The notes under the pieces: model-generated
Told to the model about the DNA's origin: nothing
What the model saw: the letters and a program-made list of their open reading frames with translations, nothing else
Database searches by the model: none
Translations under genes and position numbers: made by a program
Origin: Nannocystis bainbridge
GTDB taxonomy: Bacteria > Myxococcota_A > Polyangia > Nannocystales > Nannocystaceae
Reading direction: 5' to 3'
DNA: 64,000 bases
NCBI RefSeq assembly: GCF_028368995.1
Contig: NZ_JAQNDL010000002.1
Location: 960,001 to 1,024,000 of the forward strand
In this document: positions 1 through 64,000 of the stretch, piece after piece
Position numbering within the stretch: position 1 is the stretch's first letter
How the letters are laid out: every line of letters begins with the position of its first letter

Positions 1-477
1 GGCGGCGGCGGGATCGTGGCCGACAACGCGACCCTCGACATCAGCTTCAGCGGGATCCTCGCCAACAACGCCGAGGTCGACCCCATGGACATGACCGCCC
101 GCGGCGACTCGATCCACTGCGTCAACGACAACGTCGACGGGGTCATCCGCAACTCGGCGATCGGCCGCAAGCAGATGGGCAACGTGCTGTCGGTCAAGTG
201 CAGCGCCATGCTGAGCATCACGAACTCCCTGATCGACAGCGACGAGTTCAAGATCGGCAACAACAAGAAGGCCGGCGAGGATATTCTCGGGTACTTCCTG
301 GCCAATGGGGTCACCGGGGCGCGACCCCTCAATCCTCAGCCGCCGATGGGCTTGCCCAAGGATCTCGAGTTCGCGGTGTGGAAGAAGGGCGACCCGGTGG
401 TCGACTACGACGGCCAGCCGCGCCCGGCCAAGGTCAATCAGAAGGACTTCGTCGGCGCCGACATCATGGGCCAGTGA
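1..477 (+). CDS. C-terminal part of a Cys-rich beta-helix lipoprotein paralog (5'-truncated by window edge)
   Basis: Frame is open from base 1. Ends with WKKGDPVVDYDGQPRP...GAD, the same C-terminal motif as the three downstream paralogs. Confidence 0.8.
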   Translation, partial: GGGGIVADNATLDISFSGILANNAEVDPMDMTARGDSIHCVNDNVDGVIRNSAIGRKQMGNVLSVKCSAMLSITNSLIDSDEFKIGNNKKAGEDILGYFLANGVTGARPLNPQPPMGLPKDLEFAVWKKGDPVVDYDGQPRPAKVNQKDFVGADIMGQ

Positions 478-579
478 AGCCGCGTGCGCGCTCGCGCGCG
501 AGTGTGCACGGGCTTGCACGTGGGCGCGCGAACGGCTCAGATTGCGGCCCGCGGGGCCCTTGGGGATACTGCCGGGACC

Positions 580-2124
580 ATGCGCATCTCCTTGCTTTGT
601 CGGGGCCTCGGGTTCGGCCTCGGCTTCCTCGCGGCGGCATGCACGCCGGGCGGCCCGCAGACTGAAACGTCGTCCGAGAGCGACAGCGACGCTTGCCAGC
701 CGGGTTCGCTGAACTGTGTGTGCGAGGCCAACGGCTGTGATCCGGGCCTCGTGTGCGCGTCGGGCTTCTGCGTCGAAGACGGCAGCGGGAGCTCCGAAGC
801 GACGCTCACCACCAGCACCTCGTCACCGACCTCGGCGACCGAGACCGACCCCGGCACGACGGACCCCACGGGCCCCACGGTGACCACCGAGACCCCGCAG
901 TGCGACGACGGTCCGGGCGTCTCGCAGCAGTGCCCCGAGACCGCGCCGTACTGCCTCGCCGAGGGGGTCTGCGCCGACTGCTCCGGCTTGACGAGCTGCG
1001 CCGACATCGACGCCGGCGCGCCCGCGTGCGACGCCGCCTCGGGCCTGTGCGTCGAGTGTACCGAGGCCGACGCCTCGGCTTGCGGCGGTAACACGCCCGT
1101 GTGCGACGCGGCCGACAACACCTGCGCCGCGTGCACCGATCACGAGCAGTGCCCGAGCGGCGCCTGCAACATCGCCACCGGCGCCTGCTTCGAGGACGCG
1201 CTGTGGGTCGACGGTCAGGCCGACTGCGGCGGCGACGGCAGCGAGGACGCCCCGTTCTGCGAGATCCAGGACGCCATCGCCGTCATCGGCACCGGCAAGC
1301 CCACCGTCGTGCACGTCAAGCCGGGTCCTTCGTACAAGACCAAGATCGACGTCGGCAGCAACCTGGTCGTGGCCATCGTCGGCGACGGCCCCTCGCCGGC
1401 GATCGACGTCGACGTCGACGCGCTGCTCGTCAACGACGACGCCCGCGTCTACCTCAAGGACCTGCGCTTCATCGGCAGCTCGATGTCGGCCGGCAACGCG
1501 CTGGTGTGCCTCAACGCCGAGGTGTGGGCCGACAAGGTCGAGTTCTCGTCGCGCGAGTCGGTGGCGATCGACACCATCGGCTGCGCCCTGCAGATCCGTC
1601 GCTCGCGCGTGTACGCCAACCAGGGCGGCGGGATCCGGATCGACAAGGGGCAGACGCGGATCGAGAACAGCTTCATCACCTCGAACGGCGGCAACTTCGC
1701 GCAGTACGGCGGCATCCACGTCGTCACCGGCGACCTCGACGTCGTCTACTCGTCGATCATCGGCAACAACAGCGACGCCAACGCCGACTCGCTCCACTGC
1801 AACGATCCGGGCACGATCCGTCTGCGCAACGTGGTCCTGTTCGGCCAGTCGCAGCTGACCTCGGTCACCTGCGACGGCGCGACCGTCAGCGACAGCCTCG
1901 TCGACAGCAGCGTGCTCGCCGGTCGCAACGTGACGGTCGAGGGCGCTGCTCAGTCGGCGTGGTTCGAGAACGCCGCGGGCGGTGACTTCCACGCCAAGGC
2001 CGGGGCGCCGTTCGCGGAGCTCGGGCGCTGGCGCACCGGCGATCCCGCGGTCGATTACGACGGCGATCCGCGGCCCGACGTCGACATGTCGCCCGACTGG
2101 GCCGGCGCCGATCGCTTGCCGTGA
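580..2124 (+). CDS. Cys-rich lipoprotein with right-handed beta-helix domain (paralog 2)
   Basis: Signal peptide with lipobox-like FLAAAC, Thr/Ser linker, CxxC-rich repeats, beta-helix-like ENSFITSN/YSSIIGN repeats, C-terminal WRTGDPAVDYDGDPRP...GAD. Confidence 0.8.
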   Translation: MRISLLCRGLGFGLGFLAAACTPGGPQTETSSESDSDACQPGSLNCVCEANGCDPGLVCASGFCVEDGSGSSEATLTTSTSSPTSATETDPGTTDPTGPTVTTETPQCDDGPGVSQQCPETAPYCLAEGVCADCSGLTSCADIDAGAPACDAASGLCVECTEADASACGGNTPVCDAADNTCAACTDHEQCPSGACNIATGACFEDALWVDGQADCGGDGSEDAPFCEIQDAIAVIGTGKPTVVHVKPGPSYKTKIDVGSNLVVAIVGDGPSPAIDVDVDALLVNDDARVYLKDLRFIGSSMSAGNALVCLNAEVWADKVEFSSRESVAIDTIGCALQIRRSRVYANQGGGIRIDKGQTRIENSFITSNGGNFAQYGGIHVVTGDLDVVYSSIIGNNSDANADSLHCNDPGTIRLRNVVLFGQSQLTSVTCDGATVSDSLVDSSVLAGRNVTVEGAAQSAWFENAAGGDFHAKAGAPFAELGRWRTGDPAVDYDGDPRPDVDMSPDWAGADRLP

Positions 2125-2302
2125 TCGTCGCTAGCGACGTTGCACGGGCGTCATCGACGTCGTGGCGCGTCGCTGCGGCCGTCGTTCGCCGCTTCGGACG
2201 CCGTTGCGCGCGTTCGTCGGGCGCGGGGGCGCGCGCGCATTTTCAAGGCGTGTCCCGAGGGACAGGTTGCGACCGGGCCGGCGAACGGGAATACTCGAGC
2301 GA

Positions 2303-3865
2303 ATGATGCGGCTCGCGTCAGCGCATTTGGCTTTGTGGCTCGGATTCGGCGGCCTGCTCGGGGTCGCCTGCACGGGCTCCTCCGGGACGACCACCGAGAG
2401 CTCCAGCTCGTCCACCGGCAACACCGAGTGCCTGGTCGGCAGCGTCGGCTGTGCGTGCACGCCGGGCGGCACCTGCGACGGCAACCTCGTGTGCGCCTCC
2501 AAGTATTGCGTCCCGCTCGAGGACACCACCGGCGTCACGTCGACGGACACGAGTCTGCCGACCACCGGGACCGACACGGCCGGCGAGTGCGAGCCGGGCG
2601 AAGGCCAGCCGAACCCGGCGTGCAGCAGCCCCGCCGAGCCGTACTGCAGCGGCAACGGCGAGTGCGTCGATTGCAGCGGCCTCGCGAGCTGCGCGGTCGT
2701 CGATCCGGCCACGCCCGCGTGCGACCCGGCGACCGGCCTGTGCGTCGCGTGCACCGAGAGCGACGCCTCCGGCTGCACCGGCACCACGCCGATCTGCGAC
2801 TCGGCGCTGCAGACCTGCCAGGCGTGCACGCAGCACGAGCAGTGCACGGGCGGCGCCTGTGACCTCGAGACCGGCGCGTGCTTCCTCGCCGAGGACGCGC
2901 TGTGGGTCGCCGGCGCCGGCGCCTGCGACGACGCCGCGAGCGGCAGCGAGGCCGAGCCGCTGTGCACGATCGCCGAGGCGCTCGCGCGGGTCGAGCCGGC
3001 CACCCCGCGGGCGATCCGGGTCCGCGCCGCCGTCTACGACGAGCCGCTCGCCGTGCCCGCGGCCAGCAGCGTCGCCATCGTCCGCGCCGGCGCCGGCGAC
3101 GTCGAGATCACCGGCAGCGGCGAGGCGGCGCTCGCCATCGCCAGCGGCGCGCGCGTCTACCTCGACGGCCTCGAGATCCGCGGCAACGCGACCGGCAGCG
3201 GGGTCGTCTGCGGCGGCGGCGACCTGCTGTGGATCGAGCGCTCGCTGATCCGCGAGCACCACGTCAGCGGGGTATCGGCCAGCGGCTGCGAGGTGCGGGT
3301 GCGCGCGACCACGCTGACGAAGAACCTCGGCGAGGGCCTGTTCGTGTCGGGCGGCTCGGTCCGGATCGAGAACTCCTTCATCACCGAGAACGGCGACAAG
3401 GCCATCGCCGACAACCCGCGCGGCGGGCTCGCGCTGGCGGGCGGCGCCGCGGCCACGCTGGTCTACGTCACGCTGGTCGGCAACAACGCGTACACCGGCG
3501 GCGGTCTGTCGGTCGAGTGCGAGCCCGACATGGGCGAGGAGTCGATCAGCCTGCGCAACTCGATCGCCTTCAACGCCGTCGGCTACAGCACCTTCAATTG
3601 CGAGGGTGCCGAGGTCGTGTCGCACTCGGCGTACTCGGCCGCGACCGACGAGCCCAACGACGACAACGTCGGCGTGGCGACGGCCGAGGTGCCGATGCTC
3701 GTGACCCTGGACGTGGCGATCCCGGGCGTGTACCGGCCGAGCCCCGGCGGCAAGCTCGACGCCGTGGCGATGTTCGCCGAGGGAGACCCCGACATCGACT
3801 TCGAGGGCGACCCGCGACCGACCGACGCATTGAGCTTCCCTGGCGCGGATCAGCCCCCGCCGTGA
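2303..3865 (+). CDS. Cys-rich lipoprotein with beta-helix domain (paralog 3)
   Basis: Lipobox LGVAC. Cys block is colinear with paralog 2 (CVDCSGLASC...HEQC..GAC...TGACF). Contains ENSFITEN and C-terminal GDPDIDFEGDPRP...GAD. Confidence 0.8.
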   Translation: MMRLASAHLALWLGFGGLLGVACTGSSGTTTESSSSSTGNTECLVGSVGCACTPGGTCDGNLVCASKYCVPLEDTTGVTSTDTSLPTTGTDTAGECEPGEGQPNPACSSPAEPYCSGNGECVDCSGLASCAVVDPATPACDPATGLCVACTESDASGCTGTTPICDSALQTCQACTQHEQCTGGACDLETGACFLAEDALWVAGAGACDDAASGSEAEPLCTIAEALARVEPATPRAIRVRAAVYDEPLAVPAASSVAIVRAGAGDVEITGSGEAALAIASGARVYLDGLEIRGNATGSGVVCGGGDLLWIERSLIREHHVSGVSASGCEVRVRATTLTKNLGEGLFVSGGSVRIENSFITENGDKAIADNPRGGLALAGGAAATLVYVTLVGNNAYTGGGLSVECEPDMGEESISLRNSIAFNAVGYSTFNCEGAEVVSHSAYSAATDEPNDDNVGVATAEVPMLVTLDVAIPGVYRPSPGGKLDAVAMFAEGDPDIDFEGDPRPTDALSFPGADQPPP

Positions 3866-4010
3866 GCGCGAATTGTTGCCTCCGCGGCCAAAAAATCCCC
3901 GCGGTCACCGAGCCGGTGGCGAGTTTTCCGGTTCGGACATGGCTTTGTGGACAACTCGCGTGGCCCGGTGCATCCTGGCCACGATCCCCTTTGTGCACTA
4001 GGAGTTACCG

Positions 4011-5513
4011 ATGACCCGAACGTACTGGACCGTCGCAATCTTGGCCTGCGCGCCGCTGGTCGCCGGCTGTCCGCCGACCTACACCCCCGGGGAGACCGAG
4101 AGCGGGACCGAGACCGAGGGCGAGACGAACGAAACGTCGACCTCGACCGACACGACGCTGACGACTTCGACGTCGACCCAGCCCACGTCGACGACCGAGG
4201 CCGAGACCTCGACGACCACCACGAGCACGTCGACCTCGGAGCCGACCACCGGCACCATGGGCTGCGCCGGTGACGGCGACTGCGGCGACGCGAGCAAGCC
4301 GTTCTGCGTCGACGAGGCCTGCGTCGGCTGCGACGGCACGGCCGAGCCGGACGCCACCTGCGCCGAGGTCGACGCGGCCACGCCGGTCTGCGACATGGAC
4401 GCGGGCGCCTGCGTCGTGTGCACGCCGGACAACAAGGCCCTGTGCTCGGGCACGACCCCGGTGTGCGACGCCGCCACCAACGAGTGCGCCGGCTGCATCG
4501 AGCACGCTGACTGCCCGGACAGCGCCTGCAACGCCGAGTCGGGCGCCTGCTTCGCGCTCGAGAACGTCATCCACGTCGACAGCGCCGCCCAGTGCGACAT
4601 CGGCGACGGCACCAAGGCGCAGCCGTTCTGCCAGATCACGCAGGCGCTCGACCAGGTGGGGATGAACGACCCGTCGCTCGGCTGGACCATCAAGGTCAAG
4701 ACCGGCAACTACATCCAGCCCGCGCTGGTCGTGCCCGAGGCGAGCAACCTGGCGATCGTCGGCGACGGCGGCGTCGCCAAGATCCGCTCGACCACCGCGG
4801 CGACGCTGCAGATCAGCCCGTCGTCGAAGGTCACGCTCGGCAAGCTCAACCTCGCCAGCAACGCCGACGACTCCGGCATGACCTGCACGGGCTCGCAGGT
4901 CCTCGGCAGCGACCTGACCTTCAGCCTCAACCGCCAGGGCTACGTCGGAACCGACTGCACCGCGCACTTCAACCGCAGCGTGTTCTACAAGAACACCTCG
5001 GGCGGCCTGTCGGCGTTCGGCGCCGGCGCGACCGCGCTGGTCAACAGCTACGTGTCCAACAACGGCTCCAACGCCGAGTCCAACTACGGCGGCGTGCTGA
5101 CCGGCCAGGGCCACGAGCTCAGCCTGATCTACTCGACGGTGGTCAACAACCTGTCCGAGGTCGGCGCGCGCTCGCTGCTGTGCATGCCCGACGCCGGCCC
5201 GGCGACGATCCGCAACTCGGTCATCATCGCCTTCGTCGCCCCGTCGATCGACTGCGCGACCGCGACGTTCGAGAACTCCGCCATCGACGAGGGCAAGCAG
5301 GACGGCGACACCAACCTGCTCGCCGTCATGGCCGACGCGATGACGTGGTTCGAGCCGCAGGTCGGCGGCGTGTACAAGGCCAAGGCCGATACGCCGATCG
5401 CCGAGCTCGCGGTGTGGAAGGACGGCGACCCCGCGACCGACTTCAACGGCGACGCGCGGCCGGCGACCAACGAGAGCACCGACTACGCCGGCGCCGACCG
5501 CCCGGCTCCCTGA
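4011..5513 (+). CDS. Cys-rich lipoprotein with beta-helix domain (paralog 4)
   Basis: GGAG RBS upstream, lipobox LVAGC, Thr-rich linker, Cys repeats, C-terminal WKDGDPATDFNGDARP...GAD. Confidence 0.85.
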   Translation: MTRTYWTVAILACAPLVAGCPPTYTPGETESGTETEGETNETSTSTDTTLTTSTSTQPTSTTEAETSTTTTSTSTSEPTTGTMGCAGDGDCGDASKPFCVDEACVGCDGTAEPDATCAEVDAATPVCDMDAGACVVCTPDNKALCSGTTPVCDAATNECAGCIEHADCPDSACNAESGACFALENVIHVDSAAQCDIGDGTKAQPFCQITQALDQVGMNDPSLGWTIKVKTGNYIQPALVVPEASNLAIVGDGGVAKIRSTTAATLQISPSSKVTLGKLNLASNADDSGMTCTGSQVLGSDLTFSLNRQGYVGTDCTAHFNRSVFYKNTSGGLSAFGAGATALVNSYVSNNGSNAESNYGGVLTGQGHELSLIYSTVVNNLSEVGARSLLCMPDAGPATIRNSVIIAFVAPSIDCATATFENSAIDEGKQDGDTNLLAVMADAMTWFEPQVGGVYKAKADTPIAELAVWKDGDPATDFNGDARPATNESTDYAGADRPAP

Positions 5514-5557
5514 GCGGGCCTCGAGGACATGTCCTGCGGGACATGTCCTGAAAGCAT

Positions 5558-5590
5558 GAGAGGAGGCCGCGAGGCCTCCTCTCTTTGTTT
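5558..5590 (+). terminator. Rho-independent terminator
   Basis: Perfect 11-bp stem GAGAGGAGGCC/GGCCTCCTCTC, GCGA loop, TTTGTTT tail, just after the lipoprotein array. Confidence 0.8.
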
Positions 5591-5972
5591 GGGTCGCGGC
5601 ACCGTCAAATTGACGATCGACGTCTGGCGCGCTCTCCGGCCGGCAAGCGGGCAGGCGCCCAGGGCGAGCTGCTGCGATGGCGTGGGAAGATCGCCGTGGT
5701 GCCCGGCGAAGCGGCCGCGGGCGAGGTGGTGGAGCGTCGAGCAGGGCAGGGGCCAGGACATGCCGATTGTGAGCGGGGCTCTCGCGCCGTCTCCCGATGA
5801 CGCTCGCCACCATCGAGAAGACCAGGCTCTCGCATCCGGGCGTGACGCGGCGGAGCGGCCGCCTCGCTGCCGGGCCTCGAGCTTGCGCCACGTCTGGCGA
5901 TATGCGCGCACGAGATTGGGACGCGCCCGCTGGCGCTGGCGTCGGCGGGCGAGCGTGCTAGCGTCGGCAGAG

Positions 5973-6155
5973 ATGAAGATCCGCTGCCCGATCTGTCACA
6001 AAGAGCAGGAGGTACCCGCCGACTTCGCGTATCGGCCGTTCTGCTCGCAGCGCTGCAAGACGATCGACCTCGGCAACTGGCTCGGCGAGGCGTACCGGAT
6101 CTCCCGGCCGATCGCCGCCGACGACGAAGAGCCGGGCGTCCGCGGCGAAAACTGA
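5973..6155 (+). CDS. yacG: DNA gyrase inhibitor YacG
   Basis: CPIC...RPFCSQRCKTIDLGNWLGEAYRI signature, 60 aa. Confidence 0.92.
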   Translation: MKIRCPICHKEQEVPADFAYRPFCSQRCKTIDLGNWLGEAYRISRPIAADDEEPGVRGEN

Positions 6156-6425
6156 GAGCCGTCGAAGCGCCGTGTGGGGCGCCGCGCGGGCGCCCTGACG
6201 GACATGTCCCTGCGGACATGCGCATGGCGCCGGTGCCCGGCGCCATGTCCGAGAGCCTTCGAAGCGCCGTGCGGGCGCCCTGACGGACATGTCCCTGCGG
6301 ACATGCGCATGGCGCCAGCGCCATGTCCGAGAGCCTTCGAAGCGCCGCGCGGGCGCCCTGATGGACATGTCCCTCCAGACATGCACATGGCGCCATGTCC
6401 CGAGTGACATGCCCGAACGGGCAGG
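6154..6425. repeat. Three tandem ~78-97 bp intergenic repeats containing 14-bp palindromic units
   Basis: GAGAGCC(G/T)TCGAAGCGCCG starts at 6154, 6251 and 6329, each followed by GGCGCCCTGA(C/T)GGACATGTCCCT..GACATG. Junctions at 6366, 6380, 6394, 6408, 6422. Confidence 0.9.
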
Positions 6426-6427
6426 TC

Positions 6428-8230
<1,803 letters not shown>

Positions 8231-8370
8231 GCCCGCGGGTTCTACCACGGGCCCCCCCGGCGCGCCGACCCGCGCGTGGGCGCGGCGTAGCTCACAAGCC
8301 CCGGCCCCCCGCCGTCCGTCCCCGGCCCGCCGCTGGTGAATCTCGCGCCGAACGGCTACGTTCCGGGGCC

Positions 8371-10230
8371 ATGGGAAAGCCCACTGCCGCGCCCGGGGAG
8401 CCTCATGGCTGGGGGATCCGCCTGTCGTTCCGCGGTCGCACGGTGGCCCAGATCGCGGCCGACGACGCCGCCCCGGTCGCCCTCGGCGAGGGCAAGGACT
8501 GCGATCTCGTACTCCCCGGTCTCGGCGAGCGCACGCCGCTGACCGACGGCGCGACCCTGATCGTCCCCGCCGGCCTCGTCGGTGAGATCCACGTCGGCGA
8601 GCGCACGCAGGCAGCGGAGGGCAGGGTGATCCTGGCGCCCGGCGACCGGGCCTCGCTGCGGATGGCGGCCCACCCGGACATCACGCTCGAGATCCAGCGG
8701 GTCACGCGCGAGCGCCTGCCGTGGTCGGCCCGCTTCCACGCCCGCGACCTGGCCCGTCAGCTCGTCACCGGGGCGGCGCTGGTCGCCATGGTGGCGCTGC
8801 TGTGGCGGGTCGAGGCGGCCGAGAACGTGCTCAAGCTGCGCGGGGAGCCGACGGCGGTCGACGACTCGCCGCTGCTGCGAGTGATGTTCGCGCCGACGCC
8901 CGAACCACTCGAGGTGGTCCGGACCCGCGAGCTGTTCCTCGCGCACCTGCCGCCGCCACCGCCGCCGGCCGCCGAGGAGCCTGGCCCGGACCTGGAGACG
9001 AGCGATCCTTCGGCGATCGCGCTGGCGCTGGGGGGCGTGGTCGAAGCCGCGGCGGTCGTGCCCGAGGAGGCGCCGGTCGAGGCGCCGCGCCCGGGCAAGA
9101 AGAAGCGCCGCAGCAAGCGCGCGCCGGATGTGGTCGAGTTCGGGGTCCTCAGCGCCTACGGCACCTTCAAGGAGGAGAGCGACGTCGCGTACCTCAGTAT
9201 GCTCGAGACGGGCAGTGATGACAGCGACGCCGTCGCGGTCCTCCGCGGCGGAGTGATCGGCGAGGGCGTCGGCGGGGGCGGCCTCGGCTACGAGGGCGGG
9301 GTGGTCGAAGGCGTCGCCGGCGGGGTGCTCGGCGGTGTCGTGCTCGACAGTGTGGCTGAAGGGACAGGTCTCGAAGAACCTGCCCCTTTGAACATGGTCG
9401 TCGGGACAGTCCATGAGATCGGTCCGAACTCGCACGCGGCGGCGGGGGCCACCGCGCCGCGCGGCGAGCTCGACGGCCTGGCGGCGGCGGTCGTCGCGAC
9501 CTCGTGCCCTGATCCCGCGATCGTGCGCAAGCAGCAGATCGACGTGGTGTTCGCGGTCGATGTGTCGACGACGATGAACTTCATGCTCGCCAAGATCGGC
9601 CGCGAGATCGCCGCGGTCGACGCGGAGGTGCGGCTCCACAACCTCGACGCGCGCTACGGCCTGGTCGTGTTCGTCGACGACGTGATGGTCACGAACGGCG
9701 GCCAGCCGTTCGCCGACCTGGCGGGGCTGCAGCAGGAGCTGACGCGGTGGCAGCGGTTCACCGCCGGCAACCGCGAGATCGGCAGCGCCGACGCCAACCT
9801 CGACTGGCCGGAGAACACGCTCGACGCGCTGCACGCGGCCGCGACCCGGTTCGCCTGGCGCGACCCGGCGACGACGCTGCGCGCGGTGGTCCACGCCACC
9901 GACGACGACTTCGGCGAGGCGCCCGCGGTGCAGAGCGGCCAGCGCGTGCAGCACGGCTACGGCGAGACGGTCACGGCCCTGCGCGCGGCCGAGGTGCGGG
10001 TGTTCAGCTTCGCGGCCAAGGTCGGCGGCCAGTGCGAGTGCCTCGACGTGCGCGCCGGGCTGTTCGCGCCCTACCGCGGGCAGCAGGCGATCCCGGCGGC
10101 GACCGGCGGGGCGGTGTTCGACATCGACGAGGTCGCGTCGGGCGCGCTGAACTTCGGCGCCGCGGTGTCGGGGGCGCTGAACTCGGCGGTCTGCACGCAC
10201 TATCCGCTCTCGCCATTCGCCGGCAAATAG
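8371..10230 (+). CDS. Membrane-anchored protein with C-terminal von Willebrand A domain
   Basis: One TM segment (LVTGAALVAMVALLW), Pro/Gly-rich linker, MIDAS-like IDVVFAVDVSTTM, YGLVVFVD, PENTLDAL, VVHATDDDF. Confidence 0.7.
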   Translation: MGKPTAAPGEPHGWGIRLSFRGRTVAQIAADDAAPVALGEGKDCDLVLPGLGERTPLTDGATLIVPAGLVGEIHVGERTQAAEGRVILAPGDRASLRMAAHPDITLEIQRVTRERLPWSARFHARDLARQLVTGAALVAMVALLWRVEAAENVLKLRGEPTAVDDSPLLRVMFAPTPEPLEVVRTRELFLAHLPPPPPPAAEEPGPDLETSDPSAIALALGGVVEAAAVVPEEAPVEAPRPGKKKRRSKRAPDVVEFGVLSAYGTFKEESDVAYLSMLETGSDDSDAVAVLRGGVIGEGVGGGGLGYEGGVVEGVAGGVLGGVVLDSVAEGTGLEEPAPLNMVVGTVHEIGPNSHAAAGATAPRGELDGLAAAVVATSCPDPAIVRKQQIDVVFAVDVSTTMNFMLAKIGREIAAVDAEVRLHNLDARYGLVVFVDDVMVTNGGQPFADLAGLQQELTRWQRFTAGNREIGSADANLDWPENTLDALHAAATRFAWRDPATTLRAVVHATDDDFGEAPAVQSGQRVQHGYGETVTALRAAEVRVFSFAAKVGGQCECLDVRAGLFAPYRGQQAIPAATGGAVFDIDEVASGALNFGAAVSGALNSAVCTHYPLSPFAGK

Positions 10231-10288
10231 CCTCGGAGGCCGCGAGGGCCTTCTCAAGCGCGGGCGTCCGGCGCTAAGGTGACGGCCG

Positions 10289-10549
10289 GTGGCGGGCGAC
10301 GTGCAAAAGCAGCTCGGCGAGCTCGAGCAGCTGGCGGGCAACCTCGGGGTCCGGGTCTGTTATGAGTCGATGACCGGCCTGTCGCAGGGTGGCGGCGGCC
10401 TGTGCAAGGTCCGCGGCGAGTGGCGGGTGATCATGGACAAGCGGCTCAAGCCGGCCGAGCGCCTGGAGGTGCTCGCCAACGGGCTGAAGAGCTTCGACAC
10501 CGAGGCGCACTTCTTGTCGCCGCAGGTGCGGGCGCTGCTCGAGGCGTAG
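10289..10549 (+). CDS. Small conserved hypothetical protein
   Basis: 86 aa with typical codon usage and a GGLCKVRGEWRVIMDKRL motif. Confidence 0.7.
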   Translation: MAGDVQKQLGELEQLAGNLGVRVCYESMTGLSQGGGGLCKVRGEWRVIMDKRLKPAERLEVLANGLKSFDTEAHFLSPQVRALLEA

Positions 10550-10820
10550 GCGAATCGGCCCGCGCGACGCGTGGACGACGCTCCCGAGCCGCATGCTCGA
10601 GCCGTCGTGCAAGCGATGCCTCGCCAGCCGACGCGGCACCGGGGGACACTCAAATGTCCTCGAAGAACATGTCCCGAAGGCCAGCATGATATGTCCTCCG
10701 GGACACGTCGACAGGATGCCTGTCCCTGCGGACATGTCCGTTCGCGCAGGCTCCGATCGACCGCGTGCCCGAGCGCCTCGCGCCAGCGTGGAGGCCGGTC
10801 AAAACCCCCGCGGGCGGGCA

Positions 10821-11138
10821 CTAAATAGGGGCCAAGAGATCGGCCAGCGCCGGGTCGTCGGCCAGCAGCGCCGAGACCTCACGTTCCACGGCGGCCCACG
10901 CCTCGGAAGAAACGCGGGTCGGGCGCTGAGCGGCGACGGTCGCGGCGACGAGGCGCTCTGCCGCGACTGCGGGCTCGAGTTCGCCGGCGGCGACCGCCGC
11001 CGCGAGCGCCTCGCCGGGCGTCACGCCGGTCGTCGACGCGGTCGCCGCGACGCCCTCGGTCGCGGTCGGGCTCACGGGCTGCGGGCCCTCGGCGCGGGTG
11101 ATGCCCGCGACCGTCGTGGGATCGTCGATCGGCCGCAT
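10821..11138 (-). CDS. Hypothetical protein
   Basis: Ala-rich helical ORF ending LLADDPALADLL, with plausible codon usage. Confidence 0.55.
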   Translation of the reverse strand: MRPIDDPTTVAGITRAEGPQPVSPTATEGVAATASTTGVTPGEALAAAVAAGELEPAVAAERLVAATVAAQRPTRVSSEAWAAVEREVSALLADDPALADLLAPI

Positions 11139-11456
11139 CGGTCTCGCAGGCCAAGGTAACAGGTCCGGCACGCGCTGTCAGGGGCGCGCGGCTCACCTTC
11201 GCCCGGCGAGGTCGGCGCGCGACCTGCGAGCCGCGGGGGAGGTGGCGAGGTCACCGGGCACCGAGCCATGGCCGGGCGCGCGGCGAGCCGTCGCAGCGCG
11301 CCCGGAAAGTCGCTCTGTCGCGCCGGTCCAGACGCTCACGAGGGGGCGCCGGCGAGGCGCGCGGGGGGCCGCCGCTGGCGGCCGATTGACTTTCGCTCGC
11401 GCCCGGGGTCACATGGCGGGGCCCTGCTTCCTCGCGTGCATGGGCCGGAGTTCGCG

Positions 11457-14174
11457 TTGAATCAGATCACCCAATTTGGCCCCTACAAGCTGATGGAGCG
11501 CATCAGCGTGGGCGGCATGGCGGAGGTGTACAAGGCCGTCGAGCAGGGCGTCGAGGGCTTCGAGCGGATCGTCGCCGTCAAGCGGATCCTGCCGCACATC
11601 GCCGAGGATGACGAATTCATCACGATGTTCAAGGACGAGGCCAAGATCGCCGGCCAGCTCCAGCACGGGAACATCGCGCAGATCTACAACCTCGGCCAGC
11701 AGGGCGACAGCTTCTACATCGCGCTCGAGTACGTCGCCGGCAAGGACCTCCGCAACATCTTCACCCGCTGCCAGCAGCAGGGCAAGCCGATGCCGCTCGC
11801 GCAGGCCTGCTTCGTGGTGATGAAAATCTGCGAGGGCCTCGACTACGCCCATAACAAGCGCGACAAGCACGGCCGGCACCTCAACATCGTCCACCGCGAC
11901 GTGAGCCCGCCGAACATCCTCGTGTCCTACGAGGGCGAGGTGAAGCTCATCGACTTCGGCGTGGCCAAGGCCGCCGGTCGGGTCTCGCGCACGCAGGCCG
12001 GCATCCTCAAGGGCAAGTTCGGCTACATGTCCCCGGAGCAGGTCCGCGGCATGCCGCTCGACCGCCGCAGCGACGTGTTCTCGCTCGGCGTGGTGCTCTA
12101 CGAGGTGCTGGTCGGCAACCGCTTGTTCCAGGGCGAGACCGACTTCGCCACCCTCGAGATGGTGCGCACCGTCGACGTCCCGGTGCCGAGCTCGAAGAAC
12201 CCGGAGATCCCGAAGGACCTCGAGAACATCATCATGAAGGCGCTCTCGGGCGAGCCCGAGACCCGCTACCAGACGGCGATGGAGCTCCACGACGACCTCC
12301 AGGCCTTCATGTTCGCGCACGGCATGTTCTACAGTCGCAAGGACCTCGCGACGTGGATGCGCAAGCAGTACGCGCGAGAGATCGAGCTCGAGAAGGGCTC
12401 GGGCAAGGCCCCGCCGGCGCCCGGGCAGCGGCCCGCCCCGCCCGGAGCTCCGCCGCGCAAGGCCCCGCCGCCGCGCCCGCCGGGCAACAAGACAGTGCCG
12501 CCGCAGGCGAGGCCGGCCGCGATCCCGCCAGCGGGCCGTTCTGCGGCCCCGGCGAGCCGCTCCGACGCCGATCCGCTGCAGCCGAGCGAGGACCAACTGG
12601 CCGCGGCGCGCAAGCGGTCGAAGACGATGTTGATGTCGCCGTCGAGCCGGCCTTCGACGCTCAAGCCCGGTACGCCGGCGACCGGGAGCGTGCCGACGCT
12701 GCCGCCGGGGATGGGCGGGCCGAAGGATCCGATCAAGTCGACGATCGTGCCCGGCGGCGCCCCGCCGCAGCCGGCCAAGAGCTCCGCCCCGCCGCGGGCC
12801 GCAGCCGCTCCGGCGGCGGCCAAGGCCGCTCCCATGCCCGCGTCGGACCTCGACTGGGACGACGACGAGCTCGAGACCAAGCTGTTCGACGATCCGGTCG
12901 GCGTGCCCAAGGTGAAGCGGCCGGAAGGCGAGGGGCCGCTGCGCCCGGAGCCGCCGCCGCAGGCCGGCCAGATCGACTCCGACGCCGACGAGGGCTCGCC
13001 GACGGTCCAGATCCCGCCGAGCGCCGCGGCCGTGATCCTGGCCGCCTCGATGGCCCAGGGGCCCTCGCAGGCGATGCCGGCGCCGCCGCCCGGCGCGACC
13101 CTCAGCCCCGCGGCCTCGTCGAGCATGGCCCGCGCGCCGGCCCCGATCGCGCCGTCGGTCACCGGTCCGCGCCCGGCGGCGCAGGCCCAGACGCACGCGG
13201 TCACGGCCGAGGTCGAGATCGAGGACACCGAGACGGGCAAGCGCCCGCCGCCGATCGCCCTCTACGCGGCCGCCGGCATCGGTGCGCTGCTGCTGGTCGT
13301 GTTCGTCATCTCGTTCTTGCGCGACCCGGCCGTGCCCACGCCGGGCCCGACCGATCCGGTCGCGTCCGCCGACACCGCCGCAGCGCCGCAGCCGACCGCG
13401 GCTGTCGGCACGGTCCAGCTCGACGTGAAGCCCGCCGACGCGCGCGTCACCGTCAACGGCGTCGAGTACCCCGGCAACACGCCGCGCCTGATCTCCAACC
13501 TCGGGCCCGGCACGCACAAGCTGATCGTGTCGCAGGACGCTGGCTACCTGCCGTACGAGCAGGATGTCCCGATCGCCGCCGGCCAGCAGCTGGCGCTGCA
13601 GGTCAAGCTGCAGGTCCGCGACATCACGCTGACGATCAACACCAAGCCGCCGGAGGCGACGGTCAAGCTGCTCGAGACCGGCGCGGCGCCGCTGCCGGTC
13701 GGCAAGGGCGGCGAGAGCTTCAAGCTGACGCGCAAGCCTGGCGTGGCCTACAAGGTCCTGGTCGAGGCGCCCGGGTTCGATCCGAGCGAGGTCCCGGTCA
13801 GCTTCAGCGGCGAGGCGTCCGACTCCGCCGAGGTCGTGCTCGTCAAGGCCAAGGGCCCGACGCCGCCCGACGTGGTGACGCCGGTGCCGAACAACAACAC
13901 GGCGACGCCCAAGCCGCCCGTCGACAAGCCCAAGCCGCCGGCCGACAAGCCCAAGCCGAAGGCGAAGACGGCCGAGCTCAAGATCGGCAGCGCCCCCGGC
14001 CGCCCGCCGGCCACGGTGTGGGTCGACAACCAGAAGCAGGCAAAGCCGACGCCGGTCGTCGTGATGGTCGCCCCCGGGTCGCACACCATCAAGTGGAAGT
14101 ACCCCGACGGCAAGACCGAGACCCGCAAGATCACCGCCACCGACGGCGCGCAGGTCATCAAGGGCACGCCCTGA
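11457..14174 (+). CDS. Membrane Ser/Thr protein kinase with Pro-rich linker and PEGA-like domains
   Basis: GGMAEVY, VAVKRI, HRDVSPPN, DFGVAK, GKFGYMSPEQ, TM segment AGIGALLLVVFVISFL, then PEGA-type repeats (VKPADARVTVNG). TTG start inferred. Confidence 0.93.
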   Translation: MNQITQFGPYKLMERISVGGMAEVYKAVEQGVEGFERIVAVKRILPHIAEDDEFITMFKDEAKIAGQLQHGNIAQIYNLGQQGDSFYIALEYVAGKDLRNIFTRCQQQGKPMPLAQACFVVMKICEGLDYAHNKRDKHGRHLNIVHRDVSPPNILVSYEGEVKLIDFGVAKAAGRVSRTQAGILKGKFGYMSPEQVRGMPLDRRSDVFSLGVVLYEVLVGNRLFQGETDFATLEMVRTVDVPVPSSKNPEIPKDLENIIMKALSGEPETRYQTAMELHDDLQAFMFAHGMFYSRKDLATWMRKQYAREIELEKGSGKAPPAPGQRPAPPGAPPRKAPPPRPPGNKTVPPQARPAAIPPAGRSAAPASRSDADPLQPSEDQLAAARKRSKTMLMSPSSRPSTLKPGTPATGSVPTLPPGMGGPKDPIKSTIVPGGAPPQPAKSSAPPRAAAAPAAAKAAPMPASDLDWDDDELETKLFDDPVGVPKVKRPEGEGPLRPEPPPQAGQIDSDADEGSPTVQIPPSAAAVILAASMAQGPSQAMPAPPPGATLSPAASSSMARAPAPIAPSVTGPRPAAQAQTHAVTAEVEIEDTETGKRPPPIALYAAAGIGALLLVVFVISFLRDPAVPTPGPTDPVASADTAAAPQPTAAVGTVQLDVKPADARVTVNGVEYPGNTPRLISNLGPGTHKLIVSQDAGYLPYEQDVPIAAGQQLALQVKLQVRDITLTINTKPPEATVKLLETGAAPLPVGKGGESFKLTRKPGVAYKVLVEAPGFDPSEVPVSFSGEASDSAEVVLVKAKGPTPPDVVTPVPNNNTATPKPPVDKPKPPADKPKPKAKTAELKIGSAPGRPPATVWVDNQKQAKPTPVVVMVAPGSHTIKWKYPDGKTETRKITATDGAQVIKGTP

Positions 14175-14181
14175 ACCCGCG

Positions 14182-14269
14182 CCTGCCCGATCGGGCAGGT
14201 CCTCGCGGACATGTGTGAACAGACAGGACCCGAGGGCCATGGCCTTCGGGTCCTGTGCTTTCGGGCAGG
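14182..14269. repeat. 14-bp-phased palindromic array (7 junctions)
   Basis: CCTG 14182, CAGG 14196, CATG 14210, CAGG 14224, CATG 14238, CCTG 14252, CAGG 14266. Confidence 0.9.
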
Positions 14270-14582
14270 TCGTCGCGCCCGCGATCCCATGAGCGGTCGA
14301 TGCTCCGGTGGGCCGTACCGAGGGGGTGAGCCAGCTCGCTCGCGCGGCGAAGGTGACGATGGCAGGGGCGCTGGTTCGCCCTCGGGCGGCTCCCCACGGC
14401 TCATCTTCGACCGATGCGCTCGCGCGGACTGCCGGTCGGCGCGCCTGTCGCTTCGGACATGTCCCGCAGGGCTGCCGCGCGGAGCCGACGGGCGCCGCTG
14501 CTGAGGGGGGGCCCCAGGGACCTGGTCCATCGGACATGGCCCGAAGGCCAGGGTCTTCGGGCCATGTCGCCCGGCGCGGAGG

Positions 14583-15227
14583 TCAGCGGGCCAGCGCCTC
14601 GGGGCAGGCCTGGAGCGGGCCGGCGATCACGCCCTCGGCGGTGGCGACGCCGTCGCGGCGGAACTCGTTGCACGGGTCGGCTTCGTCGTCGCCGCGCACG
14701 ATCACCGTGAAGCGGCACACCCCGTGGTCGTCGGGGTTGCTGTTGTGCGTGACCAGGTCGTAATGGTGGGCGTGCGGGGTGGTCTGCACGAACCCGAGGG
14801 CGATCCACATCGGGTGGGCCGTCCATGCCGTCAGCGGATAGGCGCCGGGGACATCGGTCGCGCCGGGCGTGCAGGCTCCGCCGGCGGCGTCGCTGCAGAC
14901 GATGTCGAGGCTCGGAGTGAAACCTGTTTCACCGCCGGCGGACGCGCCCGGCGGATGCGGGCAGCGGTGCGGGGCCTCGGCGCCGTCGTCGGTGAAGCTC
15001 GGGCGACGCTCGTGGTAGTACGCCGCCGTGGCGTTGAACAGCTCGCCCATGACCGTCACTGCCTCCGTGTGACGCTCGTGTCGCTTGATCGCCGCGTGCT
15101 CGCGCACCGCGAGGGCCGCGAGGATCGCCGCGATCGCGACCACGAGCAGCGAGTCGAGAGACGACAGACCCCGGCGCGCGCGACCGGAGCGTGGTGGGGG
15201 AAGCGGGCGATGGGCGTGGGGGGACAT
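14583..15227 (-). CDS. Type IV pilin-like protein with degenerate prepilin motif
   Basis: RRG|LSSLDSLLVVAIAAILAALAV followed by an amphipathic helix (TEAVTVMGELFNATAAYY), WIALGF and Cys residues, as in myxobacterial pilins. Confidence 0.6.
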   Translation of the reverse strand: MSPHAHRPLPPPRSGRARRGLSSLDSLLVVAIAAILAALAVREHAAIKRHERHTEAVTVMGELFNATAAYYHERRPSFTDDGAEAPHRCPHPPGASAGGETGFTPSLDIVCSDAAGGACTPGATDVPGAYPLTAWTAHPMWIALGFVQTTPHAHHYDLVTHNSNPDDHGVCRFTVIVRGDDEADPCNEFRRDGVATAEGVIAGPLQACPEALAR

Positions 15228-15425
15228 GATCGCGTCAGTGGGTCGACCGAAGGCCAGCCGGATGGGAGGCTGCTGGGTCTGTCGGCGTGACACGCGGCGC
15301 ACGAGGGCTGGCCGCTGAACTTCCTAGGTAAACTCTATTCAAAATTCGATCACACTCGGCTCCGATGCAAGGATCCAGATTCGCACAGGACTCTGGGGTA
15401 TCTCGCGCGCTCCTGTCCGGCGGTC

Positions 15426-16241
15426 TCAAGGATGCGCGATCCGGCCCGCGTTTGGGTCGGGCTTGCGCAGAACGGCGAGCAAGTGCGCGCCGAACTGGCG
15501 CAGAAAGCTGTCGCGGGCCCACCACTCGCCGGCCGCCAGGACTCTGCCGAGCAGCGGCAGCGAGAGGATCCGGGAGATCGGCACGAGCACCCGGATCCCG
15601 TACACCCGCGAGAGCTCCAGTTCGCGGGGGGCGAGCTTGAGCAGGCGGCCGAGCGAATCGTAGCGGGTGACGTGGTGGTCGCCCTCGACGAGGACCCCGC
15701 CGGCGGCGACGACCGTGATCGGGTGGCGGATCCCGTGGGCGACGCCGCGGAGGCTGCGAGGGTTGTTGATCTCGAGCAGCAGCAGGCCGCCGGGCGCCGT
15801 GACGCGGACCGCCTCTCGCAGCAGCGAGCGCACCAGCGCCAGCGAGCTCTCCTCGTCGCGGCCGAGGTGGGCCAGCGTGCGCAGGCAATAGACGGCTTCG
15901 TAGGAGGCATCCTCGGCGGGGATCTGCAGCGAGTCGCCGTGTTGGTCGAGTTCGGCGAGCGGCGCGACCGAGACGGAGCTGGCGACGCGGCGGACCCACT
16001 GGGTGATCTCCGGCGCGCCGTGGCCGAGGTCGAGGACGCGGCGGCCGGCCACGTGGCGGAGCACGGCCTCGCCCGCGAGCGCCTGGGTGAGCTCGGACGC
16101 GCTGGCGCCCGGGTCCGTCATCGCCGGCACGGGAGCGCCCCACCAGGTCTGTTCGCTGGAAGCCTCGGGCGGTGCGGCCGCGCCCCGGCGGCTGCTCGCG
16201 CCTGACGACCGTGGATTCGTTGACCCGCTCACAGGCTCCAT
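15426..16241 (-). CDS. Class I SAM-dependent methyltransferase
   Basis: RVLDLGHG, IPAEDASYEAVYCLRTLAH, EAVRVTAPGGLLLLE. Start uncertain (16241 or 16121). Confidence 0.75.
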   Translation of the reverse strand: MEPVSGSTNPRSSGASSRRGAAAPPEASSEQTWWGAPVPAMTDPGASASELTQALAGEAVLRHVAGRRVLDLGHGAPEITQWVRRVASSVSVAPLAELDQHGDSLQIPAEDASYEAVYCLRTLAHLGRDEESSLALVRSLLREAVRVTAPGGLLLLEINNPRSLRGVAHGIRHPITVVAAGGVLVEGDHHVTRYDSLGRLLKLAPRELELSRVYGIRVLVPISRILSLPLLGRVLAAGEWWARDSFLRQFGAHLLAVLRKPDPNAGRIAHP

Positions 16242-16271
16242 GGTACCCCTTGGACCCTCGAAGGAGCCTCG

Positions 16272-17153
16272 ATGCCGACCAAGATCCTCGCGATCGACGA
16301 CAGCAAGACCATGCGCCTCGCCATCAAGATCACCTTCGCGGCCGAAGACTATGACGTAGTCGCGGTGAGCAAGGGCTCCGAGGCGGTCGCCCGCGCCAAG
16401 CAGATGCCAGCGGACGTGCTTATCGTCGACGCCGCGCTCGCCGCCGGCGAGCCCTCCGGGTACGATGTGGTCAAGGCGATTCGCGCCGACCCCGACACCG
16501 CGCACATCCCGGTGCTCCTCCTGGTCTCGAACCAGGTCGGCATCGACGAGGCCCAGGTCCAGGCCAGCGGCGCCAACGGGGCGATGATCAAGCCGTTCGA
16601 CACCCAGGAAATGCTCGAGAAGGTGACCGCCCTCGCGCAGGGCAAGCCGATCTCGAGCGGCAAGACGGTCCCGAAGACTGCGCCCGCGCCGCAGCCGACC
16701 GCCGCGCCGGCCCGTCCGGCGCCGGCCGTCGCGCCGACGCCCGTGGCCGCCGCGCCGACGCCGGTGGCTGCCCGCCCGGTCCAAGCTCCTTCGACGCCTC
16801 CGGCCGCGGCGCCCAAGCCCGCGGTCGCGGCGACCCCGACGCCCGCGGCGCGGCCCGCGGCGACCCCCGCCAGCGGCGGCAACAAGAATTTCCCGGCAGC
16901 TTTCGCTTCAGGAGAGGATATGGCCAGCAAGATCCCGATCGCGACCCCCATCCCGTTCGCTCCCGCCGATGCGCCGTCCGCCGGCATGCTCAAGCGCCTC
17001 CAGGCGGCCGGCGGGGCCGGCACTGGGCTCGACCCGAAGGCCGTGCAAGCGCTGCTGTCCCTCAGCCGCGACGTGATCGAGCAGGTCGTTTGGGAGGTCG
17101 TCCCGGACATGGCTGAGCAGATCCTCGCGCGCGGGCAGCAGGCCCGGCACTGA
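16272..17153 (+). CDS. romR: RomR-like polarity response regulator
   Basis: N-terminal receiver domain (ILAIDDS...IVD...KPF), Pro/Ala linker, C-terminal SRDVIEQVVWEVVPDMAEQI motif typical of RomR, located upstream of valS. Confidence 0.75.
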   Translation: MPTKILAIDDSKTMRLAIKITFAAEDYDVVAVSKGSEAVARAKQMPADVLIVDAALAAGEPSGYDVVKAIRADPDTAHIPVLLLVSNQVGIDEAQVQASGANGAMIKPFDTQEMLEKVTALAQGKPISSGKTVPKTAPAPQPTAAPARPAPAVAPTPVAAAPTPVAARPVQAPSTPPAAAPKPAVAATPTPAARPAATPASGGNKNFPAAFASGEDMASKIPIATPIPFAPADAPSAGMLKRLQAAGGAGTGLDPKAVQALLSLSRDVIEQVVWEVVPDMAEQILARGQQARH

Positions 17154-17366
17154 GCCGTCCCGGGGCTGGCCCCGGTTCCAAGATGATGGCCGCCTCGCGC
17201 GATCTGGATCGCTCCCAGGTCGATGCGTGGCGGCTTTGCCGTGTTCGCGGTGGTGGCCCACGCGACACACGAAGGTGCGCCCCCGCCGGACCGTGACAGA
17301 GTCTCGGCGGGGATGGGCCGCATGAGTGCGAGTGACGATGCCGCCCCGACGAGGGCCGGAGGGAGC

Positions 17367-20117
<2,751 letters not shown>

Positions 20118-20137
20118 CGGGCGCTCGTTCACGAAGG

Positions 20138-20171
20138 AACGGGCATGTCCTCGCGGACATGCCCGTTTTTT
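20138..20171 (+). terminator. Rho-independent terminator after valS, built from 14-bp palindromic units
   Basis: AACGGGCATGTCC-TCGC-GGACATGCCCGTT-TTTT. Confidence 0.8.
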
Positions 20172-20345
20172 CATGTGCGAAAGGACATGTCGTGAAGGGC
20201 ATGTCTGATAGGACATGCCAGAGGTCGACGGCGAGGGAATGACGGGGGCTCACGAGCGCCGCGGCGCGAGGTCGCGGACCGGCGAGCGCCGCGGATCGTC
20301 AGCGAGTTCGAAGGTCGCGGCGTCGCGCTCGCGCCGGCGCGGCGC

Positions 20346-20765
20346 TCAGGGCTGGCGCGGCGTCAGGAAGCCGGCGTCGAAGGCCAGCGGCAGGAGGTCG
20401 CGGACGGACGAGTGCAGGCGGGCGCCGCCGGTGGTCACGAGCACGAGGTCGGCGTCGGCGGCGAACTCGAAGAGGATCTGGCGGCACGCACCGCACGGCG
20501 GGGTCGGGACCTCGGCGGCGGTGACGACGGCGATCGACGCGATCTTGCCCGCGCCGTGGGTCACTGCGTGGAAGATCGCCACCCGCTCGGCGCACAGGCC
20601 GAGGGTGTAGCTGGCGTTCTCGACGTTGGCGCCGGTCCAGATCCTGCCGTCGACGTCGCGCATGGCGCAGCCGACGGCGAAGCCGCTGAACGGGCAGTGG
20701 GCGCGGCCGCGGACCTCGACGGCTGCGGCGACGAGCGCGGCTTCCTGGGACTCAGTTGCCGTCAT
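20346..20765 (-). CDS. cdd: Cytidine deaminase
   Basis: GANVENASY..GLCAERVAI and PCGACRQILFEF zinc motifs. Confidence 0.95.
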   Translation of the reverse strand: MTATESQEAALVAAAVEVRGRAHCPFSGFAVGCAMRDVDGRIWTGANVENASYTLGLCAERVAIFHAVTHGAGKIASIAVVTAAEVPTPPCGACRQILFEFAADADLVLVTTGGARLHSSVRDLLPLAFDAGFLTPRQP

Positions 20766-22179
20766 CCATCACGTCTTCGATCTCTTCGATCTCTTCGACC
20801 AACTCGGGCTCGGCCTTGGTGAGCTTGGGGATCACGAGGCCGCGCGGGTTGGTCTCGACGAACGACTCCGTCTCGTCGGTGTCGACGTCGACGCCCACGT
20901 CGGTGTCGGCCTCGGTCTCGCTGACGTCGACGACCATGGTCCGCTCGCCGCCGTCACCGATCGCGTGGGCGAGCTGCGACTGCGAGTCCTCGAGGCGGCG
21001 TCCGAGCTCGGCGGAGAGGCTCCACAGCAGCTTGGAGGCGAGCGCGTGATCGCGGCGCAGCAGCTCCTGCAGGTCGCGGCGACCGATCCGCAGCAGCTTG
21101 CCGTTGGCCTCGACGGTGATGGTGACGCGCGCTGTGTCGGTGCCGACGAGGTCGGTCTCGCCGAGCAGGGTGCCGGCGTTGACGGTGACGAGGTGGTTGC
21201 CGCCGCGCGAGAGGGTGGCGCGGCCGTCGAGGACCACGAACAGGTCGCCCGGCTCCTCGCCCTCGCGCGCGAGCACCTCGCCCTTGTGGCAGGCCTGGAC
21301 GCGCGAGATGTTCATGACTTTGCACAGGTGCTGGTACGTCAGGCCCTCGAACAGCTTGACGCCGCGCAGGGTCTCGACGGTGAACTGCAGCTGAGCGACG
21401 CGCGACGCGTCGCCGCGGACCTGCACCGCGAGGGCGGTGACGTTGTCCTTGCCGCCGCGGCTGTTGGCGAGGTCGATGAAGCGGCCCGGGATGTCCTCGA
21501 TGTCGGAGAGCGCCAGGTTGCTGGCGATCTCGGCGTCGTCGAGATAGTCGTAGAGCCCGTCGGAGCACAGCAGGAACGCGTCGCCCGGCAGGATCTCGAA
21601 GTCGAGGATGTCGACCTCGACGTGCTCGTAGACGCCGACGGCCCGCGTCATCGCGTTCTTGAAGTTGGCGTACGGGCTGACCGCGAACTCGTCGGCGCGG
21701 ACCTTGCCGCTGCGGATCAGCTCGTTCATCAGCGAGTGATCCTCGGTCAGCGGATAGACCACGCCGTTGCGGCTGAGGTAGATCCGGCTGTCGCCGACGT
21801 AGGCGATGAAGCCGCGCTGACCGATGATCAGCAGCGCGACCACGGTGGTGCCCATGCCGCGCTTCTCGGGCTCCTGCTGGGCCTTGTGATAGATCTGCGC
21901 CGAGGCCGAGTGCACGGCGTACTCGAGCAGGGTGCACAGCTCCATCTGCGCGGTCGCATCGAAGTCGCCGAAGCGCGTCAGCAGGTCGCGCTCGCGGCTG
22001 ACGACGTCGCGGATCGTGTGCACCGCCAGCGCGCTCGCCACTTCACCGGACGCGTGGCCCCCCATGCCATCCGCGACGATGAAGAGGTTGAGGTTCTTGT
22101 CGATGAGGAAATTGTCCTCGTTGTGCGACCGCTTTCGCCCGACATCGGTCGCTGCCCAGTGCTTGATCTCCATCGCCAT
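20752..22179 (-). CDS. PP2C-family Ser/Thr phosphatase with C-terminal cyclic-nucleotide-binding domain
   Basis: TDVGRKRSHNED, VADGMGGH, GMGTT, VGDSRIY, LLCSDGL, GGKDNVT, then LFEGL...REGEEPGDLFVVLDG...GTLLGE (cNMP-like). Confidence 0.9.
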   Translation of the reverse strand: MAMEIKHWAATDVGRKRSHNEDNFLIDKNLNLFIVADGMGGHASGEVASALAVHTIRDVVSRERDLLTRFGDFDATAQMELCTLLEYAVHSASAQIYHKAQQEPEKRGMGTTVVALLIIGQRGFIAYVGDSRIYLSRNGVVYPLTEDHSLMNELIRSGKVRADEFAVSPYANFKNAMTRAVGVYEHVEVDILDFEILPGDAFLLCSDGLYDYLDDAEIASNLALSDIEDIPGRFIDLANSRGGKDNVTALAVQVRGDASRVAQLQFTVETLRGVKLFEGLTYQHLCKVMNISRVQACHKGEVLAREGEEPGDLFVVLDGRATLSRGGNHLVTVNAGTLLGETDLVGTDTARVTITVEANGKLLRIGRRDLQELLRRDHALASKLLWSLSAELGRRLEDSQSQLAHAIGDGGERTMVVDVSETEADTDVGVDVDTDETESFVETNPRGLVIPKLTKAEPELVEEIEEIEDVMDDGN

Positions 22180-22200
22180 GGACCTCGTCGCTACCGGACC

Positions 22201-23412
22201 TCAGGGCTCCGGCGCCGCTGCCGAGAATACGGCATCGAGCGGGCGCTGGGCGGCGTCGGCTCCTGCGAGCCGGGCGGCGAGTGCGTCGAGATCGCTCTGG
22301 CCGACCGCGGCGCCGTCGAGCCATACGCCCTCGGGTAACGCGGTGATGCCTCCAGGCCCCCGCTCGAGCTCGGGTTCGCCCAGCTCGCAGGTCTGCGCCT
22401 CGGGCGCTTCGTCGAGGCGGGCGATGAAGTCGGCCGCCGCGGCGCTGCGCGGCTCCCTGCGAGCGCCTTCGCCCTCGCGCGCGAGGATCCGCAGGTACTC
22501 GAGCTGCAGCCCCAGGCGCTCGGCCACGCAGGTGCGCACCCGCAGCTGCCGGGCCCCGGTGTTGGTGCCGCGGGCGATGACCTGCACGGCCAGGAGGCCA
22601 GGATTCTGCCGGCGGAACTCGAGAACCGGGGCGAGCAGCGAGAAATTGGGGTGCTCGTCGTGCTCGGCGAACACGACGAGGCGATGGGGGAGGGCGACCC
22701 CACCGACGATCATGCCCGCCTTCGCCGGCGGGCGCATGAGCCGCTGGCTGATGCCGCGTCGGGCGGCGATCAGCGGCCGCACGAGCGGGCGGTTGCCGCG
22801 GATCCGCTGGGCCTCGCGGGCCAGCTCGCCGCGCACGCGCTCGAGGCCGAGGCCGTCCTCGAAGGCGGCGGCCTGGCCGACGACGAAGATCGGCGGACGG
22901 CCGAGGTAGCCGCCGGCGGCTTGATGCAGGCGCTGCAGCTCGGCCTTGCCGGCGCGCAGGGCGGTGTCGATGCAGCGATCGTCGAGGATCGCGGTGAGAT
23001 CTTCAGGGCGCATCCCGAGCTCGCCGGCGAGGATGGGACGGGCTGCGAGATCGGCGAGGCGGACGGCCAGGCGATCGCGGCCGTCGCGGTCGAGCAGGCG
23101 CAGCGCGGCCTCCTGGTGGCCGCGCACGCCGGCGCCGAGCAGGAGGCGGAGGATCCGGGCGTCCCCCGGGGTCTCGACCATGGTCGTGGCGATCGGGACG
23201 ACGCGCACGCTGACGGCGCCCTCGTGGTCGGCGACGAGGCGCCGGAGTTCGAGCCAGAGGCTGAAGGTCGTGGGCGCGAATGGGTCGACGAAGGCGGAGA
23301 TCGCCAGGGGGGCGTCGACCGGGCCGACGTGGAGGGTCAACGGGGCGCAGTCGGGGCCGCGCGCGGCCGGTGCGGCGAGCAGCACGGCGGCGAGCGCGGA
23401 GGCGACGAGCAC
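22201..23412 (-). CDS. Exported hypothetical protein with degenerate DsbA/thioredoxin-like folds
   Basis: Signal peptide, then VGPVDAPLAISAFVD and IVGGVALPHRLVVFAE, resembling DsbA N-termini but without CxxC. Confidence 0.5.
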   Translation of the reverse strand: MLVASALAAVLLAAPAARGPDCAPLTLHVGPVDAPLAISAFVDPFAPTTFSLWLELRRLVADHEGAVSVRVVPIATTMVETPGDARILRLLLGAGVRGHQEAALRLLDRDGRDRLAVRLADLAARPILAGELGMRPEDLTAILDDRCIDTALRAGKAELQRLHQAAGGYLGRPPIFVVGQAAAFEDGLGLERVRGELAREAQRIRGNRPLVRPLIAARRGISQRLMRPPAKAGMIVGGVALPHRLVVFAEHDEHPNFSLLAPVLEFRRQNPGLLAVQVIARGTNTGARQLRVRTCVAERLGLQLEYLRILAREGEGARREPRSAAAADFIARLDEAPEAQTCELGEPELERGPGGITALPEGVWLDGAAVGQSDLDALAARLAGADAAQRPLDAVFSAAAPEP

Positions 23413-23456
23413 GCGCCCACTGTGACCTGCAGCCGCGGTTTGTTCAAGGCGAGCCC

Positions 23457-24158
23457 GTGGTAGTGTCGCGGCCCGTGCTGCGCGCCGCCCTGCATGTCCT
23501 GCTCAGTGGGTCGCTCCTCGCCGGCCCACCGACGGCGCGCGAGTACACCGGCGACGACGCGGCCATCGAGGCGCCGAGCGCCGGCGGGACGACGCCCGAG
23601 GTGCCCGAGCCGCCGACGACGGCCGGCCAGCCCCCGGCGGGCGCGATGGCGCCGACGGGCGCGCCGCAGGGCACCGAGGGCACGAGTTCGGCGAGCGCGA
23701 CGTCGCCGTCGGCCTCGACGCCGGACACCACGCCGCCGACGCCCGCGCCGGTACAGCCCGAGGGGCCGGCGGACGATGAAGAAGAAGAGGACGAGCTCCC
23801 GTACGACCCGCTGATCGACAGCCCGGAGGCTCAGCGTGCGCGCAGCTGGGTGCGCGGCGGCGCGGTGTTCCTCGGCATCGGCGCGGTGCTGACCGGCGGC
23901 GGGATCGCCATGTCGCAGGCCAAGGTCAACACGCTCGAACAGCAGGAAGCCTGCGATGCGCGCCAGGACCGGGCCGGCAACGGTTGTCTAGAGCCGGCGC
24001 GAAACCGCGCTGCGGCCGCGATGCTGGTCCCGGGCGTGCTGCTGCTGCTCGGCGGGGCGGCGATGCTGACGGCCGGCAAGCTGCAGCAGAAGCGCCTGCG
24101 GGCCGACCTGCGGGCGAGCCGCCGCGAGGTGGTGCTCGGGCTGCAGTGGTCGTTCTGA
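23457..24158 (+). CDS. Hypothetical exported/membrane protein with Pro/Thr-rich N-terminus
   Basis: Two hydrophobic segments and a C-terminal LGLQWSF end. Start uncertain. Confidence 0.6.
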   Translation: MVVSRPVLRAALHVLLSGSLLAGPPTAREYTGDDAAIEAPSAGGTTPEVPEPPTTAGQPPAGAMAPTGAPQGTEGTSSASATSPSASTPDTTPPTPAPVQPEGPADDEEEEDELPYDPLIDSPEAQRARSWVRGGAVFLGIGAVLTGGGIAMSQAKVNTLEQQEACDARQDRAGNGCLEPARNRAAAAMLVPGVLLLLGGAAMLTAGKLQQKRLRADLRASRREVVLGLQWSF

Positions 24159-24165
24159 GGCGAGC

Positions 24166-24795
24166 TTGAACCTGTTCGTCGAGCCAGGTCACCCCGACGC
24201 CGGGGCGCCGCTGCTGCAGGTGCTCGCGCGGGCGCTGGCGGCGATGGGCGCGGAGGTGGTGATCGCGGCGGGCGACGACAACCTGATCCGGGCCCGCCGC
24301 GCCGACGACCCGGGCGACCGGCCGTTCGTGGTGGTCGCGTCCGGGCTGCCGAACCTGGTCCACGAGTTCGCCCACGCGGTCCAGGCCGGGCGCCTGGCCG
24401 ACGATCACGGGTTCGACTACGGGCTCATCCCGCTCGATCTGCGGGCGGCCGGGCAGCGGGCGCTGCTGTGGGAGGAGCTGGCCTGCGCGGTGCTTTCGTG
24501 TGCGTACGCGCCGGACGACGTCGACGCGTGGTTCAAGGAGCAGGTCGAGATTCAGGGGGTGTTCTACGGGGTCGCCGAGGGGGCCGAGTTCGCCGACCTG
24601 GTCGACGCCACGCGGGCGGCCCACCCGGACGAGCTGCCAGCGGCGGTCGAGGCGGCCTACCGGGCGGTGGCGCAAAATTTGCGCGAGGCGGGGGCCACGG
24701 ATGCAGAGGCCGAGCCCCCACAAGCTCTCACCTTCGAGGCCCTGTGGGCGCGGTATCGCCGGCATTTGCCTGCATCGCCGCTTGCTTCCAGCTGA
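24166..24795 (+). CDS. HExxH-motif protein, possibly EpmC/YfcM-like
   Basis: LVHEFAHAVQAG...GFDYGLIPLDLR...WEE. TTG start after GAGG. Confidence 0.55.
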   Translation: MNLFVEPGHPDAGAPLLQVLARALAAMGAEVVIAAGDDNLIRARRADDPGDRPFVVVASGLPNLVHEFAHAVQAGRLADDHGFDYGLIPLDLRAAGQRALLWEELACAVLSCAYAPDDVDAWFKEQVEIQGVFYGVAEGAEFADLVDATRAAHPDELPAAVEAAYRAVAQNLREAGATDAEAEPPQALTFEALWARYRRHLPASPLASS

Positions 24796-24831
24796 AACCG
24801 CGGGGACCCTGGTCGGGTCGTACGAGGGTCG

Positions 24832-25320
24832 ATGCTGCGCACCTTCTTGTCATCTCTGGATTATGGCGGGTTTGGCCTGCACATCGATGATCTGGTCGAA
24901 GGCGCCGCGATGGCGACCCGCGGCTGCTTTACCCGCATCGGCTCGTTCTGGTGGGGCGGCCCGAGCGGGCCGAGCGGCGGCGCGGATGTCTGCGCCTCGT
25001 CGGTGATCGTCGACGTCGCGTTCCTCGCGCTGCTGGTGATCGCGGTGATCGCGGTGGTGAGGATCCGCCAGCGCAGCGAGGAAGGCCGATTCGAGCTGGC
25101 GCGACGCTACCTCGAAAAGGGCATGGATCCGCCGCAGGATCTGTTCCCGTCGTCGGCCCAGGGCGACCTGCGACGCGGGATCGTGCTGGTGTTCGCGGGC
25201 CTCGGCCTGCTCGGTGCTTCGGTCAGCATGCCCGGCCTCGGCCCCACGGGCCTCATCCCCGGCTTTATCGGTCTCGGCTATCTCGCGTCGTTCGCCGCGT
25301 CGCGCAAGAGGAACTCATGA
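24832..25320 (+). CDS. Small membrane protein preceding ECF sigma factor (DUF6249-like)
   Basis: TM, then LEKGMDPP, DLRRGIVLVFAGLG and GLIPGFIGLGYL. ATGA overlap with the sigma gene. Confidence 0.65.
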   Translation: MLRTFLSSLDYGGFGLHIDDLVEGAAMATRGCFTRIGSFWWGGPSGPSGGADVCASSVIVDVAFLALLVIAVIAVVRIRQRSEEGRFELARRYLEKGMDPPQDLFPSSAQGDLRRGIVLVFAGLGLLGASVSMPGLGPTGLIPGFIGLGYLASFAASRKRNS

Positions 25321-25949
25321 GCAAGGTGTCCACAGCAGCGCTCTCCTGGCTCGGGTTCGGGCTTCGTAAGACCCAAAATCTGGCCGATCTCGGTGACGAG
25401 GCGCTGGTCCAGGCCGCAGGCCGGGCCGACGGTGAAAAGGCGTTCGGCGAGCTGCTGCGGCGGCACCAGGGCAAGGTCCGCGGGCTGCTCCTGCGCCTGA
25501 CCAGCGACCGCAACCTCGCCGACGACCTCGCGCAGGAGGTGTTCCTCCGCGCCTATCGCGGTCTGTGTGGCTTCGAGGGCCGGGCCCGGTTTTCGACCTG
25601 GCTGTACCGGATCGCCTACAACGTCTATCTCAACCACCGCGCCCGCGTGCGCGAGCTGGCGGCGCTGCCGGAGAACTTCGAGGCGGGCGCGATGGCCCCC
25701 GAGACTTCGACGAGCGCCAACCGCTGCGACATGCGCAAGGACCTCGACGCGGCCATCGGCGCGCTGCCCGAGCGCTACCGGGCGGTCGTGATGCTGTACT
25801 ACCTCGAGGACGTCTCGTACCCCGAGATCGCGGAGATCCTCGAGCTGCCTCTCGGGACAGTCAAGACGCACCTCCACCGCGCCAAGCGGATGCTGCGCGA
25901 GCACCTCGATGGATGGGGGTCGGGCGAAGTCGAGGCCGAGGATGCCTGA
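25317..25949 (+). CDS. ECF-type RNA polymerase sigma factor
   Basis: ADDLAQEVFLRAYR, FSTWLYRIAYN, SYPEIAEILELPLGTVKTHLHRAK. Confidence 0.95.
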   Translation: MSKVSTAALSWLGFGLRKTQNLADLGDEALVQAAGRADGEKAFGELLRRHQGKVRGLLLRLTSDRNLADDLAQEVFLRAYRGLCGFEGRARFSTWLYRIAYNVYLNHRARVRELAALPENFEAGAMAPETSTSANRCDMRKDLDAAIGALPERYRAVVMLYYLEDVSYPEIAEILELPLGTVKTHLHRAKRMLREHLDGWGSGEVEAEDA

Positions 25950-26472
25950 GCCGTCGCCATCGGTCCTGCGGCTGCGTGCGTTCCTCGAGATGCTCGACGT
26001 CCCGTCGAGCACGCTCAAGCGCGACCCTCGCGGCCGGACATGGTTGGCGCCCGAGCTGCGCGCGCTGGTCGAGGCCGACGCCGAGTGCCACACCGAGCTC
26101 GTCCGCTTCGTCGACCGCGAGATCGAGCTGTTCGACAGCGTGCGCCAGCGCAACGATCCGCTGTTCGCCAAGGACGTGCTCAACGCCACGCATGCGGTCG
26201 AGATCGCCGGCTCGGGGCTCGATCCGCGGATTCGCAGCTGGATCCTCGGGCTGTTCTACGCGCTGGCGACGATCGCCGCGTATGCCACGCTCGCGCCGCT
26301 GTTCGGGCTGTCGGAGCGGGGCGGCGTGCTCGCGCAGGCCCGGGCCGCGTTGGGTCTGGCGAGCGAGGCGACGAGCCCGAGCGCGTGGGGCATGGCTGCG
26401 GTCGGGGCCGCTGTGGCGCTGGCGCTGCTGCTCGCGTTCATGCCGGGCCGGCGTCCGAGCTCGCGCGCCTGA
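25942..26472 (+). CDS. Putative membrane anti-sigma factor
   Basis: Overlaps the sigma stop codon. Soluble N-terminus plus two TM segments. Confidence 0.55.
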   Translation: MPEPSPSVLRLRAFLEMLDVPSSTLKRDPRGRTWLAPELRALVEADAECHTELVRFVDREIELFDSVRQRNDPLFAKDVLNATHAVEIAGSGLDPRIRSWILGLFYALATIAAYATLAPLFGLSERGGVLAQARAALGLASEATSPSAWGMAAVGAAVALALLLAFMPGRRPSSRA

Positions 26473-26678
26473 GTGTGCTTGCGATCACTCGCAGGCCGAA
26501 GTCGAGGCCGCGTGCAAGGCTTCAAAGTGTGAGTTGGCGGACGGCCGAACGGCCTCTGCCGAGCTCTGCAATTCGCTCGCAAACACCCATTGGCGGGCCA
26601 CCCGCAGCGGATTTCGCCCCGGCCGCGAGACGGTGCATAGTTGAGGCACAGGCCCGTCCAAGCGCGCCAGGAGACAAC

Positions 26679-27518
26679 ATGCCCGTTTCACGCAGACTCG
26701 CTTCCACCGCCCTCGCTGTCGCTTGCTGTGCCGCCGTCGCCGCGGTGACGCCGACGGCCCGGGCGGCTGATGGCACCGTCAACGTGCTGGTGATCAAGGA
26801 GCACGGAGTGGGCAGCGCGGCGCAGGCTCAACCCTTGATCGACAAGCTCATCGCCGTGGTGGCGAAGCAGAACGGCTGGGCCGCGAGCGCGGGCAAGTAC
26901 CTCACGAGCCGCGAAGCCGCCGAGACGCAGATCCACTCGGTCGACCCGCACTACGGGATCATGTCGCTGGCCGCGTTCCTGGCCCTCGGTCCCAAGCACA
27001 AGCTCGACATCATCGGCCAGGCCGAGGTGGCGCAGGCCGGCGGGCGGCAGTACCACATCATCAGCAAGACCCAGGCGGACCTCGCCGGTTGCAAGGGCAA
27101 GACGCTGGCGAGCGACCACGCCGACGACCGCAAGTTCATCGACAAGGTGATCGGCGCCGGCAAGTTCACGCTCGGCGACTTCACGCTGGTCGAGACCAAG
27201 CGGCCGGTGCAGACGCTCAAGAAGGTGACGAGCGGCGAGGCCGAGTGCGCCCTCGTCGACGACGCGCAGCTGGCCGAGCTCGCCAAGATCGAGGGCGGCG
27301 CGGCGGTGAAGTCGATCTGGGCGTCCGACAAGCTGCCGCCGATGGTGGTCGTCGCGTTCCCGTCGGCGCCCGCGGCGGAGCGCAAGACGTTCCAGAGCAG
27401 CCTCGGGAAGATCTGCGCCGGCGACGGCAAGGCGACCTGCCGCGAAGCGGGTCTGTCGGCGTTCAAGAGCGCGAGCGCGGCTGACTACGCCAGCGTGACC
27501 ACGGCCTACGACAAGTGA
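26679..27518 (+). CDS. PhnD/SsuA-type periplasmic substrate-binding protein
   Basis: AGGAG RBS, signal peptide ending ARA, LAGCKGKTLA, VTSGEAECALVD, IWASDKLPPMVVV. Confidence 0.65.
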   Translation: MPVSRRLASTALAVACCAAVAAVTPTARAADGTVNVLVIKEHGVGSAAQAQPLIDKLIAVVAKQNGWAASAGKYLTSREAAETQIHSVDPHYGIMSLAAFLALGPKHKLDIIGQAEVAQAGGRQYHIISKTQADLAGCKGKTLASDHADDRKFIDKVIGAGKFTLGDFTLVETKRPVQTLKKVTSGEAECALVDDAQLAELAKIEGGAAVKSIWASDKLPPMVVVAFPSAPAAERKTFQSSLGKICAGDGKATCREAGLSAFKSASAADYASVTTAYDK

Positions 27519-27552
27519 CCGCGTGGCGAGCGCCGTGGTATTCCTGCCGGCG

Positions 27553-28224
27553 ATGCGCAGCTCGCTCCTCGCCGTCATCCTCGTCGCGCTCGCCGGTTGT
27601 CGCCCGCACGGCAACGTCCAGAACCCCAAGTTCACCGCGGCCGCCGAGGCGCACGACCCGATCGCCGTGTACGAGGCGCTCGAGGCCCAGATCGACGCCC
27701 AGACCGACAGCAAGACCGACCGCGAGGACGCGTACGCGCTGATCACGTCCTGGGAAGAGGACACGGCCGCCTATGCGTTCGCCCGCGCCGCGATCGCCGG
27801 TCGGCTGGCTGAAAATCGCGGGCTGCAAGCGGGCGGCCTGGTGACCGAGGCCGAGGCGTACGCCCGCAAGGCCCGCGAGAAGGAGCCCGATTTCCGCGAG
27901 GGCGCGGCGACGCATCTGCTCGGGTCGTTGTACGTGGCGGCGCCGTCGCGGCTGCTGAAGCACGGCGACTCGGAGACGGGGATCGAGCTGCTCGAGAAGG
28001 AGGTCGAGGCCCACCCCGAGCGGCCGATCGGTCAGCTGCGCCTGGCGAGCGGCTACATCACGCTCGGCGACGCGGACTCGGCGAAGGAGCCGCTGTGCGC
28101 GGCCAAGGGGATGGAAGATCGCCTCGGCGCGGGCGACCGCCGCCTGCTGGCCAAGCTGATCGAGGAGGCCGACGGCGCGGCGGCGCTGGCCTGCCCGGCG
28201 CCGGTCGGCGGGGCCGCGGAATGA
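27553..28224 (+). CDS. TPR-like lipoprotein (TatT-like)
   Basis: Lipobox LAGC, helical repeats, LGSLYVAAP...GD motif. Confidence 0.6.
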   Translation: MRSSLLAVILVALAGCRPHGNVQNPKFTAAAEAHDPIAVYEALEAQIDAQTDSKTDREDAYALITSWEEDTAAYAFARAAIAGRLAENRGLQAGGLVTEAEAYARKAREKEPDFREGAATHLLGSLYVAAPSRLLKHGDSETGIELLEKEVEAHPERPIGQLRLASGYITLGDADSAKEPLCAAKGMEDRLGAGDRRLLAKLIEEADGAAALACPAPVGGAAE

Positions 28225-31200
28225 CGACCGCCGCCGGCGGAGACGGCCCGCCGGAGCGGCAGGGCCGGCGATCGATGCGCGGCGAAGGGGAGTTGCGAGG
28301 CTCCGAGAAGTTCGACCGACGCACGACGAGCGGTAGTTCGCAACGGTCCGACCTTCGTTGCCCGGGAACGACGAGCGGTGAGTTGCAAAGGTTTGATCTG
28401 ACAGGGCCGGGAACGACGGGCGGCGAGTCGCGAAGGTCCGACCTGAAGGGCCCGGGAGCGACGAGCGGTGGGTCGCAAAGATCCGGCTCTCGGGGCCCGG
28501 GAACGACGAGCGGTGAGCTTCAAAGGTCCGCCCTGAAGGACCCGAAGACGACGAGGGGCGAGGCGCGCCGGTCCTTTCGGACATGTCGGAACGTTCTGGT
28601 AGCTTGGGCCATGTTCTTCGGGACAGGTTCAGTCGCGTGTCACTCGCGTCTGCCGCGGCTGTCCGAGCAGGGCCGCCACGCGGAGGTGGTGGAGCGCGCC
28701 GGGCAGGCGCGGATCCTGCCGCGCGGCAAGTCGGCGCGAGCGTGGGCTCGCTCGCTGGTGGCGCTCGGGCGCCCGGAGGAGGCGCGGGCGGTGCTGCTCC
28801 GCGATTTCCGCAAGCACGCGGAGCTGCCGTCGCTGGTGGCGCTCGCCGATCTCGAGGCTGCCGAGGGCCTGGCTGGCCTGGCGGCGGCTCACTACGCCCG
28901 CGCGGCCAGCCTCGAGACCGATCCGCTGGCGGGGCGGAGCGACGTGTGCGGGCTGTTTCGCCGCCGCGCGGCCCGGTTCCTGGCCGAGGGCGAGGCGCTG
29001 GCGGCCGATCTCGACCTCCGGCGCGTGGCGATGATCTGTCCCAAGGGCAAGACGAGCGCCGACGAGGTGCAGTGGCGAGCCGACCGCGCGCTGCACGAGG
29101 AGGTGGCGGCGGCGGCGAAGAGCCAGGCGCGCGCCCAGCGGACGCTGGTCGGCTGCGAAGGCGAGCGCTGCCGGCCGCCCTCGCTCGACTCGCGCACGCA
29201 GGCGCTGGCCCAGGCGCTCGCGCAGGCGCGGACGGCCGGGCCGGCGGCGCTGCGCGAGGCGGCGGTTCGGCTGGCGGTCCAGCTCGATCCGGGCGACGTG
29301 GCCGAGCTGCTGGCGGCGGAGCTGCGCGGGGAGCTCGGGCTGGATCTGGTCGACCTCGACGAGCTGCGCGGGTGGATCGGCGAGTCGGCGGCGGCGGACG
29401 TGGTCGCGGCCGCCGACGCGCGGGTGTCCCCGCTGGGGCGCGACTACGTGCGCCTGCGGCTGGCGCAGCTCGGGCCCGGCTACGAGCTGCCGGGCGACGA
29501 CGCGGCGCGCTCGACGGCGAGCACGGTGATCCGCCTGCTGGACGCGGCCGACGACGACCCTGGCGCGGCGGCGATGAGCTGGCGAGTGTTCGTGCTGCTC
29601 GGAGATCTGCCGAGCGCCGAGATGGCGCTGACAGGCAGCCTGGGGGCGCGCGCGGGGGCCGGACGCGCGGCGGCGGTGGCCGACGACCTGGCGCGCGAGA
29701 CGGCCGGGGAGCCGCGCGCGAAGCCGGTCGACGATGCGAGTCTGTCCAAGGGGACAGGTCGCAGAGCGAAGGGCAAGGGCGCCGCTGCGACGGGTGCTGG
29801 CGGTGCGATCCTGTCCGGAGGGACAGGTGGCACGTCGGGCAACAACGCTGGAGTGGCAGGGGCGAGCGTGTCCAAAGGGACAGGCCCCGGACCGGCAGGC
29901 GCTGGCGATGCGGGTCTGTCCGGAGGGACAGGTCGTGGGGCGAACGACAAGGGCGTCGCTACGAATTCCGGCCTGTCTGGAGGGACAGGTGATGCCAGGG
30001 GCCAGGCAGGCAGCGATCGTTCGGTCGGCGCTGCGAGTCCGGCGAGCGCCGCGAAGGCGCCCGGGCTGGCGCCGAGATCCGGCGAACCCGAGCGCACGTC
30101 GTCTGGCGCTTCGGACATGTCTTCCGGACCAGGTACCAGCGGCCCGGCGCAGCGGCTGGTCCCGCCGCCGGCGTTGTGGTCGGCGCGGGCCGCCGTCGAC
30201 GCCTCGACGCTGCCGCGGCTGTTGCAGCTGGCGCGCCTGCGCGGGGCCGCGGGGCGGCGCGACCAGGCGGTGGCGATCGCGGCCTGGGGGCTGGCCGAGG
30301 GCCAGGCGCGCGGGATCCCGGCGATCGCCGAGCTGGCGGCGGCCGAGGCCCGGCACGAGCTGGCGGCGGGTCGACCGTGGGCGGCGCTCGCCCTCGCGGC
30401 GGTGGTCCGCGGCGGTCCGACCGACGACGTCGTGCGCGCTGCTGGTTCGGCGCTCGTACTCGAGCAGGCCGCCTGCGGCGATCGCTGCGACCAGGCCGAC
30501 GACCGCGCCGCGGTGTTGCAGCTGTTCGGAGAGACATGGCTCTTGGAGCAGGAGCGGCGGGCGACCGAGTCAGCCCACGCGCGCGCGCCGGCGGGCCCGC
30601 GCGGGGCCGCGTGCCCGCTGCTGGCCGAGTCGCTGGCGCCGGGCGCGAGCGGACCGCTGGCAGACGCGCTGCGCCGCGCTCGCACCACGGGCCTCGGCGC
30701 GCCGGAGCTCGGCGAGAGGCTGCGCGGCGCGATCGAGGCCGACCTGACGCTCGACTGCGTCGGGCGGATCGCGGTGCCGCTGATGTACGCCGCCGACACG
30801 CGCGTGGCCGCGGAGGCGCTGGCCGACAACCTCGCTCACGTGCCGCAGGAGATCGCCGCCGGGCAACTCGCGCTGCAGTCGGAGCTGGCGCTGATGCTCG
30901 GTCGCCGCGACCACGCCGATCAGCTGGCCCAGGCGGCCGCGGCGGCGTCGGCCGATCCGCGGGCGGTGTGGCGGCGTGCGGCGTGGATGGCGGAGTGGAT
31001 CGACGCCCGTCACTACGAGCTGCTGGCCCTGCGTCAGCTGCTGCTGCACGGGGTCGACGGGAGCGAGGCCGACGAGGTGCGCCTGCGGCTGACGGTGCGA
31101 GCGGTGCGGGACGCCAACGACGCCTGGGCGCCGCGCAGCGCCGAGGCCGGGCGCGAGGCCCTGATCCGCGGGGTCGAGAGTTACCTGGCCGAGGTCCCGC

Positions 31201-32108
31201 CGGCGCGCCGGTGGCACGCCCGCGAGGCGCTGGCGCTGGCGCTGGCCGAGTATGCGTGGACCGACGAGCAGGCGGCCGCGCTGGTGCGGGCCGCGGTGTG
31301 GCCCGACCTCTCGACGGTGCTCACGCACCCGGCCGGGTTCCGCCGGCTCGAGCGGGCGTTCGGCGGTGATGTCCCCGGCGTCACCGCGCCCGAGCTGGCA
31401 CCGGCGCAGCTGGCAGCAGGGCTGGCCCCGGTGACGCCGCTGGGCGACCCGCGCGTGGTCGGCCGGCAGGCTGCGGCGAAGGGGGCTGGTTCGGCGCGGG
31501 CTGGCGGGAAGGACATGGCCTCGGGGGCAGGTTCGGCGGCGACCGCAGACGGCACGGCGTCGGGGGCCGGTGTCGCGCCGACAGGTGGAGAGGACACGGC
31601 GCCCGGCACGGACGCCCAGAAGCCTGGCGCGAAGGACATGTCGCCCGGGGCAGGTTCCCAGAGACCTGGCGCGCAGGACATGGCGAAAAGGGCAGGTCGA
31701 GAAGGACATGGCGGAGAGGACATGGCCTCTCGATCAGGTTCCGAAGGTCCTGGCGGATCCGCGCTGCCGGTCGAGGCGGAGGCGTTCTGCGCCGTCGATG
31801 CGCTGCAGCCGGCCCGGCTGGCGGCCCTGCGCGGGCTGAGCGGGGCGGCGCGGGTGCGGGCGGCGGCGGCGCTGGCGACCACGGGCGACGCGGCCGCGCG
31901 CAGGCAGGCGTTGCAGCAGCTGGTGGCCGGGCTCGATCCGGCCCGCCGCGCGGCCGTGCTCGACGCGGTCATCGTCGGTCTGGCCGCGGTCCCGGGCCGC
32001 GAGGCGGCACCGATGGTGACCGGCGACGACGCGCTGCTGGCGATCGTGTTCGGGCTGGTCCGAGACCCTGCCCGCCAGCCGCGCGAGCTCAAGGGGCAGG
32101 ACGGTTGA
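28221..32108 (+). CDS. Large Ala-rich helical (TPR-like) hypothetical protein with repeat insertions
   Basis: About 1300-aa ORF with ATGA coupling to the upstream gene, an internal lipobox-like GSVAC after the N-terminal repeats, and two Gly-rich inserted blocks. Confidence 0.65.
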   Translation: MTTAAGGDGPPERQGRRSMRGEGELRGSEKFDRRTTSGSSQRSDLRCPGTTSGELQRFDLTGPGTTGGESRRSDLKGPGATSGGSQRSGSRGPGTTSGELQRSALKDPKTTRGEARRSFRTCRNVLVAWAMFFGTGSVACHSRLPRLSEQGRHAEVVERAGQARILPRGKSARAWARSLVALGRPEEARAVLLRDFRKHAELPSLVALADLEAAEGLAGLAAAHYARAASLETDPLAGRSDVCGLFRRRAARFLAEGEALAADLDLRRVAMICPKGKTSADEVQWRADRALHEEVAAAAKSQARAQRTLVGCEGERCRPPSLDSRTQALAQALAQARTAGPAALREAAVRLAVQLDPGDVAELLAAELRGELGLDLVDLDELRGWIGESAAADVVAAADARVSPLGRDYVRLRLAQLGPGYELPGDDAARSTASTVIRLLDAADDDPGAAAMSWRVFVLLGDLPSAEMALTGSLGARAGAGRAAAVADDLARETAGEPRAKPVDDASLSKGTGRRAKGKGAAATGAGGAILSGGTGGTSGNNAGVAGASVSKGTGPGPAGAGDAGLSGGTGRGANDKGVATNSGLSGGTGDARGQAGSDRSVGAASPASAAKAPGLAPRSGEPERTSSGASDMSSGPGTSGPAQRLVPPPALWSARAAVDASTLPRLLQLARLRGAAGRRDQAVAIAAWGLAEGQARGIPAIAELAAAEARHELAAGRPWAALALAAVVRGGPTDDVVRAAGSALVLEQAACGDRCDQADDRAAVLQLFGETWLLEQERRATESAHARAPAGPRGAACPLLAESLAPGASGPLADALRRARTTGLGAPELGERLRGAIEADLTLDCVGRIAVPLMYAADTRVAAEALADNLAHVPQEIAAGQLALQSELALMLGRRDHADQLAQAAAAASADPRAVWRRAAWMAEWIDARHYELLALRQLLLHGVDGSEADEVRLRLTVRAVRDANDAWAPRSAEAGREALIRGVESYLAEVPPARRWHAREALALALAEYAWTDEQAAALVRAAVWPDLSTVLTHPAGFRRLERAFGGDVPGVTAPELAPAQLAAGLAPVTPLGDPRVVGRQAAAKGAGSARAGGKDMASGAGSAATADGTASGAGVAPTGGEDTAPGTDAQKPGAKDMSPGAGSQRPGAQDMAKRAGREGHGGEDMASRSGSEGPGGSALPVEAEAFCAVDALQPARLAALRGLSGAARVRAAAALATTGDAAARRQALQQLVAGLDPARRAAVLDAVIVGLAAVPGREAAPMVTGDDALLAIVFGLVRDPARQPRELKGQDG
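28323..28592 (+). repeat. 45-bp tandem repeat x6 (15-aa unit TTSGELQRSDLKGPG)
   Basis: Units start at 28323, 28368, 28413, 28458, 28503, 28548. Confidence 0.85.
31623..31752. repeat. 14-bp-phased palindromic array, 10 junctions, in-frame in CDS
   Basis: CCTG/CATG/CAGG at 31623, 31637, 31651, 31665, 31679, 31693, 31707, 31721, 31735, 31749. Confidence 0.9.
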
Positions 32109-32258
32109 CGCGCTCGCGCGTAGCCTTCGCAGCAGGAATCTCGGGCCATGGACTTTCGGCCGTCTGATAGACGAGGAGAGCAGAGCGGCGGCGCGTCGAG
32201 CGAGCGCGCGGGCACGACTGCGAGCGGACCCGCTGCGAGCGAGGCGCGTCGGCGGGGG

Positions 32259-32525
32259 CGTGGCGAGCCGAGCGCGGTGGGTTCACCGGTGTCACGCGGT
32301 GAGCCGAGCGCGGCGGGTTCTCAGGTGTCACGCGGCGAGCCGAGCGCGGCGGGTTCACAGGTGTCACGCGGCGAGCCGAGCGCGGCGGGTTCACAGAGGT
32401 CACGCGGCGAGCTGCGCGCGGCGGGTTCACCGGTGTCACGCGGGGATCTGCGCGCGGCGGGTTCCCCGGTGTCACACGGCGAGCCGAGCGCGGCGGGTTC
32501 ACAGGTGTCACGCGGCGAGCCGAGC
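32259..32525 (+). repeat. 36-bp tandem repeat x7.3
   Basis: Unit GGCGAGCCGAGCGCGGCGGGTTCACAGGTGTCACGC, contiguous with no spacers. Confidence 0.92.
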
Positions 32526-32600
32526 TTGCCGCGCTCCCCGGGGCAGTCAGGCCAGCCGCGCGAGGTCGGGGTCCGGCGGCGAGAGGGCTGGTTTAATCAC

Positions 32601-34868
32601 ATGGCCTCGAGGACATGTTCGATGCGGCATGTTTTGTGGGGCATGCTCGTCGGGACATGTCTCTTCGGACCTGCTTGTGAGGCCAGCAAGCCCGAGCCCG
32701 TCGTCGGGACGGCGGCGCCGCGGCCGGCTGCGCCGGCGCCGGTGGCCCGGATCGTCACCGCCGATCTCTGGCAGGACCTGATCGCCCAGCGGCCGGGCGC
32801 GCTGACGCTGGTCGACGGGCGGCTGGTGGTCGAGCTCGGGCGGGTGCAGGCGCGGGCCAACCTCGATCTGGGGACCGGCGCGGCGCTGCGGCTCGGCGAG
32901 GAGTTCGGCGAGGAGCGCGGGGCGCTGGTGTTCGGGGCCGGGGGCACGCTGACGCTGCCGCTCGACGGCGAGCTGGCGCCGAAGCTGCACCCCGACAGCG
33001 AGGGGCAGCCGGGGCTGGCGATGGCGGTGACGCTGCGGGCGCTGGCGCCGGGGCAAGCGGTCACGGCGCTGTGGAACGAGCAGCCGCTGGCGCACCTGTC
33101 GATCGGCGAGGCGTGGGAGCGGCGGACGTTCTCGCTGCCGCCGGCGCTGGTGCGCGCGGGCGAGAACCGGCTGCGGCTGCACTTCTCGCGCCCGGGTCGC
33201 GGCGGGCAGCCGAGCGCGGCGATCCAGCGGGTCGAGGTAGGTCCGCGCGCGGCGATCGTCGCCGGGCCCGCGCCCCAGGCGGGCGGGTATCAGGTCCACG
33301 CGGGCGATGGCGACGAGGTCTCGCTCGACCTGGCCCAGGGGACATCTCTGGTGTTCTACGCGTTGGCGCCGCGGCGCGGGCGGCTGCGCGTCGAGGGCCG
33401 CGGCGAGCTGGCGGTGCTGGTCAGCACCGACGCCGAGCACCGCGAGGGTCGGGCGCCGGCGCTGCTGCTCGACGGGGCGCTCGGACCGGCGGGTCGCGAC
33501 CTCGATCTGTCGGGCTACGGCGGGCAGCCGCTGCGCATCGAGGTGCGCGCGCCGGCGGGCGGCGAGGGGGCGACGCTGCGGGTGCTGCAGCTGGTGGCGG
33601 GCCGATCGCGGCCGGTCGATCGCCGCGAACGCAAGCCGCGCGACCTGATCGTGATCGCGGTCGAGGGCGCGCGCGCGGACGACCTGCTCGGGGTGCTGCT
33701 CGGCGGGCCGCGGTTCCCCGCGGTCGAGCGGCTGGCGGCCGAGTCGCTGGTGTTCGAGCGCGCCTACGCGGTGTCGCCGTGGGCGGTGCCGACCCACGCG
33801 GCGCTGCTGTCGTCGGTGCCGCCGCCGGGCCACGCGACGGTGCGCGGGACGTTCGTCGCCGACGGCCAGGTGCTGCTGCCGGAGCTGCTCGATCGGGCCG
33901 GTTATTACGGGGTCGGGATCGCGGCCAACGCCGACTTCAACGCCGAGCGCGGGCTGGTCCAGGGCCTCGATTTCGTCCGCAACATGACCGGAGGGACAGG
34001 TGCGGGCAAGGACGCGCGATCGGTGGTGCGCGCGGCGCTGGAGGCGATCGCGGGCCGGCCGGCGCCGCGGTTCGTGTACGCCGACATGACCGATCCGCAG
34101 GCGCCCTACGATCCGCCGCGCGAGCACATCGGCGGGCCGCCGCCGCCCGACGCGCCGCTGCCGCACCTGACCCATTTGTGGCTCGGACGGGTGCGCGCGG
34201 GCCGGGTAGTGGCCGAGCCGGCCCAGCGCGACTACGTGCGCCGGCTGTACCGCGGCGAGTTGCAGGTGGTCGACGCGGCGCTGGCCGACCTGCTGACGGC
34301 GATGGAGGAGCAGGGCGGGCTCGACGAGGCGGCGCTGGTGCTGGTCGGGCTGCACGGCGAGGAGTTCTTCGAGCACGGCGGGGCGCTGCACGGGTTCTCG
34401 CTGCACGAGGAGAGCCTGCGGGTGCCGCTCGTCATTCGCGCCCCGGCGCTGCTGGCCCCCGGGCGGGTGACGGCGCCGGTCGATCTGCTCGACCTGGCGC
34501 CGACGCTGGCCGACCTGCTGGGCCTGCCGTTCCCGGCGCAGTGGCAGGGCGACAGCCTGGTGCCGCTGATCGACGACCCCCAGCCGCCGCCCCGGCTGGT
34601 GGTGGCGTACCTCGGCGACGGCGCGCGGGCGGCGGTCCTCGGCGATTACAAGCTGATCGTCGGCAGCGGCCGCGACGCGCAGCGCCTGTACGACCTCGCG
34701 GCCGATCCCGGGGAGACCCGCGACCTCGAGGTCGACGGCGGGATCGCGCTGCGGCTGACCCGTACCGCGTTGGCGTGGGAGATGGCGGCCGAAGGGCGGT
34801 GGAAGCGGAGCCGCTGGGGGACCGGCGCGGACCTCAAGCCGGCCTTTGCGCTCGACCACGGGATGTAG
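32601..34868 (+). CDS. Sulfatase-fold lipoprotein (probably catalytically degenerate)
   Basis: Lipobox-like FGPAC. C-terminal sulfatase fold (FERAYAVSPW, PQAPYDPP, YRGELQVVD, HGEEFFEHG, VPLVIRAP, LLDLAPTL). The ORF may extend upstream to 32148 through the 36-bp repeats. Confidence 0.8.
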   Translation: MASRTCSMRHVLWGMLVGTCLFGPACEASKPEPVVGTAAPRPAAPAPVARIVTADLWQDLIAQRPGALTLVDGRLVVELGRVQARANLDLGTGAALRLGEEFGEERGALVFGAGGTLTLPLDGELAPKLHPDSEGQPGLAMAVTLRALAPGQAVTALWNEQPLAHLSIGEAWERRTFSLPPALVRAGENRLRLHFSRPGRGGQPSAAIQRVEVGPRAAIVAGPAPQAGGYQVHAGDGDEVSLDLAQGTSLVFYALAPRRGRLRVEGRGELAVLVSTDAEHREGRAPALLLDGALGPAGRDLDLSGYGGQPLRIEVRAPAGGEGATLRVLQLVAGRSRPVDRRERKPRDLIVIAVEGARADDLLGVLLGGPRFPAVERLAAESLVFERAYAVSPWAVPTHAALLSSVPPPGHATVRGTFVADGQVLLPELLDRAGYYGVGIAANADFNAERGLVQGLDFVRNMTGGTGAGKDARSVVRAALEAIAGRPAPRFVYADMTDPQAPYDPPREHIGGPPPPDAPLPHLTHLWLGRVRAGRVVAEPAQRDYVRRLYRGELQVVDAALADLLTAMEEQGGLDEAALVLVGLHGEEFFEHGGALHGFSLHEESLRVPLVIRAPALLAPGRVTAPVDLLDLAPTLADLLGLPFPAQWQGDSLVPLIDDPQPPPRLVVAYLGDGARAAVLGDYKLIVGSGRDAQRLYDLAADPGETRDLEVDGGIALRLTRTALAWEMAAEGRWKRSRWGTGADLKPAFALDHGM

Positions 34869-34880
34869 TAATCGCCGCGC

Positions 34881-35876
34881 ATGGCATCCGGCCCCTCGCT
34901 CCTCGAGTCGATCCCCAAACTCGTCGCCGCTCGTGACGCCGCGGCGCTCGTCGCCCTGCAGGACCACGACGACAAACAGGTCCGCAAGGCCGCGCGCAAG
35001 GCGATCCACACGCTGCGCAGCAAGGGCGTGACGATCCCCGAGGCCGAGACCCCGCGCGGCTGGTCCGCCGGCGACCTCAACGACCTCCGCGGCGACATGG
35101 CGGCGGTGGCCGTCGTCGACACCGAGAGCACCCCGGGCCTTTCGCGCGTGATGATCAGCGCCCCGCAAGAGGAGCGCAGCTACCTGTGGGTGGCGGCGAT
35201 CAGCGGCCGCGACCAGATCGTCGACTTCGCCACCTACGTGCAGACGGATGGCCAGCGCACGCGGATGATCCGCGACTGGGACCGCGGCAGCGAGCGCCGC
35301 GTGCCGGCCGACTGGGCCCGCGCCCGCATCCGCTGGGCCCGCGAGCAGACGCTGACCTCGGGCTTCGCGGTGCCGCGCCAGCTCGACGACATGCTGGTCC
35401 ACCTCGGCGAGGCGCCGGTGTACCGCCCGGCCAGCTTCCTCGACGGGGTGCTGCCGCCCGTCGACTTCGCGCCCGACAAGGACAACGTCATCATGTCGCT
35501 GGCCAACGCGCGCGTGAACCAGTGGCCGCCGGTGATCGACGTCGAGCCGATGATGCGCCGCGTCAACGAGAAGCACCCGGACCTCAACGACCAGAGCCCC
35601 GAGGACGACCGCTACACGGCGCTGCTCGACGGGGCCCGCGGCGACGAGACGCTGCGCGCCGACCTCAAGGCCCAGGTCGCCAACCTGCTCGAGGACGCCG
35701 CGGTCACGCTGTGGCTCGGCGGCAACGACGTCGAGGCGGCCAAGGTCCGCGTGCTGGCGTCGGAGATCCGCGCGTCGGCCGAGCCGGAGGCGCTGCCGTG
35801 GATCGGCCGCCTGCTCGGGTTCCAGATCGCCAGCACGTTCGCGTACCTGTCCCGCCAGCAGCAGCTCGGGCAGTGA
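34881..35876 (+). CDS. Hypothetical protein
   Basis: 331 aa, strong GC3 bias, DKQVRKAARKAIHTLRSKG motif, coupled to rsmE. Confidence 0.75.
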   Translation: MASGPSLLESIPKLVAARDAAALVALQDHDDKQVRKAARKAIHTLRSKGVTIPEAETPRGWSAGDLNDLRGDMAAVAVVDTESTPGLSRVMISAPQEERSYLWVAAISGRDQIVDFATYVQTDGQRTRMIRDWDRGSERRVPADWARARIRWAREQTLTSGFAVPRQLDDMLVHLGEAPVYRPASFLDGVLPPVDFAPDKDNVIMSLANARVNQWPPVIDVEPMMRRVNEKHPDLNDQSPEDDRYTALLDGARGDETLRADLKAQVANLLEDAAVTLWLGGNDVEAAKVRVLASEIRASAEPEALPWIGRLLGFQIASTFAYLSRQQQLGQ

Positions 35877-36595
35877 ACCTGATCCTGCTGCGCGCCGAGG
35901 AGCTCGCGCCGACGGGCGCGGGCTCGCAGCGGGCTGTCCTTCGGGACAGGCGGCTGCAGCACCTGCGCGAGGTCCTGCGCGCGCGCGTCGGCGACGAGGT
36001 CGGGGTCGGCGTGGAGGGCGGCGCGATCGGCAAGGCGACGATCATCAACCTCGACGCGCAAGCAGCCGAGCTCGAGCTGCGCCTCGACGAACCACCGCCG
36101 CCGCCGCTCGACGTGACGCTGGCGCTGGCGCTGCCGCGACCGCCGACGCTGCGCAAGGTGCTGCAACAGGCGACGGCGCTCGGGGTCAAGCGGTTCGCGC
36201 TGTTCCGGGCCGAGCGGGTCGAACGCAGCTACTTCTCGAGCCACGGCCTGCACGCGAGCGCGCTCGCGGAGGACCTCCAGCTCGGGCTCGAGCAAGCGCG
36301 CGACACGATCGTGCCGACGGTCGAGGTCCACCCGGAGCACTTCGGCCGATTCGTCCGCGAACGCCTGCCTGAACTCTGCGAGGGCCGCGCGCCGCTGGTG
36401 GCCCACCCGGGGGCGGCCACGCCGTGCCCGCGGGCGCCGATCGGTCCGGCGACGCTGATCGTGGGCCCGGAAGGCGGGTTCATCCCGGCCGAGGTGGCGC
36501 TGCTGAAGTCGCTGGCGCAGGCGATCGATCTCGGGCCGCGGATCTTGCGGGTCGAGACGGCCGTGGTGGCGCTGCTGGCTCGCCTGTCGCCGTGA
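35873..36595 (+). CDS. rsmE: 16S rRNA m3U1498 methyltransferase RsmE
   Basis: HLREVLR, LALPRP, EQARDT, IVGPEGGF, LGPRILRVETAV. Confidence 0.92.
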   Translation: MNLILLRAEELAPTGAGSQRAVLRDRRLQHLREVLRARVGDEVGVGVEGGAIGKATIINLDAQAAELELRLDEPPPPPLDVTLALALPRPPTLRKVLQQATALGVKRFALFRAERVERSYFSSHGLHASALAEDLQLGLEQARDTIVPTVEVHPEHFGRFVRERLPELCEGRAPLVAHPGAATPCPRAPIGPATLIVGPEGGFIPAEVALLKSLAQAIDLGPRILRVETAVVALLARLSP

Positions 36596-36682
36596 GGCGC
36601 GCTGCTTCGGATGACGGGGCCGGTCGTCCGTGATCGGCGTGACCTCGACAGGCACGCGCGGCCGGTCTAGCGTGCGGGGCGG

Positions 36683-38152
36683 GTGACCGCGCTGCGCACA
36701 GGCTCCGCGACGCGCTGGCTGCTCGGCGCGGCCGCGCTGGCGATCCTGGCGCTCGGCGCCAATCCGGCCCGCAAGGCGTTCGTGCGCGCGCTCGTCGGGC
36801 GCGACGGACAGGTCCCTACGGACATGTTCCTCGGGACATCCGCGGGGCCCGGCCTGGCCCCCGCGGCGCGGGTGCGGGTGGTGCTGATCGACGGCCTCGG
36901 AGCGGCGGCGGCGAGCGAGCTGCCGGCGCTGTCGGCCGTGTGCGCGGCGGGCCAGGAGCTGCGCATCGACGTCGGCTTCCCGACGGTCTCGTTGCCGGTG
37001 CAGGCGGCGCTGTGGACCGGACGCACGCAGCAGCAGTCGGGCCTGCAGTACCGGGCCACGCAGCTGGCGGCGCCGCCACCCGGCGCGAGCCCGGCCCAGG
37101 TCGCGGACAGCGTGGCGCTGGCCGAGTCACACCCCGAGATCGTGCGCTCGTTCGGGTTCGCCGCGACGCGCCCCGATCCGTCCCGCGATCCCGAAGATCC
37201 GGAGGCGTGGCGCGCCGCGTTCCCCGAACAGGCGATCGCGGCGGTCGCTTCGCCGTCGCGCCTCGTGCACGTGCACGTGCTGCGCGTCGACGAGGCCGGC
37301 CATGCCGCGGGCGCGGCCTCGTCGGCCTATGCCGAGGCGGTCCGCGGCGCCGACGAGCTCCTGGGTAGGCTGCGCGCGGCGGGGCCGAAGGACGCGCTGT
37401 GGTTCGTGCTCGCGGACCACGGCCATCGCCCCGCGGGCGGGCACGGAGGCGAGGAGCCGGAGATCCGGATCGTGCGCGGCTGCGTGGCCGGGCCAGGGAT
37501 CGCGCCATCACCGACGAGCGCGTCGATCCACGTCGTGGACCTCGCCCGCGCTGTCGCGGATGCGCTGGGGGCCGAGCTCCCCAGCGACGCTCGTGGTCGA
37601 CCGTGGGCCGATGCGCTGGCCGATCCATCCCCCGGCGTCACGCTGCCGCGTCCGGGGCCGGTGCGCGTCGGGGTCGCCGGCCTGCTGCTCGCGCTCGGGC
37701 TCGGGCTCGGCGTGCGAGCGGACGGGACGCGCAAGCTGTGGTCGCGCGTGCCGTGGGCGCTGCTGCTGGCGCTGCTCGGCCTCGGCGTGATGTTCGGCTG
37801 GCCGTCGCTGTCGGACCCGCCGGTGTTCGCCCCGCGTGGGCTCCAGCTGTGGCTCGCGTGCGTGCCTGCAGCCGTGCTCGCGCTGGGGCTCGGGCTGGCC
37901 GGGCAGTCCCCGCGGGCCCAGCTCGCGCCGGCGCTCGGATCGCTGGCGGCGGCGCTGGTGCTGTGTCGGGCGCCCGAGGCGTGGCTGCTGCCGATGCTCG
38001 GCGTCGGCGAGGCCGGGCCTCCGCTCATGCCGCGCTGGAGCGCCACGGTCAGCGTGCTGTTCGTGGTGGTCCGCAGCCTCGCCGAGGGCGTCGCGCTGGC
38101 ATGGGTGCTCGGACCACTGCTCCGGCGGCTGCGCTCGCGGACGCGGGCATGA
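36683..38152 (+). CDS. Membrane-bound alkaline-phosphatase-superfamily protein
   Basis: VVLIDGL, PTVSLP..AALWTG, VDEAGH, LADHGH metal motifs, N-terminal anchor and several C-terminal TM helices. Confidence 0.75.
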   Translation: MTALRTGSATRWLLGAAALAILALGANPARKAFVRALVGRDGQVPTDMFLGTSAGPGLAPAARVRVVLIDGLGAAAASELPALSAVCAAGQELRIDVGFPTVSLPVQAALWTGRTQQQSGLQYRATQLAAPPPGASPAQVADSVALAESHPEIVRSFGFAATRPDPSRDPEDPEAWRAAFPEQAIAAVASPSRLVHVHVLRVDEAGHAAGAASSAYAEAVRGADELLGRLRAAGPKDALWFVLADHGHRPAGGHGGEEPEIRIVRGCVAGPGIAPSPTSASIHVVDLARAVADALGAELPSDARGRPWADALADPSPGVTLPRPGPVRVGVAGLLLALGLGLGVRADGTRKLWSRVPWALLLALLGLGVMFGWPSLSDPPVFAPRGLQLWLACVPAAVLALGLGLAGQSPRAQLAPALGSLAAALVLCRAPEAWLLPMLGVGEAGPPLMPRWSATVSVLFVVVRSLAEGVALAWVLGPLLRRLRSRTRA

Positions 38153-38297
38153 GGACCTGACGGTGTGGCCACATCGTCCGCGATCTGGGTCCGCTTCGAA
38201 GTCTCGATCGCCGCGCGATCTTGCTTGACGCTCCTGGCGCGGTTTGGGATTGCTGGTGTGGCGGGCGACAGGCGTCGTGCGCGGAGGAACGACGGCG

Positions 38298-39068
38298 ATG
38301 CTCATCTATCGTGGTTTGCGAGTGGTGCTGTTCGGCGGGCTTGTCATGGCGACGGGCTGCGGCGACGACGACAATCAGACCGGCGGCTTCACCAGCTTTT
38401 CGACCCTCCAGCCGACCGGGGCGACCAACCCGAACACCACGCCCGGGACCACGCCGGGCACCACCCCGGGGACCAGCGAGACGACGAACGACAGCTCCGG
38501 GGACTCGGAGTCGAGCACGATGCCGGTCGACCCGAGCACCGAGCCCGACCCGACCTCGACGACGAACCCGCCGACCTCGACCACCGAGCCGCCGACGGCG
38601 ACGACGGATCCGGCGACCACCGACGAGTCGACGTCGAGCTCGTCGAGCTCGTCGAGCTCGAGCTCGAGCACCTCGAGCTCGACGACCGACGACACGAGCT
38701 CGAGCTCGAGCTCGAGCACGACGATGATGATGACGACCGACCCGCCGCCGGCCAAGGATCCGCAGCCGGCGCAGGGCCTCTACTCCAACTGCTTCCCGAG
38801 CGACATGTGCGTCGGCCTCAACGGCGGCGGCTGCCTCAGCCTGCAGGACGCCGACATGGTCGCGTTCGACGGCTTCTGCACCGTGCTGTGCCAAACCGAG
38901 GCCCAGTGCACGCCGAAGCCCAACAGCCCGGCGATCACCCGCTGCCTCGCCATCGACGCCATGCAGAAGGCGTGCTTCCTCGAGTGCGTGACCGACGCTG
39001 ACTGCCCGACCGGGATGGCGTGCGAGCTGGTCGGCCTGCCCAACGGCGACGGCAGCTACTGCTGGTGA
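38298..39068 (+). CDS. Cys-rich lipoprotein with Thr/Ser linker
   Basis: Lipobox MATGC, poly-Ser from TCGAGC repeats, C-terminal 12-Cys domain ending YCW. Confidence 0.8.
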   Translation: MLIYRGLRVVLFGGLVMATGCGDDDNQTGGFTSFSTLQPTGATNPNTTPGTTPGTTPGTSETTNDSSGDSESSTMPVDPSTEPDPTSTTNPPTSTTEPPTATTDPATTDESTSSSSSSSSSSSSTSSSTTDDTSSSSSSSTTMMMTTDPPPAKDPQPAQGLYSNCFPSDMCVGLNGGGCLSLQDADMVAFDGFCTVLCQTEAQCTPKPNSPAITRCLAIDAMQKACFLECVTDADCPTGMACELVGLPNGDGSYCW

Positions 39069-39410
39069 GCGCGCGCGGTGACATGGCCCAAGAGCCAGGT
39101 CACCCGCGCCGCCGCGCTCGCGTCTGCGCGAACGCTCCCGTGACCGCGGCGGCCACGGGCGAGTCGAGCGCATGGGGTGCGCAGTGACATGACCTGAGAG
39201 CCAGGTCGATGCTCGGGTCTGCGCGAACGCTCCCGTGACCGCCGCGGCCACGGGCGAGTCTTTCGACCTGACGGGCGCGCTGCGCCGACGCGGGTGAGCT
39301 CGCGCGGTGACATGACTCAAAAGCCAGGTCACCAGCGCCGGCCGCGTCGCTCGGCTATGCTCGAGTCTGCGTGAACGCTTCCGCAACCGCAGCTATTACG
39401 GGCGAGTCGA
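39065..39410 (+). repeat. Three imperfect ~105-125 bp tandem repeats running into the copA start
   Basis: GTGACATG(G/A)C..(A/G)A(G/A)AGCCAGGTC ... TCTGCG(C/T)GAACGCT.CCG ... ACGGGCGAGTC occurs three times. Confidence 0.85.
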
Positions 39411-41689
39411 TCGACCTCGCATTGACGGGCATGCGCTGTGCCAACTGCGCCCAGACGATCGAGCGCGCGCTGGCGCAGGTGCCCGGGGTGTCGGCGGCGC
39501 AGGTCAACTTCGCCAGCGAGACCGCCTCGGTCGCGCTCGCCACCACGACGCCGGCGAGCCGCGGGGCGCTGGTGGCGGCGGTCGAGGCCGCGGGCTTCGG
39601 GGTGATCGCCGGGGCCGACGCGACCGACCTGTCCGTCGAGACAGCCGCGCGCGCGGCTGAACTCCGGGCCAGCTGGCGCCGCTTCATGGTCGGCGCGGTG
39701 TGCACGGCCCCGCTGATGGCGATCAGCATGGCCCGCGATTTCGGGGTCATCGGCGACCGGCCATGGCTGTTGTGGCTGCTGCTGGCGCTGACGCTGCCGG
39801 TGCTGGCCTACACCGGCGGGCCGCACTTCCGCGGGGCCGCGCGGGCGCTGCGGGCCGGTCGGGCCAACATGGACGTGCTGGTGGCGCTCGGGGCCGGCGT
39901 GGCGTTCGTCGCCAGCGTGCCGGTGGTGCTGGCGCCGGCGTCCGGGCACCACGTGTACTTCGAGACAGCCGCGGCGATCGTCACGCTGGTGGCGCTCGGC
40001 CGCCTGCTCGAGGCGCGCGCCCGCGGCCGCGCCGGCGAGGCGCTGCGCTCGCTGCTCGAGCTGCGGCCGCGCAAGGCCCGGGTGATCCGCGACGAAGTCG
40101 AGGTCGAGCTGCCGGCCGAGGCGGTCAAGGTCCGCGACGTGGTGGTGGTCCGCCCCGGCGAGGCCATCCCGGTCGACGGTCGCGTGATCGCGGGCGAGTC
40201 GGCGGTCGACGAGAGCGTGCTGACCGGCGAGAGCCTGCCGGTGGCCAAGGAGGTCGGCGACGCGGTGGCCGGCGGGACGATCAACGGGCCGGGGCTGCTG
40301 CGGCTGACTGCGACGCGCGTCGGCGCCGCCACGGCGCTGTCGCAGATCGTCCGCCTGGTGCGCGCGGCCCAGGCCAGCAAGGCGCCGGTGCAGGCGCTGG
40401 TCGACAAGATCGCGGGGGTGTTCGTGCCGATCGTGGTCGGGCTGGCGCTCCTGACCTTCGGGGCGTGGCTACTGGTCTCGTCGCACGGGGCCGAGCACGC
40501 GCTGATGCGGGCGGTCGCGGTGCTGGTGATCGCGTGCCCGTGCGCGCTCGGGCTGGCGACGCCGACGGCGATCGTGGTGGCCACCGGCGCGGCCGCTCGC
40601 CGCGGGCTGCTGTTCAAGAACAGCGCGGCGCTCGAGGCGGTGCGGGCGGTCCGGGTGGTGGTGTTCGACAAGACCGGGACGCTGACGCTCGGCCGGCCGC
40701 AACTGCAGGCGATCACGCCGGCGCCGGGCGTCGATGAGGACGAGCTGCTGACGCTGGCGGCCGCGGCGGAGCAGGGCAGCGAGCACCCGCTCGGCCGCGC
40801 GATCGTGGCGGCCGCGAAGGCCCGCGGGGCCAGCCTGACGAGCCCGACCGGGGTGCGAGCGATCGGCGGGCGCGGGCTGCGGGCGCTGGTGGGCGACGCG
40901 GAGGTGTGGATCGGGACGCGGGCGTGGCTGACGGCGCAAGGGGTCGCCATGGATCTGGCCGAAGAGCCACCTGTATCTTGGGACATGTCCTCTGGCACAG
41001 GTGACAAAGAACATGTCGCTCCGGGCATGTCCGTAAAGACCGCCGATGCCGGTCACACGCGCGTGTACGTGGCGCGCGACGGGCGGTACCTGGGCGCCAT
41101 CGCGCTGGCCGACGCGCCGCGGCCGGAGGCGCGCGAGGTGGTGGCGGCGCTGCGCGGGCAGGGCTTGCGGGTGGCGCTGCTGACGGGCGACCGGCGGGGG
41201 ACGGGGCTGGCGATCGCGGCGGCGGTCGGCATCGACGCGGCGGACGTGTACGCGGAGGTGCTGCCGGCCGACAAGGTGGCGACGGTCGTGGCGCTGCAGC
41301 GGACCGGGCCGGTGGCGATGGTGGGCGACGGGGTCAACGACGCGCCGGCGCTGGTGCAGGCGGACGTCGGCGTGGCGATCGGCAGCGGCACCGACGTCGC
41401 GGTCGACGCCGCCGACGTGACGCTGCTGCGCAGCGACCTGCGCGGGCTGCTCGACGCGCTCGCCATCGGCAAGGCGACGGTCCGCACGATCCGCCGCAAC
41501 CTGTTCTGGGCCTCGGCCTACAACCTGGTGCTCATCCCGGTCGCGGCCGGCGCGCTGTACCCCCTGAGCAGCTTGCCGACGTGGCTGCGCGCGCTCGATC
41601 CGGCGCTCGCGGCCGGGGCGATGGCGCTGTCGAGCGTGACGGTGGTGGTGAGCAGCCTGGCGCTGCGGCGGGTCGCGGCCGAGCGCTGA
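39371..41689 (+). CDS. copA: Copper-translocating P1B-type ATPase
   Basis: GMRCANC HMA domain, [35 protein letters not shown] and MALSS Cu+ motifs. Confidence 0.93.
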
Positions 41690-41851
41690 GCTCGCAGGCT
41701 GTAGCCGCGCGTCGCGGCCCGGGGTGCGCACGGACTGGGACGCGCGCGTCGCTACGAGGCCGTCGCGGCCTTGCGGGCCCTCTTCATGCATGGTTCGCAC
41801 GGGGCTCGTGAGGGCTGCGAAACGCGCGGCGATCCGTGCTACGGATCGCGC

Positions 41852-43489
<1,638 letters not shown>

Positions 43490-43732
43490 GCGCCGCGTCG
43501 GCGCGGTCGCCGAGCGCCGCGTCGGCATGAGCTTCTGGGCATGTCGCATGAGACATGTCCTTTGGGGCATATCTCGGGGCGCCGCGGTCCGGGGCCGGCA
43601 GGCTTCCTCACGACCGGGCGGTGAAACCTCGGACGTCCTTCGGCGCGTCGGCGGGGTGGCCTGCTCGCTGCAGAGCGGTCCGATCGGGGAGCGAACCACC
43701 GGGCCGCGATTTCGCCTACGATCGACCTCGTG

Positions 43733-46700
43733 ATGCCGATGCGTGCCTTTCACCGACCTCGCGGTGCCGTGCTGGCCACGGCGGTGTTCGTCGGCGCGCC
43801 CGTGCTCGCGGCCCTCGTGCCGCAGACGGCGCGGGCGCTCGAGAGCGCGGGGCTCAGCGGCGCGATCAAGGACCGCCAGACGGGTGAGCCGGTGGCGGGG
43901 GTCGTCGTGCTCGCGCAGTGCAACTGCTTGCAGGGCCCGCGCGACACCCGGACCAACGCCGAGGGCGTGTACGTCTTCCGCGACCTGCCGCCCGGCGTCT
44001 ACACGGTGCAGGCGCTGTACCGCGAGAACGACCTCAGCAAGATCGTCGAGCTGGGGCCGGCGGCGAAGGTGCGGGTCGACTTTCAGCTCGCGCCGGACGA
44101 GCGGTGGGTGCAGACGATCGTGGTCGAGTCGGCGCCGATCCGGACCGACGGCGCCAGCGTGCAGAAGGTCGACGTCGAGCGCATGCGCAAGATCCCGCTC
44201 GGCGGGACCAGCCGCGACTACACCGCGGTCGTCGACATCTCGCCGACCGCGGGCCGCGACGCCGGCGGGATCCGTCTCGGCAGCGGCACCAGTGCCGAGA
44301 GCAAGTACGTCGTCGACAGCCAGAACTCGACCAGCCCGGCGTTCGGGACCGTCGGCGCCAGCATCGTCCAGGAGTTCGTCGACGAGGTCGAGGTCGTCGA
44401 GGGGGTGTTCGACGCCGAGAACGGCGGGGCCAGCGGCGGCCTGGTGCGGGCGCGCCGGATCGGCGGCAGCAACAAGTGGCGCGGGCAGGTGCTGTTCCGC
44501 TTCACGCCGCGCATCGCCTCGCCGCGCTTCATCGACGCCACCGACGAGTCGCTGCGCGTGGCCGAGATCTACAACTACGAGATGCAGGGCGTGGTCACCC
44601 TGTCGGGCCCGATCGTGCGCGACAAGCTGTTCTTCGCCATCGGCCTCGCCCCGGGCGGCAGCAACAACTCGCTGGTGCAGTCGTTCTTCCGCCGGCGCGA
44701 CAAGGACCTCTCGGGCGGCTACGAGGGTTGCCCGTACGCCAACGGCGTCAACGACTGCGCCGCCAACGGCAACTACATCGACACCGTCAAGTTCGCCGAG
44801 CAGAAGTTTCGCACCGGCCGCTTCGACCTCGGCTGGACCGCGAGCCTCGACTGGCAGATAAGCCCCCGCCACCGCCTGCGGCTGTCGGGCGGCGGCGGCC
44901 CGAACTTTCGCCGCCGCAGCTTCCGTCAGCCGACGGGGTCCGAGCCCAACGCGTTCGGCACCAACCCCAACGCGACGATCGGCGGCGCCTCGCGCGTGGC
45001 CTCGGGCGTGGTCAACGACAGCTTCGGCGTCGATTACGGCAACAGCACCGGCGTCGGCCTCGAGTACGAGGGGCGGGCGCTCAACGACAAGCTCGAGCTC
45101 GACGGCTACGTCTACTACACGCGCCTGCGCGGGCAGCAGGCGTGGAAGCTCGACCACGAAGAGAAGCGCCGGATCCCGCTGACGCAGGAGCGCGACACCC
45201 AGGGCCGCAACCTCTACGACCTGCTCGACCGCGACGACGCCGTGCGCCTGGTCCAGGGCGCCAGCGACGCCTGCAACGACTCGAACCTGCCCGGGCTGAC
45301 GTGCCCGACGCGGGTGTGGCTGTCGGGCGGCATCGGCTCGTACTCGAGCACGCAGCAGGACCGGATCGGCGGCGGCTTCGCGCTGACGCATTTCCTCTCG
45401 GCGCGGCGCGGCGGCGCTCACCAGCTCAAGTACGGGTTCGAGATCGACGGCTCGCAGATCCGCCAGCGCTCGGCCTACTCGGGCGGCAACGACCCCGACT
45501 TCTACGCCAACTGTCCTCAGGGACAGGTCGGCGGCGGCGAGTACTGCTTCGATCGGGACAGCGGCGAGTACACCCTCAACACCGCCAACCGGGTCAACAA
45601 CAACCGCGTCGTCATCGTCCAGTCGGACAACCCCGACCAGCGGCAGACGCTCGGGTTCGGCCGCGTGCGCTACGAGCAGGACGACCTGCGGGCCATCGCC
45701 ACCCCGCTCGGCGCCGGCGTGCGCGTGCCGGCCTACGCGTCGTCGCTGTCGAGCCAGAACTACGCATTCTTCGCCCAGGACAAGTGGTCGATCCTCTCCA
45801 ACCTCTACGTCTCGGCCGGCGTGCGCTGGGAGATCCAGGAGCTGCGCGACGTGTTCGGCCGGCGCGGCCTGCTGATCGCCGACAACGTGGCCCCGCGCGC
45901 GAGCCTGGTCTACGACTGGACCGACGAGGGCAAGAGCCGGCTGTACGTCAGCTACGGGTGGTTCTACGCCCAGATCCCCGCGATCCTCGGCAACCGGATC
46001 TTCGGCGGGCTCGTCAACGTCAACCGCACCTACCGCAACTCCGACTGCCAGACCCCGGTGACGATCGGCGGCGTGGCGCACGACCGGCTCGAGAGCGGCG
46101 CGCCGACCGAGTGGTGCGCCGACGGCAACCAGAGCACCAGCGGCCTGACCTTCGGCGCGGTCGCGCCTGACCTGAAGGGCATGTACGTGCAGCGCTTCAA
46201 CGCCGGCTACGAGCACGAGGTGGTCGAGGACCTGCTGATCGGGGTGCGCTGGCAGCACGACGGGCTCGGGCGGGCGATCGAGGACGTGTCGACCAACGGC
46301 GGCCTCAACTTCCTGCTGGCCAACCCCGGCGAGTCGGTATCGCGGGCCGACATCGCCCGCCAGGAGGAGCGCTGCGAGCAGCTGCAGGCCCAGGCCGACG
46401 CCACCGACGCCGACGACCCGCAGCGCCAGACCGCGGTCCGCGAGCTGAACCGCTGCGACTTCCTGGCCTCGTCGTTCCGCCAGCTCGGCGGCATGTTCTC
46501 GCGCCCGGTCCGCAACTACGACGCGTGGATCTTGCAGGTGACCAAGCGGTTCGCCAAGAACTGGGTGTTCCAGGGCAGCTACATCTACAGCCGGCTGATC
46601 GGCAACTACGACGGCTTCGTCGACCGCAACACCGGCGCGATCAACATCGGCGCCAGCACCACGTACGACATCCCCGAGCTGGTGCGCAACAGCTACGGGC

Positions 46701-47218
46701 CGCTGTGGGACAACCGGCCGCACCAGCTCAAGCTCGACGGCTACTACACCTTCGACCTGCGCCGCGGCGGTCGGCTGACGCTCGGGGTCAACTTCCGCTT
46801 CCAGTCGGGCTCGCCGATCAGCGTCTACGCCGACAACAACCGCTACGCCGGCCAGTCGCTGGTGTACGTGCTGCCGCGCGGGGCCGGCGGCCGGCTCGAG
46901 CCCAACTACTACGCCAACCTCGGCGTCTCGTACGCGTACCCGCTGCCGGGCGAGCTCGAGCTCGAGCTCGCGGCCCGCCTCGTCAACCTCACCAACTCCA
47001 AGGCGGTGCTGCGGATCGACGAGACCTACTCCTTCTCGCAGAGCCGGGCGATCGCCGGGGGCGACCTCGACGACCTCAAGCACGCCAAGGTCCAGACCGC
47101 CAACGCGCCGACGGCCTTCTTCCAGCGCAACGTGCTGCCGGCCCAGGGCAACTTCGGGGTGCAGACCCAGTTCCAGCAGCCGATCGGGGCCCAGTTCGAG
47201 GTCCGGCTGCGGTTCTGA
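43733..47218 (+). CDS. TonB-dependent outer membrane receptor (Oar-like) with carboxypeptidase-regulatory N-domain
   Basis: Signal peptide, GAIKDRQTGEPVAG..RDLPPGVYTV, plug ending FDAENGGASGG, barrel strands (AFFAQDKW, SAGVRWE), C-terminal F. Confidence 0.9.
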   Translation: MPMRAFHRPRGAVLATAVFVGAPVLAALVPQTARALESAGLSGAIKDRQTGEPVAGVVVLAQCNCLQGPRDTRTNAEGVYVFRDLPPGVYTVQALYRENDLSKIVELGPAAKVRVDFQLAPDERWVQTIVVESAPIRTDGASVQKVDVERMRKIPLGGTSRDYTAVVDISPTAGRDAGGIRLGSGTSAESKYVVDSQNSTSPAFGTVGASIVQEFVDEVEVVEGVFDAENGGASGGLVRARRIGGSNKWRGQVLFRFTPRIASPRFIDATDESLRVAEIYNYEMQGVVTLSGPIVRDKLFFAIGLAPGGSNNSLVQSFFRRRDKDLSGGYEGCPYANGVNDCAANGNYIDTVKFAEQKFRTGRFDLGWTASLDWQISPRHRLRLSGGGGPNFRRRSFRQPTGSEPNAFGTNPNATIGGASRVASGVVNDSFGVDYGNSTGVGLEYEGRALNDKLELDGYVYYTRLRGQQAWKLDHEEKRRIPLTQERDTQGRNLYDLLDRDDAVRLVQGASDACNDSNLPGLTCPTRVWLSGGIGSYSSTQQDRIGGGFALTHFLSARRGGAHQLKYGFEIDGSQIRQRSAYSGGNDPDFYANCPQGQVGGGEYCFDRDSGEYTLNTANRVNNNRVVIVQSDNPDQRQTLGFGRVRYEQDDLRAIATPLGAGVRVPAYASSLSSQNYAFFAQDKWSILSNLYVSAGVRWEIQELRDVFGRRGLLIADNVAPRASLVYDWTDEGKSRLYVSYGWFYAQIPAILGNRIFGGLVNVNRTYRNSDCQTPVTIGGVAHDRLESGAPTEWCADGNQSTSGLTFGAVAPDLKGMYVQRFNAGYEHEVVEDLLIGVRWQHDGLGRAIEDVSTNGGLNFLLANPGESVSRADIARQEERCEQLQAQADATDADDPQRQTAVRELNRCDFLASSFRQLGGMFSRPVRNYDAWILQVTKRFAKNWVFQGSYIYSRLIGNYDGFVDRNTGAINIGASTTYDIPELVRNSYGPLWDNRPHQLKLDGYYTFDLRRGGRLTLGVNFRFQSGSPISVYADNNRYAGQSLVYVLPRGAGGRLEPNYYANLGVSYAYPLPGELELELAARLVNLTNSKAVLRIDETYSFSQSRAIAGGDLDDLKHAKVQTANAPTAFFQRNVLPAQGNFGVQTQFQQPIGAQFEVRLRF

Positions 47219-47264
47219 AGGTACATGTCCGTTCGGGAATGTCCGAACGGACATGTCCCGCGCG

Positions 47265-48845
47265 CTAGGTCGCTTCGGACATGCCCCGGAGGACAGCCGC
47301 GAGCGCGGCGGCGTCGAGCGCGTCGAGGCGATCGCCGAGCTCGACCTGCACGCCGCCGGGCCACACGCGGGTGCGGTGGCCGGGGAACGGCGCGAGGGCC
47401 AGCAGGAGCGACTCGGGCAGGCGCTCGAGGCGGCGGGCGTCGCCGCGGGCGCGGTGGCCGGCGACCAGCGGGTGCGGCTCGTCGCCGGCGCGGCCGGGCA
47501 CGAGCTCGACGTCGGGCGCGCCGCGGCCGAGCACGCCGGCCTGCAGGACCACGTGCCAGCCGCCGCGATCCTGGCGGGCGCGCAGGTCGACGGCGACGCG
47601 CGCGACCTCGCCGCGCACGGCGATCACGGCCCCGCGCTCTTGCTCGAGCACCGTCGGCGCGGGCAGCCCGAGCAGGCCGGCGGCCTCGAGCACGATCGGC
47701 TCGATCGGGCGCGTCGGGGCGACGACCCGCGGCGCGGGAGCCGGGGCCCCGGCGAGGGTGTCGAGGCCGAGCAGCAGGCCGGCGCCGGTCATCAGCACCA
47801 GCTGCGGGGTCGACAGCCCGAGGCCGGCGCACAGCAGGATCACGAGGCACAGCCCGCGCACGTGGTCGCGGCGCGACAGCAGGGCGGTGGTCGTCAGCGC
47901 GAACACCACGAACAGGGTCAGCATGCCGCCGACGATCCGCCAGCCCGGGAGGTAACCGGGGTAGGGCAGCTCGAAGCCGAGCAGCGAGCGCGCGAGCTGA
48001 CCGACGGCCGCCTCGAGGTCGCCGAAGCGCTGGGTGTAGCCCCGGTGCAACACGAGGCAGGCGACCGCCGACATGCCGAGGGCGGCGCCGTGGAGGCCGC
48101 GCTCGGCCCGGGGGCGCATCAGCACCATGCCGACCAGCGCGGCCGCGCCGACGCTGACGAGGATCGGCGCGGCGGCCTCGGAGCCGAGCGGCATGCCCGA
48201 AAGGACAGATGCGCCGCCGAGCCCGCAGCGCACGGCGAGCGGGACCAGCAGGGCGACGGCGCCCCAGCGCAGCAGGGGCGGCTGGAGCTGCGACCACAGA
48301 GCCGCGAGCGCGAGCGGGGCGGCCAGCAGCAGGCTGACCGTTCCGACCTGTCCCAAGAGACCGATAGGCGAGTCGGGGGCGCGGTTCAGGTGCTCGGTCA
48401 GCAGCAGGCCCGCGCCGACGATCGCCGGGGCCGCGGGGACCATGCGCAGGCGCCCGAGCGCGCGGTCGCTGGCCCAGCCCAGCGCCACCGCGACGCAGGC
48501 CGCGGCGCACAGGGCGGCGAGGAAGTGATGCAGCAGCAGCTCGCCGTGGTAGGCGAGGCCGAGCAGCGAGCCGCGGAAGCGGACCAGCAGGGCGGCGATC
48601 ACCACGGCGGGCAGGCCGAGCGCGACGCACACGAGCGGCGGGCGGTGGCGCTGCCACGCGACCACGCCGCCGCCGATCGCCAGCACCGCGGCGGTGAGCA
48701 GGTAGATCGTCGGGCCCTCGCGAGCGGCGCGCATGACGGCCGCGTCGCTCGACAGCGACAGCTCGAGCGTCGCCACCAGCTGAAGGATGGCGGCGAAGGC
48801 CGCAGCTGCCGCGAGGGTGTGCGTCTTTGGCGTGCGGCCTGTCAC
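47265..48845 (-). CDS. Multi-pass membrane hypothetical protein
   Basis: About 12 hydrophobic segments plus a soluble C-terminal domain. Start uncertain. Confidence 0.65.
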   Translation of the reverse strand: MTGRTPKTHTLAAAAAFAAILQLVATLELSLSSDAAVMRAAREGPTIYLLTAAVLAIGGGVVAWQRHRPPLVCVALGLPAVVIAALLVRFRGSLLGLAYHGELLLHHFLAALCAAACVAVALGWASDRALGRLRMVPAAPAIVGAGLLLTEHLNRAPDSPIGLLGQVGTVSLLLAAPLALAALWSQLQPPLLRWGAVALLVPLAVRCGLGGASVLSGMPLGSEAAAPILVSVGAAALVGMVLMRPRAERGLHGAALGMSAVACLVLHRGYTQRFGDLEAAVGQLARSLLGFELPYPGYLPGWRIVGGMLTLFVVFALTTTALLSRRDHVRGLCLVILLCAGLGLSTPQLVLMTGAGLLLGLDTLAGAPAPAPRVVAPTRPIEPIVLEAAGLLGLPAPTVLEQERGAVIAVRGEVARVAVDLRARQDRGGWHVVLQAGVLGRGAPDVELVPGRAGDEPHPLVAGHRARGDARRLERLPESLLLALAPFPGHRTRVWPGGVQVELGDRLDALDAAALAAVLRGMSEAT

Positions 48846-49018
48846 GCGACTCTGGGCGCTGTCATGAGGTCGAGGCACGCGGCGAATTGCCGGTGTGCAG
48901 CCCGTGCAGCGTAGCACGCCGGTGGGCCGCCACGGACCGCGAGCGGGCGAGCGAGCGCGCACGACCGGGTCCGGCGGGCGCGGCGGCCGGCGACCGGCGA
49001 CGGACCCCGAAAGCTCAA

Positions 49019-49056
49019 GCGCCCCACGGTCCGGGTCACCGGAAGGCGTGGGGCGC
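49019..49056 (-). terminator. Hairpin downstream of tRNA-His
   Basis: GCGCCCCACG...CGTGGGGCGC inverted repeat, followed on the minus strand by TTGAGCTTT. Confidence 0.5.
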
Positions 49057-49071
49057 AGAGCATTTACTGAG

Positions 49072-49146
49072 GGCGATTAATGGGATTTGAACCCATGACC
49101 TCTCGGACCACAACCGAGCGCTCTAACCAGCTGAGCTATAACCGCC
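49072..49146 (-). tRNA. tRNA-His (GUG)
   Basis: Reverse complement reads G-GCGGTTA TAGCTCAGCTGGTTAGAGC GCTCGG TTGTGGT CCGAG AGGTC ATGGG TTCAAAT CCCAT TAATCGC-C. Has the G-1:C73 His identity pair. CCA is not encoded. Confidence 0.96.
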
Positions 49147-49210
49147 GTGTGCTTGTGGAGTCCCCGGCAGGGCCGGGGAGGCGGTGTGTAACACAGGCCC
49201 GTGGGGTTGG

Positions 49211-49750
49211 CTAGCCCGATTGCGCCGGCTTGGCGTCGCGCTCCTCACGAGGAGGCGGGGGCGGGGCGAGCTGACCGGCCGCGGGGTGGTCCTTGCAGAC
49301 GCGCAGCCACAGCGGCATGACCTCGGCCAGGTCCTCGGCGACGACCCGCGGGACGACGCAGTGGGCCAGCCCGTGGTGGCTCATGTAGCCGACGATCGCC
49401 GCCCGGCCGGCGGCGATCTCGGCGTGCAGCGCGGGCTCGAGGGTGAGGCGGCCGAGCGAACCCTGGGCGGTCGGGAAATGGAACGCCTCGGCGTGCTCGC
49501 TCGGCAGGCCGCCGACCGGGTCGAGGCGGGAGCGGTCGACGACGCGGCGGAGGGTGTCGTAGATCTCGCTCTTGCCGGCCTTCTTGAGGGCGGCGACGTC
49601 GAGGCCCGACTTGGGCTTCGCCGGGGCGGCGGGCGCGGGTCGGGCGGCGGACTTGGCGGCGGGCTTGCCGGCCTTCTTGCGCTCGGCAGCGGCGAGTTGC
49701 TCCGGGGTGACGAGGCCCGCGGCGGCGAGCTTGGCCTTGAGGTCGAGCAT
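49211..49750 (-). CDS. DUF2058-like hypothetical protein
   Basis: N-terminal MLDLKAKLAAAGLV, plus FHF...LHAEIAAGRAAIV...VVPRVVAE. Confidence 0.6.
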   Translation of the reverse strand: MLDLKAKLAAAGLVTPEQLAAAERKKAGKPAAKSAARPAPAAPAKPKSGLDVAALKKAGKSEIYDTLRRVVDRSRLDPVGGLPSEHAEAFHFPTAQGSLGRLTLEPALHAEIAAGRAAIVGYMSHHGLAHCVVPRVVAEDLAEVMPLWLRVCKDHPAAGQLAPPPPPREERDAKPAQSG

Positions 49751-49773
49751 GGCGGGGGATCTATAACTCAAGT

Positions 49774-50160
49774 TCAGGCGGCGCTGCGCAGCATGGCCTG
49801 CAGCAAGGTGGCCTCGAGCGCGGACAGGCCGACGAAGCGCAGGCCGAGCCCGGGGAAGCGGCCCTCGCGGGTGCCGCCGACGCGCACGACCTCGGCGTCG
49901 AGCACGAGCGGATTTTTGGCGGCGCCGCGGTCCATGGTCAGGCGCACGGACGTGCCGACGGCGACGGCGCGGGCGGTGGTGACAAAGGCGCCGCCGCCCG
50001 AGAGGTCCAGGGTTTGCCCGCGCACCGGGCCTTCGGGCGTGCTCACGAGCGCGGCGATGCGGACCCGCACGCGCGGGAAGGCCCGGCGCTCGCCACGACT
50101 GGTCAGATCTCCCATGGCCTGCACCTGCGCCGACCACCGGCGCCTCTTCTTCTTGTGCAT
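49774..50160 (-). CDS. PilZ domain protein
   Basis: ERRAFPR (RxxxR), DLSGGGAFV (DxSxGG), GLGLRF. Confidence 0.88.
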   Translation of the reverse strand: MHKKKRRRWSAQVQAMGDLTSRGERRAFPRVRVRIAALVSTPEGPVRGQTLDLSGGGAFVTTARAVAVGTSVRLTMDRGAAKNPLVLDAEVVRVGGTREGRFPGLGLRFVGLSALEATLLQAMLRSAA

Positions 50161-50264
50161 CAACTCGCGGGGCGCGCCAGATGGAGTCACGGCGCGCGTG
50201 TGTCCGGTCGCACCCGTGGTCCGGCTTGACCGTGCGCGCGGGAGCGGTCCATCCTTGCCGCCGC

Positions 50265-52115
50265 TTGAAAGTCCACCTCATCGGCATCGGCGGCACCGGT
50301 ATGGGCGCGTTCGCAGGGCTTTTGCAGGAGGCCGGTCACGACGTCCGCGGCTCGGATACGCAGCTGTTTCCGCCGATGTCGACCCAGCTCGAGGCGGCCA
50401 AGATCCCCGTGTTCGAGGGCTTCCGGCCGGAGAACCTCGACTGGGGCCCCGACTTCGTGGTCGTCGGCAACGTCTGCAGCCGCGAGCACGTCGAGGTGGT
50501 CGGCGCCCAGGCCCGCGGGCTCGCGCTCGAGAGCTTCCCGTCGCTGCTCGAGAAGGTCGTGCTGCCCGAGCGGCGCGCGCTGGTGGTCGCCGGCACGCAC
50601 GGCAAGACGACCACGTCGTCGCTGCTGACGTGGATGCTGCAGGTCGCGGGCCTGCAGCCGAGCGCGCTGGTCGGCGGCGTGCCGATCAACCTCGGCCGCG
50701 GCTACCTGTTCGGCCGCGGGCCGTCGATCGTGCTCGAGGGCGACGAGTACGACACCGCGTTCTTCGACAAGGGCTCGAAGTTCTTCCACTACCGCCCGTT
50801 CCGCGCGATCGTCACGAGCGTCGAGTTCGACCACGCCGACATCTTCGCCGACCTCGACGCGGTCAAGGCGGCGTTCGTCCGCTTCGTCGAGCTCATCCCG
50901 CCGGAGGGCGACCTGGTGGTCTGCGCCGACGATGCCGGGGCGATGGAAGTGGCCCGCGCGGCCCGCTGCAAGCTCACCACCTACCGCGTGCTCGCCGACG
51001 GCGACGACCCGGGCTCGGCCGACTACACCTGCCGCGTCGAGGCCAAGCGCGGCCGCGGCCTGATGGTGTTCGAGGTGTTCGAGCGCGGCGTCAGCCTCGG
51101 CGAATTCCAGACCACGCTGGTCGGCACCTACAACCTCGGCAACGTGCTCGCGGCGCTGGCCGTGGCCCGGCAAGAGGGCGCGTCGGTCGAGGCGCTGTTC
51201 GACGCGGTGCGCCGGTTCCTCGGCGTCAAGCGGCGCCAGGAGCTGCTCGGCATCGCCAGCGGGATCCGCGTCGTCACCGACTTCGCCCACCACCCGACGG
51301 CGGTGCGCCTCACCACCACGGCGATCCGCCGCCGCTTCCCCAACGGTCGCCTGTTCGTGTGCTTCGAGCCGCGCTCGGCGTCGTCGCGGCGGTCGGTGTT
51401 CTCCGACGGCTACGCCGAGAGCTTCGCGGCCGCCTCGCGCGTCGACGTGGGCCCGCTGTTCCGCCCGGAGAAGATCCCGCTGGACCAGCGCCTCGATCCG
51501 CCGGCGCTGGCGCGGGCCATCGCCGCCAACGGCATCGAGGCGCTGGCCCACGCCGACGTCGACGAGCTGGCGCAGGCGGTGCTCGCCGAGGCCGCCCCCG
51601 GCGACACGATCCTGCTGCTCACCTCGGGCTCGTTCGGCGGGCTCGGCGACAAGATCCTCAAGGCGCTCGGCGACGCGGTCATGTTCGCCACCCCGGAGGA
51701 CCTGCCGGCCGTGCACGCGCTGTGCTCGTCGTACGGGCTGGCGCCGACGATCCCCGGCGACACCACCGAGACGCTCATCATCCGCGAGCCCGAGGGCGCG
51801 GTGGTCGGCTGCGTGTCGCTGCGCATGGTCGGCGCGCAGGCGCTGCTGTTCAACCTGGCGATCGATCGCGAGCGCCGCGGCGAGGGCCTCGGCTGGATGC
51901 TGGCCGACGGCATCCTCCGGCGCGCGCGCATGCTCGGGGTCCAGCAGGTCTACCTCGTCACCACCGACGCGACCGATTTCTTCGCCGGCAAGCTCGGCGC
52001 GACGCCGGCGTCGGTCGAGGAGATCGATCCGCAGATCCGCCGCGACCCTAACTTCGTGCTCGGCGAGCGGGCCGTGTGCATGAAGATCGATCCCAGCTAC
52101 AAGCGGGGCTCGTGA
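50265..52115 (+). CDS. mpl: Murein peptide ligase Mpl fused to a C-terminal GNAT domain
   Basis: HLIGIGGTGMG, VAGTHGKTTTSS, EGDEYDTAFFDK, EFDHADIF, GVKRRQE, DFAHHPTAV, FEPRS, then a GNAT with RRGEGLG and YLVTTDATDFF. Confidence 0.92.
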   Translation: MKVHLIGIGGTGMGAFAGLLQEAGHDVRGSDTQLFPPMSTQLEAAKIPVFEGFRPENLDWGPDFVVVGNVCSREHVEVVGAQARGLALESFPSLLEKVVLPERRALVVAGTHGKTTTSSLLTWMLQVAGLQPSALVGGVPINLGRGYLFGRGPSIVLEGDEYDTAFFDKGSKFFHYRPFRAIVTSVEFDHADIFADLDAVKAAFVRFVELIPPEGDLVVCADDAGAMEVARAARCKLTTYRVLADGDDPGSADYTCRVEAKRGRGLMVFEVFERGVSLGEFQTTLVGTYNLGNVLAALAVARQEGASVEALFDAVRRFLGVKRRQELLGIASGIRVVTDFAHHPTAVRLTTTAIRRRFPNGRLFVCFEPRSASSRRSVFSDGYAESFAAASRVDVGPLFRPEKIPLDQRLDPPALARAIAANGIEALAHADVDELAQAVLAEAAPGDTILLLTSGSFGGLGDKILKALGDAVMFATPEDLPAVHALCSSYGLAPTIPGDTTETLIIREPEGAVVGCVSLRMVGAQALLFNLAIDRERRGEGLGWMLADGILRRARMLGVQQVYLVTTDATDFFAGKLGATPASVEEIDPQIRRDPNFVLGERAVCMKIDPSYKRGS

Positions 52116-52603
52116 CCGTCGCCGTGTTCGTGGCGCTCGCCGCGGTCGCGCTGGCGGCCGGCGTCGCCGCGGTGTGGCGCGCGCCGGCGTGGGCGCTGCC
52201 GGTGCTGGCGTGCGCGCTCGCGGGCGTGATGCTGCTGTACCAGGCGACGGGGCTGGCGCTCGTCACGATCGCGGCGATCGTCGGGGCGGCGCTGGTGATG
52301 GCGGTGGCGCGCGGACCGGCGCGCGTGGGCGCTCCTGCCGACGTTGCGGCGCCCTCGGGGCGGCTCGGGGCGGGGCGGCTCGCGGCGGTGACGGTCGCGG
52401 TCGCGGGCCTGCTGTTCGTGCTGGTCGGCACGTGGGCGCGCCAGTTCCTGTGGACGGGCCGCGAGCTGCCGCCGGGTTCGAGCTGGGGCGAGCTGCCCGG
52501 GCTGGGGGTCGCGCTGGGCGGCGCGCCGGGGCTGCTCGGCGTCGGGTTCGTGATCGTTGTGGCGGCAGCCGCGTGCGCCGGGCCGCCGCGGCATCGGATA
52601 TAA
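52112..52603 (+). CDS. Degenerate NuoJ-like membrane subunit
   Basis: About 163 aa, about 5 TM segments, position immediately before the NuoK-like gene, GTGA overlap with the mpl stop. Confidence 0.5.
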   Translation: MTVAVFVALAAVALAAGVAAVWRAPAWALPVLACALAGVMLLYQATGLALVTIAAIVGAALVMAVARGPARVGAPADVAAPSGRLGAGRLAAVTVAVAGLLFVLVGTWARQFLWTGRELPPGSSWGELPGLGVALGGAPGLLGVGFVIVVAAAACAGPPRHRI

Positions 52604-52611
52604 GACCGCGC

Positions 52612-52875
52612 GTGCCCATCACCCACGTCTACTACCTGGCCAGCGGCTTGTGGCTGCTCGGGCTCGCGGGCGTGCTGCTGCGCCGCGAGGGCTGGGGACG
52701 GACGCTGGCGCTGGTGGTGATGCTGGTCGGCGCGGCGACGGTGCTGGTCGGGGCCGCGCGCGCGTGGGCGCTGGCCGACATCCACGGCCTGGCGGCGCTG
52801 ATGTTCGCGCTCGCCGGGGCTTACGCGGTGGTGCTGGCGACGCTGCAGCCCGAGCCGGACCGGGAAGGTCCGTGA
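52612..52875 (+). CDS. Degenerate NuoK-like membrane subunit
   Basis: HVYYLASGLWLLGLAGVLLRR resembles NuoK TM1. 87 aa, 3 TM segments. Confidence 0.7.
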   Translation: MPITHVYYLASGLWLLGLAGVLLRREGWGRTLALVVMLVGAATVLVGAARAWALADIHGLAALMFALAGAYAVVLATLQPEPDREGP

Positions 52876-55292
52876 TGGGCGCGCTGGCGGCGACGCTGCT
52901 CCCGGCGGCGGTCGGGCTCGCGCTCGTCGGCCTGGTCGGGCCGCTGGAGCGCCGCTGGGGCGCCGCGGCCGCCAGCGCGACGGCGGCCCGCGCGGCCCTG
53001 GTGGCGGCGGTGCTGGCCTGCCTGGTGCTGTGGCAGGCGATCCAGCGCGACCAGCTCGAGCACCGCCTGGCGTGGATCCGCGTCGGCCGCACGACCACGA
53101 TCGACTGGATCGTCCAGCTCGACGGGCTCGGGCTGGCGCTGGCGCTCGTGAGCCTGGCGGCGCTGGGGCTCGGGGTGGTGGCGATCCTGGCCTTCGGGAC
53201 AGCCGGCGGCGGACGCCCTGGCGCCCGCGTGGTCGTGGCCGCCGGCGGGGCCCTGGTGCTGGCGAGCGGCGGGACGCTGGTCCAGCTGGGGCTCGGGGTC
53301 GGGCTGTGCGTGCTGGCTCTTCGAGCATGGCCGATGGACCATGTCTCTTCAGACATGACTGTACGAGCATGGCCTGTGGACCATGTCTCCACGGACATGA
53401 CCGAGAGGGCATGGCCGTTGGGTCTGGTGGGCGCGGGCCTGTCGCTGGCGATCCTGGCCTGGCTGGCGGCCGCGGGCGACTTCGACCTGATGCGGCTCGA
53501 GCGGTCGACGCTGGCGCAAGACGGGTCGCAGCTGGTGCGCGGCGAGATCGGCGGGCCGCTGTTCGGCTGGCCGCCGGGCGTGGTAGCGACCGTCAGCGTC
53601 GGCGCGGCGGCGCTGGCGTGGATCGGGGCGTGGCCGCGGCTGGTGGCGCGAGCCTGGGCCGAGGGGCCCGGGCCGGCGCTGGTGGCCACGTGCGCGGCCG
53701 GGCCGGCGCTGACCGTGGTGCTGCTGCGCACGCAGGTGGCGCTGGCGATGGCCCCGACCGCGCTGGCGCTGGTCACGGTGGCGGCGGCGGGCACGGCGGC
53801 GTGGGCGGGGCTGCAGGCGGCCCGGGCCGGCACGAGCGCGCGGGCGGTGGCGAGCGGGACGGCGGCGACGCTGGCGATCGCGACGGCGACCATCGCCATC
53901 GGCGAGCCGATCGCGGCGACCCAGCTGCTGCTGGCGGGCAGCCTGGCGTGGGCGGCGATGATCGCGGGGCTGCAGGCGCCGCGGCGGCTGCGGGCCGGCG
54001 TCGCCGGGCTGGCGGGGCTGGGCCTGATCGCGGGGCTGGGACCGGCCGTGGCGGGGCTGTGGAACGACCTCAGCGCGTGGTCGAGCGGGATCAACGTCGT
54101 CGCGCCGGCGCTGGCGCTGGTCACGGTGACGGCGACGGCCTGCGCGATCGGACATGTCCTCACGGACAGGACCGATGCGCCAGGTTGGCGGCAGCCCGAG
54201 GCGCCGCCGCTGCTGTCCGGGGTAGCCATGCTCCTGGCGCTGGGCGCGGTGGCGGCGGGGCTGTGGCCGCTGGCGCCGCGGATCTGGCAGCAGTTCGTGG
54301 CCGGCCGCATGTTCGAGGGGGCCTACGCCCTGGGGCCGCGACCGGACGCGTGGTTCGTCGGGCCGTGGCTGGGGATGGGGCTGGTGGCGGTCGCGGTGGC
54401 GATCGGGCTGGGGCTGGCGCCGCGGATCCGCCCGGCCCCGGCGCGCACGCGCAGGCGATCCGCGGGCGCCGCGGGTCCGACGATCCCGCGGCTGCTGCGG
54501 CTCGGCGAGCGGCTGGTGGCGCGCCTGACCTTGTGGCCAGGTGACGAGCGGGTGACGGTCGCGCCCGGCCGCTTCGATGTGCGCGGGCCGCTGCTGCTGA
54601 CGAGCGCCGGGGTGCTGGCGATCCTCGGCTCGGTGTTCTGCAACCCGGACGTGGTGGTGCTGGGCCCGACGCGTGTGCACCCGGTCGACCTGGGGGGCCT
54701 CGACGCGGCGATGGCGGGGGCCCGCCGCGGGACCGGGGCGGCGACGCCGAGCCCCGCCGGGCCGGCCGGGGCGCCAGCAGGACAGGGCGAGGACATCGGC
54801 CCGGCGCCGCTCGGCGGCGTCGATCGGGCTGGCGGCGCGGACATGCTCGAAGGGGTAGGCGCTGCGCAGCGAGGCGAGACGGCTGGTGGATCGAACATGC
54901 CCGAAGGGGCAGGTTCGCAGGCGTCGTCGGGCGCGCACGGAGCTGGTGGATCGGACATGTTCGAAGGAGCAGGTTCACCGGCGCCGACAGGTGCGCGTGG
55001 AGCTGGTGGATCGGACATGCTCGAAGGGGCAGGTTCACCGACGCCGACGGGTGCGCGCGGAGCTGACGGACCGGTCATGCTCGAAGGGGCAGGCGCTCGG
55101 ACGCCGACGAGCGCGCCTGGAGCCGCCGGCGCGGGCGCGCCCGACGGGCCCGGCTCGCAGGCGCGTGGAGCTGGTGGATCGGACATGCCCGAAGGGGCAG
55201 GTTCGATGCGACATGGCGCGATGGACATGTCCGAAGGGTCAGCGAGCCCGCGCCCCGGGGATACCGGCGCGGCGGCGGGAGGGCGCCCATGA
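52875..55292 (+). CDS. Degenerate NuoL-like antiporter subunit with repeat C-terminal tail
   Basis: WIRVG...LDGL, LVLA...GVGLC, AWAEGPGP...LLR resemble NuoL motifs. 60-bp repeats at the 3' end. Confidence 0.65.
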   Translation: MGALAATLLPAAVGLALVGLVGPLERRWGAAAASATAARAALVAAVLACLVLWQAIQRDQLEHRLAWIRVGRTTTIDWIVQLDGLGLALALVSLAALGLGVVAILAFGTAGGGRPGARVVVAAGGALVLASGGTLVQLGLGVGLCVLALRAWPMDHVSSDMTVRAWPVDHVSTDMTERAWPLGLVGAGLSLAILAWLAAAGDFDLMRLERSTLAQDGSQLVRGEIGGPLFGWPPGVVATVSVGAAALAWIGAWPRLVARAWAEGPGPALVATCAAGPALTVVLLRTQVALAMAPTALALVTVAAAGTAAWAGLQAARAGTSARAVASGTAATLAIATATIAIGEPIAATQLLLAGSLAWAAMIAGLQAPRRLRAGVAGLAGLGLIAGLGPAVAGLWNDLSAWSSGINVVAPALALVTVTATACAIGHVLTDRTDAPGWRQPEAPPLLSGVAMLLALGAVAAGLWPLAPRIWQQFVAGRMFEGAYALGPRPDAWFVGPWLGMGLVAVAVAIGLGLAPRIRPAPARTRRRSAGAAGPTIPRLLRLGERLVARLTLWPGDERVTVAPGRFDVRGPLLLTSAGVLAILGSVFCNPDVVVLGPTRVHPVDLGGLDAAMAGARRGTGAATPSPAGPAGAPAGQGEDIGPAPLGGVDRAGGADMLEGVGAAQRGETAGGSNMPEGAGSQASSGAHGAGGSDMFEGAGSPAPTGARGAGGSDMLEGAGSPTPTGARGADGPVMLEGAGARTPTSAPGAAGAGAPDGPGSQARGAGGSDMPEGAGSMRHGAMDMSEGSASPRPGDTGAAAGGRP

Positions 55293-56830
55293 GCGTGCTG
55301 GCCGACCTGCGGCTCCTGGCGGCGCTGCCGTGGCTGGCGGCCCTGGCGGTGCTGCTGCTGCCGCGGCGGGCGGCGCGGGCCTGCGCGCTGACGGCGACGG
55401 GGCTCGGGGTGCTCGCGGCGCTGGCCTGCTCGGCGGGCGCGCCGGCGATCGAGGTGGAGTGGCTCGGCCGCGGGGTCGCGCTGCGGCTGACGTCGGGCCC
55501 GCTGGCGGCGTTCGGGCTGGTGGCGACGGCGGTCGCGGGGCTGCTGGCGGTGCTGGAAGAGGAGACGCGCGGCCGCGGTCGACTGGCCGGGCTGCTGGCG
55601 CTGCTCGGGACGGTGCTGGTCGGGCTCCTGGCCGGTGACGTGCTGGTGCTGGCGGCCGCGTGGGCGCTGGCGCCGGCGCTGGTGCTGGGGCTGCTGGCCG
55701 CGCGCGCGAGCGAGGCGGAGGGCCGGATCGCCGGGCGAGCGCTGGCGCTGCTGCTGTCCCTCGGGGCAGGTGCGGTGCTGCTGGTCGGGGCCGGGCTGGC
55801 GGTGGCGCACCGCGGGGCCAGCAGCGGCACATGGAGCGCGGCGCTGACCGGGCTGGCGAGCGTGCGCGTGCCCGAGGCGGCGGCGACGGGGCTGGCGGGG
55901 GCGCTGGCGCTGGCGTGCGCGCTGGCGATCGGGCTGTGGCCGCTGCACGCGGGGCTGGTCGAAGGGACAGCCGTGGGCTCGCGCGGGACGACCCGGCTGC
56001 TGGCCGGGCCGGTGCGCTGGCTCGGGCTCGACGCGCTGATCCGGCTGTGGGCGCCGCTGGTGCCGCTGGGCGCGGCCGCGACGGCGCCGTGGCTGGCCGG
56101 GCTGGCCACGCTGGGGGCGATCTACGCCGGACTTTCGGCGCGCGTCGAGCTCGACCCGGAGCGGCGCGCGGCCCGGATCGCGCTGGTCGGCTGGAGCGTG
56201 GCGACCGTCGGGGTGGCCACGCTGACGCACGAAGGGCTGAGCGGGGCGCTGCTGCTCGCGGTCGTGGCCGGGCTCGGGCAGCCGGGGCTGGCGCGGGCCG
56301 AACCGATCGCGCGGGTGGTGCTCGGCCTCGCCGGCGGGCTGGCGGGCGGGCTGGTGATCGTCGCGGCGCTGCGCCCGGCCGCGCTGACGCTCGGGGCGCT
56401 CGGGCCGTGGTGCGCCTGCGGGGCCGCGCTGGCGCTGGGGCTGGCGGGTTCGGCGATGGCCCGCGGGACAGGTATCAAGGGGCATGTCGCCAGGGACATG
56501 GTGAAAGCGACAGGTCCTTCAGGGCATGTCGCGCAGGACATGGCGGATACGACAGGTCGCGCGGGACATGTCCCCGGGCGCTGGTCGACGGCGGCGCTGG
56601 TGACGGTGGTGGCGGTGGCGATCGCCCGACCGAGCCTGGTGCTCGGGCGCCTCGACGAGGCCGGCGAGGCGTGGGTCCGCGCGAGCGCGCTGCAGCGCTG
56701 CCTGGCGCTGGTCGACCCACGCATCGTGGCGGTGCTGCTGCCGCCGGTGGCGCCGACCCGCTGCGAGTCGCCGCTCGCAGGGCTGCGCGCGGGCAAGGCG
56801 ATCGCGGCGGAGGCGGAGGGCCAGCGATGA
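55289..56830 (+). CDS. Degenerate NuoM-like antiporter subunit
   Basis: LLAGDVLVLAAAW, LWPLHAGL, LLAG, LGAIYAGL, EGLSGALL resemble NuoM. Confidence 0.65.
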   Translation: MSVLADLRLLAALPWLAALAVLLLPRRAARACALTATGLGVLAALACSAGAPAIEVEWLGRGVALRLTSGPLAAFGLVATAVAGLLAVLEEETRGRGRLAGLLALLGTVLVGLLAGDVLVLAAAWALAPALVLGLLAARASEAEGRIAGRALALLLSLGAGAVLLVGAGLAVAHRGASSGTWSAALTGLASVRVPEAAATGLAGALALACALAIGLWPLHAGLVEGTAVGSRGTTRLLAGPVRWLGLDALIRLWAPLVPLGAAATAPWLAGLATLGAIYAGLSARVELDPERRAARIALVGWSVATVGVATLTHEGLSGALLLAVVAGLGQPGLARAEPIARVVLGLAGGLAGGLVIVAALRPAALTLGALGPWCACGAALALGLAGSAMARGTGIKGHVARDMVKATGPSGHVAQDMADTTGRAGHVPGRWSTAALVTVVAVAIARPSLVLGRLDEAGEAWVRASALQRCLALVDPRIVAVLLPPVAPTRCESPLAGLRAGKAIAAEAEGQR

Positions 56831-57021
56831 CGGCGACTCGCTCACGGTTCGCAAGGTTGGCGAGCGCGGTGGTTTCGCTTCACGGCGAGCCGCGGCGCGC
56901 GGAGCGGACGAGTAACGGAGGGCCAGCGATGGCGGCGAGTCGCCCACGGTTCGCAGGGCTGGTGAGCGCGGTGGCTTGCATTCGCTGCGAGACGTCGCGC
57001 GTCGCGGAGGGCTGGCGATGA
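56827..57021 (+). CDS. Small repeat-derived ORF bridging the nuoM-like and nuoN-like genes
   Basis: ATGA overlaps at both ends, GGAGG RBS, made of two imperfect ~90-100 bp copies. Confidence 0.35.
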   Translation: MTATRSRFARLASAVVSLHGEPRRAERTSNGGPAMAASRPRFAGLVSAVACIRCETSRVAEGWR

Positions 57022-58739
57022 TCGAGGCGGTGGTGCCGTTCGGATCGGCGGCGATCGTGGGGCTGTGGGGCGTGCTCAGCTTGCTGGCGGCGCGGGCGGG
57101 GCAGCCGGCGGGGCTCGGGCGGCTGGCGCTCGGGCGGGCGGTGCCGGCGGGCGGATTGGTGCTCGCGCTGGTGACGGCGCTGGCGGGCCTGACGGCGCCC
57201 GATCTGGTCGGCGAGCTGCAGGCGCGCGGGGCCGTCGTCGTCGATCGCCTGGCGGCGCTGTTCGACGCGTTGCTGGTGACGGTGCTGCTGGCGGCGGTGA
57301 TCGCCGATCCACGGCCGGGCTCCGAGCCGCGCGCGGTGTGGGGGCGCGGGATGCTGCTGCTCACCGGCGCGGGGGCGATGCTGGCGGTGCGCGCGGCCGA
57401 CTGGGCCAGCCTGGTCGTCGGGCTCGAGCTGGCGACGCTGGCGGCCGGGCTGTGCCTGGCGGCCGGTCGTGAGGGTGAGGGCGAGGGCGCGACCGAGGCG
57501 GGGCGCGAGTCGGCGCGGACCTGGCTCTTGGGACAGGGTCTGGGCGCGGCGTCGCTGTGGCTCGGGGCCGGTCTGTTGATCGCGGCGACCGGGACGGTGC
57601 GGCTGCACGAGCTCGGGGCGCGGGTCGGCGCGGCGTTCTTGCGCTGGGGCGCCAGCACCACCCAGGCGGCGGTCGACGTGCTTCAGGCGAAGGAGGCGAT
57701 GCCGGCCGGGCTGATCGCGCACGCCCGCGACGCGGCGGTCGAGGGCATGGCCCCGGCTGCCCTGTATGTGCCGGGCGCGCTGCTGGTGCTGGCGGGGCTG
57801 CTGGTGCGCGCGGGGGTGTTCCCGCTGCTGGCCGGGCGCACGCGGGTGGCCGGGCGCGCGGGGCTGTGCGGCTGGGTCGCGACGGAGCTGGTCGTGAGGA
57901 CAGCCGCGGTGGCGGCGCTGATCCGCGTGTTCGTGGCGGCGCTGCATACCCCGCGGGTGGTCTACGCGCCGTACGGTTGGGGCACGGCGGCGGCGGTGGT
58001 CGGCGGGGTCGCGGTGGTGGTGTGCGGGCTGCGGGCGGTGCGGGCCGCCGATCTGCGGCGCCTGCTGGCGTGGGCCGGCGCGGCGCAGGTCGGGATGACG
58101 CTGCTGGCGATCGCGGCGGCGGCCAACTTCGTCGCCCACGCGGGGCTGCGCGCCGGCGGGCTCGAGGTCGCCGATCATTACGTGTGGGGCCACACCGCGG
58201 CCGAGGCCGCGGTGGCGGCGGCGGTGTTCGGCCACGCGGTGTTCGCCCTGGCGGCGATGACGGCGATGGCCGCGGCGGCGGCGGTCGAGGCCAACCGCGG
58301 GCTGGTCGACCTGACCGGCGCGGTCCGGCGCAGCCCGGTGCTGGCCGGGGCGCTGGTGGTCGCCGCGCTGACGCTGGCCGGGGCGCCGCCGACGGCCGGG
58401 CTGGCCGGGCGCTGGTGGTGGTTCACGGCTGTGCTCGAGGACAGCAACGTGTTGGTCCGGGTGATGGCAGCCGCGGCGGCGGTCGGCAGCGCGCTGGTCG
58501 GCTGGGCCTGCCTGCGGCCGCTGCTGGCGGCGCTGACCCCTGCGCCGGGCGGGACGGGGTCGACGGCGCGGCCGCGGCGCGGGGCGCTGGTAGTGGCGGC
58601 TGTGCTTTCGGGCATGCTCGTGGGGGCAGGTCTCTGGGCACATGTCGCATGGGACATGGTCCAAGAGGCATCCGCGGGGATCGCGTTCCAGGCCGGCAGC
58701 AAGGGCCGCCGCGAGTGGCTCGGCCGCGCGACGGAGTGA
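57018..58739 (+). CDS. Divergent NuoN-like antiporter subunit
   Basis: VVDRLA, DWASLVVGLEL, RESARTWLLG, RAGVFP, DLRRLLAW, LTLAGAPPTAGLAGRW. Confidence 0.78.
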   Translation: MIEAVVPFGSAAIVGLWGVLSLLAARAGQPAGLGRLALGRAVPAGGLVLALVTALAGLTAPDLVGELQARGAVVVDRLAALFDALLVTVLLAAVIADPRPGSEPRAVWGRGMLLLTGAGAMLAVRAADWASLVVGLELATLAAGLCLAAGREGEGEGATEAGRESARTWLLGQGLGAASLWLGAGLLIAATGTVRLHELGARVGAAFLRWGASTTQAAVDVLQAKEAMPAGLIAHARDAAVEGMAPAALYVPGALLVLAGLLVRAGVFPLLAGRTRVAGRAGLCGWVATELVVRTAAVAALIRVFVAALHTPRVVYAPYGWGTAAAVVGGVAVVVCGLRAVRAADLRRLLAWAGAAQVGMTLLAIAAAANFVAHAGLRAGGLEVADHYVWGHTAAEAAVAAAVFGHAVFALAAMTAMAAAAAVEANRGLVDLTGAVRRSPVLAGALVVAALTLAGAPPTAGLAGRWWWFTAVLEDSNVLVRVMAAAAAVGSALVGWACLRPLLAALTPAPGGTGSTARPRRGALVVAAVLSGMLVGAGLWAHVAWDMVQEASAGIAFQAGSKGRREWLGRATE

Positions 58740-58887
58740 CGGCCCGAGATCCAGAGGGTCATGACCGGAGGCGGTCATGACCCTTTGAACATGTCTCGAT
58801 GAGCATGTTCAAAGGGGCATGTCGTACGCGCGAAGAGGCCCGCGGGCGCAGGGCGCCGGCGGGCCTCTCGCGGGGCGCGGGTGAGGA

Positions 58888-59778
58888 TCAGCCGCAGACG
58901 CTGCCCATCGCGCCGCCCTGGCTGATCGAGCCGGCCATGCAGGCGCCGTTCATGCAGTCGGCGTCGGTCTTGCACTCGCCGCACACGCCGAGCTTCAAGA
59001 ATCCCATCACGTCGACCTCGCCGCACTGGCCGGAGGCGCAGGCGGCGTCGGCGTCGTCCTCGCCGAGCGGGCAGAGGGCGCCGTTCTCGACGCTGCCGGG
59101 CTCGACGCACTTCTTGGCGCCGCTGAACGCCGCGATGTCGAGCTCGGGGCTGCAGATCTTGCCCATGTCGCAGTCGGCCGATTCGCTGCACTCGCCGCAG
59201 GTGTCGGGGATGATGCCGGGGATCGGGAGGTCGACCGCGGGGCCGCAGATCAGGCCGTCCTGGCAGGCGTCCTGCGACATGCACTGGTTGCCGTAGCCGC
59301 CGGCGGCGCAGGTGGCCCCGCTGGGCCCGAGCGAGCAGGAGATGCCGGTGCCGGCGCGCAAGCAGTCGGCGTCCTCGTTGCACTCCGAGCAGATGCCGCC
59401 GTCGGGGAACAGCGGGCTCGTGTAGCAGTTCATCGACTCGCAGTCGCTGTTGCCCGCGCACATCTGCCCGTTCGGCAGCGGCCCGCTCGGGCCGGTGGTG
59501 CCCTGGGTGGCCTCGGTGGTGATGAAGCCGGCCGACATGTTGGTGGTGGTCGGCGTGTCGTCGGTGGTGGTGTCGTCGAGAGTGGTCGAGCTGCCAGTGG
59601 TGGTCGTGCTGGTGGTCGGCGTGTCGGGGCCGGTCGAGGTGCTGGCGGTGCTGTCACCGGAGGTCGTGGTTTCGGTGGCGCTCTCGCCGGCCGGATCGTC
59701 GCCGCGACAGGCGGTGAGGGCGAGGGCGGCAGCGAGGGCGAGGGCGGCAGTCTTGGCGAAGTTATGCGCGAGGGTCAC
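58888..59778 (-). CDS. Cys-rich lipoprotein with Thr linker
   Basis: Lipobox LTAC, Thr-rich linker, repeated CxEC..DADC modules. Confidence 0.8.
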   Translation of the reverse strand: MTLAHNFAKTAALALAAALALTACRGDDPAGESATETTTSGDSTASTSTGPDTPTTSTTTTGSSTTLDDTTTDDTPTTTNMSAGFITTEATQGTTGPSGPLPNGQMCAGNSDCESMNCYTSPLFPDGGICSECNEDADCLRAGTGISCSLGPSGATCAAGGYGNQCMSQDACQDGLICGPAVDLPIPGIIPDTCGECSESADCDMGKICSPELDIAAFSGAKKCVEPGSVENGALCPLGEDDADAACASGQCGEVDVMGFLKLGVCGECKTDADCMNGACMAGSISQGGAMGSVCG

Positions 59779-59807
59779 GGTGAAGCTCCGGGATCGGTCC
59801 GCGCGCA

Positions 59808-60719
59808 TCATCCATCGCCGCGTCGCGGATTGTCCAGACGCCGGCGCAGTGCGAGATCCATGGCTGCGAACCGCTGCGCGACGCGAAACTCGCCGCGTGA
59901 GTGCGCGGGCTCCGAGACCTCGACGTCGCGCGCGGGCGGCAGCGTGGCGGTGATCGAACTCACCGGGTCGGCTCCGTACAGGAGCAGCGGCATGCCCGTG
60001 GGCGTGCACGCGAGCAGAGCCGCGACCGCAGCCGCAGGATCGACGTCACGCGCGACGAGCATGCGCTGGACCAGCAGCGCTCGTCCTTCGCGCGAGACGT
60101 GGGCCCAGGCGCCGGGCAGCGGCTCCAGCGTGGCCGCGAGCGCCGGCGGCGTGCGTGCCCACGCGCCCGCACGCCAGGCGCAGACCTCGAGTGGTTCGCT
60201 GTTCGTGGGGGCCGGGGACCACGGGAGCTTGCTGCGGTCGGCGAGCTCACGGTCCCAAAGGACATGCGAGATCGGGCATGTCCCATGGGCCAGGAGGGTG
60301 ACGCGGCGAGCGCTGACGACGAGGCCGAGGCGGGCGTAGAAGGCCTCGCTCGCGGGCTCGGCGAGCACGCGCAAGGTCGAGAAGTCGCGGGCGGCGAGGC
60401 GCGCCGCGACCTCCTCGACGAGCGCGCGACCGAGGCCGCCGCCGCGACGCGCCGCGATCACGCCGAGGCCGGCGGAGTGGGCGACCGGGTCGCCGGGCTC
60501 CTGGCCGATGAGGAAGTAACCAAGGAGCATGTCCTGAGGGACATGTCCTGAAGCACCCGCGGCGACGGCGAGCACGGAGAGCTCGGGGTCGACGGCCTCG
60601 CGCTGCAGCTTGCGCGCGAACCACCCGGGCGCCCGCTCGCCACGGCCGAAGATGTCCTCGGCGAGGCGCGTGAGCGCGTCGGTGGCGACGCCGCGCAGGC
60701 TGCGGAGCTCGAAGTCCAT
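59808..60719 (-). CDS. GNAT-family N-acetyltransferase
   Basis: GLGVIAARRGGGLGRALV and AFYARLG. Confidence 0.75.
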   Translation of the reverse strand: MDFELRSLRGVATDALTRLAEDIFGRGERAPGWFARKLQREAVDPELSVLAVAAGASGHVPQDMLLGYFLIGQEPGDPVAHSAGLGVIAARRGGGLGRALVEEVAARLAARDFSTLRVLAEPASEAFYARLGLVVSARRVTLLAHGTCPISHVLWDRELADRSKLPWSPAPTNSEPLEVCAWRAGAWARTPPALAATLEPLPGAWAHVSREGRALLVQRMLVARDVDPAAAVAALLACTPTGMPLLLYGADPVSSITATLPPARDVEVSEPAHSRGEFRVAQRFAAMDLALRRRLDNPRRGDG

Positions 60720-61105
60720 GGAGGCGTAGCGAGTCTGGCAGAGGGCGGCGAGGACGGCGAGGCGGTCGGGCGCGGCACCCGTCACTCGCCCTGCGGAGCC
60801 GTGGACTGCCGCTCGACGCAGGCGGTCGAGAGGGGCCGGGCTTCGAGCCGAGCTCGGCGGGCCGCGAACAGCATCCGGGGATGCTGCGCCGCGCGAGGAG
60901 CACGCCTCGAAGCGTGGCCTCCGCGGCGAGAGCGTCGCTTCGCGGCGAGAGCGTCGCTCCGAGGGCATCACGCAGCGCCTCGCGAGAATCACTCCCCGAA
61001 GCGTCGCCACCGCGGCGAGAGCGTCGCCGCGAAATCACTCCTCGGTTGGCCGGCGCAGGCGGCCCAGCGTTGCCTCACCGCCGCGCCTTCGCTGCGCTCG
61101 CGGGC

Positions 61106-62122
61106 TCAGGCGAGGCCGACAGCGCGGCGGCAGCGGTCGATCGTCGCGCGGGCGATCGGGCGGGCGCGGGCGGCCGAGGCCTGGAGGACGGCTTCGACCT
61201 CCTCGGGGTGCTGCAGCAGGTGCTCGCGGCGGGCCCTGGCGGGGGCGAAGTGGGCGTCGATCTTGTCGGCCAGCAGCATCTTCGCGTGGCCGTAGCCGAA
61301 CGGCTGACCGTCGCGCGCGCCGGCGCGGTACCAGTCGGCGATCTGGGCCAGCTCGGCCTCGCCCGCGAGCAGCTTGAGCAGCGCGAACACGTTGCAGGTG
61401 TCGGGGTTGAGCGGCTGGCCGAGCGGCGTCGAGTCGGTGACGATCTGGCCGACCAGCTTGCGCAGCTTCTTGCCCGACTCGAACAGCGGCAGGGTGTTGC
61501 CGTAGCTCTTGGACATCTTGCGGCCGTCGTTGCCGGGCACGATCGGCGCGGTGCCGAGCAGCGCCTCGGGCCGGACGAGCAGCGGCGGGCCGCCGGCGGC
61601 GTAGGCCTCGTTGAGGTAGGTCGCCATGTCCTGGGCGAACTCGACGTGCTGCAGCTGATCCTTGCCGACCGGCACCAGGGTGCCGTCGTAGATCAGGATG
61701 TCGGCGGCCATCAGCAGCGGGTAGTTGAAGAGGCCGGCGTTGGGCTTGATGCCCTGGGCGAGCTTGTCCTTGTAGCTGGTGGCCCGCTCCATCAGGCCCA
61801 GGCCGGTGACGCAGGCGAGCAGCCAGGCGAGCTCGTGGACCTCGGGGATGTCGCTCTGGCGGAACAGCACCGCCTTGGCTGGATCGAGGCCGAGCGCCAG
61901 GTAGGTGACCGCCGCGTCGAACACGTTCTGCCGCAGCGCCGCCGGGTCGCGCAGGGTCGTCAGCGCGTGGTAGTCGGCGATGAAGTAATAGGCCGCGCCC
62001 GGGTAGCGGTCCTGCAGCGCGATGTGCTGGGCGATCGCGCCGAAGTAGTTGCCGAGGTGGAGCACGCCCGAGGGCTGGATGCCCGAGAGCACGCGCGGGG
62101 CAGGGGATGGCGCTTGGGACAT
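61106..62122 (-). CDS. trpS: Tryptophan--tRNA ligase
   Basis: SGIQPSGVLHLGNYFGA, YPLLMAADIL, VPVGKDQLQH, KMSKSYGN. Confidence 0.97.
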   Translation of the reverse strand: MSQAPSPAPRVLSGIQPSGVLHLGNYFGAIAQHIALQDRYPGAAYYFIADYHALTTLRDPAALRQNVFDAAVTYLALGLDPAKAVLFRQSDIPEVHELAWLLACVTGLGLMERATSYKDKLAQGIKPNAGLFNYPLLMAADILIYDGTLVPVGKDQLQHVEFAQDMATYLNEAYAAGGPPLLVRPEALLGTAPIVPGNDGRKMSKSYGNTLPLFESGKKLRKLVGQIVTDSTPLGQPLNPDTCNVFALLKLLAGEAELAQIADWYRAGARDGQPFGYGHAKMLLADKIDAHFAPARARREHLLQHPEEVEAVLQASAARARPIARATIDRCRRAVGLA

Positions 62123-62179
62123 GGCGCTTGGGACCTGTCGGAAAGGACCTGTCGGAAGGGACCTGTCGAAAAGCTCAGG
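62106..62179. repeat. 14-bp-phased array filling the serS-trpS intergenic region
   Basis: GATG 62106, CATG 62120, CCTG 62134, 62148, 62162, CAGG 62176. GGACCTGTCG occurs three times. Confidence 0.9.
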
Positions 62180-63548
62180 CGCGGCGGCGGGGGCCGATCA
62201 CCGGCTTGCCGACCAGTGGCTGCAGGACCTCGGGGACGGCGACGGTGCCGTCGGCCTGCTGGTAGTTCTCGAGGATGGCGACGAGGGCCCGCGAGGTGGC
62301 GACGGCGGTGCCGTTCAGCATGTGGACGTGGCGCGGCTTGGGCTTGCCGTCGCCGGCCGGGCGGTAGCGGATCCGCAGGCGGCGGGCCTGGTAGTCGGTG
62401 CAGTTCGAGGTGCTGGTGATCTCGCCGTGGGCGCCGCGGCCGGGCATCCACGCCTCGAGGTCGAACTTGCGGAAGGCGGGGCCGCCGAGGTCGCCGCTGG
62501 CGATGTCGAGGACGCGGTAGGGGATCTTCAGGGCCTGGAAGATCTCCTCTTCGAGGGCGAGCAGGCGCTCGTGCATCGCCTCGCTCTGCTCCGGCGTGGT
62601 GAAGGCGAACAGCTCGACCTTGGTGAACTGGTGCACGCGGTAGAGGCCCTTCGACTCCTGGCCCGAGGAGCCGGCCTCGGTGCGGAAGCAGTGCGACAGG
62701 CCGGCGAGCAGCAGCGGGAGCTGCTCCTCCTCGAGGATCGCGTCGGCGAGCATGCCGCCGAGCGTGATCTCGGCGGTGCCGACCAGGCACAGGTCGCTGT
62801 CGGCGATGCTGTAGACCTGGGTCGACTCGCCGCGCGGCTGGAACCCGAGGCCGCGCAGGATCTCCTCGCGCGCGAGGTCCGGCGTGGTGTGCAGCGTGAA
62901 GCCGTGGCGGGCGGCGACGGCGAGCGCGAAGTGCTGCAGCGCGAGGTCGAGGAGCACCGCCTCGTGCTTGAGGTAGTAGAACTTCTGGCCGGCGACCCGG
63001 GCGCCCGCCTCGAAATCGACGAGGTCGAGCGACTCGGCGACCGCGAGGTGGTCGCGCGGAGCGAAGCCCTCGGCGGGGAAGTCGCGCGGGGTGCCGACGC
63101 GGCGCAGCTCGCGGTGGTCGTCGTCGGTGCGGCCGCGCGGGGTGCTCTCGTGGGTGAGGTTGGGGACGCGGGTCCAGGCCTCGTCGCGGGCGCGCAGGGC
63201 GGCCTCGGTCTGGTCGACGAGAGATCTCTCGTCGGTGCGCAGCTGCTTGCCCTGCTCGATGAGACGGGCCCGTTCGCCGGCCTGCTGGTCCTTGGGCAGC
63301 GCAGCGACCGACTTCATGGCGGCGCTGGTCTGGTTCTGCTGCTGGCGGAGCTCGTCCTGGCGGCGGAGCAGGCCGAGGTAGGCGGCGTCGAGGTCGACGA
63401 GGCGGGCGACGGTCTGCGCGGCCCAGTCGGCGCCCGCGGGGTCGGCGGCGGAGCCAGGGGCGAGGTCCTCGAACACGCGGGCGTGGCGGTCGCGCAGGTT
63501 CTGGGCGATCCGGGCGCTGTCATCGCGGAGGACGTGGATGTCGAGCAT
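62175..63548 (-). CDS. serS: Serine--tRNA ligase
   Basis: MLDI, N-terminal coiled coil, GTAE, CFRTEAG, GLYRVHQFTKVE, EITSTSNCTDYQARR, HMLNGT, ILENYQ. Confidence 0.97.
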   Translation of the reverse strand: MLDIHVLRDDSARIAQNLRDRHARVFEDLAPGSAADPAGADWAAQTVARLVDLDAAYLGLLRRQDELRQQQNQTSAAMKSVAALPKDQQAGERARLIEQGKQLRTDERSLVDQTEAALRARDEAWTRVPNLTHESTPRGRTDDDHRELRRVGTPRDFPAEGFAPRDHLAVAESLDLVDFEAGARVAGQKFYYLKHEAVLLDLALQHFALAVAARHGFTLHTTPDLAREEILRGLGFQPRGESTQVYSIADSDLCLVGTAEITLGGMLADAILEEEQLPLLLAGLSHCFRTEAGSSGQESKGLYRVHQFTKVELFAFTTPEQSEAMHERLLALEEEIFQALKIPYRVLDIASGDLGGPAFRKFDLEAWMPGRGAHGEITSTSNCTDYQARRLRIRYRPAGDGKPKPRHVHMLNGTAVATSRALVAILENYQQADGTVAVPEVLQPLVGKPVIGPRRRA

Positions 63549-63784
63549 GGGGCGCGGACATTAGCAGGCCCGGCGCGCGGGGGAAGGGGTCGCTCGTGGG
63601 GGCCGCAGCGGGGGCGCGGGGGGCCGTCGGCGGAAATCAGCGCTTGACCCAACGGGGCCGCTCACGCATCCTACGCCGCTCCAAAGCGCCGGCCGCCGGC
63701 CGGCCCGGGACCCTCGGGTCGCCCGAATTCGGGCGAATCAGGCCCCGTAGACCAACATTTGCCGCCACAGAGGTCCTTGCCGCC

Positions 63785-63970
63785 ATGGGATACGCAGACA
63801 ACCGCCACACGCCGAAGATGCGCCAGCGCCGGAGCCGGAACAAGCTGATCGCCCGCCTCAAGCGCAAGGCGGCCGAGGTCAAGGCGACCCGCCTGGCCAA
63901 CAAGCAGAACGCCCCGGTCGAGTCCGGCAGCAAGAAGACGAAGACCAAGAAGAAGACCGACAAGGGCTAG
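63785..63970 (+). CDS. Small basic hypothetical protein
   Basis: 61 aa, Lys/Arg-rich, strong GC3 bias, divergent from serS. Confidence 0.6.
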   Translation: MGYADNRHTPKMRQRRSRNKLIARLKRKAAEVKATRLANKQNAPVESGSKKTKTKKKTDKG

Positions 63971-64000
63971 TCGGTCGCGGAACGGAGAGGGGCCTGTCCC

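Follow-up and report, generated by a model that had tools for sequence, protein, structure and literature searches.

We analysed a window of 64 kb of the genome of the soil myxobacterium Nannocystis bainbridge (the whole stretch of DNA considered here), in which tandem arrays of a short palindrome lie between and within genes. The repeat unit is a 14-bp inverted repeat, TGYCC-N4-GGRCA, that starts with TG and ends with CA. Abutting units create a second palindrome, of 10 bp, at the junction where GGRCA meets TGYCC, and each whole array is therefore self-complementary (consensus GGRCATGYCC followed by N4). Within the unit, the junction core RCATGY is kept best. The window encodes 16 perfect TGTCC-N4-GGACA units, against ~0.06 expected from base composition (the genome expectation of exact units scaled down to 64 kb). 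A preliminary description of this DNA gave coordinates for 13 of them, all of them correct; the three additional ones are at 6290, 29869 and 29917. The same description listed 16 arrays in exact 14-bp phase. Printed in rows of 14, all 16 keep the register, but five include degenerate junctions (CAGT in the array at 9365; CATA at 43526; AATG, TAGG and CAGC at 47224; CATC at 58613; GATG at 62106). In the other 11, every counted junction is CATG, CAGG or CCTG.

Gene positions were taken from a custom crude gene caller. A 2-unit doublet (5516..5557, including the perfect unit 5530) comes immediately past the stop of gene 4011-5513, and a 5-unit array (6363..6432) abuts minus-strand gene 6428-8230 at its stop codon; a 78-85 bp direct repeat at 6193-6395 contains further units. 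The 7-unit array 14179..14276 begins 5 nt past the stop of gene 11493-14174, is found in all five relatives compared, and has an RNA fold of -64.5 kcal/mol (z -5.65). Four units (14518..14573) adjoin the stop of the convergent minus-strand gene 14583-15302 and are kept in relatives, where the mid-gap sequence is not alignable. An array of six units with only CATG junctions (20141..20224), 24 nt past the stop of gene 17367-20117, forms one long hairpin over its entire length (-50.1 kcal/mol, z -7.16). Further downstream, 3-4 units (43523..43578) lie 34 nt past the stop of gene 41786-43489, and a 3-unit array (47221..47262) fills the 46-bp gap between two convergent genes. The latter has a 15-bp perfect stem (-28.7 kcal/mol, z -5.66) and one 14-bp unit gap in the cross-species alignment, and units beyond it extend into the 3' coding end of gene 47265-48878. 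The convergent gap following gene 56976-58739 contains four units (58773..58828). Between two minus-strand genes, a 5-unit array of a CCTG-type variant (62103..62172) differs by -14, +14 and +28 bp in relatives and folds weakly as RNA (z -1.18). The 6-unit array 32597..32680 lies downstream of a 36-bp tandem repeat, close to where a sulfatase-domain gene probably starts.

Other arrays lie in open frames. An array of 3-4 units (9362..9417) is within the open reading frame 8443-10230, which has the same coding frame on both sides, and one of 8-10 units (31634..31745) shows a 42-bp super-period, its junctions following the order CCTG, CATG, CAGG. A CopA-like P-type ATPase gene (39371-41689) contains five units in frame (40967..41036), at a loop of its nucleotide-binding region. 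This site is hypervariable across the genus: with its in-frame copies the loop spans 51-372 bp, versus 45 bp in other genera. The 7-unit array 53323..53420 and the 8-unit array 56466..56577, both in open frames, are each exactly 42 bp (three units) longer here than in four relatives, and the 4-unit array 58610..58665, within the 3' end of gene 56976-58739, has equal length in four relatives. Our scan added a 4-unit array (55181..55236) that was absent from the earlier list, which in turn contained a weak but real array with four junctions (54139..54181) below our scan threshold. Finally, five CTGTCY-N4-GGACAGG-like single units (29732..29990) occur in a probable coding region. Four have perfect arms, with a CTGTCT variant at 29965-29990, and the ones that the repeat finder grouped are spaced by 48-126 bp, always a multiple of 3.

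Abundance and placement in the genome

The autocorrelation peaks predicted at 14, 28 and 42 bp are present in both window and genome. In the window, C[AC][TG]G pairs number 157, 108 and 91 at these lags (42-81 at other lags), and CATG pairs 35, 28 and 22 (0-8 at other lags). In the genome we counted 3736, 2073, 1586 and 751 CATG pairs at lags 14, 28, 42 and 56; lags other than multiples of 14 gave 62-476. The genome-wide scale proposed for the unit was borne out: the 11-Mb genome has ~1604 arrays of 3-13 units and its reversed-sequence control has one. Array size falls steeply past 6-7 units, with 225, 90 and 16 arrays of 6, 7 and 8 units. The phased 14-bp arrays are real and far above chance. 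Period-15 tiling gave four perfect matches in 11 genomes, two of them inside the ATPase insert of a single genome (G008), and is an exception tied to the reading frame.

The exact unit TGTCC-N4-GGACA occurs 1987 times in the genome (~9.5 expected), and the enrichment is restricted to N4, the N3 and N5 versions having 16 and 5 copies. We found 2828 exact copies of TGYCC-N4-GGRCA (117 expected), of which 1670 have no recognisable neighbour unit; the density of exact units is ~0.26 per kb. Single units are flanked by CC...GG or CA...TG, and with these flanks the palindrome is 18 bp long. Flank covariation at single units is modest, limited to the -1/+1 positions, and probably stems from array remnants mixed with genuine single units. 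Spacer tetramers are strand-symmetric and biased to YYRR; the symmetry is more in line with a DNA-level feature than with an RNA loop.

The arrays track stop codons and shun the divergent gaps that bear promoters. This classic REP arrangement was overlooked in the preliminary description. We found 568 arrays in convergent gaps (1131 gaps), 593 in tandem gaps (3024) and 85 in divergent gaps (1248), with a median distance of 19 nt between array and facing stop codon. In gaps of 200-1500 bp, 54% of the arrays are at most 40 nt from the upstream stop, versus 16-17% under uniform placement, and only 6-7% are near the downstream start. Convergent gaps of 40-300 bp contain an array in 421 of 865 cases. 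At least 185 arrays are inside genes, single units are ~8-fold enriched in coding DNA, and the enrichment of exact units there concerns all three frames (1061 in deep coding). Neither the intragenic arrays nor the coding enrichment of single units is explained by a terminator role.

Taxonomic range and comparison with known repeats

The element is present in 10 of 11 Nannocystis genomes, and a survey beyond the genus found it in none of 30 genomes of other genera of the same class. A search of 185,579 species genomes gave one hit outside the genus, on a Nocardiopsis contig; it is a plain perfect 14-bp tandem repeat and not a member of this palindrome family. Viral contigs gave no exact 3-unit match, and in public reads the stretch was present in soil-metagenome contigs only. 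Contigs from four DNA runs were short and of low depth, and yielded no usable array length variants or transcripts. The arrays are a genus-specific family, found only in Nannocystis among the genomes searched.

REP/BIME units are imperfect palindromes of 20-40 bp, and BIME-2 are clusters of such units with fixed short linkers. The Nannocystis arrays resemble REP/BIME (REPINs, Enterobacteria, Pseudomonas) in their high copy number and their extragenic location 3' of convergent or tandem genes, with some intragenic copies, and resemble BIME-2 in clustering at fixed short spacing. However, their unit is only 14 bp (18 bp with flanks), is self-symmetric and tagless, and abuts its neighbours without linker in strict 14-bp phase. 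Whole arrays form long hairpins. The position matrix has neither a GTAG nor a CGTC tag, in agreement with the earlier claim of no GTAG match. We found no Y1/RAYT transposase (PF01797) in the 11 Nannocystis genomes (completeness 64-91%), in a search that was positive in 6 of 14 control genomes and in 8 of 20 genomes of other genera. Neither a MITE nor a cassette is supported: the 204 single genes bracketed by two arrays include no recurrent transposase or nuclease family, and their largest cluster has six members, from a Cys-rich lipoprotein family of 30 paralogues.

The available sections of Di Nocera et al. 2013 (PMC3733652) describe REPs as short high-copy palindromes, mostly between convergent or same-direction genes and 3' of coding regions, with some intragenic, and present CGTC-type REPs as lacking a dedicated transposase, their way of forming being unknown. 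The Nannocystis element is likewise REP-like and without a cognate transposase in the genome, but differs from CGTC-type REPs in tag and unit size, and its units run head to tail in a single phase whereas REPs, in those sections, are paired in opposite orientation. Neither 'Myxococc' nor 'Deltaproteobacteria' occurs in the text of PMC3733652. A literature search, including passages of the N. exedens genome note, found no description of the element.

Three further groups share some traits with the arrays. Rickettsia palindromic elements (RPE) are single insertions of ~100-150 bp, in frame inside protein-coding genes. In both cases in-frame palindromic repeats add peptide segments in tolerant loops, but the Nannocystis units are of 14 bp, change in 42-bp steps and are mostly intergenic. 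The cyanobacterial HIP1 is a lineage-specific, dispersed 8-mer palindrome, over-represented in coding and non-coding DNA, with no known generator; it is not a split inverted repeat, and is not known to form phased arrays or to be tied to gene 3' ends. The suggestion that the unit is HIP1-like holds only for its enrichment inside genes; the bulk of the signal consists of phased arrays at 3' ends. DUS/USS inverted pairs and the TRIT motif of M. tuberculosis are genus-specific hairpins 3' of genes, acting as terminators without U-tracts or poor in them. They share with the arrays the genus-specific, repeated hairpin motif just 3' of genes, but are single hairpins and not phased polymers. The element looks like a so far undescribed kin of the hairpin-forming intergenic repeats known from other bacteria.

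Folding, turnover and possible roles

Three of the four window arrays tested fold with z from -5.7 to -7.2. Neither the folding of whole arrays as long hairpins nor their surplus of compensating changes figured in the preliminary description. Between junctions of the same array we counted 2279 compensating deviations, versus 1904 +/- 42 in shuffled data, and real arrays fold at -30.7 kcal/mol versus -27.9 with junctions swapped (p 7e-8). Arrays hold more internal complementarity than the consensus alone gives, although the compensating deviations could stem from template-switch correction of quasi-palindromes and not from selection. Covariation is absent between neighbouring arms (WC 0.468 vs 0.440 expected) and between the two halves of a junction, and swapping spacers did not significantly weaken folding (p 0.09). 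In 398 oriented arrays, 676 arm mismatches could pair as G-U in the sense RNA and 476 are of the opposite kind, and array-free 3' regions have no matching skew. This asymmetry is one of base frequency in the two arms and not of pairing, and could correspond to a transcription-linked mutation bias. The arrays are not canonical intrinsic terminators: hairpins are present but the U-tract is absent, TTTT occurring within ~30 nt downstream in only 1.5% of the oriented arrays. One 11-kb stretch of the window (11000-22000) shows no enrichment of canonical terminator-like sites, with four (2.5 +/- 1.6 when shuffled), none of them at arrays. Hairpin energies of array-present and array-free convergent gaps are uninformative, because nearly every 44-nt window of this 73% GC DNA folds below -15 to -20 kcal/mol. 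At the gathering score, Rfam matched no array family in the whole window, its only match being a tRNA (49072-49145).

Arrays persist at given gene ends while their unit number changes. At orthologous gene ends in five relatives, 40 of 52 keep an array where the genome carrying the window has one, and 3 of 96 have one where it has none. Arrays adjoining stop codons align across species, but the middle of the same gap does not. Length changes by 14-bp steps, and by 42-bp steps inside genes. Near-identical units inside genes are found at lag 3 (8%) and hardly at lags 1 and 2 (0.6% and 0.3%); in intergenic gaps the three lags are alike (3.3-3.9%). Identical spacers occur at unit lags 1-3 at ~3 times the chance rate. 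A rough estimate suggests that duplication of one to three units could account for the observed turnover, and a rough model that combines ~36% non-orthologous units with neutral change recovers the identity seen between species at each position. Given the whole-unit length differences and the repeated spacers, the earlier argument against slippage was overstated, and the special unit-adding mechanism once invoked is not needed; none was found.

We give a probability of about one half to the reading of the arrays as a REP/BIME-like fold-back element that has no RAYT, lies at gene 3' ends and grows by slippage. The role of REP/BIME in other bacteria is, in our best reading, filled by differently built, genus-specific hairpin repeats. 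The arrays would be transcribed at the end of the upstream mRNA and fold into long, bulged hairpins, which may terminate transcription with no U-tract or stop 3' exonucleases. Growth and shrinkage would occur via slipped-strand or template-switch events between the 10-bp junctions, and such junction-to-junction events would preserve the 14-bp phase without a dedicated enzyme. Intragenic copies would be tolerated by-products, changeable only in 42-bp (14-codon) steps.

The lattice of a dimeric protein that had been proposed is a possible but rather doubtful alternative. A genus-specific protein would read the 18-bp palindrome C(A/C)TGTCC-N4-GGACA(T/G)G on double-stranded DNA, neighbouring sites sharing the self-complementary CATG, which would give the 14-bp tiling, with three sites spanning four helical turns. 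Arrays would then mark gene ends as insulators, roadblocks or supercoil-management sites; gyrase and IHF act at E. coli BIMEs. The strict N4, the absence of arm covariation and the strand-symmetric, YYRR-biased spacers speak for this part of the proposal, as do the flanks of single units, the steep size drop beyond 6-7 units and the conserved presence of arrays at given gene ends. Yet the analysis turned up no candidate protein. The surplus of compensating deviations, and folding beyond what the consensus gives, point to pairing of nucleic acid, and conservation of the outer arm positions between species does not exceed that of 4-fold sites (0.68-0.79 vs 0.80). Thousands of degenerate units would bind poorly. 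The lattice and the fold-back element are mutually compatible, and E. coli REPs have been reported both to bind proteins and to fold back.

It is unlikely that the arrays are a function-less palindromic minisatellite, in which units with intact 10-bp junctions duplicate by slippage faster than mutation destroys them, and selection against insertions elsewhere leaves copies only at the 3' ends of genes and in protein loops that tolerate them. Such a minisatellite agrees with the lack of covariation between neighbouring arms, the fit of the rough model, the repeated spacers, the differences in unit number between species, the variable ATPase loop and the lack of a cognate gene. But the proximity to stop codons exceeds what promoter avoidance alone would give (54% vs 16%), 40 of 52 orthologous ends keep the array though the mid-gap is lost, about one short convergent gap in two has an array, the sharp size limit is unlike unbounded slippage, and the seeding of new loci is left unexplained. 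A more speculative proposal, which we regard as improbable, is that the 18-bp palindromes, tiled at 14 bp, mark about half of the convergent ends for a genus-specific factor that ends or insulates transcription, with this factor or the fold-back DNA adding units, including the in-frame 14-codon insertions. Least probable is a molecular drive, by a DNA-uptake signal (Neisseria DUS, Haemophilus USS-like) or HIP1-like methylation with biased short-patch repair, that piles up the motif wherever tolerated while slippage makes the arrays: it is consistent with the restriction to the genus, the three-frame coding enrichment, the well-kept RCATGY core and the gene-end paired inverted copies that resemble DUS pairs, but to our knowledge neither uptake sequences nor HIP1 form phased tandem arrays, exact units are less dense than DUS, and most of the signal is in 3'-end arrays.

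The arrays show that a REP-like family need not have a RAYT transposase in order to exist and to last throughout a genus; the self-complementary geometry of its junctions keeps the phase by itself. They provide a clean natural case of a DNA-level repeat reshaping proteins in 14-codon steps, can serve as a Nannocystis genus marker in metagenomes, and are probably a source of assembly breaks and gene-calling errors. If a factor does read them, they would constitute a sequence-coded system dedicated to transcription termination or insulation in a high-GC genome without U-tract terminators. More broadly, the arrays may help to account for gene ends in myxobacteria of very high GC content, which have few U-tract terminators.

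Unit, period and taxonomic range

The repeat unit is a split palindrome of 14 bp, TGYCC-N4-GGRCA, with TGTCC-N4-GGACA as its perfect form. The 13 perfect units listed in the preliminary description are all present in the window, and three more (at 6290, 29869 and 29917) bring the number to 16. The 16 arrays of abutting units reported there all keep a single register when written in rows of 14. The junctions, i.e., the tetramers where two units meet, were all CATG, CAGG or CCTG in 11 of these arrays, whereas the other five include one to three degenerate ones. Autocorrelation of CATG gave the predicted peaks at 14, 28 and 42 bp (35, 28 and 22 pairs in the window; 0–8 at other lags). The N. bainbridge genome (11.05 Mb in five contigs, 71.5% G+C, against 72.9% in the window, G000:C3:960001-1024000) contains 3736, 2073, 1586 and 751 CATG pairs at lags of 14, 28, 42 and 56, compared with 62–476 at lags not divisible by 14.

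The arms of the perfect unit were found 1987 times in the genome around a spacer of four bases (about 9.5 expected), 16 times around three and five times around five, so that enrichment is limited to N4. The position matrix derived from the units reads GGRCATGYCC, followed by four variable bases. Arrays begin with xCTG on the left and end with CAGx on the right, and lone units are often CCTGTCC-N4-GGACAGG. Hence, the unit is a split inverted repeat, as initially described, and CATG is the meeting point of two units. A periodic scan with the matrix identified 1604 arrays of at least three units in the genome and a single one in the reversed genome. There were 607 arrays of three units, 351 of four, 305 of five, 225 of six, 90 of seven, 16 of eight and six of nine, the longest array having 13. 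Sizes thus form a plateau at four to six units and fall sharply beyond seven, which is not expected from simple slippage.

Using a pattern of 2.3 units with up to two mismatches, we found 255 matches in N. bainbridge and 6–102 in nine of the ten other Nannocystis genomes; the remaining one is 64% complete. The same pattern had no match in the 14 other genera examined within the family, nor in 16 genomes from other families of the class. The survey of Nannocystaceae proposed in the preliminary description therefore finds the element in Nannocystis and not in those 14 genera. An exact three-unit pattern matched 13 loci in 185,579 species genomes, 12 of them in Nannocystis records. The remaining locus lies on a Nocardiopsis contig and was rejected as a family member, being a perfect simple tandem repeat. 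The viral contigs searched gave no match. Abutment at 14 bp is genus-wide (perfect two-unit match in 10 of 11 genomes), and 15-bp spacing gave four matches in total in these genomes.

Placement relative to genes

Genes were called by codon-usage score (7308 genes, 83% of the genome), which makes the following gap-class counts approximate: 568 arrays lie in convergent gaps (1131 gaps of at least 42 bp), 593 in tandem gaps (3024), 85 in divergent gaps (1248) and 358 inside called genes. The quartiles of the distance to the facing stop were 4, 19 and 95 nt, and those to the facing start 49, 180 and 371 nt. In tandem gaps of 200–1500 bp, 54% of the arrays were at most 40 nt from the upstream stop (16–17% under uniform placement) and only 6–7% lay close to the start of the downstream gene. 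For convergent gaps of this length, the shares near the respective stops were 38% and 33% (21% expected), and 421 of the 865 convergent gaps of 40–300 bp carry an array. TTTT followed just 1.5% of arrays on their 3' side, and canonical terminator-like sites were not enriched in the single 11-kb stretch scanned (window 11000-22000; 4 vs 2.5 ± 1.6 in shuffles). No Rfam family matched the arrays; the sole Rfam match in the window is a tRNA gene (49072-49145, minus strand).

Array loci are stable across species. We took gene ends with at least two junction hits within 90 nt after the stop as array-bearing: the orthologous ends of the 11 such ends of N. bainbridge also had junction hits in 40 of 52 cases in relatives, compared with 3 of 96 for the 22 array-free ends. 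In the gap at 14175-14582, each convergent gene has its own array beside its stop in all six genomes, and the middle of the gap is unalignable. The convergent gap at 20118-20345, adjoining the six-unit array at 20141, has 3.4–4.1 kb of extra DNA in all five relatives, probably by loss of a segment in N. bainbridge or gain in the other five. In another Nannocystis genome (G010), the gap orthologous to 47219-47264 contains an additional membrane-protein gene (about 0.66 kb) between two arrays.

The intragenic copies are genuine. In 185 of the 358 arrays, one and the same open, well-scoring frame continues from one flank across the array into the other. The exact TGYCC-N4-GGRCA unit occurs 2828 times in the genome (117 expected), including 1061 occurrences deep in coding DNA that use all three frames (596, 361 and 104). 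The clearest case is a CopA-like P-type ATPase (39371-41689; E1-E2_ATPase, Hydrolase and HMA domains), where a five-unit array (40967-41036) is translated within a loop. Between conserved flanks, this segment spans 45 bp in two other genera, 102 bp in N. bainbridge, and 51, 366 and 372 bp in the Nannocystis genomes G010, G001 and G006. It spans 111 bp in G008, where the units are spaced at 15 bp and the reading frame is therefore preserved. The insert (at about 40950-41050) is hypervariable, in frame and built of units, with a repeat layout that differs in each Nannocystis species. Single CTGTCC-N4-GGACAGG units at 29732-29990 are 48–126 bp apart, always by a multiple of three, which suggests a protein repeat around the unit, like the ATPase insert of G001.

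Turnover of arrays and search for a generator

Synteny with five relatives extends over the whole window (about 81–93% identity across long aligned segments), and arrays differ between species by whole units. The array at 62103 shows differences of -14, +14 and +28 bp, the one at 47221 has an alignment gap of one 14-bp unit in G001, and the intragenic arrays at 53323 and 56466 are exactly 42 bp longer in N. bainbridge than in all four alignable relatives. Within genes across the whole genome, near-identical units, alike in at least 12 of their 14 bases, make up 8% at a lag of three units, 0.6% at one and 0.3% at two; in gaps they make up 3.3–3.9%, similarly across lags 1–3. This accounts for the 42-bp super-period. 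Neighbouring spacers were identical in 139 of 3752 pairs (48.6 ± 6.6 expected), and more than 95% of the pairs differ.

Across 249 units aligned between N. bainbridge and relatives, identity was 0.84–0.94 in the CATG core (inflated, since these units were picked for consensus match in N. bainbridge), 0.68–0.79 at outer arm positions and 0.53–0.65 in spacers, with 0.80 at 4-fold degenerate sites. By our own arithmetic, with no fitted model, the values of the three unit classes are all reproduced if about one third of the units are non-orthologous and change is neutral otherwise. Arrays that keep phase while their interiors diverge, a combination that had been taken to argue against slippage, can therefore be explained by the duplication and loss of one- to three-unit blocks.

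Several other repeats were noticed. A 36-bp tandem repeat (32262-32525; 7.3 copies, 89% identity), unrelated in sequence to the unit, immediately precedes the array at 32597 and is absent in G003, the only relative mappable there (the other four were unmapped). A 45-bp tandem repeat (28323-28574), of about five copies and with 90- and 135-bp higher-order periods, lies 3' of the gene at 27523-28224. In G007, G001 and G005, the stretches orthologous to 43490-43768 and 58740-58890 form higher-order tandem repeats of about 110–130 bp, each with one hairpin or two-unit doublet (e.g., CCTGGYC-TTCG-GGRCAGG variants).

The element resembles REP/BIME repeats, as described in PMC3733652, in where it lies, in its high copy number, in occurring inside genes as well and in its potential to form hairpins. 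It differs from them in unit size and in its linker-free, self-phasing geometry, and it lacks two of their defining features: it has neither a GTAG nor a CGTC tag, and a search for Y1/RAYT transposases, positive on controls, found none in the 11 Nannocystis genomes. The initial view that the unit does not match REP/BIME holds for the tag; the REP-like placement after stop codons had been overlooked. The 204 genes bracketed by two arrays include no recurring family. Their largest cluster comprises six of 30 paralogues of a secreted Cys-rich lipoprotein without Pfam match (G000:C3:1628158-1629111 and 29 others), where about one would be expected from the genome-wide rate. We found no published description of the element in the literature searched, including the N. 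exedens genome announcement.

Folding and possible function

Simple hairpins are disfavoured by several results. We found no arm covariation across N4 (Watson-Crick 0.468 vs 0.440 expected) and none between the halves of junctions, spacers are strand-symmetric, and swapping spacers between arrays had no significant effect on folding energy (-23.97 vs -23.40, p 0.09). Fold-back of the whole array is favoured by others. Three of four folded window arrays form long hairpins (z -5.65, -7.16 and -5.66; -1.18 for the fourth), junction pairs of one array show complementary deviations more often than when junctions are shuffled among arrays (2279 vs 1904 ± 42), and real arrays fold better than those rebuilt from random junctions (-30.7 vs -27.9, p 7e-8). 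Reverse-complement spacers are also enriched at lags of one and two units. Junction pairs with the same deviation are in excess too (2767 vs 1973 ± 46), which reflects duplication. In 398 arrays with a clear sense strand, arm mismatches that could pair as G-U in the mRNA are more frequent than those of the opposite kind (676 vs 476), and array-free 3' regions have no such skew. Selection on RNA hairpins is one possible source of the complementary-deviation and G-U signals, and template-switch correction together with transcription-linked mutation is an equally possible one.

The best-placed alternative, a protein-binding lattice as in the preliminary description, seems to us unlikely. Next comes a self-renewing minisatellite without function, which we also hold improbable, and a molecular-drive motif is very improbable. 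We give a probability of about one half to a fold-back repeat that slippage maintains at gene 3' ends: the array following a gene would fold back on itself and thereby act as a transcription terminator or as an RNA stabiliser.
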